This document shows positions 1-64,000 of a stretch of DNA of 64,000 bases, piece by piece. How positions within the stretch are numbered: position 1 is the first letter of the stretch; each line of letters opens with the position of its first letter. The position numbers and the translations under genes are program-made. The notes beneath the pieces were generated by a model. It did not search any database. It was not told the origin of the DNA and saw only the letters and a list, made by a program, of their open reading frames with translations. The stretch lies in the IMG/VR virus record IMGVR_UViG_3300035670_000008, positions 152,564 to 216,563 of that record, one strand, 5' to 3'.

Positions 1-2
1 TC

Positions 3-152
3 GAGCCCGCTCGGTGTCCTGATTATCGTCTACCTTCTATCGGGGAAAACCTCTCTATTGAGAACAGTCCGGTAGCTGACACTAATCCGCCTCCCCCACC
101 GCTTTATAGTCCCCCTCTAATAGACCCACCGCCCAACGACTTCATCAATTGA
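3..152 (+). CDS. 3' end of an upstream gene (Pro-rich C-terminus), partial
   Basis: Open frame from the window edge, EPARCPDY...PPPPPLYSPPLIDPPPNDFIN, ending TGA at 150-152. Confidence 0.5.
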   Translation, partial: EPARCPDYRLPSIGENLSIENSPVADTNPPPPPLYSPPLIDPPPNDFIN

Positions 153-258
153 TTTGTTTTCTCCTGTTCCTTCTATGGTCTATGTGTAAGGTAGTCAATA
201 TGAATAGTATGGTTGCCGTACAGAACAGGCTTTATGTGTTTGTAGTATAGGTAAAAAG

Positions 259-3200
259 ATGGTAGATTACACGTTCCCTAACATTTCCTTTAACACCAGT
301 ATTATCGGCCCTGCACCGGCGCGTCCTGGTTGGCGCGACAAGTATGCCGTAATCGGTGAATTCAACCGCGGGCCTGTTGTCCCCGTTAACTCTTCTAACC
401 GCGCTGTATTAGCCTCTCTGTACGGAGAAGACACTAGCTCTGGGTCTATTGCCCTGCAGCAAGCGTTCCGTCAAGGTGCTACTAACGCGGTCGTTGCCCG
501 AGCTGTGCCGGATAGTTTGGCTAGCCAACTATACTTTGAGCTGTCTGGTCAAAGTACCTTCATCCAACCCAGCACCGGCTACGAAAGCTCTGTAGCTAAC
601 ACTGGTGTTCTAGACAGCTTCAACTCCACGACTGGGTTTAAGCTCACTCTAGACTACATCGGACGCCCCAAGTTTAACCGCACTAACTACGGTGGGGTTG
701 AGTCGAAGAACACACCGGTAGACCACCCCACTTTTGCGGGTCGTGCTCAAATGACCTATATGGTCACCCGTGTTCAGTCTGCTGACTCCGCCCAGCGTGT
801 TGTCTACGAAGACGATAACGAAGAACTTGAAATTACCCTACATAACAGCACTCGGGATGACTACCAACTCGTTACTTACGAAGAAGGTAACAACGAATAT
901 GTTGAGCAGTACATCAAGCCTGGTTTTACCATCCGCTCTTCCACCAGCGCTCAACAAGAAGGTTTAGTCATTGCGTCTAACCCGTTCACCTACGGCGAAG
1001 GTGTTAAAGCTGTTCTTGTTAAAGGACACTACAGCCCTGATGTTGCCTACACTGCTAACATCGTTTCTGCTAGCGGTCTTTACACCCTAACGGTTAGCGA
1101 CTTCCAGAAAGGTTCGGCTGCTGAGTCCCCCTCTCTGCCTATTCTGGCTGAAAGCGTTGCTTTAGTCGCTGGTACTGCTTACAAAGTAGATGCCACTGCT
1201 AGCAACGGGCCTAACATTGATGTGACGTTAGCCTCTAATGTTACCGCAGCTGCTAGCAGCGGTGCCCCTGTTTCTTTCGTCCCCCGCGTGAGCGCTGTTG
1301 CTCTCAACGGTGGTAATACCGAGATTACTTTAACAGGTGTGTTGGCTAACACCGATGTAGTCGTTGGCAGCAAAGTGAGCTTCTCCTCTAAAGAAAATGC
1401 TTACGAAGTAGCTACGATTCCGACTGTTTGGTCTAGTGGCAGTCAAGTAATCAGCATTACTGGTGATGTTCGCGCTACCGCTAAAGTGGGTGACTACGTG
1501 TTGGTGACCAGTGCTGACGCTACTGCGCAGATTGACACCTTCAAAGTTCACTTCCCCGCTAAAACCCAATACATCCTTGGCTACAACTTCCGTCCTTTGG
1601 ACAGCGGTTCTTTGGCTTCTAAGTTTGCAGACTACCGCTACTTCACGGTTGGCACTGCTTCCGCTCCAGTTCAATTCTACGATGGTTTCGTTAACTACCC
1701 TGTAGACAGCTATCTGGTTATCGAAGAAGGCAAAGGTGGGTCTTACCTCAAGATTCCTTACCAAACAGCTTTGGCTAACGTTCAAGAAGCTCAGCTTCTG
1801 AAGAGCGAGTACTTCGGCTTGGAGCTCCGCTTTGGTAAAGTTAACGATACTAAAGTCTACCTCGTCGAAAACAACATCTTCAACGTCTCGTTCGTTAAGA
1901 CCGAAGTGGTTGTTGGAGGTAAAGCTGGTTCTGAGACCGCTTACCCGAAAGGTACCGTCGGTACGACCATTCTCCGTGACCTGGAGTACGCCATCTACAG
2001 CGATGCCGCGTTCTCTTCGATGATTGCCGACGTGAAGACGGACATCTCCTTGGTGCCTTATAAGTTCACGGTTAACGCCGGTTTCGTTGGTGTAGACTCT
2101 AATCGTCTTCGCTGGAATCTAGAGCGCTATGTCGCTGGCCCTACAGGTGTGTTCTCTAGCAAAGCGTCTAACGTCGTTACCTTGGATGCTGTTCCCGATG
2201 TAGTATTAGCCAACCCGACCGACTACAAAGTCGTCATCGCTGATGTTGAGTACCCTGTAGCTAGCGCGACTTCTACTACGGTGACCTTAACTCTGACTGA
2301 CGTAGCGGTGCTGGATGCTTATGCCGCCGGCGACACTGTCCAGTTTGCGTCCCAGGAGCAAACCAAAGACATCCTCATCCGTCGTGGTACGACTGGTGAC
2401 TTTGATGTTACAGACTACGGAACGGATAAATTCTATGCCTTCACTGGCGGTCGGGATACTGCCTCCCACGCCTACGCCGATTTCTACGCCCTCAATGGTA
2501 AGTCCCTCCTCCGGGTGGTGGCTCTAAACCCTGGCGTCTACGGTAACAACCTGAAGGTCACGATTATCCCTGACCAAATCTCTGCCGACAGCGCCAAGTT
2601 CTATCTCCAAGTAGAAGACGTTAATCCTAACGTTACTTTGGGCGGGCCTAAAACCGAGCTGTGGTACCTCGACAACAAACAGGTTGATGCCAACACCGGG
2701 GTCTACCAAACAACCAAGGATTCCAACCTGATTCGCGCTTACTTCTTACCTGCGGTAGAGCCTATCAACATCACCAACCTCTTCAATATTATTGATGAAG
2801 GTTTGTTCAAAGCCCTGCCTCTCCGCATTGCACCTCCCTTGGAGTCTCAAGACAGCGTCTATGCCTCCGGGGCTACTAAAGTCAGCGCTCAAGGTTCTGC
2901 TTACATCAGCAGCGTTAAGCTGAGCGGCGGTACCGAGTTTGTTGACCCCGACCCCGCTGGTGCTGTGAAAGCTCGTAAAGATGGCTACCTAGCTGCCCTG
3001 CGCGCGATTGAGAAAGAAGATGTTGCTTGGGTGGTTATCGCTGGTATCTACTACGGCGACAACGACTACCGAGAAGTCTTTGAAGAACTCAAAGCTCAAT
3101 GCGAGCGTTCCACTACCCTGAACGGTCTCCGTCGTGGCGTAGTCAACCTCGCACCTAACGTGGCTCCCCGTCAAGCCTCTGTCCTGCGCGACCTTATCGC

Positions 3201-3846
3201 TAGCGATAAAATCGTTCAGGTGGCTGGCTCCATTCAAGGGGTTAACCTCAACGGTCAGGTTTACCAAAACCAAGGCTCGGCAGGTATCTACGTTGGACTT
3301 CGTTGCGCTCGTCCTCCTCATATTTCAACGCCGTCTACCTACGCTAGCGGGTCTGCTTACAACGTTACTTTCAGTAACATCAACAGCTCCCCCGATGTGT
3401 TAGATGCCTTCACCCGCGCCGGCACCGAAGTTATCTTCTATGATTCTGGTCTGAAGCTCTATAAGTTCTTGAACGGGGTTACCACCAGCAAAGACCCCAA
3501 CAAGAAATACGTCTGCGTCCTAGAAGTGTGGGATCAGATGAAGTCTGACCTGTACGACTACCTGCAGTGGGTGCGCTCTGAGCCTAACACCCGTGACCTG
3601 CAGCGGCGCGTATCTTCCTCTGTAGACGCTTACCTCCAAGATAAGTTCCGTAGCGACTGGTTCATCCGCATCGCTCCGACTATCTGCGGTCCTGAAAACA
3701 ATAGTGAAGCAGACATGATTCGCGGTCAGCTCAACATTACTGTTCGTGCGACGCCCACCTTCCCCGCTGACTTCATTAAAGTCAACGCGATTATGGATCT
3801 CTCCGAGACCTTCTCGCTCGACACCCAACCCATCAGTTCTTTCTAG
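259..3846 (+). CDS. Contractile tail sheath protein, enlarged (1195 aa)
   Basis: N-terminal sheath motif (AVIGEFNRGP...LYG...AFRQGATNAVVAR), central ALNPGVYGNNLKVTI, and sheath C-terminal domain (EPNT...ICGPENN...GQLNITVRATPTFPADFI); directly precedes a tube-like gene. Confidence 0.92.
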   Translation: MVDYTFPNISFNTSIIGPAPARPGWRDKYAVIGEFNRGPVVPVNSSNRAVLASLYGEDTSSGSIALQQAFRQGATNAVVARAVPDSLASQLYFELSGQSTFIQPSTGYESSVANTGVLDSFNSTTGFKLTLDYIGRPKFNRTNYGGVESKNTPVDHPTFAGRAQMTYMVTRVQSADSAQRVVYEDDNEELEITLHNSTRDDYQLVTYEEGNNEYVEQYIKPGFTIRSSTSAQQEGLVIASNPFTYGEGVKAVLVKGHYSPDVAYTANIVSASGLYTLTVSDFQKGSAAESPSLPILAESVALVAGTAYKVDATASNGPNIDVTLASNVTAAASSGAPVSFVPRVSAVALNGGNTEITLTGVLANTDVVVGSKVSFSSKENAYEVATIPTVWSSGSQVISITGDVRATAKVGDYVLVTSADATAQIDTFKVHFPAKTQYILGYNFRPLDSGSLASKFADYRYFTVGTASAPVQFYDGFVNYPVDSYLVIEEGKGGSYLKIPYQTALANVQEAQLLKSEYFGLELRFGKVNDTKVYLVENNIFNVSFVKTEVVVGGKAGSETAYPKGTVGTTILRDLEYAIYSDAAFSSMIADVKTDISLVPYKFTVNAGFVGVDSNRLRWNLERYVAGPTGVFSSKASNVVTLDAVPDVVLANPTDYKVVIADVEYPVASATSTTVTLTLTDVAVLDAYAAGDTVQFASQEQTKDILIRRGTTGDFDVTDYGTDKFYAFTGGRDTASHAYADFYALNGKSLLRVVALNPGVYGNNLKVTIIPDQISADSAKFYLQVEDVNPNVTLGGPKTELWYLDNKQVDANTGVYQTTKDSNLIRAYFLPAVEPINITNLFNIIDEGLFKALPLRIAPPLESQDSVYASGATKVSAQGSAYISSVKLSGGTEFVDPDPAGAVKARKDGYLAALRAIEKEDVAWVVIAGIYYGDNDYREVFEELKAQCERSTTLNGLRRGVVNLAPNVAPRQASVLRDLIASDKIVQVAGSIQGVNLNGQVYQNQGSAGIYVGLRCARPPHISTPSTYASGSAYNVTFSNINSSPDVLDAFTRAGTEVIFYDSGLKLYKFLNGVTTSKDPNKKYVCVLEVWDQMKSDLYDYLQWVRSEPNTRDLQRRVSSSVDAYLQDKFRSDWFIRIAPTICGPENNSEADMIRGQLNITVRATPTFPADFIKVNAIMDLSETFSLDTQPISSF

Positions 3847-3859
3847 AGCTTAATCTAGC

Positions 3860-3883
3860 GAGCGGTCGTAGCTACGACCGCTC
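3860..3883. repeat. Perfect 24-bp palindrome between sheath and tube genes
   Basis: GAGCGGTCGTAGCTACGACCGCTC equals its own reverse complement; no U-tract follows. Confidence 0.85.
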
Positions 3884-3918
3884 ATAGACATTTTCAGAAA
3901 TCTATGGAGTAAGAAGAT

Positions 3919-4686
3919 ATGCCTTCATTCATTACTAAAGCCGCTGTAAACAACGCGATTCTCGACCCTCTGCAGGGTTTTGACTGCGACGTATATATTC
4001 AAGACCAAGCTACTGGTAAACAGCTAGTTATCGGGCGTTTCACCAACTTCCAGTTCACGGTACGGAACACCACCGAGCCTTACATGGAGTTTAACCAACG
4101 GGTACCTCGTCTGCTGGATGGGGAGTTCCAATTTGGTTGGGTGCTAGAACGGGGTCTGATTGACGTCCGCTTCCTAGAAGATACCTTTGGTATGGTGTCT
4201 CTATCCCGGGAAATGCGTATCTCTCGTAGCCCCCGGTTCCAAATCACTGTGGAACTCAATGCCCCCGAGCTAGAGAACCCCAAAGAAGGTTCTGCCGACC
4301 AAAGCTCCCAAGAACTCCAAACCACTAGTGCTGTAACTAACCGGGTTACTCGGAAAGCCTCCGGTAAATACCGTCTGATTTACGCTAAAACAGACTCCTT
4401 TACCTTCGGCGCTATGGCTGGTCGGAACGTTATTGCTACCCGCTGGGAGGGCCTCTGTGAGGGTCTCTACTACAGTAACCAAGCCGATATCTGGCCTGGC
4501 GTTAACCTCGGCCCTGGCGTCGGTGTTAACTCCAACGGTGAGAAAAAGGTCATTACTGACGTTGAGCTTAAAGATCAGCCAGGCAGTAAAAAAGCGCCTA
4601 CTTGGGATGTCTTTGGTGCTCAAACAGGTGATGTAGCCATTGTAAACAATAGCAACCTAGGTCAAGAAGGAAATACCTTCGGCTAG
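3919..4686 (+). CDS. Tail tube protein
   Basis: Immediately after the sheath; tube-like pattern DPLQGF...IGRF...EPYMEFNQRVPRLLDGE...LERG. Confidence 0.8.
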   Translation: MPSFITKAAVNNAILDPLQGFDCDVYIQDQATGKQLVIGRFTNFQFTVRNTTEPYMEFNQRVPRLLDGEFQFGWVLERGLIDVRFLEDTFGMVSLSREMRISRSPRFQITVELNAPELENPKEGSADQSSQELQTTSAVTNRVTRKASGKYRLIYAKTDSFTFGAMAGRNVIATRWEGLCEGLYYSNQADIWPGVNLGPGVGVNSNGEKKVITDVELKDQPGSKKAPTWDVFGAQTGDVAIVNNSNLGQEGNTFG

Positions 4687-4705
4687 ACCCCCGATAAGAA
4701 GGATT

Positions 4706-4739
4706 GAACGCTCTATGCTAGAAATAGTATAGAGCGTTC
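4706..4739 (+). terminator. Long stem-loop after the tube gene (probable terminator or attenuator)
   Basis: GAACGCTCTATGCTA-GAAA-TAGTATAGAGCGTTC, a 15-bp stem with GNRA loop; U-tract is weak. Confidence 0.6.
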
Positions 4740-4756
4740 TACTATATAGAGGCCTT

Positions 4757-7700
4757 ATGTCCGAACGTGTCCAAGCTAAGCTAGAGCCAACTTTTGGGCT
4801 TGACCTTGGCGCCGCCTGCCATCAACAACAGCAAGCCCAATACCCAGTCTTTGTTGTTACCGACTTAGAGAACAAAATCATCTTCTCCAACGCAACGCTG
4901 TGGAAGCTGACGAAGGCGCGGACGAACATCAATCGCTATTGGCAGGCCAGCACAGCCTTCTTTCAATGCACAATCGAGCTGACGGACTTATCTCAACTCG
5001 TACCTTCCTGGCTAGCGCCTGGGTATAGACACCCCACCGTCGCGCGGACTAATATCCTGCCGTCACCTGAGAAGCCCGAAGAAGAAGAAGGAACGGAGGT
5101 GACGCCCACTCCAGTTACCCAACCTACACCTACTGGGTCGGGTACGATGCTGGGGTTTTATGAAGAAAGAAGAAAAGCTATAGCTGAGCTCCAGAGCGCT
5201 GGGGAGACCGCTGCCCCGTTAAAGGTAGAACCACATCCCGATGTACCTGAGGTTAAAGAGATTGTACAAACCCTCCAGGCTGAGTACTCGGCAGCTAATG
5301 GAGACTCAGCTAAGAAAGCCGCAGCGGCAACTAAGTACTACGGTGCCGTTCTAAAAGCCTACGACGCTGAGATTAGTAAGATTAAAGCGAATCAGCAGGG
5401 TACCGAAGCACCTACTTCTACTACGCCGGCTGCGTCCACTAATCAGTCAAGCACTTTGGTTCCTCCCATGAGCCAGAAAATAAAAGACGAGATTAGAAAA
5501 AATAAAGAGGAGTGGGATAGTAGAGTAGGTCCTGGTAAGGCGGTAGAGCTCTTTGATATAGAGGCCGTAAGAGAGGACATGCTTGCTAAAATAAGCCCGG
5601 AGTTAAAAGCGTATGGAGAGTCCCTACCCGACGTTGAACCTTACAAAAGTTTTACTTTTCTCGGAAAACTCTGGGAGGCACTTGAGTTATCAGAAGCAGG
5701 CGCTAGTGGCTCTCAACAGCAAACTAGCTCGATTCCATCCCAACAGGCTATTTCTGATGCTGTCGCTGAGTTTCCTCTAGCTCCCTACGATGAGATTTGC
5801 CTCTACGGTGGTTATCTAGACCGTCTCCGCGAGGCTACGACAACTGACATTGACCAGAACCGGCTGCTTCGCAAAGGCGTCTGGACAGTGGATACCATTA
5901 CCGTCAGTGGCAGTACCCCAACTGGGATTATCATTACGGTACAGTGCCGCGACCGGCTGAAGTATTTAATGGACACCTTCGGTAGCTACAATACCGCTGA
6001 GAGTTCAGAGTTCCTAACCCGAGACAGTAAGGAGTGGTATGCTTCAGCTAGAACTAATGTGATTCTAAACATCGCCCGCCGGGGCATAGGACATCTTACC
6101 TTTAATGGGCAAGAGCAGACCCTAGGGGGCCGGTTCATCCAGCAAGGGACTATTCTAGACATCCCTACAGCTGTAGATGGTCAGACTAGGATAGAAGGCT
6201 TTGACCCTTACTTCATGTATAAGAATGGAGAGACGTTATTTTTAGCGACGGGGTCACCTACAGCAAACCCAGATGGAAGCGCCTCGGTAACCACAGCAGG
6301 GCCCGCCGAATCCATTGACCTTAGTACTCCTGAAGGGGTGAAAAAGGCAGAGGAGAAGCTACAAGAGGTTAAGGAAAAAGCCCGCGCTCAATTAGAGACG
6401 ATTACTGACGAGGCTGAGAAAAAGGCAGCTCAAGAAGTCTTTGACCGAATAAACGCTTTACAGACAGGGCAAGACCTTCTTAATTACATAAAGAACTCCC
6501 CCAACCAGAATAGTGTCTTAGGCACTGATTTATCTAACAACCAGACGACTACTGCACAGCTCGGTGGCTCCCTGCGGGGCTCCGTAGTTAATGGCCCTCT
6601 GGCTAAAGAGATGAAGTTTAACATCGTTTCTGGCCGAGTTCCTTATGCAACAGGAGCAGACAGTTACTTCGGGTCGAACTTCATCGTAGCTGACCGGGTT
6701 CCTCTAGACTACATCAAGTTCTTATCACAACAGGAGCCCTGGCCAACGGAAGTGTTCCAAGACAGCCGCACTGGTGAGTTCTGGTACGCTCCTAGAGGAC
6801 TAGACCTCAGCGGGCTTTCAGACCGGAATCGGTTTTACCGGACATATTACTTCCGTAACTGGCCTAGTGATCTGGTGGCTAAGTCTGATGCCGCTCAGGC
6901 AAGTAAGAAAGCGTTGGCTGCCGTTCAAGCTCAAGGTGCCGAACTCGCTACCTACGACGATTTAATCAGTAAGATTACTAAGGCTTCAGCGGAGATAAAA
7001 CAATACGAGGACTGGCTTAACCAACCGTTTGGAGAAGACGCTGCTGAGATGACCCAACTCTACACCAACATGGGTAATATCATCTCAACCACTAAGTCCT
7101 TTGTTTATGAGAACAGTGTAGAAGACAGCGAACCCAGAAAGAAAATGGATCAGGCGGTTGCAGAGTGGATTGCATTAGCTCCTGTCCAAGATAAAGGCGT
7201 ATTTGTGTCTAAATCCCAAGCCATCCGAGGGATATTAACAGAACTACAAGACCTTTATAAACAAGAAGCCGAGGCACAAAGACAAACCGTTAGTGAACAA
7301 AAAAATGAGCTGACGGCGGCTACGGGGGCTGCTCCTGGTTTTACCAGCTCGGCTCCCCACCTAGCGCAGATGATTCATACCTTCCGGGAGGAAGTTTCTA
7401 ATGTGTCGGTACGAACTAATATCATCGTCCAAACCCACTCGCCTGCCTCTCCCGAAAACATCCAGCAGATTCTACATCTAACCGTTCAGCCTTGGTTTAT
7501 GCGGGGCAGGGCCTACCCAACTTCGTTCTTTACAGTGACAGACGACACCGCTGGGACTGTAGGGGGTGGGGGTAAGTCAGGTGCGTTGATTGCCTTGGCG
7601 ATGGCTTACGCCCGGGTTATTGCCAAGGAACTCCGCGTAGCCGCGGCAACTATCCTAGGAGATCCATCTTTCGTACCAGGGGAGGTCATCCAAGTTATTG

Positions 7701-8092
7701 GTTCCCCAATGAACCCCGATGCGCTAAAGCCAGAAAGTGCCTACTCTTGGGACAAAGACCGGGTAACGATTGTAGATATGAACCGGCAGTATGAAATTCT
7801 AGGCAACGAGCTGGCGGTGGTGGCTCAGAATGACAAGAATGATTGGATACCTACTGTAGACGTTGTGGAAAGCGGTGACGGGGCTTCTACGCCAAAACTC
7901 GTAGCTACACAGGCTGCGGAGAACGGCAAGGTGGATTTAAACACGGCTATCTCTAATGTGGAGAAAGGGATTAATTATATTACCTTTAAGCGGGAGCCTC
8001 CTTCTATCTGGCGGGTAGAAGGTGTCGTCGACCGCTTTATGGACGGCGTGCCAGGATACTATACCGAACTAGCTTTACTTAGTTGCTTTTAA
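4757..8092 (+). CDS. Baseplate hub-like protein (gp27/gpD-type) with large helical insertions
   Basis: Hub-like segments DEICLYGGY, ITVQCRDRLKYL, EVFQDSRTGEFWYAPR, ILGDPSFVPGEVIQV, WRVEGVVDRF...GYYTEL; located in the tail module. Confidence 0.65.
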   Translation: MSERVQAKLEPTFGLDLGAACHQQQQAQYPVFVVTDLENKIIFSNATLWKLTKARTNINRYWQASTAFFQCTIELTDLSQLVPSWLAPGYRHPTVARTNILPSPEKPEEEEGTEVTPTPVTQPTPTGSGTMLGFYEERRKAIAELQSAGETAAPLKVEPHPDVPEVKEIVQTLQAEYSAANGDSAKKAAAATKYYGAVLKAYDAEISKIKANQQGTEAPTSTTPAASTNQSSTLVPPMSQKIKDEIRKNKEEWDSRVGPGKAVELFDIEAVREDMLAKISPELKAYGESLPDVEPYKSFTFLGKLWEALELSEAGASGSQQQTSSIPSQQAISDAVAEFPLAPYDEICLYGGYLDRLREATTTDIDQNRLLRKGVWTVDTITVSGSTPTGIIITVQCRDRLKYLMDTFGSYNTAESSEFLTRDSKEWYASARTNVILNIARRGIGHLTFNGQEQTLGGRFIQQGTILDIPTAVDGQTRIEGFDPYFMYKNGETLFLATGSPTANPDGSASVTTAGPAESIDLSTPEGVKKAEEKLQEVKEKARAQLETITDEAEKKAAQEVFDRINALQTGQDLLNYIKNSPNQNSVLGTDLSNNQTTTAQLGGSLRGSVVNGPLAKEMKFNIVSGRVPYATGADSYFGSNFIVADRVPLDYIKFLSQQEPWPTEVFQDSRTGEFWYAPRGLDLSGLSDRNRFYRTYYFRNWPSDLVAKSDAAQASKKALAAVQAQGAELATYDDLISKITKASAEIKQYEDWLNQPFGEDAAEMTQLYTNMGNIISTTKSFVYENSVEDSEPRKKMDQAVAEWIALAPVQDKGVFVSKSQAIRGILTELQDLYKQEAEAQRQTVSEQKNELTAATGAAPGFTSSAPHLAQMIHTFREEVSNVSVRTNIIVQTHSPASPENIQQILHLTVQPWFMRGRAYPTSFFTVTDDTAGTVGGGGKSGALIALAMAYARVIAKELRVAAATILGDPSFVPGEVIQVIGSPMNPDALKPESAYSWDKDRVTIVDMNRQYEILGNELAVVAQNDKNDWIPTVDVVESGDGASTPKLVATQAAENGKVDLNTAISNVEKGINYITFKREPPSIWRVEGVVDRFMDGVPGYYTELALLSCF

Positions 8093-8095
8093 TTC

Positions 8096-9988
8096 ATGCT
8101 TAACACTGCTGACTCTTTCTATTTCTCCAACAAGCCGACCGACCAAGAGCGTTGGGTTAACAGTAACGACCAGAAGAACAACATCCAATACGAAGGGGTG
8201 GTTCAATCCATCACACCGCTAGGTTATTTAAATGGTACCTGCACGGTGTATATCCCTAACCTACGGATGTACGTTAAGTGCCAAACTAACTTTGGCTACA
8301 ACTCCTTCTACAGCGGTCAGACAGTCGCCTATAAACCAGGGGACTTCGTTCGAGTTAGCTTTGTTAATGGTAAGACCGAGCGTCCAACGATTATCGGAAG
8401 TCTTAGTAACCACCGCTCGGAGCGGTATATGTTGGGGGAAGGTAACCCAATCCCCAAGCATTGGACGTTTCAAGAAGACGGCGCATCAGCTACAGTCACC
8501 CCTAACGCTTATATCCCTGAGCTAGCCCGCTGGGGGTACCGGGCCACGGGGCAGGTCTTTGACTTCCCTGGGTTAATTAACCAGAACGTGCAGGGAAGTA
8601 ACTTCTACACGGAGATTCCTGGCTCAGCCGTCTGGGATTTACATGGTAGCTACCATATCTATCCGCTCGGGGAGCTAAACATCGCGGCGACCAAGCTAAA
8701 CATTAAAATCACCGCTCCAAGGGTAGACCCCGCGCTGTTCCCCTTAGAAGTACTGCAACATCGCATGAAGTACTTCCAGGACTTTGAAGGGAAGAACAAC
8801 CGATATTTCCTAGACAACACAGGTAACAAACTAACTCGCTATAACCTGGACGAACACTTCATCCCTATCTCCGCTGATATGGAGCTACAGCCAGGCCCTG
8901 ATATTAAGAAGGGCCTGATTGAAGAGGCGAAGAACGAAGTTAAGTCTGTTACGCACATGGAGAAGTGCATCGACCAGAACCGCTCCCAAGCTGAGTCCAT
9001 GTTCCAGCGAATATTCGGAGCGGTAGCTGGAGGTCTTTTAGGTAGCTTCGGCGGCGGGCTGGGCAACATCATTGATGTCGGAGACGATATTCTAAACGAT
9101 ATTCTGAATGCAGGTCTAGGGTGGGCTATCCAGCAAGTCAATGGAGCTCTACCAGACTGGATGCAGATTGGACTCAGTAATGGTGGTATTAGCGTTGGTC
9201 CAATTGGGATAGACCCTAAGACAGGTAATATTAGCCTAAACGGTCAGATATTCAGTTCCTTTATCAATGATGGGTTGGACTCGTTGAATAAAGTCTTCCC
9301 CAGTTGGTTAGGTATCAAGATATCAGCGGAGACCCTACAGATTGGTGGGCAGGATATCCCTTTAAGCGAGCTAGGTAAAGACGGCGGTAGTTTTACCGTC
9401 GGAGCCTTGGTTATCTCTAATCAAGGTGGGTCAGTAACCGTATCAGTCGATGGAGAGGTAGTCGCAGATATTACCCAAGCCGTTGGGACAATGGTTATGC
9501 AGGCAGGCACCGGTATTATTAACGGCGGGCTACGGCAATTAAACCAGAATTTACCGGCTGGCTTCCAGATGGGGGCTTCCTTAGGCAGTAACGGAATGCC
9601 GACCTTTAACCTTGGCCCTCTGAAAATGACACCTTTCGGCCCTAACGCAGGTATCTCTTTGGATAAGGCTGCCTTAGGTAAAGCGCTGGAGGGGCTGCTC
9701 GGAGGGTTGCTAGAGAAGTTCTTATCTCAACTGCCCTTACCGCTCCAGCTATTAGGTCGTGCGTTGTGGAACGAGATTAACTTTGGGGCTTTATTCTTAG
9801 ACGCTCCTAAAGAACCCGACGGCGCAGCTAACTCAGTAGAAGGGATTATCCGTTCTGGGCGCTATACTTGTGTTAGCGGGCCTATTGATTTTATCAACGT
9901 GCCCGTTACTATATCCCCACTTCCGCCGCCTTCCGCCTTTGACGTGGAGGAAGCTGGGATAGGTAATGACGCCAGCAACACCGCTTAA
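8096..9988 (+). CDS. Baseplate spike-like protein with N-terminal gp5/gpV-type OB fold and Gly-rich C-terminal half
   Basis: EGVVQSI...CTVYIP...YKPGDFVRVSFVNGKTERPTIIGSL resembles the gp5/VgrG OB-fold signature; follows the hub. Confidence 0.6.
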   Translation: MLNTADSFYFSNKPTDQERWVNSNDQKNNIQYEGVVQSITPLGYLNGTCTVYIPNLRMYVKCQTNFGYNSFYSGQTVAYKPGDFVRVSFVNGKTERPTIIGSLSNHRSERYMLGEGNPIPKHWTFQEDGASATVTPNAYIPELARWGYRATGQVFDFPGLINQNVQGSNFYTEIPGSAVWDLHGSYHIYPLGELNIAATKLNIKITAPRVDPALFPLEVLQHRMKYFQDFEGKNNRYFLDNTGNKLTRYNLDEHFIPISADMELQPGPDIKKGLIEEAKNEVKSVTHMEKCIDQNRSQAESMFQRIFGAVAGGLLGSFGGGLGNIIDVGDDILNDILNAGLGWAIQQVNGALPDWMQIGLSNGGISVGPIGIDPKTGNISLNGQIFSSFINDGLDSLNKVFPSWLGIKISAETLQIGGQDIPLSELGKDGGSFTVGALVISNQGGSVTVSVDGEVVADITQAVGTMVMQAGTGIINGGLRQLNQNLPAGFQMGASLGSNGMPTFNLGPLKMTPFGPNAGISLDKAALGKALEGLLGGLLEKFLSQLPLPLQLLGRALWNEINFGALFLDAPKEPDGAANSVEGIIRSGRYTCVSGPIDFINVPVTISPLPPPSAFDVEEAGIGNDASNTA

Positions 9989-10616
9989 GCCTATGCCCCT
10001 CACAGCGTTTACTAAGCCTTTAGAGTCTCACGTCTTAGCTCCGACTGGTACCATCTTGGAGGTCGTGCAGACCCCAGAGGATTTAGAGTTTTATATTGGT
10101 AATTTGCTGACTATCTACGGTGCTAGGCACGCAATGAAAGTTAGCTATACATTAAGTGAGTTTCATCAAACCTCCAGTCTGTACAGCTTCTTTGACTTAG
10201 TTAAGCTGGCTACCAACTTTGGCATGGCTTATACGATTACAGCTATTGGTATAGCTCTTGGAAGAGCTTTGGACGATGAGTTAGCTACGTTAGAGTTACT
10301 GTACCCAACTCAAACTTACGCGTATCAAGACATCCCGTCATTATCTGAGGTCAAGTTGGTCAGCTACAACGGTCAAGCCGATGGACTAGGTGAGATTCTA
10401 GAGTGGTTCGATTACGATAATATTCATCTGCCGGGGGCAGTCAACGATTTTAGTTATCTACTCAATTGGGTTGGCAAGCAAGAGCCCCTCTACAGCGCGT
10501 TCTTCCCTACGCCTTTTAGCCCCATCACTTTTACAATCGAGTTTTTGCACCTCACCTGTAAATTTCCTGTCACTCCTGAACTCACCGCTTACCTTAAGAA
10601 ACTCTACAATGCCTAA
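9966..10616 (+). CDS. Hypothetical virion-module protein
   Basis: 216-aa ORF overlapping both neighbours in the structural operon. Confidence 0.6.
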   Translation: MTPATPLKPMPLTAFTKPLESHVLAPTGTILEVVQTPEDLEFYIGNLLTIYGARHAMKVSYTLSEFHQTSSLYSFFDLVKLATNFGMAYTITAIGIALGRALDDELATLELLYPTQTYAYQDIPSLSEVKLVSYNGQADGLGEILEWFDYDNIHLPGAVNDFSYLLNWVGKQEPLYSAFFPTPFSPITFTIEFLHLTCKFPVTPELTAYLKKLYNA

Positions 10617-11721
10617 GTTCACCGAGATTCAAGAAAGAACACTCTACAGTATGGCGCCGTTGCCAGTGTCTCCCTTTGCTCAGCGGGCTGGCTACACAAA
10701 CCAGAGTCGGTATAAGACTGATCGAGACCGGGTACTGAGTATTACTTTAGGTCAACTAGAGTTGGTCGGGCTGCAAGAGCGGTACTTGGATAGCTATAAC
10801 GAGACAGACCAACCCTCAGTGCTACAATATCGAGACTTGATGCTAGCGAAGGCAATTGAGGCCTCTCTGTATAACACGCAGTTTGTGAATGGGGTCAACG
10901 GGGAGCTGACCTGGCACGCAAAGAAGACCTGGAACTACTACAGCTACAATGACATCTGGGAATACATTATGCCTGGGGAGATAGTAGACTACCCCTATCT
11001 GTGGGCGGGGTTAGGGTGTCCAGCTTACTACTTCTACTACTCCAAACCCAACCCAGAAGAAGGTCTAATTCGCTCCTACGAACGGCTGCTCACTTTCTTC
11101 TGGGCGACCTTTGCTTGTAGCCACAACACTCAAACTCCCCGCCAACGACTCCAGTATTTAATCGATTCGATTGGTCTAACTTCAGTATTTCTTAAAGAGC
11201 TTAATCTTTATAACGACCGGCTGGTGCCAACCGCTTATATGAAACGGAATAACCTGCCGAAGTTAACCCAACTAAAGCCCGCGTTGTTATTAAATCAATA
11301 CGAGTCAGAATACTTCGCTATCGTCTTAGAAGATGTTGAATCTGACTTTAAAGACCAGTTCAGTAAAGCTACCAAAGCTATTCTCTCGATGGCAAAGCCA
11401 GGAGGCTTAAGCTATATAGCTCAATTCTTTATCGTGGAGGCATATCTCAAGATAGCCAAACTTCTAACCTTAGACCGTAGCTACGGTCAGCTCCCTTTAA
11501 CCACCTACCTAAACTTAAACACTTTAGACGTTATCTCTAACTGTCAGGCTGTCGTTAGGTTGTTGAGCTTAGCTAACGACGCCTATACCATTCTGAATTG
11601 GTACGATAACAAGAAGAACGAGTTTCTAGAAAAGAACTTGTTGTTGTGGTTAGCTAATACCCCCGACCAAACCTTAGCCTACGACTCCGAATACAGACTG
11701 ACTAACTTTGATGGCAACTAA
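10609..11721 (+). CDS. Hypothetical virion-module protein
   Basis: Long ORF; ATG at 10609 (MPKFTEIQ) preferred over the TTG at 10471 because it couples to the upstream stop. Confidence 0.65.
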   Translation: MPKFTEIQERTLYSMAPLPVSPFAQRAGYTNQSRYKTDRDRVLSITLGQLELVGLQERYLDSYNETDQPSVLQYRDLMLAKAIEASLYNTQFVNGVNGELTWHAKKTWNYYSYNDIWEYIMPGEIVDYPYLWAGLGCPAYYFYYSKPNPEEGLIRSYERLLTFFWATFACSHNTQTPRQRLQYLIDSIGLTSVFLKELNLYNDRLVPTAYMKRNNLPKLTQLKPALLLNQYESEYFAIVLEDVESDFKDQFSKATKAILSMAKPGGLSYIAQFFIVEAYLKIAKLLTLDRSYGQLPLTTYLNLNTLDVISNCQAVVRLLSLANDAYTILNWYDNKKNEFLEKNLLLWLANTPDQTLAYDSEYRLTNFDGN

Positions 11722-14110
11722 ATTTACCGACTACTCCGTCCAAAGCCTCACCAAAACAAAGCCAACGATTAGTGGCAGCTCCTACGACACGACGTATGTG
11801 CTAGAGACCAGCGCGGCGACAACGCCAGGCAGTCCGGTAACCGTGACTGTCAGGGCCTACCCGCCGGTCAGCGACCTTAGTCAGCTTAAACTCGAGGCAG
11901 CAAACCCAACACTACAAGCAGCCATGGTGGCTACTAAATTCGTTCAGACAGAGAAGCCTGGGGTTTATCAGGCATCTGTCACAGTCAGTAAAGCACTGGA
12001 GCAAGGGTTAGAGCTATACGTTAGAGACACTAAAGGAAACCTAAGTAACGGTTCAGTGGTGTCTACGGTAAGCGCGCCAAAAGCAGAGGCCTCAAACTAC
12101 AACAATCAAGTGGTGAGCACCCTAAACCAAACCTCTGCGATGTCAGACGCGTCAGAGTCAAACAAGGCAAAAGCGGGCACCTACGATGCGGCTCTGAAAA
12201 AGTTAGGGATGAGTGAGCCGACTAGCCGGAGCACCCAGACGACTAAAGGGAGAACTGGCGGGGCGGTGGAAACCGCGGTAGCTGGATACCGATCGCTAGC
12301 AGAGGCCCTCGCAGCCAACCATAAGTATGATGAGTTCAGCAAGCTCCGGGTGTGGGTAAACCTTTCTAAACCGAAGAACTACCGGATTAAACGGCTTAAC
12401 GAGTATCGAACCGCTCTAGATAACTGTATGGAGCGACTAGCCGTAGTGATGCAGAACTACGACTACGTCGAGGTGGGGAGTAGCGTCAAAGACCATACCA
12501 ACGCGGAGAACTCCAACGCGCTGTCGTTTCGCTTCAATGCTGGTACGTTCTTTGATGTGTATTCACCTGCGTCAGTCTTTAACACGGAGTATCTGATTCA
12601 ATACTCCACGCGGGGCACCTTTCGCCAAACTGCCATCGACCAGCTCAGCAGTTTCTATACCTGGCATCGGGCTCAGAACAATATGGTTCACCAGGCTCGA
12701 GATTACTTCAACTACTCAACTCAGCACTCCTTTCTGGGCGGCAATATCAACACGACTATCTACCGAGATAAGAAGGAGCGGTACGAGTATCTAGTGACCC
12801 AGATCGGGCAAGTTAAAGGCGGCGAGAAAGTAGAGGGTAAACTGAGAAGCGCTTCTAAGAAGACGGCTGAATTTAACGGGCAGTCCGCCCAGCTACCTAG
12901 TATGGGAGGAAGCGAAAGCGGTGGTATGGGCGGCGGGGGTTTTACAGTTGAGGGAGCTTCAGACGTAGCTACAGATACGACACTACCCACCAGCTCTGCG
13001 ACTGAAGCAGCTGAGCCTACTGACGGCGTAAAAGGAAGTGCTTCCGGTGAAGCCGAGACAGTTGCTCCTGATAAAGTCTCGAACTGGGACATCAGCGTTA
13101 AGAACGACTTTAATCTCCAGTCTGTAGTTGGAGGAATTATCCAGCAAGCGAAGGATTTATTCTTCCAGCAAGCCAAGGCAATTATTCTCAAAGCCTCCGA
13201 GAGCTTATTCTTAAAGTCCTCTAAGCATGTCTGCATAGAGGCTAAACAAGACCTATACCTGAAAGCCGGCGGCACTCTTTACATCAACGCTGACAACTTA
13301 GTTATCCGTACCGTCAGCGGTAACATCCAACGGCTGGTGGGCTACGCTGGCATCGATGAATACGTAGAGAAGAACGGCATAGACCTGCTCAAGAATGAGG
13401 ACGGCGACCCTTATAAAGACGAGAACGGGGACTATATTACGATGGCTGGAGATGAAGCCGTCTCCGTTAAAATGCCTACTCCACAGAAAGGGACTATCGT
13501 TGAGTTTCTGAAGCCAGGCCCTATCTATGTACCGACGCCCAAATTAGTGGAGGGAGACAATAGCCTCTTTACAGACTTCCTTAAAGACATGAATCTAGAC
13601 CCCATTACTAACCTCACAGACATCCTAGACGGCAGTGCGCTAAGCGATGCGTTAGGGGACTCTCTGCTGAGCACTTTTGGGGAAGGAGACCTTGGTAAGT
13701 TTATTACTGACGTAGCCACCAGCGGGCTAGAGCAAATGCTGGACGCAGGGTTAGACGCACTACCTGGCGCAGGAGAGTTGTTAGATACCGTAGGTGACAT
13801 TAACGACCAGCTCAATGCCTTCGTCGATGAACTAATCGAGATTAAGAAGAGTTCGGTGGAGGTCGTAGGGCCTGACCTTAGCTACATCGTCACCTATAAG
13901 CTTCCAGAAGCGCCAGCTACTGCTGTAATAACTTACCCTACGGAGCTACTGGACTACCCGAAAGTTTCAGTACCTAAGCCTGCTTCTACTGGCAGTAACG
14001 ACCTTAGAAATATGCCCGTGTTACCTAAGGCTCGAATCGAACCCCTCTGGCAGAACGGGGTAGATATGAACACACCAACTACCCCAGCAGAGGGAACTCA
14101 AGATGCCTAA
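11711..14110 (+). CDS. Structural protein with a gp5-C-like beta-helix segment (spike needle candidate)
   Basis: About 8-residue periodic strands IILKASESLFLKSSKHVCIEAKQDLYLKAGGTLYINADNLVIRT; position in the baseplate cluster. Confidence 0.5.
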   Translation: MATKFTDYSVQSLTKTKPTISGSSYDTTYVLETSAATTPGSPVTVTVRAYPPVSDLSQLKLEAANPTLQAAMVATKFVQTEKPGVYQASVTVSKALEQGLELYVRDTKGNLSNGSVVSTVSAPKAEASNYNNQVVSTLNQTSAMSDASESNKAKAGTYDAALKKLGMSEPTSRSTQTTKGRTGGAVETAVAGYRSLAEALAANHKYDEFSKLRVWVNLSKPKNYRIKRLNEYRTALDNCMERLAVVMQNYDYVEVGSSVKDHTNAENSNALSFRFNAGTFFDVYSPASVFNTEYLIQYSTRGTFRQTAIDQLSSFYTWHRAQNNMVHQARDYFNYSTQHSFLGGNINTTIYRDKKERYEYLVTQIGQVKGGEKVEGKLRSASKKTAEFNGQSAQLPSMGGSESGGMGGGGFTVEGASDVATDTTLPTSSATEAAEPTDGVKGSASGEAETVAPDKVSNWDISVKNDFNLQSVVGGIIQQAKDLFFQQAKAIILKASESLFLKSSKHVCIEAKQDLYLKAGGTLYINADNLVIRTVSGNIQRLVGYAGIDEYVEKNGIDLLKNEDGDPYKDENGDYITMAGDEAVSVKMPTPQKGTIVEFLKPGPIYVPTPKLVEGDNSLFTDFLKDMNLDPITNLTDILDGSALSDALGDSLLSTFGEGDLGKFITDVATSGLEQMLDAGLDALPGAGELLDTVGDINDQLNAFVDELIEIKKSSVEVVGPDLSYIVTYKLPEAPATAVITYPTELLDYPKVSVPKPASTGSNDLRNMPVLPKARIEPLWQNGVDMNTPTTPAEGTQDA

Positions 14111-14372
14111 CGACCTACCTTATTCTGAATTAGCAGCCAACTCAGCTAAGCCTCTATCAACCGAGTACAAAGTCATTAAGCAAGACCGGAGTGTTGTTAC
14201 GGTAGTTCCACTGCGACCTCCTGCTGCTCAACTAACAGAGGGTCAGATTCTACAGTTCACGGATGAACTATCTGGGGTTGTGAAAAGACAGACTGCTACT
14301 AATACTTATGAAGTTCTACTACCCTTAGAAAGACCCGTCGTTACAGGGTCTCTGAAACGTCTAAGTTTGTAG
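14103..14372 (+). CDS. Small hypothetical baseplate-cluster protein
   Basis: 89-aa ORF overlapping the upstream stop. Confidence 0.55.
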   Translation: MPNDLPYSELAANSAKPLSTEYKVIKQDRSVVTVVPLRPPAAQLTEGQILQFTDELSGVVKRQTATNTYEVLLPLERPVVTGSLKRLSL

Positions 14373-14397
14373 TAGAACCTTAGAGCTAATTGAGTGT

Positions 14398-14913
14398 ATG
14401 ACCGCCTTAAAGAAGAGACTAGACTTATACGATGACGCGATTGGGGCGGACGTAGTTATAAGTTCAAACCGAGACTTACTCTTAGACGCCCAGGATGGTG
14501 ACTTAGCAACCGTAACTGGCTCGGCTGTCTTGGATATGGCTTTAAGGCGGCGGCTGTCCACTCCACTTAATGGGTACGCCCGGGTCGTCAAAACCAGTCG
14601 AGGATACGAGTATTTAGATGCTAGCTACGGCAGCCGTCTCTCTAACTTCCTTTCCGCCCCACTAACTGACCTCTCTCTACAAGAAGCAGTAGCCGCAGTC
14701 GAACAAGACGTAGTCAAAGATAATCGAGTCGCTGTCGCCCGTGGGGATGTGAATGAAGTCCAGCAGAATGGTTACACTATCGAGCTGTACTTCGCACCAA
14801 AGTCAATTAACGAAATTAAAGCTCAAGACAACACCGCTGGTAGCTACGCTCAGGACTCTGTATTCAATGCTCAAGTAGCAACTAATTATTCTTTAATCAT
14901 TCCTTTGTATTAA
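14398..14913 (+). CDS. Baseplate wedge protein, gp25/gpW-like
   Basis: DGDLATVTG...ALRRRLSTP...YGSRL...DNRV; directly upstream of a J-like gene. Confidence 0.8.
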   Translation: MTALKKRLDLYDDAIGADVVISSNRDLLLDAQDGDLATVTGSAVLDMALRRRLSTPLNGYARVVKTSRGYEYLDASYGSRLSNFLSAPLTDLSLQEAVAAVEQDVVKDNRVAVARGDVNEVQQNGYTIELYFAPKSINEIKAQDNTAGSYAQDSVFNAQVATNYSLIIPLY

Positions 14914-14914
14914 G

Positions 14915-15991
14915 ATGGCCTACACCCCTAAGACCATAGATGATGTTCAACAAGCCTACTTCCAAGCGTTAGCCGACGCCAACAGTCAGATTAGGATTGA
15001 TAAAACTCAGGGGTCGGTAGCCTATACCCTGGGACGGGCCTCCGCGGCAATCGCAGTACTTCAAGACCTAGAGCTTAAGCGGTTAGCAGACTCAATTAAT
15101 CTCTCAACTGCAGCGGGAGACCAGCTAGACTCTTTTAGCAGTTTTGGTATACGTCGGCTGCCTGCACAGTTCGCAACTGGGACAGTGTTGTGTCTATCCG
15201 AAGAAGAGCCGGCGGTCTTACAACCTAGAACGATTCTGACAGACATCTCGACCGGGTCTCAGTTTGTCACTAAGAACACTACCCCAATTATCGTCAGTTA
15301 CCTAGAAGTCTCCATTGCAATCACAGCGGTATCTACCGGGGCTGCCTATAACCTTTCGGCGGGCACGGTACTTTATGCAGCTGGACTGCCATATTTAAAG
15401 GCAACCGTGGGTACGATTCATACCCAGGAGAACGAGTATCTAGGTAGCTTGACGGGCGGCTCTTCTAGAGAAGACGACGATGCTTTCCGAAATCGGATTG
15501 CCAGTTGGCTGCTTAGCCACACTACAGCCAGTAAAGGCGTGGTTATTAACCGGCTGCTGTCCTTCCCTGGGGTTACCAGAGCCTATAGCTATACCAAAGC
15601 AGGTGGTGTTATTGAAATCTGGGTCGACTCGATTCAAACACTCAACGCTTCCCAGAAGTTGGAGCTGGTGAATTATCTCAAGCCTTATATCTCAGACGGG
15701 ATTATTGTTGCGCTCTCGCAGCTAACAACTGTCCCCGCCAATCTGGAGATAGACTTGATTCCGTTTTCAGCCGCGGATATGGCTGTGGTAGCCGCCCGGG
15801 TGCGTCAAGTAATTACTCAAGTAATCAGTCAACTAGAGGTCGGACAGACGCTGGCGCTTTCTGTCATCAATGAAGTTATTAAACCACTGGCGGCTAAAGC
15901 CATTGTTACCCAACCTAAGGCTGACATCATCTGTGGGTTGGGAGAAATACTAATCCCAGGCGAGATTATTGTCCGATACCCCATTAACTAA
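14915..15991 (+). CDS. Baseplate J-like wedge protein
   Basis: LSTAAGDQLD...GIRRLPAQFATG...AVSTGAAYN...GGSSREDDDAFRNRI...FPGVTRA. Confidence 0.88.
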   Translation: MAYTPKTIDDVQQAYFQALADANSQIRIDKTQGSVAYTLGRASAAIAVLQDLELKRLADSINLSTAAGDQLDSFSSFGIRRLPAQFATGTVLCLSEEEPAVLQPRTILTDISTGSQFVTKNTTPIIVSYLEVSIAITAVSTGAAYNLSAGTVLYAAGLPYLKATVGTIHTQENEYLGSLTGGSSREDDDAFRNRIASWLLSHTTASKGVVINRLLSFPGVTRAYSYTKAGGVIEIWVDSIQTLNASQKLELVNYLKPYISDGIIVALSQLTTVPANLEIDLIPFSAADMAVVAARVRQVITQVISQLEVGQTLALSVINEVIKPLAAKAIVTQPKADIICGLGEILIPGEIIVRYPIN

Positions 15992-15992
15992 A

Positions 15993-18569
15993 ATGTTTGA
16001 CTTAGATAATCGAAAGTTTCTAGAACTATCGCCCCTGTCCTACCATGAGGTGCTGTTAACCCACGCTGGGCAGATGGATTTATCTATAGCGGACTGCCTG
16101 TTCTTGGATTGGGACTTAACCACATTTGACCCTGACCTACCAGCTCGTTCAGTTACCTACGCTTACTTTAAGCAGCCCAACCAAGCAATCAAAATAGATT
16201 ATGCACCCTACAAAACAAACCTACGTTTGTCTCAGCCCGTTCGTCTATCCAGCAAAGCTCGGTTAAGCTCCTCTGTAGCCGCAGAGAACTATATTGTCGT
16301 CACGAACGCCGATGAGTCAGAGGTAGAGACCCGCTACGCTGTCTACCGTGAGCCAGAAGACTATAATCTCTTTACCTACAGCCGTCGTACCTCAATCGCC
16401 AGCGGGGTAGCTGAGTACATCTATCGAGATACTCAGACTGCTGAGGGTTTATTAACCTTAAAGACGATTAATAAGTTGCCCATCAGCAAAGCCTACACTT
16501 ACCTACTTAATGACGTTACAGCAGCAACTTATACTCAAGGCGCGCGGTACCAGGCATTATCTAAGCTTTACCAATCTGACGTTAGAGATGGGTTAGTCCC
16601 CAGCAGCAAAGTCCATGTTGATATGGGCTACAAGAACCCAGCTAACGTCGCCTGGGCGCTCTTCTACGCCTGCGCGGCTCAAGCAGACTTATATGTCCTT
16701 TTAATCCTACGGGGTTTGGTGGAAGAAGCTTTTCGGCGTGGCTACATCATTCGATTGGCAGAAGGGGAAATCGATATTAACCCAAACGCCTACTGGGGCT
16801 TTGAGCCTAGTTTTCTGCCCGGAGCCGCACAAGATGACTCTTTAAGAATCATCTCTGATAACGCCCTCCTAGGTTGGTCAGTCTGTTGCGCCATCCGTTA
16901 TCTACAAGACCGGCGACCGTTAGATTCAAATTTAATCATCGGGAAATATACAGACTTTGACGTGGCTTTAAAACAGTTCGTAAAGTCCATTGGCTTTCTT
17001 TGTGCCTACGCGGTATCCCCCGTTATCTGGTGGTCTTGCGAGCGATTTGAGTCCGGTGCTTTTAACTACGAGGCGGTCTCTCTTAAGGCGTCTTATTTAA
17101 CTGATATCTTCCTTAACGAGCTGCTTCAGATAACCTACGAGCCATTTATTCACAGCCAAGCCGCCCGGCTGCACGAAACGATTAGCTACAGCCCGGATGA
17201 CTTAACAAACGGCTTTTATACTGGGTTTGTAGACAACTCTCCTGATGCCCAAGTCTATCGTCTGTATTGGTATTGGAAGTATAACGAGCAGGTTCTGTCA
17301 GACCTTCTTGCTGAGTATATTCCCGGCGGGGTTAATGACTCCTACATTGCTTATTTATATTTAGCCACAGGGGAGACCCTCCCAGATTGGTTAGAGACTT
17401 TCTTAGATAGTAAACAGGATGTTATCTCCCCTGAGGAAGTAGACTCCCTTTACGACCTAGACTCACTTAGTTACCTGCCACTCTGTACTGGTGTGAGGGA
17501 GTATGCGATTAAAAGCTCTACTAACTTCTACTACTATGCTCACGAAGCTTCAGCCAAGGTTAGTTATTTACTGAGCGAGCTACGGCGGCTTTGGCCGGTA
17601 GGTTCTCAGTGGACTAACCTAGAGACGCTAATGACGGTCACCAGCGTCTTAGGGTCGATGCTCTACGCTGAAGCTAGTCTTTACTACGACTTCTACCTTC
17701 TGTATTTTCTAATCCGAGACGGATTATCGTTAGACCGTGCTCAAGGTGATCAAGCCTACGCGTGGGTGGACTTATTCCTAAGACCCAAGTCGATGACGAC
17801 AGATAAGTTCATTGCCGCCTTGGTATACGACTACTTAAATCGAGAGATTAATACCCACTCAGACCTGGAAGTGTTCCTGAGGGAATTCTTTAACCGACCG
17901 GAGTTAACGCTTAGCCATCCAACACCAAAACCCTACTCAGTCCTTAAAGACCCTTATCTAGTAGAGGATGACTTCTGGAACTACACTGCCGAGGTTAATG
18001 AGTTTAATACCTCGTACTTTACCGAGGTTGAAAACCGCTCTATTATTCACAAGCCCGGCTCGATTGTAGACACCTCAGAACTTTATACAATCGATACAGA
18101 CGACCGAGTGAATGCCTATGGTGGTTATGTCGAGCGGGTCGTCCCAGGCTTTCCCTACCGTAATTGCTTAGTGAGCTTCAATACCTTTAACTGCTCTGAT
18201 ACCATCCCGGTTAACTCTGAGTATTACGATATGCCGGTAACGGAGCGGCTTATGTACCGACCTTACCTATCAATCTCTGACCCAGACGCGCCTGAATGTA
18301 GCTACGACTATTGGTACAACCCAGACCTGTATGTTCTAGACGGGCCTTCAATGCTGAAGCCGTTAGACCTGTACGTCCCCAAATCCACCATCGACCTTAA
18401 TGGCCCTCTCTGTCCGTATTTAACAGAGGTGCTCCATAGCACAATGCCCGCCGGGCTTAGCTATAAAGTCTTAGCGACTAATTACTATATTGAAGTTAGG
18501 AACAAAGTCGTTACCGACATCTGGTTCTTTGACGACGCCGACGTATTGGAAAACACCGTCTTTACATAA
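15993..18569 (+). CDS. Large baseplate/tail protein (possible gpI-like wedge domain in the C-terminal half)
   Basis: Follows the J-like gene; LRRLWPVG...W and terminal MPAGLSYKV resemble gpI-type wedge proteins; ATG at 15993 preferred. Confidence 0.5.
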   Translation: MFDLDNRKFLELSPLSYHEVLLTHAGQMDLSIADCLFLDWDLTTFDPDLPARSVTYAYFKQPNQAIKIDYAPYKTNLRLSQPVRLSSKARLSSSVAAENYIVVTNADESEVETRYAVYREPEDYNLFTYSRRTSIASGVAEYIYRDTQTAEGLLTLKTINKLPISKAYTYLLNDVTAATYTQGARYQALSKLYQSDVRDGLVPSSKVHVDMGYKNPANVAWALFYACAAQADLYVLLILRGLVEEAFRRGYIIRLAEGEIDINPNAYWGFEPSFLPGAAQDDSLRIISDNALLGWSVCCAIRYLQDRRPLDSNLIIGKYTDFDVALKQFVKSIGFLCAYAVSPVIWWSCERFESGAFNYEAVSLKASYLTDIFLNELLQITYEPFIHSQAARLHETISYSPDDLTNGFYTGFVDNSPDAQVYRLYWYWKYNEQVLSDLLAEYIPGGVNDSYIAYLYLATGETLPDWLETFLDSKQDVISPEEVDSLYDLDSLSYLPLCTGVREYAIKSSTNFYYYAHEASAKVSYLLSELRRLWPVGSQWTNLETLMTVTSVLGSMLYAEASLYYDFYLLYFLIRDGLSLDRAQGDQAYAWVDLFLRPKSMTTDKFIAALVYDYLNREINTHSDLEVFLREFFNRPELTLSHPTPKPYSVLKDPYLVEDDFWNYTAEVNEFNTSYFTEVENRSIIHKPGSIVDTSELYTIDTDDRVNAYGGYVERVVPGFPYRNCLVSFNTFNCSDTIPVNSEYYDMPVTERLMYRPYLSISDPDAPECSYDYWYNPDLYVLDGPSMLKPLDLYVPKSTIDLNGPLCPYLTEVLHSTMPAGLSYKVLATNYYIEVRNKVVTDIWFFDDADVLENTVFT

Positions 18570-18572
18570 ACT

Positions 18573-21500
18573 ATGACTGTATCAGAAGACTACGAAGCGT
18601 TAAGAATACCAGTATTAGAAGGTATTAACGATGACCCCCAAGAGCCTAACTATTTAGACAACGGGCGGGGGTGTAATGGTTCTTACTATGTGCAACGCTA
18701 CAACGCACTGATTGATATTCTTAAGACGATTCCTGAAGGCCCTCCAGGTATCCAAGGGGAGCAGGGTATCCAAGGGGAGCAGGGTATCCAAGGTATTCAA
18801 GGTGAAGTTGGGCCAGAAGGCCCGCAAGGGGAGCAGGGTATAGCCGGTATTACTTGGCGAACCGGAGATGGTGCCCCGGATGACTCCTTGGGAGTAGACA
18901 ACGACTTGTATTTAGACTTGTTAACTGGGGATGTTTACAAGCGAATTAGCGGGGTTTACTACATCGTTCTTAATCTTATCGGGCCGGCTGGCCCAGAAGG
19001 GCCCCAAGGCGACCCTGGGTTAGACGGCTTGGATGGGATTGATGGCGCCACCATTCGCGTGGGTACCACCACTCCCGATAATGCTTTAGGGGAGAACGGG
19101 GATTACTATATTGTTTCTACGTCAGGTGACTTACATTTTAAGGACGGGGGTGCTTACTCAGTTGTAGCTAATCTGAGGGGGCCTCAAGGCGTTCAAGGTA
19201 TCCAAGGGGAGCAGGGTGTCCAAGGCGAGCCTGGAACTTCTATTACGGTCGTCGGAACGCTTACGGACGTAGGCGACCTTCCAGTAAGCTCTACGATCGG
19301 CAGCACCTACTTAGTTGGTGGAGAAGGCGGCGACCTTTATGTCTGGAGTGAAAACAGCACTTGGGTAAACCTAGGCCCGTTCCAAGGACCGCAAGGTATA
19401 CAAGGTGAGCAGGGTATACAAGGTATACAAGGTGAGCAGGGTATACAAGGTGAGCAGGGTATACAAGGTGAGCAAGGTCCTTCTGGAAACGTTTGGCGAA
19501 GCGGGCCTACCAACCCCTCTAATGACACTGGAGTAGATAACGACTACTACGTTAATACCACCAGCGGGGACGTCTTTAAGCGTATTGCTGGCACCTACGT
19601 TCTACAAGGCAACATTAAAGGGCCTATTGGCGACCCTGGCCCCCAAGGTGACCCTGGCGACCAAGGACCCCAAGGCCCCATCGGGGTAGCAGGAACTGTT
19701 TGGCGGAGTGCGGCTGGCGCTCCTAGTAATACCTTAGGAGTTGATGGCGACTACTATTTGAATACTTCTACCGGAGAAGTTTTAAGACGAACATCCGGTG
19801 TTTATGTATCACAAGGTAACATTAAAGGCCCTGTCGGCGACCAGGGTGTTCAAGGGCCTGAAGGTGTCGCTGGCCCTCAAGGCAACACTGGTATTCAAGG
19901 GCCAACCGGGCCTGCCGGGGATAAAGCCGGGGTCAAATATTACTACTCGTCTACCACAACAGATGCAGACCCCGGAAACGGAACGTTTCGCTTTAGCTCT
20001 ACTACCTTAGGAGCAATTACCTACCTTTATATTGACAACGCAGACTTTAATAATACTAACCAGACGCCTTGGTACAACGCCTGGGACGACTCTACCTCTA
20101 CTATCAAAGGCCAGCTTTATATTACAGGTAACACTGGCGGTAGCGCGGCAATGGCAGTGTTTAATATCACTGGGGATGTTATTATCTCCTCTGGTTACTA
20201 CAAAGTTCCAGTTTTAAACGTCACCGGTACTCTACCCGCTAATGGGGAGGTCTGCACGATTACTTTTGTACCTGCAGGCTACAAAGGCGACCAAGGTATT
20301 CAAGGTATTCAAGGTATTCAGGGAGAGACAGGCACTCAAGGGCTCCAAGGTAATCCGGGGGATAACGGAGCTACCGGCCCAGCTGGCCCAACAGGAGATA
20401 AAGGGGGTATTAAATATGTCTACTCCACGACGACCACAGACGCTGACCCTGGCAGTGGAATATTCCGGCTGAACAATTCGACGGTGAGTAGCGTCACCTT
20501 TATTTATATTGATAACGTTGACTCAGGTGGGGTCTCCCGAACAAACTGGTATGACACCTGGGACGACTCAACTTCCACAACCAAAGGGCAGCTCTACATT
20601 GCGGCTAACTCATCTAGTAACGCAACTCAATTGGTCTATAACGTTACTGCGATTACTGTAGCTAGTGGTTACTACAAGATAGCCGTCAGCTACGTTAGTG
20701 GGGTTAACACTTTATCGAATAGCGACGCTTGTACTTTAACCTTTGTGCCTACTGGAGCAAAAGGAGACCCGGGCCCCCAAGGGACTCAAGGGATTGACGG
20801 CCCTCCTGGTGACGGCGGTTACCGAGTTGGTCTACGGTATAACTTTTCTACTACGACTAACGCGACCGGAATCGCAGCGGGAACGATTCGGTACAACAGC
20901 TCAACAGTAAGCTCTGTAACAGTACTGTTCATTGCTAATACCGACGTTATGGGGCTTACCCAGAATACTTGGTTAGCGGGGTTAGACGACTCTACAAACA
21001 CTGGGAACCGGGGTCTCATCACCATCATGGGAGCCGACCCGACTAGCGCTACCGCGACGGTTTTCAAGGTAACAGGTTCAGCTACTGTTTTCTCTACCTA
21101 CACTTCTGTCGTAGTTACTTACGTTTCTGGAACTCGACCGGCGGACTCGCATGCTTTAGCCGTTCAGTTCAGCCCCTCTGGGGATCTTGGTCCGGTGGGC
21201 CCAGCTGGTGACGACGGAGCTACTGGCCCTGAGGGCCCTGCCGGCCCGGCAGGAACTACTGGCGCCACCGGGGCTGACGGCGGCTGGCAGAGTGCTCAAA
21301 CGATAACTACCTTCACAGCTAGCGGTAACTTAACATCTTCCCACGTTGGGCATTTAGTAAGAAGTAACACGGCTTCAAACATTACATTAACCATTACTCA
21401 ATTCACCCCAACTACAGGGGTTCATATTGACTTAATGCGTTATGGCACCGGCGGGCTGACGATTGCAGCTGCGTCCGGGGTAACAATTCGGAGTGTAGCT

Positions 21501-21593
21501 AGCTATAGAGGACTTAACTTCCAGTATTCCTGTGCGTCTTTAGTCCACTTAGGAAGTAACGAATGGTTATTGGCGGGAGACCTTAAAGCGTAG
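18573..21593 (+). CDS. Collagen-like tail fibre protein
   Basis: Multiple Gly-X-Y runs separated by repeated globular modules: WRxGxxxP...GVDxDYY...TGDV (x4) and [13 protein letters not shown]...DDST..KG (x3). Confidence 0.85.
19392..19478 (+). repeat. Tandem 9/18-bp repeats encoding GIQGEQ collagen triplets
   Basis: Repeated GGTATACAAGGTGAGCAG units; a related GGTATCCAAGGGGAGCAG repeat lies at about 18747-18795. Confidence 0.85.
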
Positions 21594-21596
21594 ACT

Positions 21597-22520
21597 ATGC
21601 CGTACTCTATCGGGTTTCACAAATTTAATCCCCCTTACTGGACACCACAAGGTGTTTACAGTGAATCGGGAGCTATCAGTCTGTGGTTGTCTGGAAATAC
21701 AGCTGACAACTATCAGGGAGCGTTGCCAACGACCATTACTAAAGATGGGGCCAATTATGTTTCTGCTTGGTCGAGTAGCTGGGGTGCAGCATTAACAAAT
21801 GCAGGCGGGACTTCTGTAAAACCATACGTTGTAGGCGGCAATAAATATATAACTTTTCCTAACAACACATTCCTAAACGTAGGGCAGGAGATAGTTATTA
21901 ACCCCTTGACGACGTCTAGCCCAGCGAATGATATCGTCGCCTTCTTTTTAGTAATTAGCATAAACGCGGCGTACTTTGGATACAACAAAAGTTGGTCGTT
22001 GCTTACTTCGTATAACCCTGCCGACCCGAATTACTTCCATTCATTTGTGTACCTACAATCCGACTCGACCGACCGGTTCTGGTTTGGTCAACGGGCTCAG
22101 ACATCGACAGCCTCTGGGCAGAATATTCAGAGTCAGATGTATAGTTCTTCTTTGATATTCAATGACAAATACACTCTTATTACCGGCTTTATTAATAACG
22201 ATAGCTCTACTTTCCAAGCGTCATCCTATTTCTATAACGTTGACGGCTATGGAAATCTAGTAAGTCAGACTACCAACATTACAGGAATATCTTCAGCTAA
22301 CTACAGTAACCTGACTGCTACTACTTTAAACACCATTCCTGGTGGGGACGCAACCACGCTGGGGTTAACTGGCTACTTTAACTGCCACGAACTATTACTG
22401 GCTGACCTAACCTACTCCTCTAATTTATTCACAAAGATAGAAGGGTCTATGGCTTGGAAGTACGGTATTCCTTTACCTAATACTCACCCCTACTATAGCT
22501 CTGCTCCTTTACTTGTTTAA
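21597..22520 (+). CDS. Putative fibre-associated adhesin with LamG/concanavalin-like fold
   Basis: SLWL...ITKDGANYVSAW at the start and KIEGSMAWKYGIPLPNTHPY..AP at the end, typical of phage lectin-like fibre modules; Asn/Ser/Thr-rich. Confidence 0.5.
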   Translation: MPYSIGFHKFNPPYWTPQGVYSESGAISLWLSGNTADNYQGALPTTITKDGANYVSAWSSSWGAALTNAGGTSVKPYVVGGNKYITFPNNTFLNVGQEIVINPLTTSSPANDIVAFFLVISINAAYFGYNKSWSLLTSYNPADPNYFHSFVYLQSDSTDRFWFGQRAQTSTASGQNIQSQMYSSSLIFNDKYTLITGFINNDSSTFQASSYFYNVDGYGNLVSQTTNITGISSANYSNLTATTLNTIPGGDATTLGLTGYFNCHELLLADLTYSSNLFTKIEGSMAWKYGIPLPNTHPYYSSAPLLV

Positions 22521-22525
22521 TTATT

Positions 22526-23332
22526 ATGACTGTATCTCCGATTGTTATACTAGGTGACCAATTTACAGGGAGTGGCTCCGACGACACCACCCAAAGCTTC
22601 CGTAAGTATAATAGCCATATACACTCCGTCGTCCGGGTGCCAGACTTTTTAGCCTACGACGTGGCTTTAGGAGATGAGGTATACCTCTATGATGTTAACG
22701 ACAGATTAGTTGTAGATGAGATTACCGCCCCCACAATTAGTTATCTATCTTCGTCGGAGCTGCGCATCTCAACGACGTTTAATCAGTCGTTGTCTAACAC
22801 GGTTCTTTATGTTAAAGCGCCTAAGGAAGAACCTCAGAATGCTGTGTTAATCACCGGAGTTGATATTGAGCAAGGCTCGAATCTAATTCGATTTAACCCC
22901 GCGTCAGCTAATGGTTTTGCCAGCACTGCACAGATAATCAGTCTATCCACCGACCAACACAACCACGTTTTTGCTATTCCTTCTGGTGTTGTGAATTATG
23001 AATATCCAGTGGTCTTTCCTTCTGCCAACAAGAGCTGGGTTAAGTCTTTATCTATCTCGCTTCACCATGGCACAGGTACTTTCCATTTGATAGCTAAGCG
23101 AGGAAGCACGGAACAGATACTAGCTAACATTGGAATCAACGACCCAGGCATTGTTTATAAGACCGACCTAACTGAGGACGAAATAGCTGACTCCTCTTTG
23201 GTATACCCTTCTGGATTGATGACAAAGGCCTTAGACGCCGATACTTATCTGAATTTCAAGGTTATTAGGACTGAACCTACCATGAGCTATGTTGTAGTTA
23301 GCATGTCCTTGGAAATACAGAAAGTAATATAA
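22526..23332 (+). CDS. Hypothetical virion-module protein
   Basis: 268-aa beta-rich ORF in the operon. Confidence 0.6.
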   Translation: MTVSPIVILGDQFTGSGSDDTTQSFRKYNSHIHSVVRVPDFLAYDVALGDEVYLYDVNDRLVVDEITAPTISYLSSSELRISTTFNQSLSNTVLYVKAPKEEPQNAVLITGVDIEQGSNLIRFNPASANGFASTAQIISLSTDQHNHVFAIPSGVVNYEYPVVFPSANKSWVKSLSISLHHGTGTFHLIAKRGSTEQILANIGINDPGIVYKTDLTEDEIADSSLVYPSGLMTKALDADTYLNFKVIRTEPTMSYVVVSMSLEIQKVI

Positions 23333-25114
23333 GTGGCTTTAGCTGACGGCAATTTAGATTTCGAGGGGTTCTTTACAGGTCTAGCCCAAGACTTGGAGAT
23401 GCAATTCTCTTCAAGTCTTGCGGCTACGAATATCATCGACTTCCTAGAGAACGAAGTGGATCAGGTCAGTTGGTTAGGTGAAGGTGGTAGTTTAACCCCG
23501 CAACAAATCACACTACTGAAGATATACGACGGGCTGGAGCTAGATGAAGAGGAGTTAGCTTTAGTTGAGGCTTGGAAAGCGCTAGACCGCACGACCTACG
23601 ATTTTGAACTAGGCCCTCGCAGACGACAAGCCTTCGTTATGGAAGCAGGTAGAAATGCGTCTAAGACGTTTATAGGTTCTATCATTTTAGGATACGAGTG
23701 GTACAAGCTTTGTATGATGTCAAATCCCCAGGCGTTCTTCAGGATTGCGGCGTCCACTCTTATCTCCATTTACTGTTTAGCCCCGGCAGCTACCCAAACG
23801 AAGAAGACTATCTTTGGTCAATCGAGAGCCTTCCTTAATTACATCCCCAAGATTAAACGTTTAATAGACAATAAGAGTATTATCGTCGGGGAAGAAGAAA
23901 TCAAATATCCAGAGAAGCTACTGTACGTCTATGCCGGGAACAGTAAAGGTAGCACTCAGGTGGGAAGCCGTGTGATCCTAATGGTAATGGACGAGGTCGC
24001 CCGCTTTGAGTCTAAAGACGGAGACTCCAACGCATTAGAACTGTGGTCTAACGTGGGTGTGTCCGGGATTACCTTTGGTGAGCACGCCCGGCGGGTGGCC
24101 ATCTCGTCTGCTTGGGAAGAAGGGGATGCTATCCAGAAGCTATGGAATGCTTCTAAGCTAGAGGATTCTTGGATCGGCTTCCGCTTCCGTACTTGGGATG
24201 TTAACCCCAAGATGGACAGGGATAACCCTATTATTGCAGCGGAGTATAACCTAGACGCTGCCCACGCCAAGCTTGAGTTTGAGGGTGACCGGTCGGCGAA
24301 CGCCTACTCATTCTTCCACGAAACGGAGGTTCACCGGGCCTTCAGAGGTAGAGTTGAGTGCGACATCCAAAGGGTTGATTATGGGGATGACCTCATCCGG
24401 CTGAAGGTCAACTCGGTGGTACCCGCTACCTATTTAACGTATATGCACCTCGACCCTGCTGTGGTGAGAGATGCCTATGCGATGGCGTTTGGCCATGGGA
24501 CTACAGACTCAGATGGACGTAAGGTCGTTGTGATTGACGGACTGGCCGCTTGGGAGCCGAAGCCTGGCCAAGCAGTAAGCTTACTCAACGTCTACGACAT
24601 CATCTATGGGGTTCACACCCAACGTCCGCTGTATAAGGTTACTACAGACCATGCACAACAAGCTGAGACGATTCAACGGCTGCGGATGAATGGGTTGAAC
24701 GCGAGTAGCATTTTCTTCTCCAATCGTATGCAGGTGGAGATATACGACGCTACTAGGAAGCTACTTCATGAGAACCGATTGATTTTACCTAAAGACTCTC
24801 CCTGGACGAACCTCCTTAAGCTAGAGATGATGACGGTTCAGTATGACCAACAAAAAGGTAAGATTTACCATAATGCGGACAGCTCGAAGGATTTAATTGA
24901 CTGCGTATGTTCTGTGGTCTGGCATATTGCAGGCAACCAAACAGGCACAGGTAACTCCGTTGTGGTCAACCGGAAGTCTAGACTAGGCAACAATCCTATT
25001 GACCGGTTTAGCCGTATAGAAGACGAAGACAGCTTCCAGACGAGCCGCCGAGAGTTGGTGTCTTCACTACGGAGCGGAGCGTCAGCCTCGTTGTTTGAAG
25101 AGTACGACTTCTAG
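23333..25114 (+). CDS. terL: Terminase large subunit
   Basis: Walker A-like AGRNASKT, Walker B ILMVMDE, motif III ISSA, RNase H-fold nuclease motifs YMHLDPA...DAYA and SKDLIDC; GTG start. Confidence 0.88.
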   Translation: MALADGNLDFEGFFTGLAQDLEMQFSSSLAATNIIDFLENEVDQVSWLGEGGSLTPQQITLLKIYDGLELDEEELALVEAWKALDRTTYDFELGPRRRQAFVMEAGRNASKTFIGSIILGYEWYKLCMMSNPQAFFRIAASTLISIYCLAPAATQTKKTIFGQSRAFLNYIPKIKRLIDNKSIIVGEEEIKYPEKLLYVYAGNSKGSTQVGSRVILMVMDEVARFESKDGDSNALELWSNVGVSGITFGEHARRVAISSAWEEGDAIQKLWNASKLEDSWIGFRFRTWDVNPKMDRDNPIIAAEYNLDAAHAKLEFEGDRSANAYSFFHETEVHRAFRGRVECDIQRVDYGDDLIRLKVNSVVPATYLTYMHLDPAVVRDAYAMAFGHGTTDSDGRKVVVIDGLAAWEPKPGQAVSLLNVYDIIYGVHTQRPLYKVTTDHAQQAETIQRLRMNGLNASSIFFSNRMQVEIYDATRKLLHENRLILPKDSPWTNLLKLEMMTVQYDQQKGKIYHNADSSKDLIDCVCSVVWHIAGNQTGTGNSVVVNRKSRLGNNPIDRFSRIEDEDSFQTSRRELVSSLRSGASASLFEEYDF

Positions 25115-25150
25115 CCACTAGGTTAGAGGTAGCTACCTCAGTACTAGACT

Positions 25151-25807
25151 ATGCCTAACGAGTCCAACCCTTATAGCCCTATACTACCGCCGCCGCAACC
25201 AAGTATTTGGCCTGCTACCTCTGAGGCTGAGATTCTTCAGACTGTCGAGACTCGATTAACCTATACACCGATTATTGTTCAGTTTGTACCCCCAATTCTT
25301 GACGCTGACAGTTCACCTTATACGGACAAACAACGTAAGCGTCGCTACGCCCTTAGAATTACTACGCCACCTAGCAACCGACCAGGAGAGTGGCAGTATA
25401 TCCCTGACAGCTACTACTATGAAATCCCAGAGGACGGGCTGCTTAGATTGCAGCTGGTGCCTTCCGACCGGTATCTACCAATCGGGCGTTACGTTGTAGA
25501 ATACTTCCGTATAGGTAAGCGGCTGCCCGTGTTGACCCAGCGGTGGATTGTTCCGAAGCCGCCGCCACTAGGCACCTTTGCATTTAACTACGAACTTCAA
25601 CCACCGGTGTTACCAATAGATGTCTGGAAAGTCACTAGCGTCTCCGCAGGTACGGAGTGGGTATCTAACTACAATTCCCTGACTTGGGGTACACCTCCTG
25701 CTGTAGGAGAAGTTGTTAATGTCAAATATCAGCGAGCTCTCACTTTAGATAAACTTATAGACTACGGTATCAATAACTTTAAAGAAACGGATCGGGTGCG
25801 CTATTAA
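25151..25807 (+). CDS. Hypothetical Pro-rich protein
   Basis: 218-aa ORF ending 2 nt before the giant gene. Confidence 0.65.
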   Translation: MPNESNPYSPILPPPQPSIWPATSEAEILQTVETRLTYTPIIVQFVPPILDADSSPYTDKQRKRRYALRITTPPSNRPGEWQYIPDSYYYEIPEDGLLRLQLVPSDRYLPIGRYVVEYFRIGKRLPVLTQRWIVPKPPPLGTFAFNYELQPPVLPIDVWKVTSVSAGTEWVSNYNSLTWGTPPAVGEVVNVKYQRALTLDKLIDYGINNFKETDRVRY

Positions 25808-25809
25808 AC

Positions 25810-28800
25810 ATGGCTATCGATTACATCGACGCGGTTGGCGGTAGACTCTCTGTTAAGCTTGAGAGCTCGCACCTAAACGAGTCTGCCGGTAATATGTCTA
25901 TCGGCGGTCAAGTCGAGCGCACTAAGGAAGACCCGTATGGTGTCGTTTCCTACATGCACGATACGAACAGGCTGGCTCGCTTTGTAGACGGCCTGCGGGA
26001 TATTGAAGTCATTCAGTTCGCAGCTCCGTTCAACAACATCCAACGTTCCGTTAGCCCCTCCCCAAATCCTTTAAGCAATATGCTGGAGGGGGCATACAAC
26101 AGCGCGAAATGGATGCAGGCACTGTTCCCTTCAGAAGTCAGTATGTTAATGAAGACTAAACAACTGAAGTCTTTGGAGACTGACCTCACTAACTTTGACA
26201 GTACTGTCCAGAATCCTATTAAACTATACGAAGCGAGAGAAGCATTACTTAACAACCAGATTCAAGCCAAGTACCATAAGAACAAGGATGGATCTTTCCC
26301 GGAAGTTACCGGGGCACAACTAGACCGTCTGCAGCACTCGAAGTTGTTAGAAGGTTTATACTCTAAGGAGAAACAAGCCCAACTACAAGCGGAGTTCAAA
26401 GAAAAAGGGTTTAACGTACAGGCCCCTACTGGAAAAGTACAAACAACCACAGCAATGTTTACCGATACCTCCTTTCTAGGGATATCGATTACAGGTTCTG
26501 GTGGAGCTTTAGGTAGCTACGAAGACTACACCTTAGGGTTTGAGAATCCGAATATCATTCGAGACTTAGCCTACTTTAGAGAAAACAAATCGACCATTGA
26601 TTACTACGAGCGAGAGCCCGTCCCCGGCGTTACGATTACAGGTAACCTCTCTATTTATAAGAAGCGGGTTGAAGCTTTAAGAGAAGCTAATGAGATTCAG
26701 CGCATCTTGGGGAAAGGTAAAGATGGATTGTTTGTCTACGTCGCCTCCCCTTCTATGGACTGGAATGAGCAACCACGGGAGCATAACTACCGGGACACTA
26801 TCCAGAGGAAGAACGTAGGTGCCTACATTAAGGAGCTGCAGAAAACTGGAACCCAGGGCATCTTAAGTTTAGGGATTGACAAGAAGCGGATTAACATCCC
26901 TGCTGGAGAGAAGACTAAACTTCTACAGAACGCTTACATTGGTGACTCTAGGTCTGGCCGGCGAGACCACGGAAACATGCAGTATATTAACTTGCGAGGT
27001 ACACCGAAAGACCGGATTAGCAAAGAGGCTCAAGAGGAGCTAGCCCGTAAAGGTCTACTGGACAAGGCGGTCAAAGGTATCTCTACTTTATCCATCGGAC
27101 AGTACCGGATTGTTGGGGACGAGTCGATTAACCAAGAGACGACCATCGATTTAAACAAAGTTAGTCCCGCGTATAGGGAGGCAGCAGAAGGTATTGCTCA
27201 AGGCAGCATCGGCGGGAAGAACTTCTACCAACTTAGGAAGGACGTAGCTAAGGAAGGTATTGCCGGCGCGCTGCTCCAAGAGTTTTACACTCCTACGTTT
27301 AGCGACCGGCAGAAGCGGGGCTGGGAGCAAGAAGGGTTGCTACCTAATATGCCGCTGTCTATGCCCGCCTCGTTCTTTAGATACTTCGAGCCGGGAACCA
27401 AAACCCGTATCTACACAGACCGCTTTAAAGCGCTAACCGGTTACCGCCCAGAAGGTGCTCAGGGCTACGTTCTTCGTACTTTAGATGAAAAACTTAGCGA
27501 CCCTGGGTTGGGCAACCAAATCAACTATATGTTCCGCCAGCGGGACTTGTACGAGGTGGGTAAAGGCGCGGTAGGAACATTAGCCGCGGGTGTAGGCCGG
27601 TTTATAGACACAGCCACTGGCTTCTACACTATGCAGACTATTAAGGCTCGGGAGTCTGGGCAACTTAGCGGCTCGTTACGCAAGCTGTATGAATCTAGAC
27701 AGCGAGACCCTTATGAACAGACTGAGAAGAGAGGCTTTTTCGAGAATCTTACTACTAAAGCTGTGGCTATCACTGGCTCTACTGCTACAGCTATGGCGTC
27801 TTACTTTGGGGTGACTCATGCTTATACGATGGCAAAAGCGGCGGTAGAGCAGGTTGGTGTGGACTATGTGCTTGACTCCATCGCCTCCGGGAAGGTCGGC
27901 GGAGCCAGTAAGTTATTTCTAGAACAACTCTTGGATGAATCTCATAGTAATTTGATTACCGGAGCTAACATCATTTATAACGCGGAGTCCGGTGCCCTCC
28001 GCACTATTGAGAACACAGGGAAGGCACTAGACGAGTACTTTGACTTGTCGACTCGGTCTAGTCTAAAAGCGCTTCAATTAGACGACGAGCTGGTCGATGA
28101 AGTCGTTAAGGAGTCTGATTTCATTGGTGGGATTAGAGGAAAAGGGATAGCCGCGCCGACGGAGCAGCAAGCTGTGCTTAATCTCATTGGCGAGCTAGAC
28201 ACCTCTGCCGCAGCTAGAGATAACACCGTAGCCGGGTTGGTTACTAAGAAACTAGAAGCTCGGTTAGCTGAGTTTGCTAAGAGACCTGGCACTGCGACTG
28301 GGGCGAAGCCACCAGCAGGTGAAATCAGGGGTTGGGTAACCGAAATCTATAAAGAGCTAGGAATCCACCGCGATGCTGGAACTATTGACTTAGGGCGTGG
28401 GGTAGACCACCCAACCATTGCCGCTAGAGTCCAGCAACCAGCGGGCTTCGTCAACATCGCCTCTGTCCGCCGTATGGATACTGGCAACCTCCATAATATG
28501 TTTATCCCTCTTCTGGACGAGGTTGTATTTGACAAAAATAACCAGCAGTACCGAACAGCAAAAGAGAACTTACTCCGGCTGGCTAAGGCCTCACCGATAC
28601 TGTCTTATAAACAAACCGCAAATAACTTATCAGCTGCTTCTGACCTTAAAATCTACAACTACGGCTACGAACGTATCCGACAACTAGCCGAGGTGTTTGA
28701 CGAACTAGCAGAACAACTCCCGGCTAACCCGTTGATGTGGATTAAGCCTATTCGTCAAGTCTTCATGGCTAATCCACTAACTGGAGGTCAAACCCGACAC

Positions 28801-31800
28801 AGCATCGAGGGTGGGGCGGAGACAACCTTAAGGTACACCTTTAAAGATTTGATTGGTCCTGGCTTCACTGGGTTAATTAACCTCCAAGGACAGATTACCC
28901 GGGAGCTCGTTAATATTAACAAGGTAGGGTTAGGGAAGCACCTGGAAGGTGGGTTCGACCTTATTAAACAAAGCAAGGAGCTTGTTCAGTCACAGAGTCA
29001 GTTAGTCGCTATCATCCAACAGTCCAACTCTGCTCAACAAGCAGTAGAGATGCTGGAAGGTTTTAACATAGGCGGCAATCTTACGGAACTTGGCGCCCGC
29101 AAAGAGTTTATCAGGAAGCAGAGTCGGTATGATGTCCTTCTCAGAGACCGCCGCCGGGACTACGAGGAGCTGTTAAAACAAGAGGGCGGCAATCCAGCCT
29201 TCAGTGGTTTAAGGAAAGGGTTGTTAGGTATCGGGACGGTACTGTTAGTAGACCGGCTGTTTGACACGTTCGTAATGCGTCCACAGGGGGTAGACCTCTT
29301 TGACAGTATTCTGTCGGATGTAATTGGCAGCCGCTCACCTGCAGTAGAAGGGCGAGAAGGAGACGCGGCCTTCCAATCGCTGTACGACACGGAATATAGT
29401 AACGCGTTGCCTAACATCGTTAAGTACCCGTCAGCTGCCGCAGGGTTCTTCATCGGTGGCCATATGTTCCCTAGCTACGAAGTAGCAGAGAGCAGTATCT
29501 ACACAGCGATGCGCTCCAAGTATGGTGAGCTAGGTGAGGCAGCTCTGTCTGGTACTAAGTTCACGCTGCAAGCTGAGGGTGACCGGGCTATAGCACTAGG
29601 TATTAATAAGCAGATTATCAAAACTAAGTTCGGTACGGCTGGGGCACTTCTAGGGGCCAGTGCTGCCTTGATTGGGTCTCAGTTATTAGCTAACTACGTG
29701 GCAGATGTAGCTAAGCCCGCAGTCAGAGGGTTTGATAATCTAGCCAGTTTAGCTACAGGTGTTTTCACTGGGCAATGGGGACGCTGGAGAGAGCCAGAAA
29801 GCGGGTTGGACGTTGACCCAGTGAAGGGCAGCGCCGCATCTGTGTTAGCTAAGTTAGTTCACTACAGTGTTCGAGGCCAAGCCAAAGGTTATAGAAAAGG
29901 CGGGCTTGTTACTGCGGAGCAGAAGACAGATACCTACTTGTTAGGGCTAACTGCTCAAAGCATGATGCAGTCAGACAGTAAGCCTCCTCAACTGTTTTAC
30001 TCTTTTGCTACCCAGATTGCTTCTCCCTTCTTCCAGTTCGCTTCGGTAGGTAAAGTAGACCCGGCCAAGAACACTATCAATCTCAACGCGGGGCTTCAGT
30101 TATTCCCGTTGTTGGGCGCTGGTTTAATGCTCCCGTCTCCACTAACACCAAAGGTAACTTATACCTCAGCGTTACCGACGAGGATGGTTGCCAACTACCT
30201 CAAGAAGTACCACGAAGGCGTTCGTTATCGATACGAACCGAACACCCTTGGGGAGATTCAAGAGCGGGAAGCTTTCCACCGGATGGAGGAGATTAATAAG
30301 CTGTCCTCAATGATGCTTGGTGGTGGAGTCAATCTTTCATTAGATACAAAGCCCTTAGTCTACCTAGCTATGTTAGGTGGGCTGCGAGACTTATCTGAAT
30401 CCAGTCTCGCCGCGTTTGAGCAAATGCAGGTAAATAACCGTGACCTGTCCCCAGATAAAGCGACTAAACTTTATAAAGAGTTGTCGAACTACGAGACATT
30501 ATTCCATGCCGGCAGAACTGGGTTTAACGTATTAGACACGATGTCTCGGGCGGCTTACTCCCTCCCGATGGTGATGCCGAACTACCTAGTTAAGTCGGCG
30601 ACTACACTACTTGGTGGCGCAGGACGTACCCAACATATCCTCGGCCCTATGGCCCGCCGAGCTAGCCCTTACCTCTTGGCTTTCGGTATCTTGGGGGCTT
30701 CGTTCCGCTTCAACGATAAAGCAATGGAATCGGAGCTGGTAACCTACGCAGACCTCCAGAAGCTCTTCAAGACGGGACAGTACGAAGGGCTCAACCAAAA
30801 ACTGATTGAGTCTCAAGGCATTAATCTTACCCAGACCGTAATTGGTTCTGCTTTATTAGGAGCTGCTATTTCCTCCTCTGGAGCCTTTGAGTCTGTCAGG
30901 AACTTTGGAGCTGCCTACGACCGGGTTCAGAAAATAACTGAGCAAGGAGGCCGGGCAGGATACATTGACCGCCAGAAACATAAGCTGTATAGCATGTGGA
31001 TGGAACACCTAGCTGAGAAGGGCACCGTTGGGCTACCCCTCGAGAGCGGGGTGGATTTAGTTATTGAGAGTATCAACACCCCATCGAAAGCTAGTGAGGC
31101 CTACGAGCAGATTTCTCGTAGACTGGTCGAGCCTGCCGAAGCAACCTTACAAACGCGACTCAGAGACCGTCAGTTAATTGAAGCCGCCCGGGAGATTGAT
31201 ATTCCTTTGGTTCGGACGATGCCAACTCGGTTAGGAATGTTAGCTCGACGAGTAGCTCCACTTGTGGTGGGCGCGATGGTAGTTAGCCAGATGTTGGCTA
31301 CGACGGATGGGTTTAAGCAGTCGCCTTGGATGTCTCTCATAAGAAACTTGACTGATACTGGTGCTGGTGATTTGTCAGCTGAGCAACGAGCGATGCTTAC
31401 TAAGCTAGGTATTAAGGAGCCGAAGTACCGACCCAAAGATTTAGGTCAAAGCTTCCGTAACATAGCGGATTATCTGGTCGGTGCTGCGATGACCCCCTTT
31501 GGAGGTAACACCTTTGGGCTCTACCAAGACAATCCAAACCCATTCAGCCCTATCCTAGGCCCGCTCGGGGTGTCTCTTGGTAGCCAGGATGACGTCCGTC
31601 CTTACCTTCAGTCTCAGTCGGTAGCCGCGGATATTAGTGGTTCGCTTTATCTCTTACCTGCAATGAGCGCTGGCATCTCAGAGGCGATGAACTTAGGGCC
31701 TCTGCTTAAGTATGCAGGTCAGCTAGAAACCCATCCAAAGGGGTCTCAGATTGCGAGAGCCCTTATTCGTGGTGCTGGATTAAGGACGAGAGCAGCTAAG

Positions 31801-34800
31801 TTCAAGGGCGGGCCTAGTCAACGGGAGATGCGAGCTGCGTCTAGTCCTGAGCTGCAAATGGCTTTGGTAAGGCGCTACGACCGACTGCGTCAACTCAGCT
31901 GGCAGACGGCTGGAGAACATCAATGGGATGTTCTAGCTGAGTTCCATCGGGCAGGTCGGATACTAGGCAATAATCAGAGGGGGACGATTCCAGGTGCTGA
32001 GATGAATGCGACTCGCCCGGCAACGACTATGATTTACGACACGCTGGGTAAACTTCATCTGATACCGGTACTGAATGACGGCACCTTCATTACACCAAGA
32101 AAGAACACGGAAACAGAGCTGCTGAAGTTCTTTAGGAACCTGATGTCTAGTGGCGCTGGTTATGGCCAAGGAGCAGCTGCGGACTTCTCTGCTGACGTGA
32201 CAGACACCCTCATCCGCCGCAGTCAAGACCGTGGCGGCGTGCCTGTACTAAGTTTCTTTAGTGGGCTATTCCAATATGCCTTTAATAGCTTCTATGATAA
32301 GAATACTGAAGAGATAGCGGCAGACTCTAATAACGTTATCGGGGCGGGCCTCATGGCCGGGGCGGCAATTGCCTTAGGTGCTTCGTTTGTTGGTACGACG
32401 TTCGCTACAGGTATACAACTTGTCGGTGCGTTAGCGGCGTTATCAGACCAAGGAAATATTAGTGACGTTCGCTCCAGCATTCGAGACCTCCGCCAAGGTG
32501 TTAAGAAGCGCCTCCGAAGAAGTACATTCTACATTGACCAAACAAACGACCGACTGGTTAGACCAGACGGGCATAATCGCATTCGTGCTTTGAAAGACCA
32601 CAATCTAACCGACGAGGCAGTAGAGCAGATTAACCAAGCACTGACCGGGCAAGGTCGCTACGGCGGTTACAGCCCGGGTAACGCTTTAGAGACTATTATC
32701 GACGCAGACTTACGTACGACGGCTAGCAAACTCGTTAACACTTATCATACAGGCGGCGGGCAGACCATCTCTACCACAGTGGTAGAAGAGGTTGACGCTC
32801 TAATTAAATCTCTAGATACTCAACTGACAGTGGTTGTTGGAGGGCAGCAAATTCATGTCGGAGATTTGCTAACCCCGACTGTAGCCGCGGAGGGAGCTAC
32901 AGAAGCCGTCGTGGCTCACTCGGTTGTTAAAGATAAAGCTCGGTTGAGCACCGAAATCTATGAGGTACTCACCAGTGGTAAATTCAAGGACACCCAACAA
33001 CTAGAGATAGAACGTATTCTCCTCGACCATATCGATCGGGGTCTCGCTGTGACGACCGCAGATGGTCGTTTTGAAGCCGCTCAAGCTACACCCAATGCGT
33101 ATCAACCGGAGGCTGCAGTTAGAGCTGAACAACAAGCCGCGGCCAAGAAAGCTGCGGAACAAGGCGTTCAAACTGTAGAAGCTTATGACCCCTCCGTTGG
33201 TTATTTACGCTCGAAGATACAAGCCAAGGGTTATAGCGGATTAATGGCTGAAGGGGCAGCTGGGGCTATGCGGGCAGCTGGGGAACTAATTAACCTTAAA
33301 GCTTACTACGAAATATTATCCTACACAGCTGCTATGGGCTCGTCTGACGTCTTCGACCGCAGACGATCGACTCAGGCAGCAGCCCAGAACACGATTCAAG
33401 CTTTTGGGATGATTATCCCAATGCAGTATGCTCTTAAAGCCGCTCAAGCAAGTCCTGGGGTGGCTATCACAGCTGCGCTAACCGCTGCGGTAATTGGTGG
33501 GGCTGCTTTAGGGAATAAGCAGGTAAGAGATACTTTAGGGAATATATTCAAGCCGGTCTTTAGCTTCGGGGATAAGTATGTTTATAAGCCAGCGGTTCAA
33601 GGTTTAGCTGGTATATACGACGCGGTAACCACAGCAGCGCCTTTCATCCCTCAAGTCTTGAGACCTATCGCGGCGGTCTTCGATCCTATCTTCAGCAATA
33701 TGCGGTCGGCTGCTGGTAACGACCCAGCCTTAAGTATGTTGGCTAACTTCTTTGTGCCTGAGGGTGTCGAGCAGTTCTACCAGCGTAATGCTGAAATAAA
33801 AGGTCGAACTACGCCGTGGGGAGAAGCGCAGGAGTTTTATTCCAATAAAGAGCTCGGTCAATACTACTTGTCTAAAATGGCGTCTAGGCGGCGGAGAGGG
33901 CGTTCTATTAATGCAGGTATAGACAGCGACCTACTCCACCCCTTCATGCAAGGTAAGCAGGTAGATATTCAGTATATGAATATCTTTGCTGACCGGTATC
34001 TCGGCGGTGATGGCCGAATTATGGAGCAGTTCCAAACCGACCGCCAGATGAGCAACCTACTGTTAATGGCGATCCAACGGCGTCAAGGAATGATCGACCA
34101 GTATGCTGAAGGCTCTTATATGCGGAAGCCTTACACCAAAGAGAATGTTCATCATTACTTCTCTACTGCTTTAGCTTTGTCCAAGTTTAGCTACGCTCAG
34201 ACGGGAAGCTTTATTGAAGCTCCAATTAACCAAGCGGCACGAGGTATAGGTACAACTCTCGGAGCACTCCAGTATGTTAGCGAGTTAATCCCATCAGAGG
34301 TTGGCACAAAGATTAAGCAGGGTACTGTTGGGGCAGGTATCGGCTTTATGGTAGGTGCGCAGTTGAGCCATCTTGGTAAGGACGAGGGTGAGCGCCGTCA
34401 GTACGCAGCAATTGGAGGTTCTGTTGGCGCCACAGTCGGAGGAGCCGGTTCTGTTATCTTGGCACCATCTGCCCAACATCTTGCTCGTCGGGCTTTCGTC
34501 GCGCTTAAGAAAGACAAGACTGTTAGAGCGATCGCTGGTGGTGTAGCGACAGGCGCTAAGTATCTAACTAAGCAAGCTGGTAACGCATTAGGTATGGCAG
34601 GGAGATGGTTAAATAAAGCTGCTCCTTACCTTACGTTTGGTGCGTTGACAACAGCGGCTGTGTACACCAACTATGACTTCCTAGCCAATCTGGTGGATGG
34701 GGATGACCGACATAAAAAAGGTCCACTTTATAATCCTCTACTGAAGATGGGTGTATCTGCCGGCGTAGGCGCTACAACTACCTTACTCGGATTTACCGCA

Positions 34801-37800
34801 GTACTTGGTAAGAACAGTAATATCTTAGCTAGCCGGTTAGGTAAAGCTACCGGTGGGGTCTTCCGAGCCGGCGGCAAAGGCGCTAACGTTTTGCTTCTAA
34901 CGGGTCTAACTAACTTCTTACTGACAAATAACGTTACTGGCGCGTTACCTAAAACGGCTCTCCGGTCAGCTTACACCGCTTTGAACATTGGAAGAGAAGA
35001 AGACTTTGAGAACTACTACTCTAGCGGGGCTGCTGCCGCTTCTTTGGTTACTGGTGTAGTTACGCCCCCGGTCACTAATTGGATACATGGAAATTATAAG
35101 AGACAACTAACCGGTCTTTTAACGCCGGAGCTCAACACGATAGGCCCAGCTTCAGCTATACCAGTAGATGAGTCTCAACGAGCTATGGCATTGGTAACTA
35201 AACTTCAAGGAGACTTAGACTTCGTTGAAGGGCGAACCTCCATGAAACCGGTGAACACCACGGCTAAGATGGCGCGGTTGTTGGGCATTGCGGAAGACGC
35301 AGTTGTACAGACTAATTTAGAGGAAGAGTATCTTAACGTTTTAAGTAATAAACAGTTAGCACTACGCCATGCTAGAAGTTTAGTAGACGCCAATCTCCAA
35401 CATGGTTTTATCCACGAGGGACTGCGCTCTATTCGCGCGGTGGCTAGAGTATCTGGGCACATCGGAACCTTAGGGTTAGGTTACTTCCTTAAAGGGTTGT
35501 CTTCATCTAACTCAGTGCCTCTTTCTGTATTGGCGATGATTATGGGGGGTCTTGGTGGATTTGGATATCAGCATGTTAACGCCAAGACTGCTAATGACCG
35601 TAGTTGGGTAAATTACATGGGCGCCGGTCTAGCCGGCGGCTACGCGGCGGGGACCGCAGCTGGTTTAGTAACTAGTTTTGGTTCTGGTAATCTACCTAGC
35701 GTGCCGTTATCGAAATATCCGCAACGCTTGATGAACCTGTTCGCTCGGATAGTTAAAGCGATAGATAAGGGCGACGTGGATGACGCTATCTCTACAAAGG
35801 CTCTACCTAAGTGGCTTGACGACATTCAGGGTTTCTCCCAGAAGCTTCTACAAGACCCCAGAAGTGCCGGGCTTAGTGAGTCCGTGAACCTGAAGAGCGT
35901 CGGGACTAAAGTCGATTGGTTCAAACTAAGCAATAAAGTCTTGCCGGTAGCCGCGTTCTCTATAGACGTATTGAACCTTTACACCAGCGTTAACCAAATT
36001 AACAACCTTCAATATGGTAGGTCGCAGGCTCAATTCCAGCAGGCTTACAGCTCGTATCAATCTACAATATCCACTATTGCCTTTAGCGCTCTAATGGGTA
36101 TTGCGGCAAGGAACACTTCCTTCAGCCGGATTCTTGGCGGTACTCTCCAAGCCGGGCAGTTGGGGTATAAACGAGGATTGGATGAGTCAGATAACGCCTA
36201 CGCTGACGCAATGGTGGACAACGTTGCTTATCAAACCAGTAAGCGTAAGCAGACTATGCTAGCGCTTGGAGCAGGAGGATTATCCGCCCTTTCAGTAAGC
36301 ATCAGCGCTTTAAGAGCTAACCCTTCATTTGCGCAACGGGTGTTGCCCAAATCGTTAGTGGCTTTAGGTAGCCGTCCGCTGGCTCAATCTGCAGCTCAGC
36401 AGATAGATGACTTTGGTATGCCTGTTGTACAGACGGCCTTTACTGCTTACGGGCTGCACCGGGTCGCTAAACCCTATGAGCAGCGGTATGAGCACAGCTC
36501 GAACGTTAGCTACCAGATGGCGCAACGTCGGGGTGAGTTGATGTCTTTAGTGTTGTTCGCTACTGGCAGTGCGTTATTGGCTAGGAAGCCGTCTACGAAG
36601 CTTGGCGCGGCGGTTACGAAATACATCCCAGGTTTAGGAGCTATCGGGGCAGGGGCTCTAAAAGACCTCTATACGAAGGACTCGTTCTACCAGTACGAAG
36701 CAATGTTCTTGAAGTCTGGTATTACTAATGACTATGCCAAGAACATCATTGCTACGAAGGCGGCTGAAAGTACTGACGACAACCTAGGCATCACGCTTGG
36801 ATTAACCACTCTTGCATCGATTGGCTTATTGGTAGCTACTAAAGGTAAATATAAAGGCCCTATACTAGCAGCGCCGGCGGTTGTGGCGTCTGGTTTGGGC
36901 TACTACAACTACAGCAGCACCATACATGGAGAGATTAACGAGCGGAAGCAGTATGAAGAAACAGGCGGCTTAAAACCAGAAGAGGTAGCTGAGTACCAAG
37001 AGTGGCGGAGCAGTGGGGAGCTATACCCTTCCCGCTGGAAGAACACCCGCCAGGGCGTCAACTACCAGAAGTATAAGGAGGCTGAAAGACGCCGTATTAC
37101 TAACTTTAACCTTAACTACAACGCGCCAGTGAGACGTGGCTACGGCTTTACTCCAGCGCCGGTAGACGCCAAATCCATCCCTGACTTCGTCCTACGAGCA
37201 GCAGCGATGGAGTCCCACGCTAAAGCAATTGAAAACCACAAGGCAAACCCCGTGGTTCTCGGAGCTAGCGCGGCTGGATTAGGTTTAGCTACCTGGATTG
37301 TTGGTACCTCTCGGATACCCACCTTAAACGTAATCCCGGCGGCTGGGAAGCATTATCTATCTAGCTGGAAGACCGCCGTTCCGTTTGGCACCCACGTCGG
37401 TACCAATCTAATTGAACCAGTTATTACAGGAGTAGCAATTGCGGCAGAGCAGCGTAAGATTAACGACCTCTCGAAGGTACCGATTAGTGTAGGTATTGCT
37501 GGGGAGATGCAAGCGGTTAGACAGTCTGTGGACATCACGACGGCTCAAGATAAGATGACCTTCCTAGCTTTGATGTCCCAGCTACCGCTTAGCGGGGAGA
37601 CGACTCTAGGTAGTATCGTCCGGGGCGGTTTAGTCCACGGGATTGGACATGCAATCTTCGAGTCGAATATCGGCATGGTTAGAGAGCGGGAGTTTAAACA
37701 GCGGGTCAAAGTGCTAGCTGAAGCCCGGGCTAAAGGTGTCAAAGTTAATAGTGCTCTGCTCAGTAAAGCTGTTAAAGCCCAGGCTACCACGGATGAGGGG

Positions 37801-40800
37801 CACGCGATAGCTGCGACTTTAGGAATTGGACAGACGGCGACCAAGCTATTCATGGGCGGTAATGTCAACGCGGCTTCCTCTATTAATGCTTCGGTAGAGG
37901 GCGCGGTATCCTTCCTTGGAATTAAAGCAGTCATCAACCGAGCGATTGGTAAGCGTCGGTTTGATAACGTCGTACTGAACCGGTCTACTAGAGATGACGG
38001 GAGAGTTCTAGATTCAGAGCCCGTGGCTAACGTCGTTAAACAATCAGCAGGCCCGACTGGCTCGAAGAGTAGCTTCGAGGATGATTACTTAACCAACCCA
38101 TATATGTTGGAAGCCGGCGCTACGATTGGTGCCTACGCGCTTATCACTTTGGGTTCTAGTTACCTGGCGGCTAGAGCTACGAAGAAGGCAGCCTCTATTG
38201 CTTTAAACAAAGCCAAGCAACTGCTAGAAGAAAGGAAGCTCGCGGCTGAGCCTTCTGTTACGACGACAGCGGCGGAGCCAGCTGTTGCTGAGCCGTCTCC
38301 TTTGGCGTCTCCCGAACCCGCGGTTAGCGCAGATACCTCGGCTAAGGGAGTTTCTACAGTAATGGACTTATATGAGGAGACCGCTCCAAGTCCCCTTGCC
38401 TCAGCTGAACCACCAGTCGGTAAGCCTAGTTACAGCGCGGACACCTCAGGACAGGGTGTGTCGGCTGTGCTTGACCTGTATGAGTCTATTACTCCACAGA
38501 CTCCTGCTCCAGAGACAGTAGCTAAACCGATCGTTACTGCAGAGCCGCCGTCTACTTCTAGTCAGGACGTTATTAATAAGGTGACTAATCCCGAGCCGCC
38601 TACTCCTACACCAACTGTTACAGCTCCTCCATCTCCTGAACCGACAGGGCCTAGTAAGCTTGAGTCACGCAAACCACGCTTTGGTCAAATTGACCCTAAC
38701 TTAAAAGGTAATATATCAACTGGTAAGAAGCAGGCATTAACCGCCGGTAAATTCCTGTTAGGGACTTCAACTGATGACCATCTATCTAGTAGTCTTGTTT
38801 CATTGAATAGAGCTATTAACCAAGTTCAAAATGCTGGCTTTGCTAGTTTAGGCCCTGCAGGAGCCAGTCGTTACGGACAGTTAATGGGTGAGCGGCAGGC
38901 TATCTTATTGGAGCAGCGCCGTCGGCAGCAACAAGCTAGCCAACAGGTCATTGAAACTGTTGCTGCCGAACCAGAGATTACACCTAAACCTTTAGAGCAG
39001 CCTGCTCCGCCGCAGCCGACCAAGCCTATTCCTACTACTCCTAAAGAGCCAACTGTCGAGCCATCTTTGTTGGACACGACTAAAGCAGCTGACTATTTAC
39101 CAGTACCTATCTATGAATCGTTTACTGACACATCTTTCTTAAGTAGAACTTCTGGTAAACAAACTACTTTAGGCAGACAGAAGTTCCTTATGGCGGGTGG
39201 GTACATGAGTACGAATAGTTACTCTAATGTACCGGAGTTAGAGCGGGCTGGCGGAAAGGATAGTGCTGATATTAATAAAGGTGACCTAAGTATTAGAGTT
39301 AGTATAAAGGCACAGACTGTAAAAGACGGTAAACGTGTTGATATAGACAATCCTTATATCAACATACAACATATATGGAATATAGCCAACGATGAATACG
39401 GACGGGGTGGGGTCATTACCCGTGACTACATATTAGAAATAAACTCTTTTCCTGGGGCAACGGTAGAAGAGAAAGCTAAAAGTGCTTACGCTTACTTCGA
39501 GCAGCAGTACGCGCGCCGGATGCAGGAACTTCGTAGCTCCAATCCAGCAGCTATCGATAAATACATGGCGGATGCCGGCCACGGCGATTATCTTTCTTGG
39601 GATTATAACAACCGGCAGGGTGATGAAGGGTTCTTGTTTAAACATGAAATTAATCCTACAGGAGCAGTTGGTAAAGTTACACCTCCGGTAGAAAACCCTA
39701 CTCTACCTAAACCCCCACAACCACAACCAACAAAAACGTCGGATAGGACGGCATTACTAAATATATATGAAACATCCACTAGTGGTGTAGAAGGTTCTGG
39801 TAGTAGAGATTACGATTATACTCTCCCACGCGGTTATGGGATTACGTATGGTAATAAACCTAGTGGACTAGACAAGGACAAGTTTGTTGAACGTTTAGAT
39901 GTAGATTTTAAAGAAAGAGAAGGTGGTTATAGAAAAATAGACCTTTTAGGAACTAAGGTTGAGGCTAGAACTGCGGCTTTAGCATTAAAACCTATGGAGG
40001 TGTTTAATACTTCTGGTATTTACACACAAACCAAAAATGGTAAACAGCTTAAAGTTGCTTATGTCTCTACTATGTTAGGGATGGCTTCTGATGTCAGCGA
40101 AAAGGACGCTCGGAAGATGGTTTATCATAGGGATTATTTTGCTGAAATCAAGCCCGAACAAGATGAGCAAGTTGTTTTACGGCAACTGCAAGCTCAATAT
40201 GTTGAAGCAGTTGAGTGGGCTAAGATTAACGCTCCTGACCAAATTAAAGATGGGCATCTAGTCCCACGTCCTGAAGGGAAATTTGTTCCTATTGATTTAA
40301 GTAATGTAGGAGGTTTGCATACTACAATCCCACAGCAAGATGGTGGTTTCATCAAACCTGTTCCGTTACCAACTAGTGCGGAGCGTCAGGTCTTAAGTCA
40401 ACAGCGCGCCGACCGGGTGCGCCGTGGGCAAGCTAAAGGCATTGATTACCAAATGATGCTGATGGACATGGTCTATGGCAAGGCTAAAGAAAGTGTCACC
40501 GGCGTCATTAGCAAAGCTAAGGAGATTAGTCAATCCTTCGTATCTGGAGTCGGTCGAGCCGTCCGGGGTACAGCTAACCAAGCCTGGGACGGTTGGAGTA
40601 TCTTCGACCGATTAGAAGGCCTCGACGCTCGCTTTGGCAACCAAGGTATGGGTGGTGGGGCTGGATTCTGGACTCGCTTTGGTCAAAGCGCTAAGTACGA
40701 ACTTAGCGGCAGGGGGATCGTTGAAGGGGGTTTTGGTATCGGTCGAAATGCTCAAACCGGCAAGGTTGGTATCCAAGGTAAAGGCGGCGCGATGGCCCTT

Positions 40801-43800
40801 GCTGGCATGGGGCTACAACTAGCTGACGATATCCTGACGTTAGACTGGAGCCGCAAGAACTTTGCTAAGTCGTTAGGTACGGTAGCGAAGAATCAAGCCA
40901 CGTCGTTAGCTGCTGGGGTAGCCTTCGGGTTGGTGACAGCTGGGCTGGGGGCCCTAGCGTTGTCTTCTGTACCGGCGTTAGCTGCGCTGGGGATTGTGGG
41001 TAGCGCTGTGTTGATGGGCTATGGAATCTACTCGCTAGCTGACCAAGGCTTCAAGGTTGGTGGTAAAGCCTGGGAGAAATTCGTCCTGAAGCGGAAGCGC
41101 ACAGCAGAAGAGCAGAAGGTTTACGAGCAACAGAGCCAAGTTCTATCGATGGGCTTTGGAGTTGGGACTTTTGTTTACGCAGGCTACAACCAAATTAAGA
41201 GTCTTCAGGGCGCCCGTCGGGCGGCTAGCGTAGTCAACCAAGCACCGGTCGTTCCGACTGTTCCCGTTCGCCAGGCAGTAGATGTAATAGACGACGTAGC
41301 TCCGAGAACTCCTGTCAACCCAACTAGAAGCGGGTCGGTGCTGAAGACCGCGGGTAAAGCCGTCAAGGTAGCCAGCACAATGTACAGTGTCTATCAGATT
41401 GGTACCGGGCTACACCAAGCTTTCACTGGTAAGACTGAACAAGCAAAAGACCAAGGTCGTCGTCAAGCCGTTCGGGAAATCGGTGGATTGATTGGGATGC
41501 GAGCTGGTGCCAAGGTCGGGGGCTACGTCGGTCGTGCTGGCGGCACGGCTGTGACAGCTAACCCCACCGGGGCTATCGTTGGTGACGTCGCTGGCCAAGC
41601 GGTCGGTGGATATATTGGCTACCAAGGCGGCTCTAACATCGCTGAGCAGATGTACGACAACGCGATGGAGATGATGTATGGCAAGATGAACCAACGCCAG
41701 CGTCAAGAGGCAGTTGATAAGGAAGTCAAGCGCCGCTCAGCTGGCAGTCAATATAACTTGGAGGCTATCCAAGGTAAAGAACAGAAGGTCGCTAAACAGA
41801 TAGAACGCCCGCGGGCTTGGTGGCGGTCGGACGAGGAAGATACTCCCTGGTGGAAGAAACTACTGCAAACCATTGGCAAGGGTGTAGAAGCGTTAGGTAA
41901 CTTTCTAACTAGGACTAAGAACGCTGCCTTAGACGCTGCTGATGCTTTAAGTAATTGGGCAACAGGCGGCGTTCCACTTAGTTCTGACGCTTTAATCAGT
42001 GGTAATTTAAGAGCGGCTAACAGTCGGGGTACATCTATTATCCAGGCTGCTCAAATATTAGGCATTAATCCCTTAGACTTGGCCACTATTGTTGAATTTG
42101 AGTCAGACGGAAACCCCCATATTCGGGGAGGGGCTGGCGGTAACTATATTGGGTTGATACAGTTTGGACCTAACGAACGTAAGAAATATGGTTATCACTC
42201 CAAGATGACTTTTGAAGAGCAAATGTTAGGGCCCGTCGTTAACTACTTTAAAGACCGCTTTAAATCGGCTGGGATGTCGACGGAAGGGGCTTCGTTAGAG
42301 GATTTATATACCACAGTGTTAGCAGGTAATCCTAAGGCTAACCGAGGTTCTAGGGATGCTTTTGGTACTAGTCCGCGCTCAGGTGTTCGTAAGATGACGG
42401 CTCCGGGGGCCGACCGGGATATCGCTCTACAGAAGTACTTTATTGTTGATGGTACACTTAACGCCCCTACAGGGTTCCAAGTTCCTAGTGGTGCTCGTTG
42501 GGCTAGTTCGATGGGCGTAAGAGATGCCAAGACATTGGCTCAATTACCTCAACGAACGGGAGGTAATGCTTATGGAATGAGAATTCATCCTACTCAAGGT
42601 AGACGTAAACTTCACGCTGGGGAAGACTACGCATTTCCGATTGGAACTCCGTTATCGACAGCGACGCCGGCTGTGGTTGTGTTTGCTGGTATGTTAGGTA
42701 ATGCAGGCAACACTGTTGTTCTTAGACACTCAAACGGCACCTACACTCGTTCGTTACACATGGATAAGATTTCGGTCAAGGCAGGTGACGTCTTGATGCC
42801 CAACCAAATGTACGGCACGGTTGGCACTACTGGGGATTCAACAGGCCCTCACCTCCACTTTGAGGAAGGGTCGTGGGATAGTAAAACCAATAGGTTTAAA
42901 GCCAAGCCCCCAACTGACTTAGGCCGTAAGTCAATTCAGGTTGGAGGTAAAACAGTTAAGGTTCAGGCAACACCGCCGACTAGCCCACAGGATTACTTCA
43001 ACAAGGTTGCTCCTATTCAGTCTGGTCAAACCCAATCTCAACAGATTATTACCCGTACTGAGCGGAAGTCTACTAAAGTAGGCGGGGTTACTCACTATGC
43101 CTACACCAACACCACCCAGAAGCTAGTGACAATAGCTGACAGTCAAGTGATCGGTAAGCAAAAACAACAGCTGAACGAAACAACAGCTAAACAAGTCAAT
43201 AAGATGCTAGCTGAGTTGAAGGCTGCAACCGGCGTTGACCTTTGGATCCTCTCTGGATATCGCAGCGTTGAGTATCAGCAAGAGCTATGGAATAAGAAGA
43301 AAAGAGAAGGTAAGAGCGACGCGGTTATTGCTAAGTCATTAGCTATACCTGGCTTTAGTGAACACCATACTGGAGACGCTTTTGATATTTCGCTGCAGGG
43401 CCAAGCGAACCTAACTGCTGAGCAGTGGGCCAGTAATCCAAAGTTAAGGGAAGCGCGCGCTTGGTTAGATAAGAACCAATCTAAGTACGGATTTGAAACT
43501 TCTTTCTTACCAGGCAATAAAGAGAACGTTGTGTCTGAGCCTTGGCATTTACGGTATGTAGGCCCTGGCTCTGAGTACGCCCGTCAAATCAAAACTAACG
43601 TAACGACGAGTCAGCAGGTTATTAATCAAGTCCAAGGCGGAACGACCACCCAGCAGGTTGCGTTAAACCAACAGCAACTCACCCAAGGTATTGAAGCCAT
43701 CCGTAAAAAATACGGTCTACAGTCTATCTATGCCCAAACTAAAGGTGGGGTAACTGTAGGTACAGTTGATAAGAATAAACCAGCGGTGGTTTCTAGCGCT

Positions 43801-46641
43801 TCAATGGGTAAACTTCCCATTGCTTTGTTGGTTCCATTGGTGAATCAACGGCTTAAGTCGGGTGGTCAAGAACTTGATCGATTGATTAAGATCGACACTA
43901 AGTTGGTGTATGAACATGATGGAGTTCGTTCGGACAACGAGCTAGCCAAACTGACCGTCAAGAGAGGCTATACTTCTATCCGTCGGTTGACCCAGACGAT
44001 GTTAAAAGATTCCAGCAACACCGCCGCTAACATTTTAATTAAGGAAGTGTTGGGTGGGGATAAAGCGGCGACGCAGCTAGCTAAGCAGTACTACAAAGAT
44101 AACCAAATACAGATTGGTTACTACGGTGGTGACACTCGTAAGCGGATGGGCGGTACGTCAGCGGCTAAAGCCACCACCAAGTCTTTGTTCCAAGCTTGGA
44201 CAGAAATTCGACGGGGTAAAGGTGCTTACTTTGATGTAGCTAACCAAGCGCTGTCTGACCCTGGTCGTTTTAAACTACTAGGCGATACTTCCACAGCGTC
44301 TAAGATTGGAGTTACTTCCTCGGTATTAGGTAACGCCGGGACTTACTCCGGTGGTGAAATTTTAGTCTTTGACTTCGGCAGTAATAAAGACCACCGTGAC
44401 CCTAATAATCAGCGTCGTTTAGCTCAGGCAGCAGCTGAGGTCAACGCTTTGTTGGGTAAACGAACGACGGTGCAAGTAGCCAATCCATCTGCCCAGTATC
44501 AACAACAGCAGGCTCAACGGAATGTTAGCTACATTCCAGGGGTTGGCGCGGGTCGGTCGAGAATTGTAACCAGCCCCGCAAGTGGTGTAGTTACTAATAG
44601 AAATGACCCGGACAGCCGCGAGTTCGTAACGGGGAGTGATATTCAAATAGGCGGTATCCGTAACGGCGTGCCAATTTGGAATCCCATCCAAGGATTGACC
44701 CAGGTTAAGCCTAATAGCTTCCAAGGTCGAGGCAGAGGTAGAAGCGGAAAAGGTTGGGGTAACTTGACTCGCTACCGGATTGACTTAGGTAACAACCGAG
44801 TCGTAGAGATGTTGCTCGGTCACGGTGATCGCCCCTTTGAGGATTATATGGGTCAAGGCGGTATTGTACCATTCGCCTTACTTGGTTACCAAGGGGATAC
44901 AGGGCACGCAACAGGACCCCACGCTACTACTTCTTATAAACCGGTTAAGGGAACTAACGCGACTGCGGCTGACGCAAGATTAGTTGAACGCATGGTTCAG
45001 AATGCGTGGACCAGTAGAGGGTCTTGGGTTCGTGTCAACGGCGAGTGGCGTTTGGTTAAGTTGAACCAGGCCCAGCAGATGGGGTTACTTAATGGTACTC
45101 AACCTTCAGTTCAACCAAGTCAAACGGTTAAACCCCAACCAGTTAGTCAACCTGCTCGTAGCCAACAACAACTCAAGCAATCGTACCAACCTGCTGGTGA
45201 CTTCAAGCGAGTCAAAGCTAGTTACTACGGCGGTACCCAATTCCATGGTAAGCGAACGGCTTCAGGGGAAATCTACAACCAAAACGCGTTGACGGTAGCG
45301 GTTCCCCGGGATAAGCGGAATAGACCCATCATACCGTTTGGAACCGTCTTAGAAGTTATTAACCCAGCTAATGGCAAACGAGTCTTAGTTAAGGTTACTG
45401 ATACTGGTTCGTTTGGCAGTATGGGAAGAGGGTTAGACTTAAGCGTAGCCGCGGCTACAGCACTAGGTACGATTAAAGCTGGGGTGGCTAATGTTCAGTA
45501 TCGGATTGTCAAGCCTGTGGCTAACGCTAAACCACAAGAGCCAAAACTAGAGCTGCCTACTACTAAACCAAGTGATTGGGCTCCTCTTGTACCAAAGGCT
45601 GCGCCGCCGCCTGCTCCCAAACCTAAACCCAAGTTCAATATCTTTGACCCTAGAACCTGGCTAAGAAGCGAAGGGGTAAGACCTCAACAGACTTCTAACC
45701 CCGTAGCTACGATTAAATCTCCTGTCATAGAGGAACAGCAAAAAGGGGGTGATAACATGGTTCCTAGACAACGAATGGAGCCGGTGCTGGTCGCTGGGGA
45801 TTTATCTAAGCTTTCTGGTATTTTGCCTCCGGCAGATAAACTGCCTACGGCTAGTAACGTCTGGGGGATGCCTGGTCATCGGCCTGCGCCGACGGGTAAC
45901 TATCATGACTACGGCAAGCGCCCGCCGCAAAGAGAGGGCCCCATTTGGGGTCAGGCTGGTAGCAGACCGGAGCAGACCGGTAGCTACCAAGATTGGGAGC
46001 GGATACCCCAGCGTGACCGGACTACGCCGCCAGTACCTACGGTGCCGGGGCATCGTCCAGAGATATGGGATATTCTTCCCCCATTGGGGAATATTCCTGG
46101 AACGGTGGATATTCGTAACCCTAAAGCTAAGCCGACGATTCCGCCCAGTGAATGGGGAGTCGTTAAACCTAAGGCAAAGCCGAAAGTAAAAGCGACCCCC
46201 ACGCCTAGCCCGGCTCGTATTGAAGTGCCTATCGGAATGCCCAAAGCGGTGCTTGGACTAGCCGGTGTGCTAGCTAACGCAGTCGGGAAGAACTTTAACG
46301 CCGAGTTGGTGACGGAAGCCCAGGAGCTTTTGAATGATGCGGCGCAGGCAGCTGTGAGTTATGTAGAGCAAATTAAGGAGGCTAAGGCGGCGGCGATTCT
46401 TTCTTTAGAGCACCCACAGACGTTAGCTGGAGTTCGTCCGAGTAATCAACGTGGGCAGGAGGTTCGCACTAAGAAACAAGAGATAGTTGCTAGCTACGAA
46501 GACGGGAAGATTTATATTGGTCAGCAGATTCCTACTGAAGCAGTGCAGGCTCAGTTAGCCAACCGGGATATTAAGGTTCCGGTTCGTCCCGAGCACGAGC
46601 GAGCTGCCGCTCCACGGATGATGAATACGAAAGCAGACTAG
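25810..46641 (+). CDS. Giant (6943 aa) tape-measure-like/ejection protein with six C-terminal cell-wall-enzyme domains
   Basis: Uninterrupted ORF; long Ala/Gly-rich helical region with hydrophobic segments; C-terminal lysozyme-like, M23, VanY/M15B, beta-lactamase-like, second M23 and RlpA-DPBB motifs. Confidence 0.8.
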   Translation: MAIDYIDAVGGRLSVKLESSHLNESAGNMSIGGQVERTKEDPYGVVSYMHDTNRLARFVDGLRDIEVIQFAAPFNNIQRSVSPSPNPLSNMLEGAYNSAKWMQALFPSEVSMLMKTKQLKSLETDLTNFDSTVQNPIKLYEAREALLNNQIQAKYHKNKDGSFPEVTGAQLDRLQHSKLLEGLYSKEKQAQLQAEFKEKGFNVQAPTGKVQTTTAMFTDTSFLGISITGSGGALGSYEDYTLGFENPNIIRDLAYFRENKSTIDYYEREPVPGVTITGNLSIYKKRVEALREANEIQRILGKGKDGLFVYVASPSMDWNEQPREHNYRDTIQRKNVGAYIKELQKTGTQGILSLGIDKKRINIPAGEKTKLLQNAYIGDSRSGRRDHGNMQYINLRGTPKDRISKEAQEELARKGLLDKAVKGISTLSIGQYRIVGDESINQETTIDLNKVSPAYREAAEGIAQGSIGGKNFYQLRKDVAKEGIAGALLQEFYTPTFSDRQKRGWEQEGLLPNMPLSMPASFFRYFEPGTKTRIYTDRFKALTGYRPEGAQGYVLRTLDEKLSDPGLGNQINYMFRQRDLYEVGKGAVGTLAAGVGRFIDTATGFYTMQTIKARESGQLSGSLRKLYESRQRDPYEQTEKRGFFENLTTKAVAITGSTATAMASYFGVTHAYTMAKAAVEQVGVDYVLDSIASGKVGGASKLFLEQLLDESHSNLITGANIIYNAESGALRTIENTGKALDEYFDLSTRSSLKALQLDDELVDEVVKESDFIGGIRGKGIAAPTEQQAVLNLIGELDTSAAARDNTVAGLVTKKLEARLAEFAKRPGTATGAKPPAGEIRGWVTEIYKELGIHRDAGTIDLGRGVDHPTIAARVQQPAGFVNIASVRRMDTGNLHNMFIPLLDEVVFDKNNQQYRTAKENLLRLAKASPILSYKQTANNLSAASDLKIYNYGYERIRQLAEVFDELAEQLPANPLMWIKPIRQVFMANPLTGGQTRHSIEGGAETTLRYTFKDLIGPGFTGLINLQGQITRELVNINKVGLGKHLEGGFDLIKQSKELVQSQSQLVAIIQQSNSAQQAVEMLEGFNIGGNLTELGARKEFIRKQSRYDVLLRDRRRDYEELLKQEGGNPAFSGLRKGLLGIGTVLLVDRLFDTFVMRPQGVDLFDSILSDVIGSRSPAVEGREGDAAFQSLYDTEYSNALPNIVKYPSAAAGFFIGGHMFPSYEVAESSIYTAMRSKYGELGEAALSGTKFTLQAEGDRAIALGINKQIIKTKFGTAGALLGASAALIGSQLLANYVADVAKPAVRGFDNLASLATGVFTGQWGRWREPESGLDVDPVKGSAASVLAKLVHYSVRGQAKGYRKGGLVTAEQKTDTYLLGLTAQSMMQSDSKPPQLFYSFATQIASPFFQFASVGKVDPAKNTINLNAGLQLFPLLGAGLMLPSPLTPKVTYTSALPTRMVANYLKKYHEGVRYRYEPNTLGEIQEREAFHRMEEINKLSSMMLGGGVNLSLDTKPLVYLAMLGGLRDLSESSLAAFEQMQVNNRDLSPDKATKLYKELSNYETLFHAGRTGFNVLDTMSRAAYSLPMVMPNYLVKSATTLLGGAGRTQHILGPMARRASPYLLAFGILGASFRFNDKAMESELVTYADLQKLFKTGQYEGLNQKLIESQGINLTQTVIGSALLGAAISSSGAFESVRNFGAAYDRVQKITEQGGRAGYIDRQKHKLYSMWMEHLAEKGTVGLPLESGVDLVIESINTPSKASEAYEQISRRLVEPAEATLQTRLRDRQLIEAAREIDIPLVRTMPTRLGMLARRVAPLVVGAMVVSQMLATTDGFKQSPWMSLIRNLTDTGAGDLSAEQRAMLTKLGIKEPKYRPKDLGQSFRNIADYLVGAAMTPFGGNTFGLYQDNPNPFSPILGPLGVSLGSQDDVRPYLQSQSVAADISGSLYLLPAMSAGISEAMNLGPLLKYAGQLETHPKGSQIARALIRGAGLRTRAAKFKGGPSQREMRAASSPELQMALVRRYDRLRQLSWQTAGEHQWDVLAEFHRAGRILGNNQRGTIPGAEMNATRPATTMIYDTLGKLHLIPVLNDGTFITPRKNTETELLKFFRNLMSSGAGYGQGAAADFSADVTDTLIRRSQDRGGVPVLSFFSGLFQYAFNSFYDKNTEEIAADSNNVIGAGLMAGAAIALGASFVGTTFATGIQLVGALAALSDQGNISDVRSSIRDLRQGVKKRLRRSTFYIDQTNDRLVRPDGHNRIRALKDHNLTDEAVEQINQALTGQGRYGGYSPGNALETIIDADLRTTASKLVNTYHTGGGQTISTTVVEEVDALIKSLDTQLTVVVGGQQIHVGDLLTPTVAAEGATEAVVAHSVVKDKARLSTEIYEVLTSGKFKDTQQLEIERILLDHIDRGLAVTTADGRFEAAQATPNAYQPEAAVRAEQQAAAKKAAEQGVQTVEAYDPSVGYLRSKIQAKGYSGLMAEGAAGAMRAAGELINLKAYYEILSYTAAMGSSDVFDRRRSTQAAAQNTIQAFGMIIPMQYALKAAQASPGVAITAALTAAVIGGAALGNKQVRDTLGNIFKPVFSFGDKYVYKPAVQGLAGIYDAVTTAAPFIPQVLRPIAAVFDPIFSNMRSAAGNDPALSMLANFFVPEGVEQFYQRNAEIKGRTTPWGEAQEFYSNKELGQYYLSKMASRRRRGRSINAGIDSDLLHPFMQGKQVDIQYMNIFADRYLGGDGRIMEQFQTDRQMSNLLLMAIQRRQGMIDQYAEGSYMRKPYTKENVHHYFSTALALSKFSYAQTGSFIEAPINQAARGIGTTLGALQYVSELIPSEVGTKIKQGTVGAGIGFMVGAQLSHLGKDEGERRQYAAIGGSVGATVGGAGSVILAPSAQHLARRAFVALKKDKTVRAIAGGVATGAKYLTKQAGNALGMAGRWLNKAAPYLTFGALTTAAVYTNYDFLANLVDGDDRHKKGPLYNPLLKMGVSAGVGATTTLLGFTAVLGKNSNILASRLGKATGGVFRAGGKGANVLLLTGLTNFLLTNNVTGALPKTALRSAYTALNIGREEDFENYYSSGAAAASLVTGVVTPPVTNWIHGNYKRQLTGLLTPELNTIGPASAIPVDESQRAMALVTKLQGDLDFVEGRTSMKPVNTTAKMARLLGIAEDAVVQTNLEEEYLNVLSNKQLALRHARSLVDANLQHGFIHEGLRSIRAVARVSGHIGTLGLGYFLKGLSSSNSVPLSVLAMIMGGLGGFGYQHVNAKTANDRSWVNYMGAGLAGGYAAGTAAGLVTSFGSGNLPSVPLSKYPQRLMNLFARIVKAIDKGDVDDAISTKALPKWLDDIQGFSQKLLQDPRSAGLSESVNLKSVGTKVDWFKLSNKVLPVAAFSIDVLNLYTSVNQINNLQYGRSQAQFQQAYSSYQSTISTIAFSALMGIAARNTSFSRILGGTLQAGQLGYKRGLDESDNAYADAMVDNVAYQTSKRKQTMLALGAGGLSALSVSISALRANPSFAQRVLPKSLVALGSRPLAQSAAQQIDDFGMPVVQTAFTAYGLHRVAKPYEQRYEHSSNVSYQMAQRRGELMSLVLFATGSALLARKPSTKLGAAVTKYIPGLGAIGAGALKDLYTKDSFYQYEAMFLKSGITNDYAKNIIATKAAESTDDNLGITLGLTTLASIGLLVATKGKYKGPILAAPAVVASGLGYYNYSSTIHGEINERKQYEETGGLKPEEVAEYQEWRSSGELYPSRWKNTRQGVNYQKYKEAERRRITNFNLNYNAPVRRGYGFTPAPVDAKSIPDFVLRAAAMESHAKAIENHKANPVVLGASAAGLGLATWIVGTSRIPTLNVIPAAGKHYLSSWKTAVPFGTHVGTNLIEPVITGVAIAAEQRKINDLSKVPISVGIAGEMQAVRQSVDITTAQDKMTFLALMSQLPLSGETTLGSIVRGGLVHGIGHAIFESNIGMVREREFKQRVKVLAEARAKGVKVNSALLSKAVKAQATTDEGHAIAATLGIGQTATKLFMGGNVNAASSINASVEGAVSFLGIKAVINRAIGKRRFDNVVLNRSTRDDGRVLDSEPVANVVKQSAGPTGSKSSFEDDYLTNPYMLEAGATIGAYALITLGSSYLAARATKKAASIALNKAKQLLEERKLAAEPSVTTTAAEPAVAEPSPLASPEPAVSADTSAKGVSTVMDLYEETAPSPLASAEPPVGKPSYSADTSGQGVSAVLDLYESITPQTPAPETVAKPIVTAEPPSTSSQDVINKVTNPEPPTPTPTVTAPPSPEPTGPSKLESRKPRFGQIDPNLKGNISTGKKQALTAGKFLLGTSTDDHLSSSLVSLNRAINQVQNAGFASLGPAGASRYGQLMGERQAILLEQRRRQQQASQQVIETVAAEPEITPKPLEQPAPPQPTKPIPTTPKEPTVEPSLLDTTKAADYLPVPIYESFTDTSFLSRTSGKQTTLGRQKFLMAGGYMSTNSYSNVPELERAGGKDSADINKGDLSIRVSIKAQTVKDGKRVDIDNPYINIQHIWNIANDEYGRGGVITRDYILEINSFPGATVEEKAKSAYAYFEQQYARRMQELRSSNPAAIDKYMADAGHGDYLSWDYNNRQGDEGFLFKHEINPTGAVGKVTPPVENPTLPKPPQPQPTKTSDRTALLNIYETSTSGVEGSGSRDYDYTLPRGYGITYGNKPSGLDKDKFVERLDVDFKEREGGYRKIDLLGTKVEARTAALALKPMEVFNTSGIYTQTKNGKQLKVAYVSTMLGMASDVSEKDARKMVYHRDYFAEIKPEQDEQVVLRQLQAQYVEAVEWAKINAPDQIKDGHLVPRPEGKFVPIDLSNVGGLHTTIPQQDGGFIKPVPLPTSAERQVLSQQRADRVRRGQAKGIDYQMMLMDMVYGKAKESVTGVISKAKEISQSFVSGVGRAVRGTANQAWDGWSIFDRLEGLDARFGNQGMGGGAGFWTRFGQSAKYELSGRGIVEGGFGIGRNAQTGKVGIQGKGGAMALAGMGLQLADDILTLDWSRKNFAKSLGTVAKNQATSLAAGVAFGLVTAGLGALALSSVPALAALGIVGSAVLMGYGIYSLADQGFKVGGKAWEKFVLKRKRTAEEQKVYEQQSQVLSMGFGVGTFVYAGYNQIKSLQGARRAASVVNQAPVVPTVPVRQAVDVIDDVAPRTPVNPTRSGSVLKTAGKAVKVASTMYSVYQIGTGLHQAFTGKTEQAKDQGRRQAVREIGGLIGMRAGAKVGGYVGRAGGTAVTANPTGAIVGDVAGQAVGGYIGYQGGSNIAEQMYDNAMEMMYGKMNQRQRQEAVDKEVKRRSAGSQYNLEAIQGKEQKVAKQIERPRAWWRSDEEDTPWWKKLLQTIGKGVEALGNFLTRTKNAALDAADALSNWATGGVPLSSDALISGNLRAANSRGTSIIQAAQILGINPLDLATIVEFESDGNPHIRGGAGGNYIGLIQFGPNERKKYGYHSKMTFEEQMLGPVVNYFKDRFKSAGMSTEGASLEDLYTTVLAGNPKANRGSRDAFGTSPRSGVRKMTAPGADRDIALQKYFIVDGTLNAPTGFQVPSGARWASSMGVRDAKTLAQLPQRTGGNAYGMRIHPTQGRRKLHAGEDYAFPIGTPLSTATPAVVVFAGMLGNAGNTVVLRHSNGTYTRSLHMDKISVKAGDVLMPNQMYGTVGTTGDSTGPHLHFEEGSWDSKTNRFKAKPPTDLGRKSIQVGGKTVKVQATPPTSPQDYFNKVAPIQSGQTQSQQIITRTERKSTKVGGVTHYAYTNTTQKLVTIADSQVIGKQKQQLNETTAKQVNKMLAELKAATGVDLWILSGYRSVEYQQELWNKKKREGKSDAVIAKSLAIPGFSEHHTGDAFDISLQGQANLTAEQWASNPKLREARAWLDKNQSKYGFETSFLPGNKENVVSEPWHLRYVGPGSEYARQIKTNVTTSQQVINQVQGGTTTQQVALNQQQLTQGIEAIRKKYGLQSIYAQTKGGVTVGTVDKNKPAVVSSASMGKLPIALLVPLVNQRLKSGGQELDRLIKIDTKLVYEHDGVRSDNELAKLTVKRGYTSIRRLTQTMLKDSSNTAANILIKEVLGGDKAATQLAKQYYKDNQIQIGYYGGDTRKRMGGTSAAKATTKSLFQAWTEIRRGKGAYFDVANQALSDPGRFKLLGDTSTASKIGVTSSVLGNAGTYSGGEILVFDFGSNKDHRDPNNQRRLAQAAAEVNALLGKRTTVQVANPSAQYQQQQAQRNVSYIPGVGAGRSRIVTSPASGVVTNRNDPDSREFVTGSDIQIGGIRNGVPIWNPIQGLTQVKPNSFQGRGRGRSGKGWGNLTRYRIDLGNNRVVEMLLGHGDRPFEDYMGQGGIVPFALLGYQGDTGHATGPHATTSYKPVKGTNATAADARLVERMVQNAWTSRGSWVRVNGEWRLVKLNQAQQMGLLNGTQPSVQPSQTVKPQPVSQPARSQQQLKQSYQPAGDFKRVKASYYGGTQFHGKRTASGEIYNQNALTVAVPRDKRNRPIIPFGTVLEVINPANGKRVLVKVTDTGSFGSMGRGLDLSVAAATALGTIKAGVANVQYRIVKPVANAKPQEPKLELPTTKPSDWAPLVPKAAPPPAPKPKPKFNIFDPRTWLRSEGVRPQQTSNPVATIKSPVIEEQQKGGDNMVPRQRMEPVLVAGDLSKLSGILPPADKLPTASNVWGMPGHRPAPTGNYHDYGKRPPQREGPIWGQAGSRPEQTGSYQDWERIPQRDRTTPPVPTVPGHRPEIWDILPPLGNIPGTVDIRNPKAKPTIPPSEWGVVKPKAKPKVKATPTPSPARIEVPIGMPKAVLGLAGVLANAVGKNFNAELVTEAQELLNDAAQAAVSYVEQIKEAKAAAILSLEHPQTLAGVRPSNQRGQEVRTKKQEIVASYEDGKIYIGQQIPTEAVQAQLANRDIKVPVRPEHERAAAPRMMNTKAD
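42030..42430 (+). other. Lysozyme-like/lytic transglycosylase domain in the giant protein
   Basis: AAQILGINPLDLATIVEFES...YIGLIQFG...LEDLYTTVLAGNP (catalytic ES and GLxQ motifs). Confidence 0.7.
42560..42890 (+). other. Peptidase M23 domain in the giant protein
   Basis: GMRIHP...HAGED (HxxxD)...GNTVVLRH...LHM...STGPHLHFE (HxH). Confidence 0.9.
43150..43570 (+). other. VanY-like (M15B) D-Ala-D-Ala carboxypeptidase domain in the giant protein
   Basis: SGYRS..YQ, PGFSEHHTGDAFD (SxHxxGxAxD), EPWHLRYVG (ExxH). Confidence 0.9.
43700..44460 (+). other. Class A beta-lactamase-like/serine D,D-peptidase domain in the giant protein
   Basis: ASMGK (SxxK), DSSNTAAN (SxN), SKIG (KTG-like), in the correct order and spacing. 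Confidence 0.75.
44560..44960 (+). other. Second, divergent M23-like domain in the giant protein
   Basis: GSDI...GWGN...LLGH...LLGYQGDTGHATGPHAT; the first Zn-binding His and the last His appear substituted. Confidence 0.6.
45200..45510 (+). other. RlpA-like double-psi beta-barrel lytic transglycosylase domain in the giant protein
   Basis: ASYYG..FHGKRTASGE.YNQNALT.A...PFGT.LEV.N..NGK.VLVKVTDTG...RGLDLS.AAA..LG. Confidence 0.9.
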
Positions 46642-47105
46642 ACTTTAGTCTTTGTCTTCTTAGTAGTAGCGCCGGCCATGAACTTAGCGGCTCGGTCAGA
46701 TATACCCAACTGCTCGGGAGTCAGATTACCTCTAGTAAGTGCGTCGGCAATGTTCTGCTCGCGGGGAATCCATTGCATACTCCAACTCTCGAAGCAACTA
46801 AGTAGGTCTTTTGCGTAGGTGAGGGCAATATACAGATGAGCTTGTTTGGTATTCCAGTCACCGTTGGTGCATTTAACCACTAAGTCGCTATCTCCGTAGA
46901 TTTCGATGTCTCGAACGCCATGCTCGATAGCTTTGGTTAGCCCTAGGATTAGCCCACCGAACTCAGCGCTGTTGTTGGTGCCTGTGCCCATGAACTGGGA
47001 GTATTCGTGTTTTGTATCGTCTGGGGTAATTAAGACAGCGCCCGCGGTGCAATGGCCCGGGTTACTCGGTGCGGCGCTGCCATCAAAGAATAGAATTGCT
47101 TTCAT
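46638..47105 (-). CDS. rnhA: Ribonuclease HI
   Basis: FFDGS...NPG, TNNSAEF, YGDSDLV, WIPREQN.AD, supplying the DEDD catalytic residues. Confidence 0.92.
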   Translation of the reverse strand: MKAILFFDGSAAPSNPGHCTAGAVLITPDDTKHEYSQFMGTGTNNSAEFGGLILGLTKAIEHGVRDIEIYGDSDLVVKCTNGDWNTKQAHLYIALTYAKDLLSCFESWSMQWIPREQNIADALTRGNLTPEQLGISDRAAKFMAGATTKKTKTKV

Positions 47106-47115
47106 ATACCTCTAG

Positions 47116-47158
47116 AAAAAAAGATGATAAACCTGTTTTGTATAATGCACAAAACAGG
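47116..47158 (-). terminator. Intrinsic terminator between the 379-aa ORF and RNase H
   Basis: Minus strand CCTGTTTTGT-GCATTAT-ACAAAACAGG followed by TTTATCATCTTTTTTT. Confidence 0.55.
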
Positions 47159-47177
47159 CTTGATGTGGCTAACTAAG

Positions 47178-48317
47178 TTAGGCTGTTTGTAGGATGTTGT
47201 CGAACTTAACTGGGATTTCATCGACGTGGCAGTCGTCTGCAATTAACGCTTTAATTCCTTTAGCTAAACCTTCAGCAGCTTCGACAGACTCAAATAGAAT
47301 CGCGTCGTCAATGTCTTGACTGAAACTCAGCTTTAACGACTTGTCTAAAGCTGTCTTGAGAACTTTGGCGTTAAGATACCAAGTTTTACTCTGACGGTCG
47401 CAGAGGATTGTGTGCCCGGTACGATTCACCTCGAAACTAGTTCCGTCGGCATTAGCGTACTGAGATAAGAAGTCTTTAAGTTGCTTAGCTTCGTTATAGG
47501 GCATCAAAAACCGTTTCTGCCAATCGTCATCAAACACAATGCCGCTATCTGTCATAGACATCCAGCTCCAGGATTGGTTCTTCACCCGAGCTACCGTGAA
47601 TTGAGATTGATTAAACGCTTTGGTCGGTAGTTTATCGTCAGCCGGTAAGCTCTCTACCTGCGTAGCGTTTAGCTCTGAGCCACCTTTGATTAGTCCAAAG
47701 TCATACCCTAACCGGGCGGCTAATGCTTTAACGCCGCTACGCATCTGGTTATCGGTTAAGTTTACAGACCCCCGCCGCCGCTTAGCTAGCTCTAACTGAA
47801 CGATCAAGTTCCACTCTTCACAGGTATAGTGTGGGTTCTTTTTCGGCGCTCCGTTTACAGCTCCAGTACTTAAGCATAAAGTAATGCCATAGAGACCTGT
47901 AGTTGTATAGTATTTGATCGGGCGCGACTCACCTTTTGAGCTAACCCAGATGGACTCAGCCAGGAAATCGTAGGCTTTGATTAGATCTTCTGGTAGGTAC
48001 CCGTAACCCTCTTCTATGGTTCCGGTGATATAGTCTTTGTACCGCTGGCAGACGGAGTTCACTCGCACTTGCAGAAGAGTGCTTACTTTTTTATCAGTCG
48101 ATAGACGCAAGCCTAATAGGTCTAACCACTCTGTTTTAGTGAAAGGCCCTTGTCCAGCAATAGTGGAGAGAGGGTCAATTTCTAAGTTTTTAACGGTAGT
48201 GTAGGTTAGCCGCAGCTGCTCTACAGTCATTTCATTTAGAGTAATTCCCTTTCTTCCTCTGTAGGGAATCCACTTAATCTGTCCGGTTAGTTCTTTTAAT
48301 TTTTCGATGGATAACAC
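47178..48317 (-). CDS. Hypothetical protein (379 aa)
   Basis: Long ORF with GTG start and AGGAGG Shine-Dalgarno just upstream. Confidence 0.75.
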   Translation of the reverse strand: MLSIEKLKELTGQIKWIPYRGRKGITLNEMTVEQLRLTYTTVKNLEIDPLSTIAGQGPFTKTEWLDLLGLRLSTDKKVSTLLQVRVNSVCQRYKDYITGTIEEGYGYLPEDLIKAYDFLAESIWVSSKGESRPIKYYTTTGLYGITLCLSTGAVNGAPKKNPHYTCEEWNLIVQLELAKRRRGSVNLTDNQMRSGVKALAARLGYDFGLIKGGSELNATQVESLPADDKLPTKAFNQSQFTVARVKNQSWSWMSMTDSGIVFDDDWQKRFLMPYNEAKQLKDFLSQYANADGTSFEVNRTGHTILCDRQSKTWYLNAKVLKTALDKSLKLSFSQDIDDAILFESVEAAEGLAKGIKALIADDCHVDEIPVKFDNILQTA

Positions 48318-48384
48318 AGTGACCTCCTATGCGTATAGGTAACTAAATCTGAACTAATTGTGTATTGTACTTATCTTTTTTTGT

Positions 48385-48654
48385 ATGACTACGTCCCCGA
48401 TTCCCTTACCTTCCGGCACAATTACGGTTGACCCTGCTTTGTTGACTATCCTGTCTCAAATGGGGCCTTTACCTGCGCCTTATACGTCTACCACAACTAC
48501 AACTACGATCACTACAAGCACCACCAGCCCGTTGATGGCTCAACTGTTACTACAACAGCAGCTACAACAACAGTCTCAGCAACTTGCTCAGTCTACCCAG
48601 TATGTAACCCCGACTACTACAACTGAGCCTACGCCCGTTAATCCAGTTCCCTAG
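48385..48654 (+). CDS. Small Thr/Gln/Pro-rich low-complexity protein
   Basis: ATG at 48385 (MTTSPIPLPSG...), poly-Thr and poly-Gln tracts; lone + strand ORF followed by a bidirectional terminator. Confidence 0.5.
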   Translation: MTTSPIPLPSGTITVDPALLTILSQMGPLPAPYTSTTTTTTITTSTTSPLMAQLLLQQQLQQQSQQLAQSTQYVTPTTTTEPTPVNPVP

Positions 48655-48713
48655 GTTAACAAGCTAAATTAGTAGTAGTCCCCGTCAAGACAAGACAGCG
48701 ATTAGAGAACAGG

Positions 48714-48751
48714 AAAAAGACCTTGGGTAGAGAAGCCACCAAGGTCTTTTT
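48714..48751. terminator. Bidirectional intrinsic terminator closing the Ubl operon
   Basis: AAAAAGACCTTGG-GTAGAGAAGCCA-CCAAGGTCTTTTT, with A-tract and T-tract flanks. Confidence 0.8.
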
Positions 48752-48753
48752 GT

Positions 48754-49461
48754 TTAAAGGAACCGACCTTCAGTCGCCAGGGTTAATTGAGCGCCGTTAT
48801 AGTTGAGCCTAAATGGCAACGGCTTGTTTTCTAGCAGCGCGTAGACAACTTCATTAGTCATTAATGCACTGGCAAAGTTGGCGTTGATTAATTGAGGGCT
48901 GGACACGGCTTCGTAGCCGCAGCTACCACGGGGCTGGTCGCTAGGGCGCTCGTAGTTGGTAGCTACGTCAAAGGGGTGAACCGGACGAAGTTTACCCTCC
49001 ACGCGGGAGTACCATAAGCAGGTAGCAGTATGGAAGTCGTTACCTGGTAGGACGCAGGCGAAGTCCAATACTGGGTCGAGGTCGTCTAGGTCTTTGATAA
49101 CTTCGTTACGGGCGGACTCAGAGTCAACGGCTAAGACTACCAGCACCGCGCCGGGTTCGTCGCAGTGAGTAGTGTACTCTTCCAGCTGGGTACGGAACTT
49201 GTGCCGCCTTACGAAGTCTGGTACCGCGCTAATATTACAGACGGACTCCAGTCTTTTAGCAGCAGCGGCAGCTTTGTTTATACCTACGAAGGCAGGGTCG
49301 AATAATTGCCTTACACTATTAGACGATTCATACTCGTCGCCGTCATACACACAGACGTTCTTGGTGCCTTCCTTGTGATAGGCTAACAGCCGGACTAAAG
49401 GCTCTAATAGAATCGAACCGGTTCCACCGGCGCCGATGACATGACAGCTAGAAAATTTCAT
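48754..49461 (-). CDS. E1-like ThiF-family ubiquitin-activating enzyme (PRTRC-ThiF type)
   Basis: VIGAGGTG nucleotide-binding loop, YDGD.YESSN..RQ, G.NKA, AVD...AR, candidate catalytic GSC and QLINAN. Confidence 0.88.
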   Translation of the reverse strand: MKFSSCHVIGAGGTGSILLEPLVRLLAYHKEGTKNVCVYDGDEYESSNSVRQLFDPAFVGINKAAAAAKRLESVCNISAVPDFVRRHKFRTQLEEYTTHCDEPGAVLVVLAVDSESARNEVIKDLDDLDPVLDFACVLPGNDFHTATCLWYSRVEGKLRPVHPFDVATNYERPSDQPRGSCGYEAVSSPQLINANFASALMTNEVVYALLENKPLPFRLNYNGAQLTLATEGRFL

Positions 49462-50392
49462 TCTTGGCTCCTAAGATTTCAAATTTGGATTTAGTGGATA
49501 AGGTTTTTGAGTAAAGCACCAAGTCGCGGCAGGTCGTTAAGTACCCGCTGGGAGTTTTCTTTATCCAGCCGACCACGTAGGTTTTATCTGGTTTAGGCCG
49601 GTAGTGGTAACTTAAAGGGACTGTCTCGAACAGTTTCCCACGGTCAGCGACCACCATCGCTTGTGGTCTTTTGGTAGCGACTTTCAGAGTTAGGTCTGGA
49701 GCCCGGAAGGAAGTGGCTTCTTCTAGACTAAGGTGCGGCGGGGTGGGACTGGTTCGCTGGGCATACTCTTCATGGTCGTAGCTACTAAGTAGAAGTTCCG
49801 TGCTGCGGTCGTTTGTCCCCTGGGCCAGGTCTCGGTTAAAGTTGCTGGTGAAGAACGTATTGAACGCTTCCAGGTGGTCACGCGGCCGTTCTGCCCTACC
49901 CCAACAAATTTCACCATCGCGGTAAACGTTAGCTAACCGGTAGGGCACGTAGGTGCCGTCTTTGGTAACCGCAAATAGTTTCCAGCTTCCATGGTATATA
50001 GACATCAAAGACTTCGGAACGTGGATAGTCTTTGTGCCGTATAAGTGCTCTTCAACTGTGCATCCCAACCTGCATTTGTTGTCAAATACGCGGAGTGTGC
50101 CACCATCGCAAAGCTCACACTCGTCCATGAAGGCTCTCCTATGTGTCTGCAGTACGGAGAATTTGTAATCGGCCCGCTCGAAGCCAGTTGTCTTGATAAA
50201 CAACTTAGTAATGTCATCTATAGGTTTGTAATAGAAACAACCTTTGCAGGTCTCTTCAAACGAGTCTTGGCTGTTATAGCGGATGTCAATGCTGAAGGGG
50301 TCAAACAAGCAGGAGATTTTTATCCTGTTGCTTTTGTTGATACTAAGAATGGCCCCCGCCGCGATGGACGGGAACCGAAGCACTTTGAACAT
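49448..50392 (-). CDS. Prokaryotic E2 family D-like conjugating enzyme (copy 2)
   Basis: PYRLANVYRDGEICWG...FNTFFTSNFNRDL; Cys near 49905. Confidence 0.75.
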   Translation of the reverse strand: MFKVLRFPSIAAGAILSINKSNRIKISCLFDPFSIDIRYNSQDSFEETCKGCFYYKPIDDITKLFIKTTGFERADYKFSVLQTHRRAFMDECELCDGGTLRVFDNKCRLGCTVEEHLYGTKTIHVPKSLMSIYHGSWKLFAVTKDGTYVPYRLANVYRDGEICWGRAERPRDHLEAFNTFFTSNFNRDLAQGTNDRSTELLLSSYDHEEYAQRTSPTPPHLSLEEATSFRAPDLTLKVATKRPQAMVVADRGKLFETVPLSYHYRPKPDKTYVVGWIKKTPSGYLTTCRDLVLYSKTLSTKSKFEILGAKNEIF

Positions 50393-50393
50393 A

Positions 50394-51584
50394 TCAGTAT
50401 AGGCAGGTGTTGATGATGTCTTCAGCTACAGGCATATAGACGTTCAAGTCTAGCTTCTGTGCTAACAGCGCAGCTAGCAACTCTTGACCGCGGGGACAAG
50501 CCATTAGAGCGTCGGCGTAGATATCCAAGTTGGTTAGAATATCTTTCAGTGTTTCCTTCTCTTCACCGTTCAGGTCAACGGTTCGCTGGTCACGGAAGTT
50601 CTTGAACTCAACTTCGTGCTTGAGTTCATGTTTGATGTCCTTCTCGTAATCGCGGAACTTATTAGCCTGGTTGGTGTAGGTATAGTTCCCGTACCAGCCG
50701 GCATTGTAGTAGGTGTCGTCCCAATCATCCCACTCGTCGATACCATAGAGCTGGTCGCGGGGCATGAGGGTAACATTCTTCGGGCCTTTGTACTTGGTAA
50801 CCCAGGAGTTAGCGCCGACGCCACGATAAGAGTAAGCAGTAGCTCTGGTAACGTAGGTGCTGGCTAACGAAGAAATCTCTGCTACCTTGCTGTCGTAAAT
50901 AGTCATCACCTTGCATTTGTCGTTCGAGCCGACGGTGGCTACGCCATCCAGGTTTAACAACAAGTCAGGCCGGAAGATATACCGCTTTTTGTTTAAGACG
51001 ATGGAGCAGCAGATGTCGAACGAATGCGGGGTAATCATTCCGATGGTGCAGTGCATCCCCGGTACGCCCAGTTCGCCTTGGTCATCCCGCCCGCTCCAAA
51101 AGGCGCTCATTGAGTTGTGAGAATGGATCGACCCGGAATGACAGTAGCCTTCCGGTGGAAATACCGTGTATTCTTCCCCTGTAAATAAGTCGCAGCTGTG
51201 GGTCGTAACGGCGTCTACAGTGACGCTAGTCACCGACTGCATCGGCACGACGACTTTCCACTGGCTGGGGTCATCTACTCCGCGCAGCAGGCACACTTGC
51301 ACTTCGGTGCTCCCGACGACGTAGGCGGAGCCATTGGTCGACATGTAGCTACGGAAGAAGGTGACAATGCCCTGGAGTAAGTGGAAAGGTAGACGGTCGA
51401 ACTGTTCTTTTAGCCACATGTAATCGACTTCGGCGGGCTTGTCGACTCCTTTCGGGTCTTTGATAGGCACGTAGTATTCACCCCAGTAGTTACTCTTCTG
51501 GAGTTTGAAGCAGCCGTCCTTCGTCCGAATGAACGGGGCTTTCTCTGTTTCTTTCACCGGTGCGGTGGTTAATGTTTGAGTCAT
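50394..51584 (-). CDS. JAB/JAMM metalloisopeptidase (Prok-JAB/PRTRC-A type)
   Basis: TEV...VVVPMQSVT...GSIHSHNSMSAFWSGRDD (E...HxH-x7-S-x2-D). Confidence 0.88.
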   Translation of the reverse strand: MTQTLTTAPVKETEKAPFIRTKDGCFKLQKSNYWGEYYVPIKDPKGVDKPAEVDYMWLKEQFDRLPFHLLQGIVTFFRSYMSTNGSAYVVGSTEVQVCLLRGVDDPSQWKVVVPMQSVTSVTVDAVTTHSCDLFTGEEYTVFPPEGYCHSGSIHSHNSMSAFWSGRDDQGELGVPGMHCTIGMITPHSFDICCSIVLNKKRYIFRPDLLLNLDGVATVGSNDKCKVMTIYDSKVAEISSLASTYVTRATAYSYRGVGANSWVTKYKGPKNVTLMPRDQLYGIDEWDDWDDTYYNAGWYGNYTYTNQANKFRDYEKDIKHELKHEVEFKNFRDQRTVDLNGEEKETLKDILTNLDIYADALMACPRGQELLAALLAQKLDLNVYMPVAEDIINTCLY

Positions 51585-51600
51585 AGTTTAGTAGGCTCCG

Positions 51601-53166
51601 TTAGAAGGTTGCTAGTTGCTCTTGCTGCTCTTGCTGCTGCCGCTCTCTCATCAACTGTTTTAGTTCAGCCATGGTGAAATACCCCAGTCCGCTTACAGAG
51701 TTGATTTCATTAGCTTCTAGACCAGTCTCTTCTTGAATTAGTTGGCAGTACATCAAGGCCTGCTCTAAGATGTAATGCTGTTTTTCTCTTGACGACCATT
51801 CCTCAGATACTTCAGAGTCCACAGTTGGAACCTCAGCGGCTTCTAGTTTTTTCTGTAGCCGCTCCTGGATTTTGTCAGTCTTTGCTGCGTTTGCTTTAAG
51901 TTTGTTGAGGTCGATAACCTTTAGGTCACTCAACTTACCATCAGCTAAGAAACGAACCAATGCTTTCCCCGTTGAGTTATTCACTTTGTACACAAACGCC
52001 AGGCTGAAGCTAATGTAGTTTGTGAAAGAGAATCTAACAGAGCAGTCGTAGACTGGGTACGGTCGGAACTTTAAGGACATTTCGTTCTTTAAAGAGCCGG
52101 TTACAGGTAACAAAGGAGACTGGCACATCAATAGCCCAATTACGTCGTTGTCGGCGTAGTCACAGTCGTATGAGCCGTCGTAAAGAGTAAAGCCTTTTTC
52201 CAGGTGGTTTAGGAAACTCTCGTTGGCGGTGAAGCGGTAGTAGTGTTCGACCTTGGGGTGACGGTCGTCGTCGCTCGGGTTATACACCAAAGACGGGGTT
52301 CCTTCATCGTCGTCTTCGTCTTCGTACTCCCGGTTTTCGGAGTCGTACGGCGCGTACGAATCGTTGTACTCATGGGGAACCAAGTCGTAGTTGAAGGAGC
52401 TACTGAAGTAAGTAGCGTAGGCACCGCGGGGGTCGTAGGGACGTCCCTGCTCACCCCAGCAGACGTCTCCATCGCCGTATACGTTACCCAACAAGTAAGG
52501 TACCCCGATAGCTGTGACAGTCTTTACTTCTTGGTCGTTGAAGGTCTTTACTTTTTCCTCTATGTCCCGTATGGCGAAGACCTTAAAGTTACCACAACCA
52601 ACTTCTTCGGCGTTGATACGTCTTAAATCTACTGTGCTCTGCCACAGTAAGTTAGGTACTCTTAGATTCACGGCGGCAGAGAAGGTCTCTCCAGCCCGGC
52701 ATGGCTTACCATCTCTCAGGCTTTGCTCTTCTTCTATGCCGAGTAGGTGGCTATTCGACAGACCTGGGCAAGCGTTGGGTAACTTACGGAAGTATTCTTG
52801 GTAATAGGGGGTGAAGTCTACCCAACCCAACATTGCCCTGATTTGGTCTTCTTTTGAGCGGTTGAGCAGGTAAGTTCTGCGGGAATAGAAGCTGCCAGTT
52901 GTGCTGCGAAGGGTTCTATTAAAGAACGCTTCATCGTCGTTGAGTTTCTTTGTTAAATGGGTTTTGATGGCGTCCGCTGCTTTGCTACGAGCGTTCTGGC
53001 TGCACTGTCTACAGCGGTTTGCAGTGATATCACAGAGGAGTTCGTCGTCTAGCAGGATTTCTTTCTCTTCTGCTTCAGTGACGTTATAAACCACCAGCGA
53101 GCTGTTATTCGCTAGCACGTTAACAAAGACAGTCTTAGTGCCTTTCGGGAAATAGAAAACTTTCAT
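51601..53166 (-). CDS. Prokaryotic E2 family D-like conjugating enzyme (copy 1, 521 aa with extensions)
   Basis: PYLLGNVYGDGDVCWG...YATYFSSSFNYDL; Cys near 52460. Confidence 0.75.
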   Translation of the reverse strand: MKVFYFPKGTKTVFVNVLANNSSLVVYNVTEAEEKEILLDDELLCDITANRCRQCSQNARSKAADAIKTHLTKKLNDDEAFFNRTLRSTTGSFYSRRTYLLNRSKEDQIRAMLGWVDFTPYYQEYFRKLPNACPGLSNSHLLGIEEEQSLRDGKPCRAGETFSAAVNLRVPNLLWQSTVDLRRINAEEVGCGNFKVFAIRDIEEKVKTFNDQEVKTVTAIGVPYLLGNVYGDGDVCWGEQGRPYDPRGAYATYFSSSFNYDLVPHEYNDSYAPYDSENREYEDEDDDEGTPSLVYNPSDDDRHPKVEHYYRFTANESFLNHLEKGFTLYDGSYDCDYADNDVIGLLMCQSPLLPVTGSLKNEMSLKFRPYPVYDCSVRFSFTNYISFSLAFVYKVNNSTGKALVRFLADGKLSDLKVIDLNKLKANAAKTDKIQERLQKKLEAAEVPTVDSEVSEEWSSREKQHYILEQALMYCQLIQEETGLEANEINSVSGLGYFTMAELKQLMRERQQQEQQEQLATF

Positions 53167-53182
53167 AGTTTAGAAAGGAAGT

Positions 53183-53219
53183 AAAAAAAGAGAAGACCCC
53201 GCGTTAGCAGGGCCCTCTC
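53183..53219 (-). terminator. Intrinsic terminator between Ubl and the first E2 gene
   Basis: Minus strand GAGAGGGCCCTGC-TAAC-GCGGGGTCTTCTC followed by T7. Confidence 0.7.
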
Positions 53220-53239
53220 AGTAGTAACAACTCTTTTGA

Positions 53240-53584
53240 CTACGCGCCTTTGGTGTCCGCGCTGGCAGAGGCGGTGACTAGTTCACCCGGTTTGGGGACG
53301 TAGTCTTTGGAGACGTAGGTGGTCTGAATCTTGAAGTTCAGCCGGCTGACGTCGCTGACGCCAATGGAGCCACGGTACTCCTGCACGATTTGCTGCAGGG
53401 TTTTGGTGCCGTCCACCGTAGCCACGAACTCTTCGGTTCCGTAGCGGACGATGATTTGGGACTCAGGATTGAACTGCTCTTCAGTGAACTCACCTTCGTC
53501 GAAATCGGGCTCGAAGTCCGCGAAGAGTTCTTCTTCGGGAGCTTCGGTGGAGTTAACGGGAGCGTTGGTTTCGTAATCAGACAT
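53240..53584 (-). CDS. Ubiquitin-like (beta-grasp) modifier protein with acidic N-terminal extension
   Basis: Beta-grasp pattern IIVRYG...ATVDGTKTLQQIVQEY...LNFKI...YVPKPGELVT; C-terminus DTKG-A; first gene of an E2/JAB/E2/E1 operon; GAGGA Shine-Dalgarno. Confidence 0.75.
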   Translation of the reverse strand: MSDYETNAPVNSTEAPEEELFADFEPDFDEGEFTEEQFNPESQIIVRYGTEEFVATVDGTKTLQQIVQEYRGSIGVSDVSRLNFKIQTTYVSKDYVPKPGELVTASASADTKGA

Positions 53585-53752
53585 GGGAAATCCTCAATGT
53601 TGGTAATGGACAGAATGTTTCTAGCACTTCTAATGCTTAAGCTTCGGCAATAAAATTAGGGCATACAGTTATTGCATTCTTGTTTCTTCTTGCTTTCTAT
53701 TCGCTCTTTTCCGTGGCTTCGTGTGTAAGCTCTGAGAAACCCCAGAGAACTC

Positions 53753-54088
53753 TTAGAATTCTAGCACAAACTCGCAAGCTAGTCCGCTAGTCTGGAAAAG
53801 CACATGCCATTTGACGGTGTCGTTTAGCTCCTCTATGTCCCAGTAGTAGGACAGGTCTAGCATTAGATGCTTGTATTCCTGCCGGCTACCATCTGGGGCT
53901 TTGTGGAAACACCTTAAGCAGGTGTATAACGTCTTGTTGACATCCAAGCGGTCTAGCAGTTCCTCGGTAGTTAGATACTCAGGTTCTAACGTTGTTAAGA
54001 GGATGTAGCTACGCACGAAGGAGGTAACAACGTCTTGTGGGGTTATAGTTGGCATTGGTACCTCGTATGTTGACGAACCGTTCGTCAC
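53753..54088 (-). CDS. Hypothetical protein
   Basis: 111-aa ORF overlapping the upstream ORF stop. Confidence 0.55.
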   Translation of the reverse strand: MTNGSSTYEVPMPTITPQDVVTSFVRSYILLTTLEPEYLTTEELLDRLDVNKTLYTCLRCFHKAPDGSRQEYKHLMLDLSYYWDIEELNDTVKWHVLFQTSGLACEFVLEF

Positions 54089-54348
54089 TCTGAGAAGAAC
54101 TCTTTGTAATACATCAACCCGTTGATAACACCATTGACGCCAATCTTCCCAGTCGGGCTGATGTAGATTTGAAGCAACCGGTCAAGTACTTCGATGTACT
54201 CTAAGGCTTTGTTGGCTGGCTCAGTGTTCAACCCTACCAAGTAAAGCAACTTCGATTTGGTCTGCTGGCTTTTGGCTTTTTTCTGTAGCTTCTGGAAGTA
54301 ATCTTGGAGGGCGTCGAATGTACTCGGCATAGTTCTTCTAGGTCTCAA
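54085..54348 (-). CDS. Hypothetical protein
   Basis: 87-aa ORF; true start may be the internal ATG (MPSTF). Confidence 0.5.
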   Translation of the reverse strand: MRPRRTMPSTFDALQDYFQKLQKKAKSQQTKSKLLYLVGLNTEPANKALEYIEVLDRLLQIYISPTGKIGVNGVINGLMYYKEFFSE

Positions 54349-54403
54349 GTAAACGGTATATTTCGCTACATTTATAATAGGTATTCCTCAATGGTAGGTG
54401 GGT

Positions 54404-54526
54404 ATGAATATTAAGGTAGACAGCCGCTTGAGAAAGCAGAATGCTGAATCGCTTCGTCGCAAGGAAGCGGCTCTAGAACGGCTACGGGTGCGGGTCAAGC
54501 AGGACTTTTCTACGAGCCGCGGATAG
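54404..54526 (+). CDS. Small basic helical peptide (40 aa)
   Basis: MNIKVDSRLRKQNAESLRRKEAALERLRVRVKQDFSTSRG; AGGTGG upstream and TATAAT at about 54373; not in the ORF track. Confidence 0.35.
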   Translation: MNIKVDSRLRKQNAESLRRKEAALERLRVRVKQDFSTSRG

Positions 54527-54671
54527 CTTTAACCGGGGAGTCGACGCTTAACCCAAGCTTCTGTCGGTTCTCGGTGTAGCGTTTGATAGCTCCATCTTCA
54601 TCGTCGGCTTGGACAAAACTCAAAATGGTAGGTGGGTCAACTTGGGCGTCGATGATTTTGTAGAAGGGCAT
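54510..54671 (-). CDS. Small hypothetical protein (53 aa)
   Basis: MPFYKIIDAQVDPPTILSFVQADDEDGAIKRY...; below the ORF-track cutoff. Confidence 0.5.
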   Translation of the reverse strand: MPFYKIIDAQVDPPTILSFVQADDEDGAIKRYTENRQKLGLSVDSPVKAIRGS

Positions 54672-54721
54672 AGTTTAAACAGCTAAGTGTGTCACCTTAG
54701 TACTATGGCACATTTCTTAAG

Positions 54722-54751
54722 AAAAAGTGAAGGGGGCGCATAGGCACCCCC
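54722..54751 (-). terminator. Terminator ending the tmRNA/tRNA transcript
   Basis: Minus strand GGGGGTGC-CTAT-GCGCCCCC followed by TTCACTTTTT. Confidence 0.7.
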
Positions 54752-54910
54752 GGTGACCTAGTTGGGTAACAAGGTTAGGTCAGACCCCGTCATTCATACC
54801 GCAACAGCGGTACGTTTGAAAGCAACCACTTGGTTGGCATTTGTTGTTTGCTCATCCGAGCAGGCTTCATCGTAGTGCCATCCTTTACCAATCGAAACCG
54901 TTGCATCCCC
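54732..54910 (-). ncRNA. ssrA: tmRNA coding piece (5' half of a permuted two-piece tmRNA)
   Basis: Begins GGGGAUG-CAACGGUUUCGA (tmRNA 5' end and D-loop analogue); tag ORF 54838-54794 reads ANQVVAFKRTAVAV*; pairs with the piece at 55064 onward; 3' end approximate. Confidence 0.85.
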
Positions 54911-54911
54911 G

Positions 54912-54987
54912 TGGTACAGGGTACAGGAGTTGAACCTGTCTAAGCGGAATTATGAGTTCCGTGCCTAAACCGCTCGGCCAACCCTGC
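54912..54987 (-). tRNA. tRNA with CAU anticodon (probably Ile2/lysidine type, otherwise elongator Met)
   Basis: GCAGGGU/ACCCUGU acceptor stem, anticodon arm CGGAA-CUCAUAA-UUCCG, T-loop GUUCAAC, encoded CCA; lacks the initiator GGG/CCC anticodon stem. Confidence 0.9.
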
Positions 54988-54991
54988 AAGG

Positions 54992-55062
54992 CACCTCCTG
55001 AAGGAATCGAACCCTCGTATTCGGTTTTGGAGACCGACGTTCTACCACTGAACTAAGGAGAT
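54992..55062 (-). tRNA. tRNA-Trp (CCA anticodon)
   Basis: AUCUCCU/AGGAGGU acceptor stem, G73 discriminator, anticodon arm UCGGU-CUCCAAA-ACCGA, T-loop GUUCGAU; followed by CCU rather than CCA. Confidence 0.92.
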
Positions 55063-55063
55063 T

Positions 55064-55130
55064 TGGTGGAGATGGGGAGAGTCGAACTCCCGTCTTGGCA
55101 ACCAGCCGCTACGACTATCCCAGTTTAAAG
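55064..55130 (-). ncRNA. ssrA: tmRNA acceptor piece (3' half of a permuted two-piece tmRNA)
   Basis: Ends GAC-GGGAG-UUCGACU-CUCCC-CAUCUCC-A-CCA; CAUCUCC pairs with GGGGAUG giving G3.U70 and A73; 5' end uncertain. Confidence 0.85.
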
Positions 55131-55160
55131 ACGTATGGAAGGTCTATTGTTATTTTAGCT

Positions 55161-55559
55161 TTAATTAGATTTAGCTTCTAGTATTTTAGTGGCTTTTGCA
55201 GCTAGCTTCTCAAAGACCTCCGCGGGGAGACTTTCTTGGCAGACAATCATAAAGACTTTACGGAACTCTTTAGTGCTGCTGTAAATAGCTGCGTTGGACC
55301 TTTTTCTTTCTCTTAGCCGTCTTTCCTTTTCGAGTTGCACCCGCTTAAGGCTGGAAATCCGGTAGCGTTTCGCTGACTTTGCTCGGGCTTCCCATTCTTT
55401 GTCGTTCTGCCCTCTTACTTCAGCGTATTCCAGGTGTGTATTGATGGTAGCTATCTCTTCGTGTAGCTGCAGTTCTAAGTCCTCCAGCTCCTCTTCTGAT
55501 AGCTCTTGAGTGTTTAATGTGTTAGGGGGCTGTTTTGACAGTCCACTTAAGTTATCCAT
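55161..55559 (-). CDS. Hypothetical coiled-coil protein
   Basis: 132-aa helical ORF overlapping the upstream stop. Confidence 0.65.
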   Translation of the reverse strand: MDNLSGLSKQPPNTLNTQELSEEELEDLELQLHEEIATINTHLEYAEVRGQNDKEWEARAKSAKRYRISSLKRVQLEKERRLRERKRSNAAIYSSTKEFRKVFMIVCQESLPAEVFEKLAAKATKILEAKSN

Positions 55560-56160
55560 GGGTTTTAAGGTGGTCTAAGAACAAAGCTAAGCAGCTAACT
55601 AAGTCTTCTAGTCCCTTAGCAAGCTTACTGTCTAACGCCTCTTCGATGGCTTCTCTTTCAACTTCACACCACAAGTCTTCTACCTGACGGTACAACTTAT
55701 CATCGTCAGATACTATGTAGGACTCGTATAATTTTGGATGGTTACTCTTTAACCACTCGTCCTTGATAGTTGAGTATTCTTCTTCTACTTCTTTAACGAG
55801 TCCGTTTCTATACACTGCTTTGCCGGTGAAGTCGCATCCAGGTTCGTCGTAGGTGAGTACAATAACAGCGTCAGGGAATTGTTTAGAGATAGCGTTAAAC
55901 CCTGCTGAAGGAGGCGACCAGGGAGTCCAACAGGATATCTCTACACAGTCGTCGCTGCTGGAGTAAGTGGGTTCTTGCAAGTCCCATTTAGTCCCCCAAT
56001 TATCATAACGCCAGTCGACAGTATCTTCTCTGGGCGGCGGCACGAAGATGCTTAGTAACCCAAAATCTTCTTTATAGTTTTTGAGGATGCTATCAAACGT
56101 GCGTTTCTGCTCGGCAGTTAGGTTGTAGATGCGGATGGAGTTGTTGCAATAGTTAGGCAT
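55552..56160 (-). CDS. DUF1281/YubB-like ferredoxin-fold protein
   Basis: MPNYCNN...DWRYDNWGTKWD...TPWSPP...YDEPGCDF.G. Confidence 0.75.
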   Translation of the reverse strand: MPNYCNNSIRIYNLTAEQKRTFDSILKNYKEDFGLLSIFVPPPREDTVDWRYDNWGTKWDLQEPTYSSSDDCVEISCWTPWSPPSAGFNAISKQFPDAVIVLTYDEPGCDFTGKAVYRNGLVKEVEEEYSTIKDEWLKSNHPKLYESYIVSDDDKLYRQVEDLWCEVEREAIEEALDSKLAKGLEDLVSCLALFLDHLKTHG

Positions 56161-56164
56161 TGCT

Positions 56165-56434
56165 CTAAGGTTTAATCACTTTATCTTTGTAAGTTTCCCA
56201 GTACTTTTTATCCATCTCTGAGTCGTTCAAAGCTGGGGGTTGGTAGAATCTAATGTCTTCCCCGCGGTCATTAGTAGTGTAGCCACCTAGGTGTGAAGTG
56301 TCCCTGGTCTTAACGTCTATTAAGTAAGGGCTACCGCAGCAGCCGCAGCCTTCAATAGCCACGCCATACTTTAGTGTCAGTTCCCGCAATCCTAATAGGA
56401 AGTTAATTTGATTTCGTTTTAGTTTTGAACTCAT
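56165..56434 (-). CDS. Small hypothetical protein with GCGCCGSP motif
   Basis: ATG at 56434 (MSSKLKR) overlapping the upstream stop; Cys cluster. Confidence 0.6.
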   Translation of the reverse strand: MSSKLKRNQINFLLGLRELTLKYGVAIEGCGCCGSPYLIDVKTRDTSHLGGYTTNDRGEDIRFYQPPALNDSEMDKKYWETYKDKVIKP

Positions 56435-56883
56435 AGGTCGGTTAGCTCCAAAATGGCTTTGGCTATAGCCCGTGCGGTTTCGGTGTCCATTCCTATTAAC
56501 TTCTCTTTGGGGCGGTTTGGCTCGGCGTAGTAAATAGTAATTCCTTCTACTCCAACGTCTTGCCAAGCGTTGGTGATGATATGGCTCCACCCACGTTTGT
56601 TATTCAGCTCGATAGAGTGGGTGACCGTGATGTTATCGTTAGATTGTGACATAGGTTTAGGTTGGGTTAGCGTAGATAAGTTGGCTGGTTGGTAGCTACT
56701 GACTCCTTGGGAGTACCAGATGTACTTGGCATCTATCCACTGGTCGCCCAACTTGTAGCTAACTTTACCTTCGTAGTAGTCGTAGTCTATGTCCTGGATA
56801 GTGGCTATCTTGACGTAGTTTAAGTCGTCGGGGATTTGGTAGCACACAACCTCCCCGACTTTATATACAGGTGTTAGTTTCAT
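56431..56883 (-). CDS. Hypothetical protein
   Basis: ATG at 56883 (MKLTPVYKVGEV) coupled to the upstream stop. Confidence 0.55.
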   Translation of the reverse strand: MKLTPVYKVGEVVCYQIPDDLNYVKIATIQDIDYDYYEGKVSYKLGDQWIDAKYIWYSQGVSSYQPANLSTLTQPKPMSQSNDNITVTHSIELNNKRGWSHIITNAWQDVGVEGITIYYAEPNRPKEKLIGMDTETARAIAKAILELTDL

Positions 56884-57092
56884 CTCTGTAGCTTCTGAAA
56901 GAGTTGCTTGAACTGGTCTGCAGTTAGAGTCAAAGGACTTATTGTCCCCTGTAGGTAAACGTTCCAAGTTTTGTCTAGGTTTCTTTTGGCACCGGCAAAC
57001 TTAAGCGCGTTGATAACACACACGACTTCGTTATCTTTGTCTGCTATAACAACCGGTACTACCAGCGGCTGGCTTTCTTCTATGGTAAACAT
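56880..57092 (-). CDS. Small hypothetical protein
   Basis: 70-aa ORF in a tightly packed array. Confidence 0.55.
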   Translation of the reverse strand: MFTIEESQPLVVPVVIADKDNEVVCVINALKFAGAKRNLDKTWNVYLQGTISPLTLTADQFKQLFQKLQR

Positions 57093-57317
57093 TTATGTCT
57101 CCTCGATAGCTACTAATACAGACGAGTTGAGCAGTTCGCACAGGGCCTCCAGCTCGTCATCCTGAGGGTTGGGGAAGGATTCAACCCACCATTCCCAATC
57201 AACGCTGGAGCGGTCGGCTTGGGCGTGGCGGAGCGCCGCTAACACAATAGCCACTTGGCGGTCGGTTAGCTGTGTAACCCAGGCTGTGTTGGAGATGGCG
57301 TTGATTTGGATTGGCAT
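57093..57317 (-). CDS. Small hypothetical protein
   Basis: 74-aa ORF abutting the next gene. Confidence 0.55.
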   Translation of the reverse strand: MPIQINAISNTAWVTQLTDRQVAIVLAALRHAQADRSSVDWEWWVESFPNPQDDELEALCELLNSSVLVAIEET

Positions 57318-57685
57318 GGTTGGTAGTGGTCAGTGAACACAACAGGACGTATCCATTCGACGTCGTTGGGTCGAAGGATAAAGTCTGGGTTCAATCCTAG
57401 CTTCTTAGCCATTGTTTTAGCATCGACAGTCAGCTGCTCGCTGTAGCTAAGGCTGTAGCCACTAATTTTGACGTGGGAGTACTGCGATTGAACGACTGCC
57501 TCTAATAACATCTTGGTCGTTCTGCCAGTGTTCCGCAGCAGATCTCTAATATCGCCGTACAGTATCTTTTCGGCTGCTTTAAGTGGGTTGGAGACATCTT
57601 GTATTTGTAGCTCCGCGTACTCGTCGAAAGGAAGTAACCCTAAACGCTCGCGGGCTTCGTCAAAGGTTAGAAGTTTACTATTCAT
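57266..57685 (-). CDS. Hypothetical protein
   Basis: ATG at 57685 (MNSKLLTF) overlapping the upstream stop; contains RNTGRTT. Confidence 0.55.
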   Translation of the reverse strand: MNSKLLTFDEARERLGLLPFDEYAELQIQDVSNPLKAAEKILYGDIRDLLRNTGRTTKMLLEAVVQSQYSHVKISGYSLSYSEQLTVDAKTMAKKLGLNPDFILRPNDVEWIRPVVFTDHYQPCQSKSTPSPTQPGLHS

Positions 57686-57938
57686 CGTTGTCTGACTCGT
57701 GGTAGGTAGGCCCGCTATCCGTGGCATCAAAGAATCTCTTAACGGCGTCTTCCATAAGTTCCGTCTTTGTGATTTCTATTTTTGGCATTACTTCAAATTC
57801 CAGCGCGGTCAGTATACAGGCTTCCGCTTCTTCCTGCAGCTCCGCTTGGTTTTCTTCTGTGTTAGAGAGATTACTTGGCATCAGGAACTTTAGGGTAACT
57901 GCGTGCTGGTATTTGTAGGCTTCTGCTAAAGGTTGCAT
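57678..57938 (-). CDS. Small hypothetical protein
   Basis: 86-aa ORF in the packed array. Confidence 0.55.
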   Translation of the reverse strand: MQPLAEAYKYQHAVTLKFLMPSNLSNTEENQAELQEEAEACILTALEFEVMPKIEITKTELMEDAVKRFFDATDSGPTYHESDNDE

Positions 57939-57942
57939 TGGT

Positions 57943-58173
57943 TTACTCCCGGTAGCCGTTAACGATTTCTAGGAATGCGTCGGCATCCCCACCTATTCTT
58001 TCCGAGTATAGAAGGTCTCCCCCCGTCGGTATGTAGATTTCTACTCCACATTCCGTTTTCTTGATAAAGGCGTGGAGCTCTTCCAAGGTCTTTAACTCAA
58101 TAACTTCCCCTTCGTTGGGTAGGTCAGGTTTTTTTGCAACACTTGTGTTTGTGTATTGGATTATGTACTTCAT
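57943..58173 (-). CDS. Small protein, paralog of 58178-58459
   Basis: MKYIIQYTN...LKTLEE...LEIVNGYRE. Confidence 0.7.
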   Translation of the reverse strand: MKYIIQYTNTSVAKKPDLPNEGEVIELKTLEELHAFIKKTECGVEIYIPTGGDLLYSERIGGDADAFLEIVNGYRE

Positions 58174-58177
58174 GCTG

Positions 58178-58459
58178 TTACTCTCGGTATCCATTGTAGA
58201 CTTCAATCCAAGGCATCGATTCCCATTCTTCGGGTAAGCGTATACGGTGGCAGTCTTCTAACTCTTCGTCTGTGTGTAGATCATAAAGTTCAGTCCAACT
58301 GGGTCGGTACCCTTCTTCGTGGAGAATGACTTCATCTCCTACCCTTTTGACTAGAGCTTGAAAATCTTCTGCGGTCTTTAAGTAAACCATGGAGCCCTCC
58401 GGCGGAAGGCCCTGCTTTCTAGCCTCGTAGTTGTTGCTGTAGGTAATTAGATATCTCAT
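58178..58459 (-). CDS. Small protein, paralog of 57943-58173
   Basis: MRYLITYSN...LKTAED...IEVYNGYRE; GAGG Shine-Dalgarno. Confidence 0.7.
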   Translation of the reverse strand: MRYLITYSNNYEARKQGLPPEGSMVYLKTAEDFQALVKRVGDEVILHEEGYRPSWTELYDLHTDEELEDCHRIRLPEEWESMPWIEVYNGYRE

Positions 58460-58519
58460 GCTACCTCTAAAAGTGAGTCCATGTTTTTTTACAGTCGGGG
58501 CAGTAGAGCCGTTGGGTAA

Positions 58520-59203
58520 TCACCAATTTTGGCTCTTTAAATAATCAGCTACTTCCACCTTGCGGCTGTCAGGTTGTTCTTCCCTGACTGCTCCGCAGCG
58601 GTCACACTTATCTTCTGTGTTGGGGTGTATGTAATTATGCTCACACTCACAATCCCAGTATTGAGAAGTAGTTTCGCACAGCGGGTAGAGGTTAGGTCTG
58701 TTGACTTTAACCCACTGTTCTAAAGCTGTAGCTCCTACTTTCATTAGGATTTCAACATCGTTGCCATTTAAGCTTTGACATACCGCGTGTTTGTAAAGCG
58801 GCTGCAACTCTTCCAAATGGACGTCTTCGCCTTTGATGAAGTAGTTTACTAAGTCTTTGCTTGTACCATCGTTCAGTAACTTTAGGATGTCGCTGTCTGT
58901 AGCGGCGTATTCCAACCAAAGGTTAATACTAATGTAAGTTACCTTTTGAAGGTCGGAGGTGAAACAAGTAGCCATTACATTTGGAACAGTCTTAGGCTGC
59001 AGCGGTGGCGCCGGTAGTTTTGTGTGTTTTACTAGGCTGTCTACCAACACAGTCAGTACTTCAACTGCCTGAGTCAAGTCCGACAGTTTGTCTTCAATCC
59101 GACGTCGGTTGGTATCGTCAACCCAACTATTTTCGTCCTGCGCGTGTCGAAGTCGCCTTAACTCTCTTTCGAGTATATCTATAGGGTCTTGTATGTGGTT
59201 CAT
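58520..59203 (-). CDS. Hypothetical protein with C-terminal Zn-ribbon-like motif
   Basis: YWDCEC..NYIH...KCDRCGA.REEQPDSR. Confidence 0.65.
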   Translation of the reverse strand: MNHIQDPIDILERELRRLRHAQDENSWVDDTNRRRIEDKLSDLTQAVEVLTVLVDSLVKHTKLPAPPLQPKTVPNVMATCFTSDLQKVTYISINLWLEYAATDSDILKLLNDGTSKDLVNYFIKGEDVHLEELQPLYKHAVCQSLNGNDVEILMKVGATALEQWVKVNRPNLYPLCETTSQYWDCECEHNYIHPNTEDKCDRCGAVREEQPDSRKVEVADYLKSQNW

Positions 59204-59204
59204 G

Positions 59205-59414
59205 TCAATCCTCGGAATAAACGATAGGTGGACGTAGTTCTAATTTGCGGATATGCCCGGTGATGCGCTTCGACGTAGGCCCTGTAGCTACAACGGTACC
59301 TGGGCTAATTCCAACCCAGAAAGCGTGGATGCTCCGCACTTCTTCCAGTGCTTCTTTGAGCGCAGGCTCTGGTAGATCTTCTAGCAACGCTAGGATTTGT
59401 TCTTTCACTGACAT
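59205..59414 (-). CDS. Small hypothetical protein
   Basis: 69-aa ORF in the packed array. Confidence 0.55.
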   Translation of the reverse strand: MSVKEQILALLEDLPEPALKEALEEVRSIHAFWVGISPGTVVATGPTSKRITGHIRKLELRPPIVYSED

Positions 59415-59788
59415 ACAGGTACCTGCTGATTCAGGAAGCAGTAGATAGCTTCCTCTAGGTACTCAATAAAGTCTTCGTCACCATCGGCTGTCCAGGGGTC
59501 AAGGACGTTAACTTCTAGGCCACAGATTAGACTTGCTGCTGCAGCTACGAAGTAGGTGTCTATCTTGGTGCTATCAGATTCTTCCACTATGACCTTTAAC
59601 GTTAGGCAAGTCAGGGTGGAGTCTTCAAACATTAGGTCAACGCTAAGGATGTCACCCCACCAGGGGCAGCTGTTGTTAAGCAGCTTGCTGATAGCTTCCC
59701 GGTGGGCGGCGACGGCGGTGTGGTCTTGGTCAATAGCAGCTACTTGAATAGCTTTCAAGCCAGCGGCCACTTTGGTATATAGCTTCAT
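59405..59788 (-). CDS. Hypothetical protein
   Basis: 127-aa ORF. Confidence 0.6.
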   Translation of the reverse strand: MKLYTKVAAGLKAIQVAAIDQDHTAVAAHREAISKLLNNSCPWWGDILSVDLMFEDSTLTCLTLKVIVEESDSTKIDTYFVAAAASLICGLEVNVLDPWTADGDEDFIEYLEEAIYCFLNQQVPVCQ

Positions 59789-59794
59789 TCTTAT

Positions 59795-60028
59795 CTAGAG
59801 CGTCCTTAAATCGAATTGTTGGGCTGGCTCGATTTTAACGTCTTCAAGCCCCAAGACGCGCCTAACAGCTTCTATTAGATAGTCTTCGTAATGCTCGGTT
59901 AACTTATCGTTGAGCTCCGAAGCAATCTGTTCAAACTGCTCGTCGGTGATTAGGCTGGGGTCGTAGTTAAACGATTTCAGCTCGTCGTCATCTAATAGGA
60001 TGACCTTGAATGACCGGAGTTCTTTCAT
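59795..60028 (-). CDS. Small acidic protein, paralog of 60025-60228
   Basis: LDDDEL...YDP..ITDEQFEQIA...YLIEAV. Confidence 0.7.
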   Translation of the reverse strand: MKELRSFKVILLDDDELKSFNYDPSLITDEQFEQIASELNDKLTEHYEDYLIEAVRRVLGLEDVKIEPAQQFDLRTL

Positions 60029-60228
60029 AGGCTTCGGGTTTCGACACTGGTGGCGTGGTCGACCGCTTCGATGATATATTCACCTAACACAGTGTCTAGC
60101 GCCTCGCTGATGTAGCGCGCAATTTCTTCAAACTGTGTGTCAGTGATAGCCCAAGGATTGTAGCCTAACATCAATAGGTCTTCGTCTTCTAAGTGGACGA
60201 TTGCTTTTGAACGAGGTGTAGTTGTCAT
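60025..60228 (-). CDS. Small acidic protein, paralog of 59795-60028
   Basis: LEDEDL...YNP..ITDTQFEEIA...YIIEAV. Confidence 0.7.
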   Translation of the reverse strand: MTTTPRSKAIVHLEDEDLLMLGYNPWAITDTQFEEIARYISEALDTVLGEYIIEAVDHATSVETRSL

Positions 60229-60230
60229 AG

Positions 60231-60512
60231 TTAGTATGCTGCTTTGATTTGCTGTAGTAGCTCGGCGCGGGTCATACGACCGTAGTACTTAATTTTAACT
60301 TCCCGAGCCTTGACGCGTAGCTGCCGGATTGTTAGTGAGTCCAACGCTACTGTTTCTTTTTTGGCTTTCGCTTTGCTTTTTTCAGTCGCTTCATTGGGTA
60401 CGCTGGTTCCCAGTTGTGGACTCCCAGCGAACGCGGCGGGTGCTTTGTAGTGCTCTAGGATAATACCAATCACTAGAGCATAGAGAAGAATAGATACGAT
60501 TAGTTCTTGCAT
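60231..60512 (-). CDS. Membrane-anchored protein with Rho N-terminal (HEH) domain
   Basis: N-terminal hydrophobic helix LIVSILLYALVIGIIL; C-terminal LDSLTIRQLRVKAREVKIKYYGRMTRAELLQQI. Confidence 0.7.
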   Translation of the reverse strand: MQELIVSILLYALVIGIILEHYKAPAAFAGSPQLGTSVPNEATEKSKAKAKKETVALDSLTIRQLRVKAREVKIKYYGRMTRAELLQQIKAAY

Positions 60513-60527
60513 ACTTAGTTAATAGTT

Positions 60528-60588
60528 AAAAAAAGAAAGGCTGGAGGTTGGGATTCCAGCCCATCGAAAGGAGGAGAACAACTGAACC
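60528..60588 (-). ncRNA. Candidate ~60-nt small RNA with anti-Shine-Dalgarno motif
   Basis: TATAAT at 60600-60595, then UCUCCUCCUUUC, then a terminator GGCUGGA-loop-UCCAGCC-UUUCUUUUUUU; no ORF. Confidence 0.45.
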
Positions 60589-60712
60589 GCCGATATTATA
60601 AGCCTCGGACGCGGGCCTGCTTTTCTGCTTGCCTTCCCTCTGCTTTTTTCAGTCGCTTCTTGGCCTACCTAGGCTAAATGTAGAGATAGGTTCTATATAA
60701 ATATTTATTTAG

Positions 60713-61705
60713 ATGTCTACAATCACTGCAGTCGCTAGCGACGGTATTAGCTTAATTCACTTAGAAGGCACTGGGGAAGGGACGGTTCAAAGTCCGTTTA
60801 AACCCAAACACACGCTGCCTGATGGCGCGGCTACGGCTGCTGGTCAGAATGACATTATCGCTCAACTAACTGACCTTAACGAAGCTCTGGGGGCTACCCT
60901 AACAGTTGACACTACGCTAGAGCCCCTTACTGATGCTCAACTCCGGGCACAGCCGGTTCCGGTCACAGGTACAGTTACCTTAGATTCTTCCAGTCTGACT
61001 GCTCTAGAAAACATTACTGTAACGGTCGGGGCAGCGGTTGAGATTAATAACGATGCTGGTAACCCTATCCCGGCTAGCGTGGCTACACTGCCGTTGCCGG
61101 ATGGTGCTGCTACCGCAGCTAACCAAGCTACTATCATTGGGCACATTGACGGTATTGAAACGCTGCTCGGTGGGACTTTAACAGTTTCTACTGGGCTGAC
61201 GCCTCTTACAGACGCACAGCTGCGGGCAGAGCCAGTTTCTGTTAGCGCTACGGTTGGACAGCTGCCGGCTTCCTTAGGACAAAAGGTTAAAGCTGAAAGC
61301 ACTTCAGTGGTGTTAGCTTCTGACAGCGACCTTAACTTAACCTTTGACTCTACAGCGTTTACGTTTAGAGATACGGGTCTATCCAATACAGCTGTTGCGA
61401 TTAAGTCCGCCGCTGGAGATATCTTAGGTTGGAATTTCATCAACCCCAATACTGTACCGGTCTATATCAAGTTCTATAACGTCGCCGCTGGCTCTGTAGT
61501 TGTAGGTACGACGGCTCCCTTTGCAGTTCTATTTGTGCCGAAAGGGGACGCTACATCCCCTGGAGTTGTATACGAAAAGGTGGATGTTACTTCTGCTGCT
61601 TATAAGCTAAGCACAGCAATCTCCGTAGCTGTGGTAACTGGGTTAGCTGATAACTCAACCACTGCACCAGCTACTGCTATTTATAGCGAGGTCTTCTACC
61701 GATGA
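60713..61705 (+). CDS. Ala/Thr-rich virion decoration or fibre-like protein
   Basis: Internal duplication LPDGAATAA.Q...PLTDAQLRA.PV.V; beta-rich C-terminal domain. Confidence 0.65.
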   Translation: MSTITAVASDGISLIHLEGTGEGTVQSPFKPKHTLPDGAATAAGQNDIIAQLTDLNEALGATLTVDTTLEPLTDAQLRAQPVPVTGTVTLDSSSLTALENITVTVGAAVEINNDAGNPIPASVATLPLPDGAATAANQATIIGHIDGIETLLGGTLTVSTGLTPLTDAQLRAEPVSVSATVGQLPASLGQKVKAESTSVVLASDSDLNLTFDSTAFTFRDTGLSNTAVAIKSAAGDILGWNFINPNTVPVYIKFYNVAAGSVVVGTTAPFAVLFVPKGDATSPGVVYEKVDVTSAAYKLSTAISVAVVTGLADNSTTAPATAIYSEVFYR

Positions 61706-62280
61706 ACGTAATTATCCAACCGACATCCTATAATTTACCCAACGGGGCACGAATAAACGGGGTGGAGCATATCTATCAAACTTCTAAGCCTACTACACGG
61801 GTAGATGGTAGTGCCTTGGTTGCTAGTGATAGATGGTGGAAGACTAATGATGGAACTGAGTGGTTTTGGAATGGGACATATTGGTTGAGTTCTTTTCGTT
61901 TTCGTACCTGGACAGGTAGACTATCTGCTTCTGCAACTGCGGCGGTAAGTCTGACAGCTGGTAGCACACTGCCCGCAGATTTTTTTGTGCATTCGATTTC
62001 ATTGAGCACTTCCGGTGTACACACCTTGACAGATCATTATACTTTTGAGTTTGGGTACGGAGCACTAGCAAGCCCCGCTAGTTACTTTTCTAACTCTTTA
62101 ATATCAACCGAGTCTTTTCCAAATACGGCAGAATATGTCATCGCTATAAACCAATTTAATGGTGGGATAGTGGGGAATGGACGCAATCACCAAACGATGA
62201 GATTTAATATTGTAAAAGTAGGAACCCCTAGCACCCTGCTGTATTCTGTCGAATACCTTTACTCTCATGTATTTCTATGA
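61702..62280 (+). CDS. Short tail-fibre-like protein
   Basis: DRWWKTNDGTEWFWNGTYWLS fibre-type motif; ATGA overlap; AT-richer than flanks. Confidence 0.55.
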   Translation: MNVIIQPTSYNLPNGARINGVEHIYQTSKPTTRVDGSALVASDRWWKTNDGTEWFWNGTYWLSSFRFRTWTGRLSASATAAVSLTAGSTLPADFFVHSISLSTSGVHTLTDHYTFEFGYGALASPASYFSNSLISTESFPNTAEYVIAINQFNGGIVGNGRNHQTMRFNIVKVGTPSTLLYSVEYLYSHVFL

Positions 62281-62747
62281 AACGTAACTCTACCATTCTC
62301 TACTTAACCTCCCCCGGTGCAACAACCCCCCTCCCCTGGGTAAGCAACTCTCCCGACTTCACCGACTTCACCGAACCAACCCTCTCAGTCCTCCAACAAT
62401 CCTGGCAAGACTTTCTTGACAGTGGAGAAGAGTTAGAAGTCATCCCCGATCCTGAGCCGATACCAGAACCTGTTGTCCCTAACTGGGATGGATTCAATGC
62501 TTATATGCTGACCGACATCACGTTTAAGAGTTATCGTGATACGGTGAGAGCAATTGACGGTGATTTGAATGCCGCATTGTTCAACGCTTATGCTTTGATT
62601 GAACGTAATGGGGTGGGTGCATTTACTCTCGTTTGGGGCCAGTGGGTACAGCTGTCTAGTATTACAACACAACACAAAAACACAATTGCCGCCGTAGCAG
62701 AATCTTTTAACCTACCTATTGAGTTTGTTAATTTAATTAGAGCTTAA
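62277..62747 (+). CDS. Putative fibre-associated or chaperone protein
   Basis: W..FL...PDPEPIPEP..PNWDGF...AESFNLP; ATGA overlap. Confidence 0.55.
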   Translation: MKRNSTILYLTSPGATTPLPWVSNSPDFTDFTEPTLSVLQQSWQDFLDSGEELEVIPDPEPIPEPVVPNWDGFNAYMLTDITFKSYRDTVRAIDGDLNAALFNAYALIERNGVGAFTLVWGQWVQLSSITTQHKNTIAAVAESFNLPIEFVNLIRA

Positions 62748-62750
62748 TAT

Positions 62751-62903
62751 ATGTCTTTTATTTACTCGCCGCCACCAACAATCCCGCCCCAAACCGAAGA
62801 AGTAGTATTTGTCGTAGCTACGGCAGATAACGACGCCGCGGTCAAAGCTGGTATCCCGGGTATCCTAGCAATGCCTTACACGCTACAGCAGCAACTCGAA
62901 TAG
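62751..62903 (+). CDS. Small ORF (50 aa), possibly a gene remnant
   Basis: MSFIYSPPPTIPPQTEEVVFVVATADN...; starts 3 nt after the previous stop and overlaps the convergent gene. Confidence 0.35.
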   Translation: MSFIYSPPPTIPPQTEEVVFVVATADNDAAVKAGIPGILAMPYTLQQQLE

Positions 62904-63344
62904 AATGACTCTTAAAGTAGTAAGGTCTTTCTCCGGCAGCTTAGAGACGGCTTCACGTACAGTAATAGATGAGTCTTCACCTTTACCTACCAACTCGTTT
63001 TTTATATCCGCCCATGCCCATGCCGTAGGTGGGAGTTGGTGCTTTAGTGCTTTACTAGCTAAAGTAATACTCCCAGCTTCGAGGTCTTTCTTCATTAGAA
63101 AAATGCACCAAGCTTCGACTAAAGTAGCCGCTTCGTCAAAGGTCATCATATTCAATGGAATGTTTAGGAACTTATCCAGCGGGGTGACCTTAAGTTCTTC
63201 CGCAGGCAGTGGTTCTTCTAGGGCTGCTTTTTCCTTGTTTCGTAGGTAGTTAACCACACCCGTCAGTGCCCCTAAGACGTCTGGGTCTTGGTTACACCAC
63301 AGGTGTTCGTGGATAGTGTTTAAGTCTGCTTTGTGTAGTTCCAT
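62883..63344 (-). CDS. Hypothetical protein
   Basis: 153-aa ORF. Confidence 0.6.
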   Translation of the reverse strand: MELHKADLNTIHEHLWCNQDPDVLGALTGVVNYLRNKEKAALEEPLPAEELKVTPLDKFLNIPLNMMTFDEAATLVEAWCIFLMKKDLEAGSITLASKALKHQLPPTAWAWADIKNELVGKGEDSSITVREAVSKLPEKDLTTLRVILFELLL

Positions 63345-63347
63345 GAG

Positions 63348-63671
63348 TTAATTCCAAGTGACTCCAAGCATTAACATAGGGTTGAATTTCTTTTCTGGTG
63401 CTAGCTTGTAGAGCCTAATGATTAGCTCCTCTAACGCCCAGGTAACGTCCGGTTCATCTACCATACGGTGTAGGCATAGGTCTTGCTAATGTACGTGGGC
63501 TAGTGTTAGCCCAATATGGGTGTAGCTGCATTTATGGCTTTCAGATGGGCCGTATACCTCTAGCTTTAAACTTTCAGCCGCTTCCCACATGGCTTCTTTA
63601 TTCATATCTTTGCTAAAGACTTCATTAATAGGCACTGCTACCATTAAGTAAGCTGTTGTGCTGTAGCTCAT
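63348..63671 (-). pseudogene. ORF interrupted by an in-frame TAG (63488-63486)
   Basis: After the TAG the frame stays open for 45 codons to TAA at 63350-63348, 3 nt before the next ATG. Confidence 0.55.
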
Positions 63672-64000
63672 TAATACCTCCGGTTGTATTGTCTTTCACG
63701 CCAGCAGTCAGACTGGAAGTCCGACTCGCGGTAGTAGGCGTCGGTGGGCTCCCCGTCTTCGTCCAGGTAACCTAGTTCTTTCAGCCGCGCCTGCTCGGTT
63801 TCGTAGGCAGCCACCTCCAGTAGCTTTTCTTCTTCAGGAGATAGCGGCTGCCATACATCGTCATCGATACCTAGCGGCGGGTCAGGCTCAGCAATAGCGT
63901 TGTAGAGTTCGTCCCAATGTTCATCGGCGAAGGTATACTTCAGCCCGCAGTTGCCGCAAACTTCTTCTTCATTTAGGACTATCCACTCGTCGTGTTTACA
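63671..64000 (-). CDS. Partial acidic protein with CxxC motif (5' end outside the window)
   Basis: Open frame CKHDEW...VCGNCG...RQYNRRY*, with TAATG coupling to the next gene. Confidence 0.6.
   Translation of the reverse strand, partial: CKHDEWIVLNEEEVCGNCGLKYTFADEHWDELYNAIAEPDPPLGIDDDVWQPLSPEEEKLLEVAAYETEQARLKELGYLDEDGEPTDAYYRESDFQSDCWRERQYNRRY

What the first reader, a model, noticed from the sequence alone, without database searches (positions are those of the whole stretch)
25810..46641. A 6943-aa single ORF, placed after terminase rather than after the tube
Seen: a 20.8-kb uninterrupted ORF; about 4100 aa of helical Ala/Gly-rich sequence with many hydrophobic, glycine-zipper-like segments; then Pro-rich linkers and enzymes. 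Known: tape-measure proteins set tail length at roughly 0.15 nm per residue. Inference: either a tail of about 0.6-1 micrometre, or an ejected channel-forming or core protein that is not a simple ruler. Its position away from the tube gene leaves both open.
Basis: partly seen in the sequence, partly recalled or inferred. Interest (0 to 1): 0.65.

Follow-up and report, generated by a model that had tools for sequence, protein, structure and literature searches.

The report
Giant ejected cell-envelope-breaching phage protein
The 6943-residue gene is real and belongs to a previously undescribed family of giant proteins in contractile-tailed phages; it most likely leaves the virion at infection to cut through the cell wall and membrane, and it is not a simple tail-length ruler.

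Summary
The ORF (window 25810-46641, +, 6943 aa, 751 kDa) is real. It is the last gene of the late operon of a 216.6-kb contractile-tailed phage from subsurface metagenomes.

An exhaustive profile search found 39 cluster representatives, nearly all 2.2-7.9 kaa. Microcystis phage Ma-LMM01 gp120 (2898 aa) and a 4151-aa Microcoleus phage protein are members too. All examined loci keep the order TerL, a roughly 200-300-aa partner, the giant gene, then a strand switch; the Microcoleus record has one extra small ORF.

The family shares a helical N-terminal core of about 2,200 aa with no known fold. Relatives carry PLD-like or SNase domains in front of it. Length variation lies after the core. In this protein that part holds:
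- hydrophobic Gly-rich segments
- a transmembrane hairpin
- five cell-wall enzyme domains (SLT, M23, VanY, class-A-fold, RlpA-like)

MaMV-DH01 has a 2899-aa homolog but a 230-260 nm tail (0.08-0.09 nm/aa), so the 0.15 nm/aa ruler fails.

Best reading (0.5): a multifunctional tape-measure equivalent housed in the tail lumen, like P23-45 gp96 or T5 Pb2. Main rival (0.3): a capsid-packed ejection protein. Virion location is untested.

The parts
25810..46641 (+). Giant ORF, 6943 aa, 750.6 kDa, pI 9.5 (P0001)
   Evidence: full-length homologs
23333..25114 (+). Large terminase subunit, first gene of the conserved trio
   Evidence: phrog_17415; 32% identity to Ma-LMM01 gp118; the trio is seen
25151..25807 (+). 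218-aa Pro-rich partner ORF that ends 2 nt before the giant's ATG. Conserved next to the giant gene. Function unknown.
   Evidence: 53% and 40% identity to the ORFs in the same position in L010 and L007; no family hit
25810..27300 (+). Pre-core N-terminal region (aa 1-497). Relatives carry PLD-like or SNase domains here. In this protein aa 277-481 aligns only weakly to the PLD-like domain and the HxK motif is not kept.
   Evidence: hhalign probability 10%, E 3e-3; no Pfam hit
27301..34206 (+). Family-defining N-core (aa 498-2799): conserved, largely helical, no known fold
   Evidence: AF2 of aa 490-1460: pLDDT 75.9, pTM 0.68. Fold searches negative.
34207..38199 (+). Weakly conserved region (aa 2800-4130) rich in uncharged Gly/Ala/Ser hydrophobic segments. 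Absent from the 2.9-kaa relatives.
   Evidence: not folded
38200..40332 (+). Pro/Ser/Thr-rich linkers and two domains of unknown fold (aa about 4400-4600 and 4620-4840), variable among homologs
   Evidence: no Pfam or PDB hit
40333..41709 (+). Gly-rich block (aa 4842-5300) holding a 50-aa uncharged transmembrane hairpin (aa 5028-5077, nt 40891-41040). It is 93% identical to P0002.
   Evidence: a comparable hairpin precedes M23 in Ma-LMM01 gp120
42022..42321 (+). Lytic transglycosylase (SLT/goose-lysozyme type) domain with an EFES motif
   Evidence: Pfam SLT E 0.0037, below cut-off. Profile against PDB: 9udh lytic transglycosidase E 4.9e-18 and 9k2v phage 'Internal protein' E 6e-10.
42610..42864 (+). 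M23 zinc endopeptidase; HxxxD and HxH motifs present on reading the sequence
   Evidence: Pfam E 4e-20; PDB ShyA and lysostaphin; NCBIfam
43165..43563 (+). VanY/LdcB-type D-Ala-D-Ala or LD-carboxypeptidase
   Evidence: Pfam E 1.2e-30
43765..44217 (+). Class-A beta-lactamase/DD-peptidase-fold domain (SxxK and SDN visible). Not a resistance beta-lactamase by score.
   Evidence: Pfam Beta-lactamase2 E 6.3e-8; NCBIfam bla_class_A 27.9 bits against a cut-off of 200
44494..45084 (+). Conserved domain of unknown fold (aa 6229-6425), 91% identical to P0002
   Evidence: no PDB match
45211..45501 (+). RlpA-like double-psi beta-barrel (lytic transglycosylase type)
   Evidence: Pfam DPBB_1 E 5.7e-13; TIGR00413 rlpA; the same domain occurs in a solved phage 'hub' chain, 8kea
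45730..46641 (+). Pro-rich stretch and C-terminal domain (aa 6641-6943), conserved only in the closest homologs

Best explanation
The protein is carried in the virion and expelled at infection to open the cell envelope. Most likely it is this phage lineage's tape-measure equivalent: it sits inside the tail tube and leaves it when the sheath contracts.

**Shown**
- It is a real, conserved gene at the end of the late structural operon.
- It has a conserved helical core of about 2,200 aa.
- It has a transmembrane hairpin.
- It has a C-terminal array of peptidoglycan enzymes aimed at both glycan strands and peptide cross-links.

**Inferred**
- The C-terminal end lies at the tail tip and exits first.
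- The enzymes digest the wall.
- The hydrophobic segments enter the cytoplasmic membrane and form or line the DNA conduit.
- The N-terminal end follows last. In relatives this end carries PLD-like or SNase domains.
- Tail length is not set at 0.15 nm per residue over the whole chain. Either the constant core sets a tail of Ma-LMM01 type (about 230-260 nm), or the whole chain packs at about 0.085 nm/aa and the tail is about 0.55-0.6 micrometre.
For: **The phage has a contractile tail and no other tape measure was found.**
- Contractile-tail genes are present: sheath, Baseplate_J and a gp25-like protein.
- No other tape-measure candidate was recognised in the 96%-complete genome or in complete Ma-LMM01. 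PHROG, Pfam and NCBIfam scans gave none. PF10145 and PF20155 are absent from both genomes.
- The 1111-aa ORF behind the tube is mixed alpha/beta with conserved beta domains. Its only lead is a GpP-like hub.

**The architecture parallels a proven giant tape measure.**
- Here the transmembrane hairpin is followed by SLT, M23, VanY, a class-A-fold domain and an RlpA-like domain.
- PLD-like or SNase domains sit ahead of the core in at least 28 of 39 relatives.

**Other support.**
- The M23 region also matches phrog_10030, a 2105-aa tape-measure family with a C-terminal M23.
- Volume check: a trimer of the 317-kDa homolog fills 35-40% of a 4-nm lumen over 230-260 nm. That is at the top of the range I computed for T4 gp29 and lambda gpH, 0.18-0.39 (T4 and lambda sizes are from my own knowledge).
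- A tightly abutting, conserved partner ORF sits upstream, as with chaperone and tape-measure pairs.
Against: - The gene is not in the tail module. Across the family it stays linked to TerL, while the tail genes of Ma-LMM01 and this phage show no detectable similarity.
- The folded 971 aa form a compact multi-helix body (pTM 0.68, longest helix 50 aa), not an extended coiled coil.
- The sequence is rich in invariant Pro, Gly and aromatic residues.
- It has no repeats.
- It gives no tape-measure profile hit.
- In MaMV-DH01 the ratio is 0.08-0.09 nm/aa.
- Three copies of 751 kDa need at least 217 nm of lumen at 100% fill and about 540 nm at 40%.
- Folded enzyme domains would not fit the lumen.
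- Virion presence is untested.
Confidence: 0.5

Rival explanations
1. It is a capsid-packed ejection protein, comparable to an ejectosome or internal virion protein or to a polyvalent protein. It would be loaded into the head, pass unfolded through the tail ahead of or with the DNA, refold into a trans-envelope conduit, digest the wall and deliver its N-terminal domain. A separate tape measure, not yet recognised, would set tail length.
For: - Linkage to TerL is conserved, not linkage to tail genes.
- The core is compact and folded.
- The size of the variable part is free, 1.3-5.1 kaa. A capsid tolerates that easily and a tube lumen does not.
- The layout is a multi-enzyme 'polyvalent' one. 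Polyvalent proteins are described as injected with the DNA (PMC7824862, citing Iyer 2017).
- The SLT profile matches a solved phage 'Internal protein', 9k2v, at E 6e-10.
- The weak BFVD list includes internal virion proteins (lead only).
Against: - It needs another tape measure, and none was found in two genomes.
- There is no MuF or other known head-anchor domain.
- Known contractile-tailed phages place wall enzymes at the tail tip or on the tape measure (my own knowledge).
- The fold matches are far below significance (TM <= 0.1).
Confidence: 0.3
2. It is a classical tape measure that acts as a ruler over its full length at about 0.15 nm/aa, giving a contractile tail of about 1 micrometre.
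For: - Precedent: P23-45/P74-26, with a 5,002-aa tape measure and a tail of nearly 1 micrometre.
- No other tape measure was found.
Against: - The homolog-versus-tail test fails in MaMV-DH01: 435 nm predicted, 230-260 nm seen.
- Length variation lies outside the conserved core.
- About 1,200 aa are globular enzymes.
- The fold is compact.
- There are no repeats.
Confidence: 0.05
3. It is not a virion component. It would be, for example, a giant lysis or cell-wall-remodelling protein made late in infection, or a baseplate-external enzyme carrier.
For: - PHROG labels the Ma-LMM01 gp120 family (phrog_6700) 'endolysin'.
- All recognisable domains act on peptidoglycan.
Against: - A conserved 2,200-aa core, a transmembrane hairpin and N-terminal nuclease-type domains are unnecessary for lysis.
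- The gene closes the structural operon and is translationally coupled to its neighbour.
- No signal peptide is evident at the N-terminus on reading the sequence.
Confidence: 0.1

Closest known systems
Microcystis phage Ma-LMM01 gp120 and MaMV-DH01 ORF143 (phrog_6700; annotated hypothetical protein or 'endolysin')
   Same: True homologs.
- A family N2-core profile built without gp120 hits it at E 4.8e-21.
- The cores are collinear: aa 98-2412 against 96-2315, hhalign probability 98.6%.
- Both have the TerL, partner, giant synteny.
- Both have a transmembrane hairpin followed by M23.
   Different: - They are 2.4 times shorter.
- They lack the 1,300-aa hydrophobic region, the linker domains and four of the five enzymes.
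- No function has been shown for them either.
Thermus phage P23-45 gp96, a 5,002-aa tape measure fused to a virion RNA polymerase (PMC10770324)
   Same: - A giant protein with an N-terminal folded module.
- Transmembrane segments and a metallopeptidase further down the chain.
- Proposed to be injected and to form the DNA pore.
   Different: - It belongs to a siphovirus.
- Its gene is annotated as the tape measure.
- Its length fits the tail of nearly 1 micrometre.
- Here there is no sequence similarity and no DxDxD motif.
Phage T5 Pb2 and mycobacteriophage tape measures with muralytic motifs (my own knowledge)
   Same: One chain combines lumen occupancy, hydrophobic membrane-active segments and a C-terminal M23-type wall enzyme.
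   Different: - They are about 1,100-1,700 aa.
- They carry one or two enzyme motifs.
- The gene sits next to the tube and chaperone genes.
- They are rulers at about 0.15 nm/aa.
phiKZ gp181 (2,237 aa, virion lytic transglycosylase of a contractile-tailed jumbo phage; my own knowledge)
   Same: - A very long protein in a myovirus with a C-terminal lytic transglycosylase.
- The ratio of length to tail is also well below 0.15 nm/aa.
   Different: - No similarity was tested or seen.
- It has a single enzyme domain.
T7 gp14/15/16-type internal virion proteins and the polyvalent proteins of Iyer et al. 2017
   Same: - Helical proteins ejected through the tail that carry an SLT domain or arrays of enzymes.
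- The SLT profile here matches a solved phage 'Internal protein'.
   Different: - Those belong to podoviruses, or carry MuF anchors.
- No MuF domain is present here.
- The SLT domain here is C-terminal, not N-terminal.

Membership tests
Tape measure protein (functional class) | Gene lies between the tube or chaperone genes and the baseplate hub | tested here: not met
   It lies 21 kb downstream of the tube, after the fibres, TerL and a 218-aa ORF.
Tape measure protein (functional class) | Preceded by assembly-chaperone genes with a programmed frameshift | tested here: inconclusive
   A conserved, abutting 218-aa ORF is present. It has no chaperone family hit. No frameshift site was searched for.
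Tape measure protein (functional class) | Extended alpha-helical or coiled-coil chain, often with tandem repeats | tested here: not met
   Aa 490-1460 is 58% helix in 37 mostly short helices, with pTM 0.68. No DNA tandem repeats and no internal protein repeats. Aa 2800-4130 was not folded.
Tape measure protein (functional class) | Length proportional to tail length at about 0.15 nm/aa | tested here: not met
   MaMV-DH01 has a 2899-aa homolog 98.7% identical to gp120 and a tail of 230-260 nm, which is 0.08-0.09 nm/aa.
Tape measure protein (functional class) | Match to a tape-measure sequence family | tested here: not met
   No Pfam, PHROG or NCBIfam tape-measure hit outside the M23 domain. PF10145 and PF20155 are absent.
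Tape measure protein (functional class) | Hydrophobic or transmembrane segments plus a wall hydrolase, as in multifunctional tape measures | tested here: met
Tape measure protein (functional class) | Located in the tail-tube lumen of the virion | not testable with these tools
   Needs proteomics or cryo-EM.
Ma-LMM01 gp120-like giant proteins (phrog_6700 and relatives) | Conserved N2 core domain and a collinear N-core of about 2,200 aa | tested here: met
Ma-LMM01 gp120-like giant proteins (phrog_6700 and relatives) | Synteny: TerL, a 190-300-aa ORF, the giant gene, then the end of the late operon | tested here: met
Polyvalent proteins (Iyer et al. 2017) | MuF or another known head-anchor domain, with arrays of conflict enzymes | tested here: not met
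   No MuF or related Pfam hit. The enzyme array is present, but it is aimed at peptidoglycan.
Class A beta-lactamase | Score above the family cut-off | tested here: not met
   27.9 bits against a cut-off of 200. Only the fold family (Pfam Beta-lactamase2) is met.

The most novel reading that the evidence does not exclude
These 2.2-7.9-kaa proteins may be a new class of phage injection machine. It would be built on a 2,200-aa helical core with no known fold. It would carry exchangeable heads (PLD-like or SNase) and exchangeable wall-enzyme tails.

It would then be one of two things:
- The largest tape measure known, which predicts a contractile tail of about 0.55-0.6 micrometre. To my knowledge that is longer than any reported.
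- A myovirus ejectosome stored in the capsid, in a lineage whose true tape measure is still unknown.
Probability: 0.25. Interest if true: 0.8.

Novelty: new variant of a known kind. Interest (0 to 1): 0.6.

Why it matters
- **Size.** If it is the tape-measure equivalent, it would be the largest known, at 6,943 aa against 5,002 aa in P23-45.
- **The ruler rule.** It would show that in a whole lineage of contractile-tailed phages, including the bloom-relevant Microcystis phages, the 'ruler' is a modular delivery protein whose length does not translate into tail length by the textbook rule.
- **Annotation.** Ma-LMM01 gp120 has stood as 'hypothetical protein' since 2006. This work gives it a testable role.
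- **Enzyme array.** Five wall-directed domains on one chain, exchanged as cassettes between phages (93% identity against 47% in the core), are a compact natural toolkit for thick or heavily cross-linked cell walls.

Tried and rejected
**Assembly artefact: rejected.** Full-length collinear homologs come from four sources, and contigs are identical in three runs.

**RNA-polymerase fusion as in P23-45: rejected.** P0001 has no DxDxD motif anywhere, and the folded part is all-alpha.

**Identifying the core's fold: led nowhere.**
- PDB sequence profile.
- Foldseek against PDB.
- VIA wide (only helix-hairpin matches, Z <= 7.5).
- BFVD (TM <= 0.1).
- ESM Atlas by shape (TM <= 0.17) and by features (score 0.80, chance level).

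**Direct BLAST to phage records.** DNA and tblastn gave no match. The search for related loci also gave none.

**Deciding whether the 1111-aa ORF behind the tube is the tape measure or the hub: unresolved.**
- AF2 pLDDT 50.
- No Pfam hit in ten homologs.
- No PDB hit.
- VIA gave only helical-bundle matches.
- No similarity to Ma-LMM01 gp105-gp117.
- The 630-aa and 800-aa neighbours also gave nothing.

**Second 'M23-like' domain (aa 6229-6425).** No PDB match, so it is reported as unknown.

**Active PLD-like nuclease in this protein: not supported.** hhalign probability 10%, and HxK is not kept.

**Promoter and terminator scans.** At chance level.

**Literature.** No paper in the library assigns a function to gp120 or reports virion proteomics or cryo-EM for Ma-LMM01-type phages. 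The Ma-LMM01 genome paper was not held.

Full report
**1.

The window has one uninterrupted ORF at 25810-46641 on the + strand, 6943 aa with an ATG start. The protein is 750.6 kDa with pI 9.5.

The window is the last 64 kb of a 216,563-bp virus record rated 96% complete.

The gene is not an assembly artefact.
- The word search found three full-length homologs of 7866, 6860 and 6361 aa from JGI, NCBI and Logan/ENA data.
- They are collinear with it over the first 4,260 aa at 47%, 47% and 36% identity.
- Contigs of 34 kb in three runs of one subsurface/soil study cover 36001-42000 without a single difference. These runs may be the source of the record, so this is only a consistency check.

**2. 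Genomic setting**

The + strand block runs as follows: portal, protease, major head protein (outside the window), sheath (259-3846), probable tube (3919-4686), a 1111-aa ORF, four further ORFs, a gp25-like protein, Baseplate_J (14915-15991), a collagen-like fibre (18573-21593), TerL (23333-25114), a 218-aa ORF (25151-25807), and the giant gene. After that the strand switches to replication-type genes.

So this is a contractile-tailed phage. The giant gene closes its late operon.

TerL is closest (32%) to Microcystis phage Ma-LMM01 gp118. Ma-LMM01 shows the same order: TerL gp118, gp119 (211 aa), gp120 (2898 aa), strand switch.

**3. A family of giant proteins**

No Pfam, PHROG or NCBIfam model matches the first 3,500 aa, so I ran the exhaustive profile search with aa 450-1640 and its three homologs. 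It returned 39 cluster representatives. Apart from a few short sequences of 485-1,863 aa that look like fragments, they are 2,250-7,866 aa long.

Ma-LMM01 gp120 belongs to the family.
- A profile of the best-conserved 190-aa block (aa 498-694), built without gp120, hits gp120 at E 4.8e-21.
- gp120 is 25% identical over about 2,600 aa to two of the representatives.
- A profile-profile comparison aligns aa 98-2412 of this subfamily with 96-2315 of the gp120 subfamily at 98.6% probability.
- The GenBank record of Microcoleus phage My-WqHQDG holds a 4151-aa member behind TerL.

The order TerL, a 190-300-aa ORF, the giant gene, then a strand switch recurs in every locus I could read, with one extra small ORF in the Microcoleus phage record. 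The small upstream ORF is itself conserved, at 53% and 40% identity.

**4. Anatomy**

(a) Pre-core region, aa 1-497.
- At least 23 relatives have a PLD-like domain here with intact HxK and GSxN motifs. Five or six have a staphylococcal-nuclease domain.
- The gp120 subfamily keeps the PLD-like fold without the HxK motif (probability 97.7%).
- This protein aligns only weakly (probability 10%) and also lacks the motif.

(b) The core, aa 498-2799.
- It spans 1,835-2,494 aa in 29 of 30 members. Total length ranges from 3,244 to 7,866 aa, and the part behind the core from 1,336 to 5,097 aa.
- It is dense in invariant Pro, Gly, aromatic and charged residues.
- AlphaFold2 on aa 490-1460 with 33 family sequences gave pLDDT 75.9 and pTM 0.68. 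The model is 58% helix in 37 mostly short helices (longest 50 aa), with a small beta unit at the end.
- No search found a related fold.

(c) Aa 2800-4130.
- This stretch is poorly conserved and holds most of the uncharged Gly/Ala/Ser-rich hydrophobic stretches.
- Over the whole protein there are 29 such stretches of 20 aa or more, against 13.4 +/- 3.1 in shuffles.

(d) Pro-rich linkers and two unknown domains, aa 4131-4841.

(e) A Gly-rich block with a 50-aa transmembrane hairpin at aa 5028-5077.

(f) The enzymes.
- A lytic transglycosylase: profile against PDB E 4.9e-18, and E 6e-10 to a solved phage 'Internal protein'.
- M23.
- VanY/LdcB.
- A class-A-fold serine-peptidase-like domain, which scores far below the beta-lactamase cut-off.
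- A conserved unknown domain.
- An RlpA-like barrel.

(g) A Pro-rich tail and a C-terminal domain shared only with the closest homologs.

The cassettes are mosaic. Aa 4883-5181 is 93% identical to P0002 and aa 4844-5932 is 81% identical to P0003. The core is 47% identical to both.

The ORF has no tandem DNA repeats and no internal protein repeats.

**5. Is it the ruler?**

MaMV-DH01 carries a 2899-aa homolog that is 98.7% identical to gp120. Its contractile tail is given as about 230 nm in the text and 260 nm in the abstract (PMC9927357).
- At 0.15 nm/aa the tail should be 435 nm.
- The observed ratio is 0.08-0.09 nm/aa.
- Together with the constant core, the compact fold and the roughly 1,200 aa of globular enzymes, this rules out a simple whole-length ruler. 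A 1-micrometre tail is unlikely.

A volume estimate gives the following (1.21 cubic angstrom per dalton, 4-nm lumen).
- A trimer of the 317-kDa homolog fills 35-40% of a 230-260 nm tube. That is at the upper edge of what I compute for T4 gp29 and lambda gpH, using sizes from my own knowledge.
- Three copies of this 751-kDa protein need at least 217 nm at full packing and about 540 nm at 40%.
- Scaling by residues or by mass gives 0.55-0.62 micrometre if the whole chain is luminal.
- If only the core occupies the tube, the tail would be of Ma-LMM01 type, and the extra 4,100 aa would have to sit elsewhere.

**6. Tail lumen or capsid?**

For the lumen:
- A contractile tail needs a tape measure, and I found no other candidate in this genome or in complete Ma-LMM01.
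- The 1111-aa ORF behind the tube has conserved beta domains split by variable helical inserts. Its only lead is a GpP-like hub, and its model is poor.

For the capsid:
- The gene travels with TerL rather than with tail genes, which have diverged beyond recognition between this phage and Ma-LMM01.
- The core looks folded.
- The freely varying cargo size is easier to house in a head.
- The multi-enzyme layout recalls the injected polyvalent proteins (PMC7824862).

I rate the lumen model at 0.5, the capsid model at 0.3, the simple ruler at 0.05, and a non-virion role at 0.1.

**7. Mechanism proposed**

These steps are inferred, not shown.
1. On contraction the chain is expelled, C-terminal end first.
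2. The two glycan-cleaving and three peptide-directed domains open the wall.
3. The hairpin and the Gly-rich hydrophobic segments insert into the cytoplasmic membrane and line the DNA path.
4. The core and the N-terminal module arrive last.

In relatives the N-terminal PLD-like or SNase domain may act on nucleic acid or, for PLD, on phospholipid. In this protein that activity seems to have been lost.

**8. Novelty**

Multifunctional tape measures and ejected wall-degrading proteins are known. This family, its core, its size range and its conserved place beside the terminase have not been described in the papers I could search. I file it as a new variant of a known kind.

**9. Limits**
- Only 971 of 6943 aa were folded.
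- The 'helical' claim for aa 2800-4130 is untested.
- The Ma-LMM01 genome paper was not held.
- The host is unknown. The samples are subsurface and soil, while the cultured relatives infect cyanobacteria.

Noticed in passing
window 54794-55116 (-): A permuted (two-piece) tmRNA: Rfam RF04321, 86.8 bits, E 3e-15. tRNA-Trp (54990-55062) and tRNA-Met (54912-54987) are nested in its intervening segment. This is unusual for a phage and may hint at the host lineage.
   Followed up: partly
outside the window: G000:C1:103066-115785 (-) and 126233-141571 (-) (L003, L004): The same genome has two more giant ORFs. One is 4239 aa, with an AAA_33 kinase-like domain at aa 673-798 and a PIF1/AAA_30 helicase at aa 3775-3934. 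The other is 5112 aa, with only a weak PLDc_2 hit. Together the three giants take 48.9 kb, 22.6% of the genome.
   Followed up: partly
window 4757-8092 (+): A 1111-aa ORF sits directly behind the tube. It has conserved beta domains split by three variable helical inserts. The long N-terminus is supported by homologs, although gene callers start it 130 aa later. Whether it is a hub or a tape measure is unresolved.
   Followed up: yes
window 259-3846 (+): The sheath protein is 1195 aa. Only its last 450 aa or so match sheath profiles, and the N-terminal 700 aa are unassigned.
   Followed up: no
window 40456-41352 and 44494-45723 (aa 4883-5181; 6229-6638): These C-terminal blocks are 93% and 78% identical to P0002, and aa 4844-5932 is 81% identical to P0003. 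The core is only 47% identical to both. This points to recent cassette exchange between related phages.
   Followed up: partly
window 18573-21593 (+): A 1006-aa collagen-like (17% Gly) tail fibre that matches many fibre PHROGs.
   Followed up: no
L012 (OR578706.1) 18881-31336; L010 21783-21929: The Microcoleus phage My-WqHQDG record has a 4151-aa family member with a 900-aa extension ahead of its PLD-like domain. A metagenomic relative (L010) carries a weak CP12 hit, a gene typical of cyanophages.
   Followed up: partly
P0032 aa 3079-3200: In one relative the SNase domain lies behind the core rather than at the N-terminus, so the effector modules can change position.
   Followed up: no

What the first reader, a model, noticed from the sequence alone, without database searches (positions are those of the whole stretch)
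42030..45510. Six tandem peptidoglycan-active domains from five families on one virion protein
Seen in order: lysozyme-like, M23, VanY/M15B, beta-lactamase-like serine peptidase, divergent M23, RlpA-DPBB. Catalytic motifs look intact in all but the second M23. Known: virion-associated hydrolases usually carry one to three such domains; RlpA prefers peptide-denuded glycan; cyanobacterial peptidoglycan is thick and highly cross-linked. Inference: a drill head in which peptidases strip cross-links and stems so two glycan-cleaving domains can open the wall.
Basis: partly seen in the sequence, partly recalled or inferred. Interest (0 to 1): 0.7.

Follow-up and report, generated by a model that had tools for sequence, protein, structure and literature searches.

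The report
Giant cyanophage protein with six wall-enzymes
A 6,943-residue protein encoded at the end of the tail genes of an uncultured 217-kb cyanobacterial virus ends in six cell-wall-processing domains in a row (five apparently active, one degenerate), two to three times more than any described virus-particle wall enzyme, and most likely serves to breach the host wall during infection.

Summary
Window 25810-46641 (+) is one ORF of 6,943 aa. Four pass Pfam's curated cut-offs and SLT is borderline. The second M23 is invisible to Pfam; linked homologues and a confident AlphaFold model that matches almost only M23 structures confirm it. Catalytic motifs are intact except in the second M23, which lacks two of three zinc ligands. 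The beta-lactamase-like domain has KIG in place of KTG and shows no omega-loop Glu, so it resembles a penicillin-binding DD-peptidase. The record is a cyanophage (tandem nblA; its sheath matches only cyanomyophages). Virion location is inferred, not shown. The gene closes the tail operon. The protein and both homologues have no cysteine. It has conserved membrane-like segments just upstream of the enzymes. Its degenerate M23 subtype occurs in tape-measure proteins that are also cysteine-free. Relatives carry different enzyme subsets, so the array is mosaic. Verdict: a new, extreme variant of a virion-associated lysin or ejection protein.

The parts
25810..46641 (+). Giant ORF of 6,943 aa with no cysteine. 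Its ATG lies 2 nt after the stop of the upstream 218-aa ORF.
25151..25807 (+). 218-aa ORF coupled to the start of the giant gene. It is conserved (87% aa) at the same position in the relative. Function unknown.
32335..37308 (+). Five Ala/Gly-rich membrane-like segments (aa 2176-2199, 2549-2569, 3483-3501, 3658-3677, 3815-3833). Their positions are conserved in both homologues.
40339..41409 (+). Most conserved block of the protein (aa ~4844-5200; 86-89% identity in all three homologues over aa 5001-5200).
40900..41031 (+). Nearly invariant hydrophobic hairpin, aa 5031-5074, about 340 residues upstream of the enzyme array.
42037..42237 (+). Domain 1: SLT / lysozyme-like fold (aa 5410-5476; the domain probably extends to about aa 5530). 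E5431-S5432 and GLIQ motifs are present.
42610..42864 (+). Domain 2: M23 metallopeptidase (aa 5601-5685) with intact HxxxD, catalytic His and HxH. Nearest matches are ShyA/ShyC/MepM-type DD-endopeptidases.
43165..43563 (+). Domain 3: VanY / M15B zinc peptidase (aa 5786-5918) with intact SxHxxGxAxD and ExxH. Nearest matches are LdcB and VanXY carboxypeptidases.
43765..44409 (+). Domain 4: class-A-beta-lactamase-fold serine peptidase (Pfam match aa 5986-6136; by motif it extends to about aa 6200). It has SxxK, SxN and K-I-G, and no omega-loop Glu was seen.
44581..45024 (+). Domain 5: degenerate M23 (LytM-like) domain, aa ~6258-6405. It belongs to a subfamily found in tape-measure and tail-lysozyme proteins.
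45211..45501 (+). Domain 6: RlpA-type double-psi beta-barrel (aa 6468-6564). It aligns to PA4485 and to the assayed 'endoglucanase' domain of the cyanophage A-1(L) hub gp15.
45502..46638 (+). Pro-rich C-terminal region with a hydrophobic segment and a conserved extreme C-terminus (about 50% identity in all homologues). Function unknown.

Best explanation
The giant protein is carried in the phage particle and expelled through the contractile tail at infection. It is an ejection protein with tape-measure-like architecture. A long N-terminal scaffold of about 5,000 aa is followed by conserved membrane-inserting segments. Then comes a C-terminal 'beads-on-a-string' module of wall enzymes that opens the thick, highly cross-linked cyanobacterial peptidoglycan locally so that the tube and DNA can pass.

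Predicted activities within the module:
- Two glycan-strand cutters: the SLT-like domain and the RlpA-like DPBB.
- One cross-link-cutting zinc DD-endopeptidase: M23.
- One zinc carboxypeptidase-type domain: VanY/LdcB-like.
- One penicillin-binding-type serine DD-carboxy/endopeptidase: class A fold, PBP-A-like.
- One catalytically degenerate LytM domain, likely to bind peptidoglycan or a partner and not to cut.

What is shown: domain identity, order, motif integrity, mosaic inheritance, operon position and absence of cysteine. What is inferred: virion packaging, ejection and the individual bond specificities.
For: Domains and motifs.

Gene context:
- The gene is the last one of the co-directional tail operon (sheath, tube, baseplate wedge, collagen-like fibre) and is start-coupled to the upstream ORF.
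- The same flanking genes occur in two relatives.

Cysteine avoidance:
- There are 0 Cys in 6,943, 6,860 and 7,866 aa of the three homologues, against 1.19% Cys in the genome's other ORFs.
- The 39 other proteins with the same M23 subtype hold 4 Cys in 37,648 aa.
- Two of those proteins carry the Pfam tape-measure domain TMP_3 and one carries Phage_lysozyme2.
- Ten of the 18 long ones have Ala/Gly-rich hydrophobic segments upstream of the M23 domain, as the giant protein does.

Precedents:
- The SLT+M23 pair aligns in one piece with the SP-beta virion lysin CwlP/YomI.
- The DPBB matches the assayed lytic domain of the cyanomyophage A-1(L) hub.
- Cyanopodophage A4 ejection protein gp28 carries LT+M23.
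- A related Microcoleus myophage keeps beta-lactamase-family, amidase and two M23 genes inside its tail module.
Against: - There is no proteomic or structural evidence that the protein is in the particle.
- The N-terminal ~5,400 aa match no family, phage record or structure.
- No tape-measure or other virion domain is detected in the protein.
- No separate endolysin was recognised in the 216-kb record, so a role in lysis cannot be excluded.
- Six folded domains are hard to fit in a tail lumen.
- The structure of the beta-lactamase-like domain could not be modelled (pLDDT 34.9). Its KTG motif is K-I-G.
Confidence: 0.6

Rival explanations
1. It is the true tape-measure protein of the tail. The N-terminal part sets the tail length and the C-terminal enzymes sit at the tail tip, as in SP-beta CwlP/YomI or T5 pb2.
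For: - The protein shows tape-measure-like traits: no Cys, about 20% Ala+Gly, and hydrophobic segments ahead of the C-terminal hydrolases.
- Its M23 subtype is found in TMP_3-containing proteins.
- PHROG tape-measure families match its M23 and VanY domains.
- The length of the N-terminal 4,300 aa is conserved among homologues although identity is only about 47%.
- No other ORF of the tail module was positively identified as the tape measure.
- The 1,111-aa ORF after the tube gives weak baseplate-hub (GpP-like) leads in the ESM Atlas and no tape-measure leads.
Against: - The gene lies after the fibre genes, not between the tube and baseplate genes.
- No Pfam tape-measure domain was found.
- At about 1.5 A per residue (general knowledge), more than 5,000 residues would give a contractile tail of about 0.8-1 um, far beyond described cyanomyophages. 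Examples are 104.5 nm for A-1(L) and about 418 nm cited as the longest for isolated cyanomyoviruses (abstract listed).
- A 1,111-aa ORF with a 623-aa homologue in the Microcoleus phage sits in the canonical position.
Confidence: 0.2
2. The array, or a processed C-terminal fragment of it, is the phage's lysis enzyme and acts from within at the end of infection. Alternatively it serves both entry and exit.
For: The only SLT, M23 and VanY matches in the 216-kb record are inside this ORF. No T4-type lysozyme, Amidase_2, Amidase_3, GH25 or NlpC/P60 was found anywhere. The GH19 and GH108 searches were uninformative because their controls were silent.
Against: - Endolysins are small and are not fused to more than 5,000 aa of scaffold with membrane segments.
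- The gene is in the tail operon.
- The enzyme modules are related to tape-measure and hub lysins.
- The record is 96% complete, not 100%, and only eight endolysin families were tested.
Confidence: 0.1
3. It is a 'polyvalent protein' in the sense of Iyer et al. 2017: a multi-effector polypeptide injected with the DNA, whose unannotated N-terminal 5,400 aa hold anti-defence or host-takeover modules. Wall breaching would be only one of its jobs.
For: - Polyvalent proteins can carry lysozyme and DD-peptidase domains (PMC5512222).
- The same genome has two more giant ORFs with helicase/kinase-like and PLD-like domains. One of them is also Cys-free.
- The homologue P0003 has a SprT-like zincin of the kind proposed to self-process such proteins.
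- There are weak ESM Atlas leads to LPD14, LPD22 and PT-TG clusters (score 0.74-0.79, below significance).
Against: Every recognised domain targets peptidoglycan, so there is no mix of disparate activities. No MuF, LPD or nucleic-acid-directed domain was detected by Pfam. The Atlas scores are in the range that shuffled sequences reach.
Confidence: 0.1

Closest known systems
Bacillus prophage SP-beta CwlP (YomI), 2,285 aa, a virion/tape-measure-type lysin
   Same: A long protein with a lysozyme-like domain followed by an M23 DD-endopeptidase near the C-terminus. It is the best phage-database match to aa 5381-5685, aligned in one 305-aa piece at 26% identity, E 1e-9. A 2017 review calls it the largest known virion lysin at 252 kDa, and one of five with two lytic domains (PMC5380687).
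   Different: It has two lytic domains, not six, and is a third of the length. Its host is Gram-positive and it is a siphovirus. It has no serine peptidase, VanY or DPBB domain.
Anabaena myophage A-1(L) baseplate hub gp15 (PDB 8KEA)
   Same: A cyanomyophage virion protein with three wall-directed domains: lysozyme, an 'endoglucanase' that is a DPBB, and a peptidase. Two of them were shown to lyse Anabaena cells (PMC10966104). Its DPBB aligns with aa 6469-6566 at E 3.4e-8.
   Different: It is an 899-aa hub with a barrel domain and sits in the baseplate. The giant protein has no hub domain, twice as many enzyme domains, membrane-like segments, and a position after the fibre genes.
Cyanopodophage A4 ejection protein gp28 (PDB 9K2V), with T7 gp16-type ejection proteins
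   Same: A capsid-packaged, ejected protein of a cyanophage that carries a lytic transglycosylase plus M23 (PMC12002296). 9k2v appears among the structural matches of the degenerate M23 model.
   Different: It comes from a podovirus, has about 900 aa and two enzyme domains. No sequence relationship was found outside the M23 fold.
Phage T5 pb2 and phiKZ gp181 (tail-internal proteins with C-terminal muralytic domains)
   Same: The logic is the same: a long scaffold, hydrophobic or fusogenic segments, then a C-terminal wall hydrolase. This rests on my own knowledge; both are cited in the review read.
   Different: Each has a single lytic domain. No homology was tested or found here.
Cyanobacterial PBP-A (Thermosynechococcus), a class-A-beta-lactamase-like DD-peptidase
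   Same: It has the class A fold motifs SxxK and SxN but lacks the omega-loop glutamate, and it has DD-carboxypeptidase plus DD-endopeptidase activity on peptidoglycan (PMC11189452). Domain 4 has S5998xxK6001 and S6068xN6070, and no Glu in the expected region.
   Different: Domain 4 is very divergent: 33-34 bits to the class A models, and no relative found by word-based, tblastn or pattern searches. It has K-I-G in place of K-T/S-G. Direct similarity to PBP-A was not tested.
Degenerate LytM factors EnvC, NlpD and DipM
   Same: These have the M23 fold with lost zinc ligands. The DipM LytM domain is among the structural matches.
   Different: Here the degenerate domain belongs to a phage tail or tape-measure M23 subfamily. 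An amidase-activating role is only a hypothesis.

Membership tests
Virion-associated peptidoglycan hydrolase (VAL/VAPGH) | Contains peptidoglycan-cleaving domain(s) with intact catalytic residues | tested here: met
   Five of the six domains keep their family motifs.
Virion-associated peptidoglycan hydrolase (VAL/VAPGH) | Encoded within the structural (late) gene module | tested here: met
   It is the last gene of the sheath-to-fibre operon on the same strand and is start-coupled to the upstream ORF. Synteny is conserved in relatives.
Virion-associated peptidoglycan hydrolase (VAL/VAPGH) | Physically present in the virus particle | not testable with these tools
   The phage is an uncultured metagenomic record and no proteome exists.
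Virion-associated peptidoglycan hydrolase (VAL/VAPGH) | Muralytic activity on host sacculi | not testable with these tools
   This needs expression and zymogram or muropeptide analysis.
Tape-measure protein | Gene lies between the tail tube/chaperone genes and the baseplate genes | tested here: not met
   The gene follows the fibre genes. A 1,111-aa ORF occupies the position after the tube.
Tape-measure protein | Recognisable tape-measure domain (Pfam TMP_2, TMP_3 or PhageMin_Tail) | tested here: not met
   No such hit at E<=0.1 over the whole protein.
Tape-measure protein | Long, Cys-poor, Ala/Gly-rich chain with hydrophobic segments and optional C-terminal hydrolase | tested here: met
   It has 0 Cys, 20.2% Ala+Gly and six hydrophobic segments upstream of the enzymes. 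TMP_3 proteins with the same M23 subtype share these traits.
Tape-measure protein | Protein length proportional to tail length | not testable with these tools
   No micrograph of the phage exists.
Polyvalent proteins (Iyer et al. 2017) | Several domains of disparate biochemical activity (nucleic-acid, protein, nucleotide and wall targets) in one polypeptide | tested here: not met
   All recognised domains act on peptidoglycan. The N-terminal 5,400 aa are unannotated.
Peptidase M23 (first copy, aa 5601-5685) | HxxxD and HxH zinc/catalytic motifs plus the mid-domain catalytic His; Pfam score above cut-off | tested here: met
   H5602/D5606, H5650 and H5681/H5683 are present; 73 bits against a cut-off of 28.7.
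Peptidase M23 (second copy, aa ~6258-6405) | M23 fold | tested here: met
   39 of 41 family members hit Pfam M23. The AlphaFold model has pLDDT 90.8, and 46 of its 50 best Foldseek matches are M23 or M23-containing chains, the best-ranked at probability 1.00.
Peptidase M23 (second copy, aa ~6258-6405) | Complete zinc-ligand set (H and D of HxxxD, second H of HxH) | tested here: not met
   V6273 replaces the His and T6373 replaces the second His. The subfamily's alternative H/D four residues on is S6375 here. Only D6277, H6338 and H6371 are kept.
Peptidase M15B (VanY/LdcB) | SxHxxGxAxD and ExxH motifs; Pfam score above cut-off | tested here: met
   S5850/H5852/D5859 and E5910/H5913 are present; 107 bits against a cut-off of 25. 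It falls below the NCBIfam equivalog cut-offs for VanXY and LdcB, so the exact specificity is open.
Class A beta-lactamase / PBP-A-like serine DD-peptidase | SxxK, SxN and KTG triad at class A spacing | tested here: inconclusive
   SxxK (5998-6001) and SxN (6068-6070) align to S70xxK73 and S130xN132 of class A enzymes. The third motif is K6165-I-G, 167 residues after the Ser. It was read by eye only, because the structure model failed.
Class A beta-lactamase (true beta-lactamase) | Omega-loop Glu166 and a score above the NCBIfam class A cut-off | tested here: not met
   33 bits against a cut-off of 200. No Glu is seen between aa 6089 and 6132. It should not be filed as a resistance enzyme.
RlpA-type lytic transglycosylase | DPBB_1 domain with the conserved Asp of the D-x-G motif | tested here: met
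   50.7 bits against a cut-off of 28.8. D6531 aligns with the Asp of the 'NDRGP' motif in PA4485.
RlpA-type lytic transglycosylase | Full RlpA architecture (TIGR00413 cut-off, SPOR domain) | tested here: not met
   TIGR00413 scores 75.6 against a cut-off of 82.15, and no SPOR domain was found. Only the catalytic DPBB is shared.
SLT (family 1 lytic transglycosylase / lysozyme-like) | Pfam score above cut-off, with catalytic Glu-Ser and GLxQ motifs | tested here: inconclusive
   Scores are 18.6, 21.7 and 22.6 bits against a cut-off of 21.3, depending on context. E5431-S5432 and GLIQ are present. There was no PDB sequence hit, and a profile comparison with a Phage_lysozyme2 domain was not significant.

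The most novel reading that the evidence does not exclude
The array could be a self-contained wall-dismantling machine with two features not described for any virus particle.

1. It would contain a penicillin-binding-type serine DD-peptidase delivered by the virion. If so, entry of this phage would be sensitive to beta-lactams.
2. It would contain a degenerate LytM domain inherited as one cassette with the RlpA-like DPBB (78-92% identity to the relative). This domain would recruit or activate a host periplasmic amidase, using EnvC/NlpD logic, to produce the peptide-free glycan that RlpA-type enzymes prefer. That would make up for the lack of any amidase in the array.
Probability: 0.12. Interest if true: 0.8.

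Novelty: new variant of a known kind. Interest (0 to 1): 0.6.

Why it matters
A 2017 review states that most virion-borne wall enzymes have one lytic domain, that only five were known with two, and that the largest was 252 kDa (PMC5380687). The richest cyanophage case found here has three (A-1(L) hub). A protein of about 760 kDa with five apparently active domains plus one degenerate domain, from five families, is an extreme of that design.

Three points follow:
- It suggests how large phages cope with the thick, highly cross-linked walls of (probably filamentous) cyanobacteria.
- It offers a natural set of compatible, cysteine-free lytic modules against cyanobacterial peptidoglycan. These could serve bloom-control enzymology and studies of domain synergy.
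- The mosaic differences among three otherwise syntenic phages give a ready-made comparison of which enzyme combinations are sufficient.

It also puts a class-A-beta-lactamase-fold domain in a virion-entry context. That matters for how such hits in viromes are read: as wall peptidases, not as resistance genes.

Tried and rejected
1. Close or distant DNA and protein matches of the giant protein in 50,697 phage records: none for aa 1-3000, none for the DNA, none for the beta-lactamase-like piece.
2. Word-indexed search of 5.8 billion proteins with aa 1-900 and with the beta-lactamase-like piece: nothing. Only two giant homologues exist in it.
3. Pattern scans for relatives: one viral contig, one metagenome contig, and no bacterial genome, so no prophage-based host assignment. 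The alignment of the M23 subfamily was too variable for a genome scan.
4. Single-sequence AlphaFold of the beta-lactamase-like domain failed (pLDDT 34.9). Its third motif and omega loop were read by eye only.
5. Pfam, PHROGs and PDB searches of the N-terminal 5,200 aa and of the neighbouring tail ORFs gave nothing useful. The ESM Atlas leads for aa 1-900 were below significance.
6. A profile comparison of the SLT-like domain with a Phage_lysozyme2 domain was not significant.
7. The other two giant ORFs of the genome are not paralogues, and the giant protein has no internal repeats.
8. Assembly chimera rejected.
9. True beta-lactamase (resistance) reading rejected.
Full report
**What is there**

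The window is the last 64 kb of a 216,563-bp IMG/VR virus record rated 96% complete. Positions 25810-46641 (+) are a single ORF of 6,943 codons.

Pfam on the C-terminal 1,743 aa gives the following matches:

| Domain | Residues | Score (bits) | Curated cut-off |
|---|---|---|---|
| SLT | 5410-5476 | 18.6 | 21.3 |
| Peptidase_M23 | 5601-5685 | 73 | 28.7 |
| VanY | 5786-5918 | 107 | 25 |
| Beta-lactamase2 | 5986-6136 | 34.3 | 22 |
| DPBB_1 | 6468-6564 | 50.7 | 28.8 |

- Scanned alone or in six frames, the SLT match reaches 21.7 and 22.6 bits.
- PDB sequence searches agree for M23, VanY/LdcB and DPBB.
- For the serine domain, PDB sequences give weak matches to class A beta-lactamases (E 0.002). 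These align S5998-x-x-K6001 to Ser70/Lys73 and S6068-x-N6070 to the SDN loop.
- The 5.7 kb around the array lies in single contigs with no differences in three sequencing runs of a subsurface/soil metagenome study. The fusion is therefore real and not an assembly artefact.

**The sixth domain**

Pfam sees nothing between the serine domain and the DPBB. A pairwise BLAST against the first M23 finds only the G-x-TG-x-(S/A)TGPH stretch.

- An exhaustive HMMER search of 1.84 billion representatives with aa 6215-6435 found 41 proteins. Scanned one by one, 39 of the 41 match Pfam Peptidase_M23, and only the window's protein and its nearest homologue do not.
- With that alignment, AlphaFold gave a confident model (pLDDT 90.8, pTM 0.87).
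- Forty-six of its 50 best Foldseek matches in the PDB are M23 enzymes or M23-containing virion proteins, the best-ranked at probability 1.00. They include NMB0315, Csd1/Csd2, EnpA, ShyA, lysostaphin, LytM, the DipM LytM domain, phi29 gp13 and the cyanophage A4 pre-ejectosome. The other four are gyrase B rows at probability 0.13.
- The domain is thus a genuine but degenerate M23. The His of HxxxD is Val (V6273 ... D6277). HxH is H6371-A-T6373. The His/Asp that the rest of the subfamily has four residues further on is Ser6375 here.
- By the established zinc-ligand scheme of LytM-type enzymes (my knowledge), two of three ligands are missing.

**Catalytic motifs in the other five domains (motif definitions from general knowledge)**

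- SLT-like: E5431-S5432 and GLIQ.
- M23-1: H5602/D5606, H5650, H5681/H5683.
- VanY: S5850-x-H5852-x-x-G-x-A-x-D5859 and E5910-x-x-H5913.
- Serine domain: SxxK, SxN and K6165-I-G6167 at class A spacing. No Glu appears where the omega-loop Glu166 would lie.
- DPBB: D6531 aligned to the Asp of 'NDRGP' in PA4485.

NCBIfam places M23-1 nearest the ShyA/ShyC/MepM DD-endopeptidases. It places the M15 domain nearest VanXY/LdcB carboxypeptidases and the DPBB nearest RlpA (75.6 bits against a cut-off of 82.15). The serine domain scores far below the class A beta-lactamase cut-off (33 against 200). The serine domain is therefore best read as a penicillin-binding-type DD-peptidase. It resembles cyanobacterial PBP-A, which lacks the omega-loop Glu and has DD-carboxy- and endopeptidase activity (PMC11189452). 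It should not be read as a resistance enzyme. Its structure could not be modelled without homologues.

**What the protein and the phage are**

- Upstream on the same strand lie a tail sheath, a tube homologue, a gp6/J-like baseplate wedge and a collagen-like fibre.
- The giant gene starts 2 nt after the stop of a 218-aa ORF. It is followed by convergently transcribed genes.
- The sheath matches only cyanophages: the Ma-LMM01 group and Microcoleus phage My-WqHQDG.
- The genome carries two tandem NblA domains. NblA is a cyanobacterial/cyanophage marker by my knowledge, and only Synechococcus rang among the control genomes. The cyanobacterial host claim is therefore well supported. The exact host is unknown.
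- The N-terminal ~5,400 aa match no Pfam or PHROG family, phage record or large-database protein.

Four features point to an ejected, tape-measure-like protein:

1. There is no cysteine in 6,943 aa, nor in the 6,860- and 7,866-aa homologues. The genome's other ORFs hold 1.19% Cys, which predicts about 83 Cys for a protein of this size.
2. Six Ala/Gly-rich hydrophobic segments are conserved in position. The last is a nearly invariant hairpin at aa 5031-5074, inside the best-conserved block, just before the enzymes.
3. The 39 other proteins with the same M23 subtype hold 4 Cys in 37,648 aa. Ten of the 18 long ones have hydrophobic segments upstream of the M23. Two carry the Pfam tape-measure domain TMP_3 and one carries Phage_lysozyme2.
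4. The SLT+M23 pair aligns in one piece with SP-beta CwlP/YomI.

**Comparative picture**

Only two giant homologues were found, in syntenic contexts.

- The N-terminal 4,300 aa are about 47% identical and colinear. The C-terminal cassettes are 42-93% identical and differ in content.
- P0002 has SLT, M23, VanY and DPBB, but neither the serine domain nor the degenerate M23.
- P0003 has a lysozyme-like domain, the degenerate M23, DPBB and an extra SprT-like zincin.
- At DNA level the shared cassettes are 79-88% identical, against 64-68% in the N-terminal part.
- The six-domain set is thus specific to this phage and was assembled by cassette exchange. The serine domain has no detectable relative anywhere.
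- In the related Microcoleus myophage, a beta-lactamase-family protein (with STIK, SNN and KSG motifs), an amidase and two M23 proteins are separate genes inside the tail module. Serine and metallo wall peptidases in tail modules therefore recur in this phage group.

**Mechanism and its limits**

The most likely reading is local wall breaching during entry by a virion-delivered protein.

- Cyanophage precedents are the A-1(L) hub gp15, with lysozyme, DPBB 'endoglucanase' and peptidase domains, two of them shown to be lytic (PMC10966104), and the A4 ejection protein gp28 with LT+M23 (PMC12002296).
- A 2017 review states that most virion lysins have one lytic domain, that five have two, and that the largest is 252 kDa (PMC5380687).
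M23 and perhaps the serine domain can cut cross-links. The VanY/LdcB-type domain is a trimming carboxypeptidase by its nearest relatives.
- Peptide-free glycan, the substrate reported as preferred by RlpA (my knowledge), requires an amidase. The array and the genome lack one.
- Relatives manage with three or four domains.

An alternative role cannot be excluded. No separate endolysin was recognised among eight families searched in the record, so a contribution to lysis remains possible. The true tape-measure reading is weakened by the gene's position, by the lack of a tape-measure domain and by the implied tail of about 1 um. It is not refuted, because no other ORF was positively identified as the ruler.

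**Verdict**

The feature is a new and extreme variant of a known kind, a virion-associated lysin or ejection protein. It sits on an otherwise orphan family of giant cysteine-free proteins. Interest is 0.6.

Noticed in passing
window 54794-55116 (-): Rfam's permuted tmRNA model (RF04321) scores 86.8 bits against a gathering score of 47. ARAGORN also calls a permuted tmRNA with a tag peptide at 54703-55156. tRNA-Met (54912-54987) and tRNA-Trp (54990-55062) lie inside it. This may be a phage-encoded two-piece tmRNA.
   Followed up: partly
outside the window: G000:C1:103066-115785 (-) and G000:C1:126233-141571 (-) (loci L010, L011): The genome has two further giant ORFs. One has 4,239 aa, with an AAA_33 kinase-like domain, a RecD/PIF1-like helicase and 57 Cys. 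The other has 5,112 aa, with only weak PLD-like and XendoU-like hits and 0 Cys. The three giant ORFs take about 23% of the genome and are not paralogues.
   Followed up: partly
outside the window: G000:C1:75983-76297 (-) (loci L012, L013): Two tandem NblA (phycobilisome degradation) domains lie in one 117-codon frame region, both above the Pfam cut-off. This marks the record as a cyanophage.
   Followed up: partly
whole record G000: No T4-type lysozyme, Amidase_2, Amidase_3, GH25 or NlpC/P60 domain occurs anywhere in the record. The only SLT, M23 and VanY hits lie inside the giant ORF, so no separate endolysin is recognisable.
   Followed up: partly
proteins P0004-P0042 (relatives of aa 6258-6405): The M23 subfamily has lost the HxxxD histidine and has PHVTTH/D in place of PHxH. 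It sits in proteins that are almost completely cysteine-free (4 Cys in 37,648 aa). Some of them carry the TMP_3 tape-measure domain.
   Followed up: partly
L008 (Microcoleus phage My-WqHQDG, OR578706.1) 24701-30342: The tail module of this related cyanomyophage carries separate genes annotated as beta-lactamase-family protein, N-acetylmuramoyl-L-alanine amidase, LytH-type endopeptidase and M23 peptidase, between the tube and the baseplate genes.
   Followed up: partly
P0003 aa ~7283-7346 (on IMGVR_UViG_3300047551_002099; loci L002, L003): The 7,866-aa homologue has a 600-aa insert after the DPBB with a SprT-like zincin domain (29.8 bits against a cut-off of 25.6). It is possibly a self-processing peptidase.
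   Followed up: no
window 23333-25114 (+): A 593-aa ORF between the fibre genes and the giant gene shows partial PHROG similarity to a 'terminase large subunit' family (profile positions 581-833 of 940, E 2e-17). This is an odd placement inside a tail module.
   Followed up: no
window 4757-8092 (+): The 1,111-aa ORF right after the tube gene has no Pfam or PDB match. The ESM Atlas gives baseplate-hub (GpP/Gp44-like) leads for it, so the phage's tape measure is not identified.
   Followed up: partly

What the first reader, a model, noticed from the sequence alone, without database searches (positions are those of the whole stretch)
48754..53584. Complete phage-encoded ubiquitin-like conjugation operon: Ubl - E2 - JAB - E2 - E1
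Seen: five co-oriented genes, the four enzyme genes tightly coupled (gaps of 16, 1 and -14 nt), closed by a terminator. They encode a beta-grasp protein ending TKG-A, two proteins with the NVxxDGxVCWG...FxSxFNxDL motif, a JAMM protease with intact E/HxH/S/D, and a ThiF-type E1 with GxGGxG and a candidate catalytic Cys. Known: this matches prokaryotic Ub-like systems (Prok-E2 family D, PRTRC-like cassettes); bacterial E1/E2/JAB systems such as Bil and CBASS Cap2/Cap3 act in anti-phage defence, and Bil conjugates a Ubl to phage tail proteins. No sulfur-transfer biosynthesis genes and no ParB are adjacent. Inference: the phage carries its own protein-tagging pathway, to modify host proteins, counter host Ubl defences, or sabotage co-infecting phages. 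This is the strongest candidate for an undescribed system here.
Basis: partly seen in the sequence, partly recalled or inferred. Interest (0 to 1): 0.92.

Follow-up and report, generated by a model that had tools for sequence, protein, structure and literature searches.

The report
Phage ubiquitin-like tagging operon, PRTRC-related
A large, probably cyanobacterial, phage carries a five-gene operon with every part needed to attach a small ubiquitin-like protein to other proteins; it is a divergent relative of the uncharacterised bacterial "PRTRC" cassettes and may be a virus's own protein-tagging system.

Summary
On the minus strand lie five co-oriented genes: Ubl (114 aa), E2a (521), JAB (396), E2b (314) and E1 (235). 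The junctions are 73, 16, 1 and -14 nt, with a terminator hairpin after E1. I found a second strong hairpin directly after the Ubl gene; its position, though not its sequence, is conserved in four related loci.

Component identities:
- **Ubl:** the predicted structure is a SUMO-like beta-grasp. It ends in a conserved TKG plus one variable residue.
- **JAB:** E94, H154xH156, S164 and D167 are invariant in six phage homologues.
- **E1:** it has a ThiF adenylation core, and Cys181 is invariant in 17 of 17 phage homologues.
- **E2a and E2b:** they belong to Pfam Prok-E2_D, with Asn-x7-Cys invariant in 95 homologues. A confident E2b model matches no solved fold, so the E2 fold is only weakly supported.

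All five genes are under purifying selection, and the two E2s evolve fastest. The cassette recurs, with shuffled gene order, in about ten large phage-like metagenomic contigs. Simpler E2-JAB-E1 cassettes occur in other viral contigs and in Vibrio phage D69.

It fails the PRTRC cut-offs and lacks ParB, PRTRC_D and PRTRC_E. It is not Bil, CBASS or Bub. I call it a new variant of a predicted but untested kind. Conjugation is inferred and the targets are unknown.

The parts
53240..53584 (-). Ubl gene (114 aa). Residues 1-42 form a disordered acidic/aromatic tail (15 D/E, 0 K/R). Residues 43-113 form the beta-grasp core, ending T111-K112-G113 and followed by one removable residue, A114.
   Evidence: AF2 core pLDDT about 87 with a bb-a-bb-b topology. 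Foldseek top hits are SUMO/Smt3, NEDD8, ISG15 and a bacterial Ubl (8tyx_A), at E 2e-4 to 1e-3 and TM 0.6-0.7. The protein is 80% identical in L006, and TKG plus one variable residue (A/N/C/Y) is conserved. Tail composition.
53246..53248 (-). Codon of Gly113, the predicted conjugation and adenylation site. The Ala114 codon at 53243..53245 is the predicted JAB-removed residue.
   Evidence: G113 is invariant while the residue after it varies or is absent in relatives.
53183..53219 (-). Intrinsic-terminator-like hairpin (13 bp, 8 GC) with a T7 run between the Ubl gene and E2a; a likely attenuator that gives excess Ubl transcript.
   Evidence: One search lists it as the top site. dG is -27.6 kcal/mol with z -3.7. 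An equivalent hairpin plus U-run, with a different sequence, follows the Ubl gene in L002, L006, L010 and L011.
51601..53166 (-). E2a (521 aa), a Prok-E2_D-type protein with Asn228...Cys236, a putative Cys4 metal site (C52, C55, C133, C156) and a long C-terminal extension of unknown fold.
   Evidence: It shares a 42-aa active-site block with E2b (E 8e-13). Orthologues in L006 and L010 hit Pfam Prok-E2_D (5e-8), although the window protein itself gives no Pfam hit. It is the fastest-evolving gene of the operon (31% identity to L006). Cys positions.
50394..51584 (-). JAB/JAMM metallopeptidase (396 aa) with E94, H154-S-H156, S164 and D167 (codons within 51084..51305), plus N- and C-terminal extensions.
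   Evidence: All five catalytic residues are invariant in six phage homologues. Sequence matches are weak: Pfam Prok-JAB 0.047 and PRTRC_A 0.0015. Homologues in L008 and L005 hit Prok-JAB at 1e-8 and 4e-4. A profile search against PDB finds AMSH-LP/STAMBP at only E 0.1, aligned on the HxH...S..D block.
49448..50392 (-). E2b (314 aa), a Prok-E2_D protein with Asn155 and catalytic Cys163 (motif codons 49826..49930), a Cys4 site (C49, C52, C95, C107), and N- and C-terminal beta-rich domains.
   Evidence: Pfam Prok-E2_D 5e-6, 26.8 bits against a cut-off of 25. N155 and C163 are invariant in 95 homologues, 72 of which hit Prok-E2_D. The Cys4 residues are conserved wherever the insert exists. The AF2 model has pLDDT 91.3 but no significant fold match.
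48754..49461 (-). E1 (235 aa), a single ThiF/MoeB-type adenylation domain with G10xGGxG15, D40-G-D42, R51-Q52, K63, D113 and candidate catalytic Cys181 (codon 48919..48921). It has no CxxC zinc motifs and no second domain.
   Evidence: Pfam ThiF 3e-14. PRTRC_ThiF 6e-17 but below cut-off. Conserved residues. Cys181 is invariant in 17/17 phage E1s. The start overlaps E2b by 14 nt, as also in L006 and L011.
48714..48750 (-). Terminator-like hairpin with a T5 run immediately after the E1 stop codon; the end of the operon.
   Evidence: Sequence read. dG -18.6 kcal/mol, z -4.2, and 0 of 200 shuffles fold as well.

Best explanation
This is a phage-encoded ubiquitin-like protein conjugation cascade, distantly related to the bacterial PRTRC / 'class 6d' Ubl-JAB-E1-E2 cassettes.

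Proposed mechanism (every biochemical step is inferred, none was tested):
1. The Ubl gene is transcribed in excess, because a conserved hairpin terminator stops part of the transcripts before the enzyme genes.
2. The JAMM peptidase removes the single residue after Gly113.
3. The small, presumably homodimeric, ThiF-type E1 adenylates Gly113 and takes the Ubl onto Cys181 as a thioester.
4. The Ubl passes to Cys236 of E2a or Cys163 of E2b. No E3 is encoded. These two large, zinc-module-bearing, fast-evolving E2 paralogues most likely choose two different sets of targets themselves.
5. The Ubl ends up on a target amine, carrying its conserved acidic/aromatic tail with it. The JAMM enzyme probably also reverses or edits conjugates.

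I think the targets are most likely host proteins, modified during infection for takeover or counter-defence. That last point is the weakest part of the explanation.
For: - **Catalytic residues.** All four enzyme classes plus a Ubl sit in one operon with their catalytic residues intact and invariant in homologues: JAB E/HxH/S/D; E2 Asn-x7-Cys in 95/95; E1 nucleotide-binding residues and Cys181 in 17/17.
- **Ubl fold and C-terminus.** The Ubl is a SUMO-like beta-grasp by AF2 and Foldseek. It ends in an invariant Gly followed by 0-1 variable residues, the hallmark of a processed, C-terminally activated modifier. The same [ST]KG ending occurs in a bona fide PRTRC_C protein from a viral contig (L021, 7e-19).
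- **A JAB role beyond processing.** L033 keeps a JAB although its Ubl already ends in Gly.
- **Selection.** dN/dS is 0.06-0.21 for every gene.
- **Conservation.** The component set is kept while the gene order shuffles in about ten large phage-like contigs. Two E2 paralogues recur in L006, L010, L011, L032 and L034.
- **Evolutionary rates** fit E2s acting as specificity factors in a conflict. Identity to L006 is Ubl 80%, E1 77%, JAB 60%, E2b 42%, E2a 31%. Independently, a diversity-generating retroelement targets PRTRC protein B in a Phocaeicola prophage (bioRxiv 10.64898/2026.10.01.756045).
- **No sulfur-transfer or cofactor genes** and no ParB among the neighbours.
- **Terminator.** The hairpin after the Ubl gene is conserved in position in five loci.
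Against: - No biochemical step is shown.
- The E2 fold is not confirmed. The high-confidence E2b model has no significant Foldseek hit in PDB or BFVD. The family profile finds no PDB sequence. hhalign against canonical UBC reaches only P = 0.006, against 0.12-0.6 for controls.
- The window's own JAB and E2a are below the Pfam thresholds.
- The Ubl shows no detectable sequence relationship to PRTRC_C or to any PDB entry.
- Nothing identifies a target, the timing of expression or the host.
- Only 64 kb of a 216-kb genome was examined, so partner genes elsewhere, such as sulfurtransferases, are not excluded.
Confidence: 0.62

Rival explanations
1. It is a conjugation cascade, but it is aimed at the phage's own proteins, for example modification or maturation of virion or replication proteins. 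This would be analogous to the Ubl (TAPI) plus JAB (TAPK) pair in lambdoid tail assembly.
For: The operon abuts the structural module, converging on the 6943-aa virion-type giant gene. A phage Ubl+JAB pairing in tail assembly is precedented (PMC1779556). The Ubl and E1 are highly conserved, as expected for a housekeeping phage function.
Against: The operon lies on the opposite strand from the structural genes, within a block of small non-structural ORFs. In relatives it sits beside RNR, helicase or RNAP genes rather than structural genes. Rapid divergence of both E2s fits changing external targets better than co-evolving self targets.
Confidence: 0.17
2. It is a defence or exclusion module carried by the phage. 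Like bacterial Bil, it would tag proteins of competing, co-infecting phages, or it would act as an abortive system.
For: The characterised bacterial Ubl-E1-E2-JAB systems (Bil, type II CBASS) are anti-phage (PMC11601596, introduction). Large phages often carry inter-phage competition genes (my own knowledge). Fast-evolving E2s fit an arms race.
Against: PADLOC gives no hit for the Ubl, the E2s or the JAB, and only generic E1-domain similarity to Cap2. The E1 architecture differs from BilD, which has tandem IAD-AAD-CYS domains (PMC11601596). No defence-island regulators such as CapW or CapH/CapP are adjacent.
Confidence: 0.12
3. It is a sulfur-carrier system. The Ubl would be adenylated and thiocarboxylated by the ThiF-like E1 to donate sulfur, for example for tRNA or DNA thiolation. 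The JAB would expose the C-terminal Gly, as in CysO/Mec+ systems.
For: The E1 is closest in sequence to ThiF/MoeB-type enzymes. Cys181 aligns with the position where ThiF/MoeB-type enzymes carry a conserved Cys (plus my own knowledge). tRNA genes lie 1.3 kb upstream. The L005 Ubl domain weakly hits Pfam ThiS.
Against: Two conserved E2-type proteins with an invariant Asn-x7-Cys have no role in sulfur transfer. The Ubl ends KG, not GG, and Foldseek ranks SUMO-type modifiers above sulfur carriers. No rhodanese, cysteine desulfurase, ThiG/MoaE or PP-loop thiolase is found in the neighbourhood.
Confidence: 0.05
4. It serves a replicon maintenance or establishment function, as canonical PRTRC cassettes are annotated ('ParB/ThiF partitioning cassette') on plasmids, ICEs and prophages.
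For: The weak best hits of the E1, JAB and E2b in NCBIfam are all PRTRC families. PRTRC is described as a putative partitioning cassette in PMC13366799.
Against: There is no ParB, PRTRC_D or PRTRC_E gene nearby. All PRTRC scores are far below the cut-offs. The partitioning label is itself unstudied (PMC13366799). The carrier is a tailed jumbo phage, and no integrase or partition gene was found among the window proteins I scanned.
Confidence: 0.04

Closest known systems
PRTRC system (NCBIfam TIGR03735-03741 plus ParB) = Iyer, Burroughs & Aravind 2006 class 6d 'Ub-like, JAB, E1-like, E2-like' operon (PMC1779556)
   Same: It has the same four component types in one operon. The best, though sub-threshold, NCBIfam hits of the E1, JAB and E2b are PRTRC_ThiF, PRTRC_A and PRTRC_B. 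E2b is in the Pfam family Prok-E2_D. The Ubl ends in the same [ST]KG motif as a bona fide PRTRC_C protein. Both are carried by mobile elements. The function of PRTRC is untested (PMC13366799).
   Different: All scores are far below the family cut-offs. There is no ParB, PRTRC_D or PRTRC_E. There are two E2 paralogues of 314 and 521 aa rather than one of about 230 aa. The order is Ubl-E2-JAB-E2-E1 rather than Ubl...E2-JAB-E1. The Ubl is 114 aa with an acidic tail and one residue after the Gly. The conserved His after the catalytic Cys reported for class 6d is absent. The carrier is a jumbo tailed phage.
Bil (BilABCD) anti-phage Ubl conjugation system
   Same: It comprises Ubl + E2 + JAB/JAMM + E1 with no E3, and the E2 is proposed to recognise targets directly (PMC11601596). 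A bacterial Ubl from a Ubl-deubiquitinase complex (8tyx_A) is among the structural matches of the Ubl.
   Different: [quoted passage not shown] Here the E1 is a single 235-aa ThiF-like domain. There are no PADLOC hits for the Ubl, E2 or JAB. Here the system is encoded by the phage, not the host.
Type II CBASS Cap2/Cap3
   Same: The E1 Rossmann region gives weak hits to the Cap2 'E1-E2' models (4e-7). A JAB partner is also present.
   Different: Cap2 is an E1-E2 fusion that conjugates the CD-NTase itself. Here the genes are separate, a dedicated Ubl is present, and there is no CD-NTase or effector nearby.
Bub (6E/DUF6527) operons
   Same: They are bacterial Ubl/E1/E2 operons with Ubls that carry variable N-terminal domains (PMC11601596).
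   Different: Bub E1 and E2 lack catalytic cysteines, work through oxyesters and use a DUF6527 serine protease. Here both cysteines are invariant and the peptidase is a JAMM enzyme.
Eukaryotic SUMO pathway
   Same: The best structural matches of the Ubl core are SUMO1/Smt3. Like SUMO, the Ubl has a disordered N-terminal tail and a C-terminal extension that must be removed (my own knowledge). The E2 active-site spacing Asn-x7-Cys equals the UBC HPN-x7-C spacing.
   Different: There is no detectable sequence homology of the Ubl. The E1 is a minimal ThiF-type domain, not a heterodimeric multidomain E1. The peptidase is a JAMM enzyme, not a Ulp/SENP cysteine protease.
Lambdoid/T1 tail-assembly Ubl (TAPI) with JAB (TAPK) (PMC1779556)
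   Same: A phage-encoded beta-grasp Ubl with a C-terminal Gly, paired with a JAB peptidase.
   Different: Those systems have no E1 or E2 and sit inside the tail gene cluster. Here there is a full activation and transfer set outside the structural module.

Membership tests
PRTRC system (NCBIfam) | ThiF-family protein scoring above the PRTRC_ThiF (TIGR03736) cut-off | tested here: not met
   61.7 bits against a cut-off of 144.75; it is nevertheless the best hit.
PRTRC system (NCBIfam) | PRTRC_A (JAB) and PRTRC_B (E2) proteins above their cut-offs | tested here: not met
   18.1 vs 101.8 bits and 16.8 vs 131.45 bits, covering only the active-site blocks.
PRTRC system (NCBIfam) | PRTRC_C Ubl (about 66 aa, ending TKG) | tested here: inconclusive
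   There is no HMM hit, and hhalign against viral PRTRC_C-like proteins gives 1.4% probability. The TKG C-terminus is shared with a true PRTRC_C protein (L021, 67.7 bits).
PRTRC system (NCBIfam) | Adjacent ParB-related gene and PRTRC_D/E genes | tested here: not met
   No such hits in the flanking ORFs with Pfam or NCBIfam.
Iyer 2006 class 6d operon | Ubl, JAB, E1-like and E2-like genes in one operon | tested here: met
Iyer 2006 class 6d operon | E2 with an absolutely conserved His C-terminal to the catalytic Cys; an extra alpha-helical protein | tested here: not met
   No conserved His column in 95 homologues. No additional conserved gene in the operon across relatives.
Pfam Prok-E2_D (PF14460) | Score above the gathering threshold | tested here: met
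   E2b scores 26.8 bits vs 25. The E2a orthologue in L006 scores 33.3 bits, although the window E2a itself gives no hit. 72 of 95 family members hit, the best at 4e-28.
UBC/E2 superfamily | Active-site Asn followed after 7 residues by the catalytic Cys | tested here: met
   N155/C163 (E2b) and N228/C236 (E2a); invariant in 95/95.
UBC/E2 superfamily | UBC fold (helix, four-strand meander, active-site loop, helices) | tested here: inconclusive
   The AF2 secondary-structure order fits: strands 118-150, a loop carrying N155 and C163, then helices 173-182, 198-204 and 207-213. Foldseek finds no significant PDB or BFVD match. hhalign vs UBC gives P 0.006 with the active site in register, against 0.12-0.6 for controls.
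JAMM/MPN+ metallopeptidases | E...HxH...S..D metal and catalytic motif | tested here: met
   E94, H154, H156, S164 and D167 are invariant in six homologues. Whole-domain HMM scores are sub-threshold for the window protein.
Ubiquitin-like beta-grasp modifiers | Beta-grasp fold with a flexible C-terminus ending in Gly | tested here: met
   AF2 plus Foldseek hits to SUMO, NEDD8, ISG15 and a bacterial Ubl. This is a predicted, not an experimental, structure. Gly113 is invariant.
ThiF/MoeB/E1 adenylating enzymes | Rossmann GxGxxG, Arg finger, Mg-binding Asp; a conserved Cys after the core | tested here: met
   Pfam ThiF 53.2 bits vs 28.1. Conserved residues and Cys181.
Bil (BilABCD) | E1 with tandem inactive/active adenylation domains plus a Cys domain | tested here: not met
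   The E1 is 235 aa with a single domain. Feature definition from PMC11601596.
Type II CBASS | Cap2 E1-E2 fusion next to a CD-NTase and effector | tested here: not met
   E1 and E2 are separate genes, and no CD-NTase is found in the neighbours.
Bub (6E) | E1 and E2 without catalytic Cys; DUF6527 protease | tested here: not met
   The Cys residues are invariant. No DUF6527 hit. Feature definition from PMC11601596.
ThiS/MoaD sulfur carriers | C-terminal GG and linkage to sulfurtransferase or cofactor-synthesis genes | tested here: not met
   The Ubl ends KG(+1). No such neighbours are found. The rest of the 216-kb genome was not examined.

The most novel reading that the evidence does not exclude
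This would be the first virus-of-bacteria ubiquitin-like conjugation system used offensively. On this reading, the phage covalently tags host proteins, such as defence or DNA-handling proteins, using two rapidly diversifying E2 'warheads'. The Ubl's conserved acidic/aromatic N-terminal tail, which resembles a DNA mimic or an SSB tail, would be a cargo delivered irreversibly to the target. In a distant relative (L005) the tail is replaced by Rho_N/SAP nucleic-acid-binding modules. The so-called E2 may also represent a structurally new Cys-dependent transferase architecture, since its confident model matches nothing solved.
Probability: 0.25. Interest if true: 0.9.

Novelty: new variant of a known kind. 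Interest (0 to 1): 0.68.

Why it matters
Bacterial ubiquitin-like conjugation (CBASS Cap2/Cap3, Bil, Bub) has so far been shown only as host defence against phages. The PRTRC / class 6d cassettes were predicted in 2006 and have no known function. This operon shows that large tailed phages maintain, under purifying selection, a complete and compact version of such a cascade: five genes in 4.8 kb.

Several features make it experimentally tractable:
- a small single-domain E1;
- a Ubl with a defined processing site;
- two E2 paralogues whose divergence suggests that they choose the targets.

If it conjugates proteins, it would give a first function for the PRTRC-like class. It would also reveal a viral counterpart to host Ubl immunity, and could supply a minimal orthogonal protein-tagging toolkit. 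I found related cassettes in isolated Vibrio phages (the D69 group). Those phages offer a culturable entry point.

Tried and rejected
- **DNA search against GenBank phages.** blastn with the 4.8-kb operon found no match.
- **PHROGs.** No family for the Ubl, E2a, JAB or E2b.
- **PADLOC.** Only generic E1 similarity, so this is not a catalogued defence system. PADLOC dates from 2023 and may lack Bil and Bub models.
- **PDB by sequence.** E2b and the JAB gave nothing. The E2 family profile gave nothing. The JAB profile gave only AMSH-LP at E 0.1. The Ubl profile gave only noise.
- **Ubl vs PRTRC_C-like proteins.** hhalign found no relationship.
- **Word-indexed homologue searches.** E2b and the Ubl returned only 2-3 close relatives each.
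- **Metagenome scan with the Ubl.** It re-found only the L006 contig.
- **GTDB genome scans.** Patterns from the Ubl and the E1 found no relative. These scans are pattern-limited, so absence is not proven.
- **Fold searches of the E2b model.** No significant match in PDB or BFVD. I could not crop the model to the putative UBC core.
- **E2 divergence by region.** I tested whether it is concentrated in the non-catalytic domains. It is not; the N-terminal, core and C-terminal regions diverge similarly.
- **Neighbouring ORFs.** Pfam and NCBIfam revealed no partner: no ParB, E3/RING, sulfurtransferase or regulator.
- **Rejected as misleading.** The weak NCBIfam hit of the Ubl to an enterotoxin model (16.5 bits against a cut-off of 720) is noise.

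Full report
**1. What is in the sequence**

The finding lies on the minus strand. One search lists five co-oriented ORFs:
- 53584..53240, 114 aa (here Ubl);
- 53166..51601, 521 aa (E2a);
- 51584..50394, 396 aa (JAB);
- 50392..49448, 314 aa (E2b);
- 49461..48754, 235 aa (E1).

A hairpin followed by five T lies directly after the E1 stop codon (sequence; dG -18.6 kcal/mol, z -4.2).

It has a 13-bp stem with 8 GC pairs and a T7 run at 53219..53190. It is the top terminator-like site in the 10-kb scan, with dG -27.6 kcal/mol and z -3.7.

**2. The carrier is a phage**

The window is part of IMG/VR contig UViG_3300035670_000008, which is 216.5 kb long. The plus-strand block upstream encodes a tail sheath, a baseplate wedge and tail fibres. 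It also encodes a 6943-aa ORF whose orthologue carries Peptidase_M23, VanY and DPBB domains.

The only sheath relatives in GenBank phages are the Microcystis Ma-LMM01 group and a Microcoleus phage, at 27-29% identity. Rfam finds a permuted tmRNA next to two tRNAs 1.3 kb upstream of the operon. A cyanobacterial host is therefore plausible but not shown. No GenBank phage matches the operon at the DNA level.

**3. Identity of the parts**

*E1.* Pfam ThiF scores 3e-14, and the best NCBIfam hit is PRTRC_ThiF at 6e-17, below its cut-off. The nucleotide-binding and catalytic residues are conserved: G10xGGxG15, D40-G-D42, R51-Q52, K63 and D113. Cys181, in an S-C-[GA] motif, is invariant in all 17 phage-contig E1s that I aligned. 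The protein is a single 235-aa domain with no CxxC zinc motifs.

*JAB.* The window protein only grazes Prok-JAB (0.047) and PRTRC_A (0.0015). E94, H154-S-H156, S164 and D167 are invariant in six phage homologues. Some of those homologues hit Prok-JAB convincingly, for example 1e-8 in Vibrio phage D69. A profile search of the PDB aligns the HxH...S..D block with AMSH-LP, but only at E 0.1.

*E2 proteins.*
- E2b passes the Pfam Prok-E2_D threshold (26.8 bits vs 25).
- E2a gives no Pfam hit itself, but it shares a 42-residue block with E2b at 55% identity (E 8e-13). Its orthologues in L006 and L010 hit Prok-E2_D.
- A profile search of 1.84 billion representative proteins found 528 relatives at E <= 1e-3.
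- In an alignment of 95 of these, Asn155 and Cys163 are invariant, and G160, G165 and N186 nearly so. Of the 95, 72 hit Prok-E2_D, the best at 4e-28.
- The motif N-V-Y-x-D-G-x-I-C has the spacing of the UBC signature HPN-x7-C.
- Four further cysteines (C49, C52, C95, C107) are conserved wherever that insert is present. This suggests a Cys4 metal site. E2a has equivalently placed cysteines.

*The E2 fold is the weak point.* AlphaFold2 with the 95-sequence alignment gives a confident model (pLDDT 91.3, pTM 0.85). Its central part has the right order of elements for a UBC core: strands at 118-125, 128-133, 136-142 and 148-150; a loop carrying N155 and C163; then helices at 173-182, 198-204 and 207-213. 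Against this:
- Foldseek finds no significant match in PDB or BFVD, and no UBC protein in the top 50.
- The family profile finds no PDB sequence.
- As an independent test, I collected 78 canonical UBC proteins from giant-virus contigs using the UBC active-site pattern and ran hhalign against the E2 core. The active sites align in register, with P = 0.006. Unrelated control alignments gave 0.12-0.6.

I therefore treat 'E2-like Cys enzyme of family Prok-E2_D' as established and 'UBC fold' as only weakly supported.

*Ubl.* There is no family hit. AlphaFold2 on a six-sequence alignment gives a core (residues 43-107) at pLDDT about 87, with a beta-beta-alpha-beta-beta-beta order. Foldseek then returns SUMO1/Smt3, NEDD8, ISG15, ubiquitin variants and a bacterial Ubl (8tyx_A), at E 2e-4 to 1e-3 and target TM-scores of 0.6-0.7.

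Residues 1-42 are predicted to be disordered. They contain 15 Asp/Glu, no Lys/Arg and six aromatic residues. A motif (L20 F21 D23 E25 P26 F28 ... F33 E35 F38 P40) is invariant in five orthologues.

The C-terminus is A-D-T-K-G followed by exactly one variable residue: A, N, C or Y in four loci. More distant relatives end [ST/Q]-K-G plus zero or one residue. A 68-aa protein upstream of a viral E2-E1 pair (L021) is a bona fide PRTRC_C (7e-19, above cut-off) and ends G-T-K-G. This ties the TKG ending to that family, even though profile comparison detects no relationship between the two Ubl groups.

**4. Conservation and evolution**

The same five genes in the same order occur in four other places:
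- IMG/VR 3300047551_002099, at 94-97% identity;
- an NCBI metagenome contig of 104 kb (L006), again followed, after two or three genes, by RNase H and the giant gene;
- a Logan contig (L010);
- an ENA contig carrying intein-containing RNR genes (L011), with a rearrangement: E2 - 175 aa - Ubl - JAB - E2 - E1.

E1-based searching added four more loci:
- L031, from the same metagenome as the window: Ubl-E2-JAB-E1.
- L032, an 859-kb contig: Ubl-E2-E2-JAB-E1.
- L034: Ubl-JAB-E2-E2-E1.
- L033: a Ubl, with a JAB-E1 pair close by.

The component set, including the two E2 paralogues, is thus kept while the gene order shuffles.

Simpler E2-JAB-E1 cassettes occur in 11 further IMG/VR contigs of 17-340 kb (L016-L020 and L024-L026 with a JAB; L021, L022 and L027 as E2-E1 only). 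Two more (L015, L023) differ or are cut at the contig end. They also occur in the isolated Vibrio phages D69, D181 and D148, where the genes are annotated as hypothetical. No relative was found in 185,579 GTDB species genomes using the Ubl or E1 patterns, but these scans are pattern-limited.

Against the 94-97% identical relative, dN/dS is:

| Gene | dN/dS |
|---|---|
| E1 | 0.056 |
| Ubl | 0.10 |
| JAB | 0.11 |
| E2b | 0.19 |
| E2a | 0.21 |

. All five genes are maintained by selection.

Against L006, the identities are RNase H 85%, Ubl 80%, E1 77%, JAB 60%, giant-protein C-terminus 53%, E2b 42% and E2a 31%. The same ranking holds for L011 and L031. The divergence of the E2s is spread over the whole proteins rather than confined to the flanking domains.

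The hairpin plus U-run after the Ubl gene is present at the same position in L002, L006, L010 and L011, with unrelated stem sequences. This argues for function. Most simply, it would be an attenuator that gives more Ubl than enzyme transcript.

**5. Most likely mechanism**

All biochemical steps below are inferred, not shown.
1. The JAMM peptidase exposes Gly113.
2. The ThiF-type E1 adenylates Gly113 and forms a Cys181 thioester.
3. The Ubl moves to Cys236 of E2a or Cys163 of E2b.
4. With no E3 encoded, the E2s select targets directly, as proposed for Bil (PMC11601596).
5. The JAMM enzyme probably also deconjugates, because L033 keeps a JAB although its Ubl already ends in Gly.

The fast evolution of both E2s fits a role as specificity determinants in a conflict. 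So does an independent report that a diversity-generating retroelement mutates PRTRC protein B in a Phocaeicola prophage (bioRxiv 10.64898/2026.10.01.756045).

I favour host proteins as targets. Phage self-modification, inter-phage exclusion, sulfur transfer and replicon maintenance are rivals, scored in their own section. The acidic tail may be a delivered cargo. In L005 the Ubl instead carries two Rho_N/SAP modules, and in L011 a Rho_N protein lies beside E2a. This hints at nucleic-acid-related targets, but it is speculation.

**6. Comparison with known systems**

The nearest described kind is the PRTRC / class 6d cassette (PMC1779556). Formal membership fails:
- all three NCBIfam scores are far below their cut-offs;
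- ParB, PRTRC_D and PRTRC_E are absent;
- the conserved His reported after the catalytic Cys is absent;
- there are two enlarged E2s rather than one.

It is also not one of the characterised systems:
- not Bil, because of the single-domain E1;
- not type II CBASS, because there is no E1-E2 fusion and no CD-NTase;
- not Bub, because both cysteines are conserved and the peptidase is a JAMM enzyme rather than DUF6527.

**7. Novelty**

Canonical PRTRC cassettes have been noticed in prophages by annotation, with the function stated as unstudied (PMC13366799). The comparative jumbo-phage survey I checked does not mention E1, E2, JAB or Ubl systems (PMC7824862). My literature searches found no description of a phage-encoded Ubl conjugation cascade.

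I rate this a new variant of a known but functionally uncharacterised kind, and of high interest if conjugation is demonstrated.

Noticed in passing
window 54794..55116 (-), with tRNA genes at 54915..54987 and 54992..55062 (-): Rfam finds a full-length permuted (two-piece) tmRNA (RF04321, 86.8 bits against a gathering score of 47). It spans tRNA-Met and tRNA-Trp, as if the two tRNAs were nested in its intervening segment. ARAGORN also calls a permuted tmRNA with the tag ANQVVAFKRTAVAV. A phage-encoded permuted tmRNA may hint at the host lineage.
   Followed up: no
window 25810..46641 (+): A single 6943-aa ORF. Its L006 orthologue (6860 aa) carries Peptidase_M23, VanY and DPBB domains. It converges on the RNase H gene (46638..47105, -) with a 4-nt overlap of their 3' ends. 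It is probably a giant virion-associated or ejected cell-wall-degrading protein.
   Followed up: no
L008 3394..4185 (Vibrio phage D69, OZ195729.1): A 263-aa 'hypothetical protein' upstream of an E2-JAB-E1 cassette contains three tandem repeats, each ending T-G-T-K-G. This is a polyubiquitin-like precursor in an isolated phage, and presumably a natural JAB substrate.
   Followed up: partly
L005 8758..9366 and 9825..10622 (IMG/VR 3300026544_000002): A distant cassette (E2 of 777 aa, an unknown 685-aa protein, JAB, E1) sits between RecD2-like helicase and RNAP beta-prime genes. Its Ubl is fused to two Rho_N/SAP modules and ends G-T-K-G plus nine residues. A second ThiF-like gene follows.
   Followed up: partly
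L032 (JGI 3300032132, 859-kb contig), 2836..9894: A Ubl-E2-E2-JAB-E1 cassette lies on an 859-kb contig, directly downstream of Peptidase_M24 and SprT-like protease genes. The same M24 + SprT-like pair precedes the related cassette found through P0182. Eukaryotic SprT/Wss1 proteases are SUMO/Ub-linked (my own knowledge), so this association may be functional.
   Followed up: no
window 49448..50392 (E2b model m48524959a502): This is a very confident AlphaFold model (pLDDT 91.3, pTM 0.85) of a three-part protein: an N-terminal beta sheet plus a helical Cys4 module, the catalytic core, and a C-terminal beta-rich domain. It has no significant structural neighbour in PDB or BFVD.
   Followed up: partly
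window 55552..56160 (-): A 202-aa protein with a DUF1281_C / Api92-like ferredoxin-like domain (7.5e-10). It matches two PHROGs of unknown function.
   Followed up: no
L031 (JGI 3300035670, contig Ga0310129_0000197, 97.5 kb): A second, different phage-like contig from the same metagenome as the window carries a one-E2 version of the cassette: Ubl 102 aa - E2 500 aa - JAB 386 aa - E1 222 aa, with the E1 60% identical to the window's by BLASTP (62% by tblastn). The system therefore circulates among co-occurring phages.
   Followed up: partly
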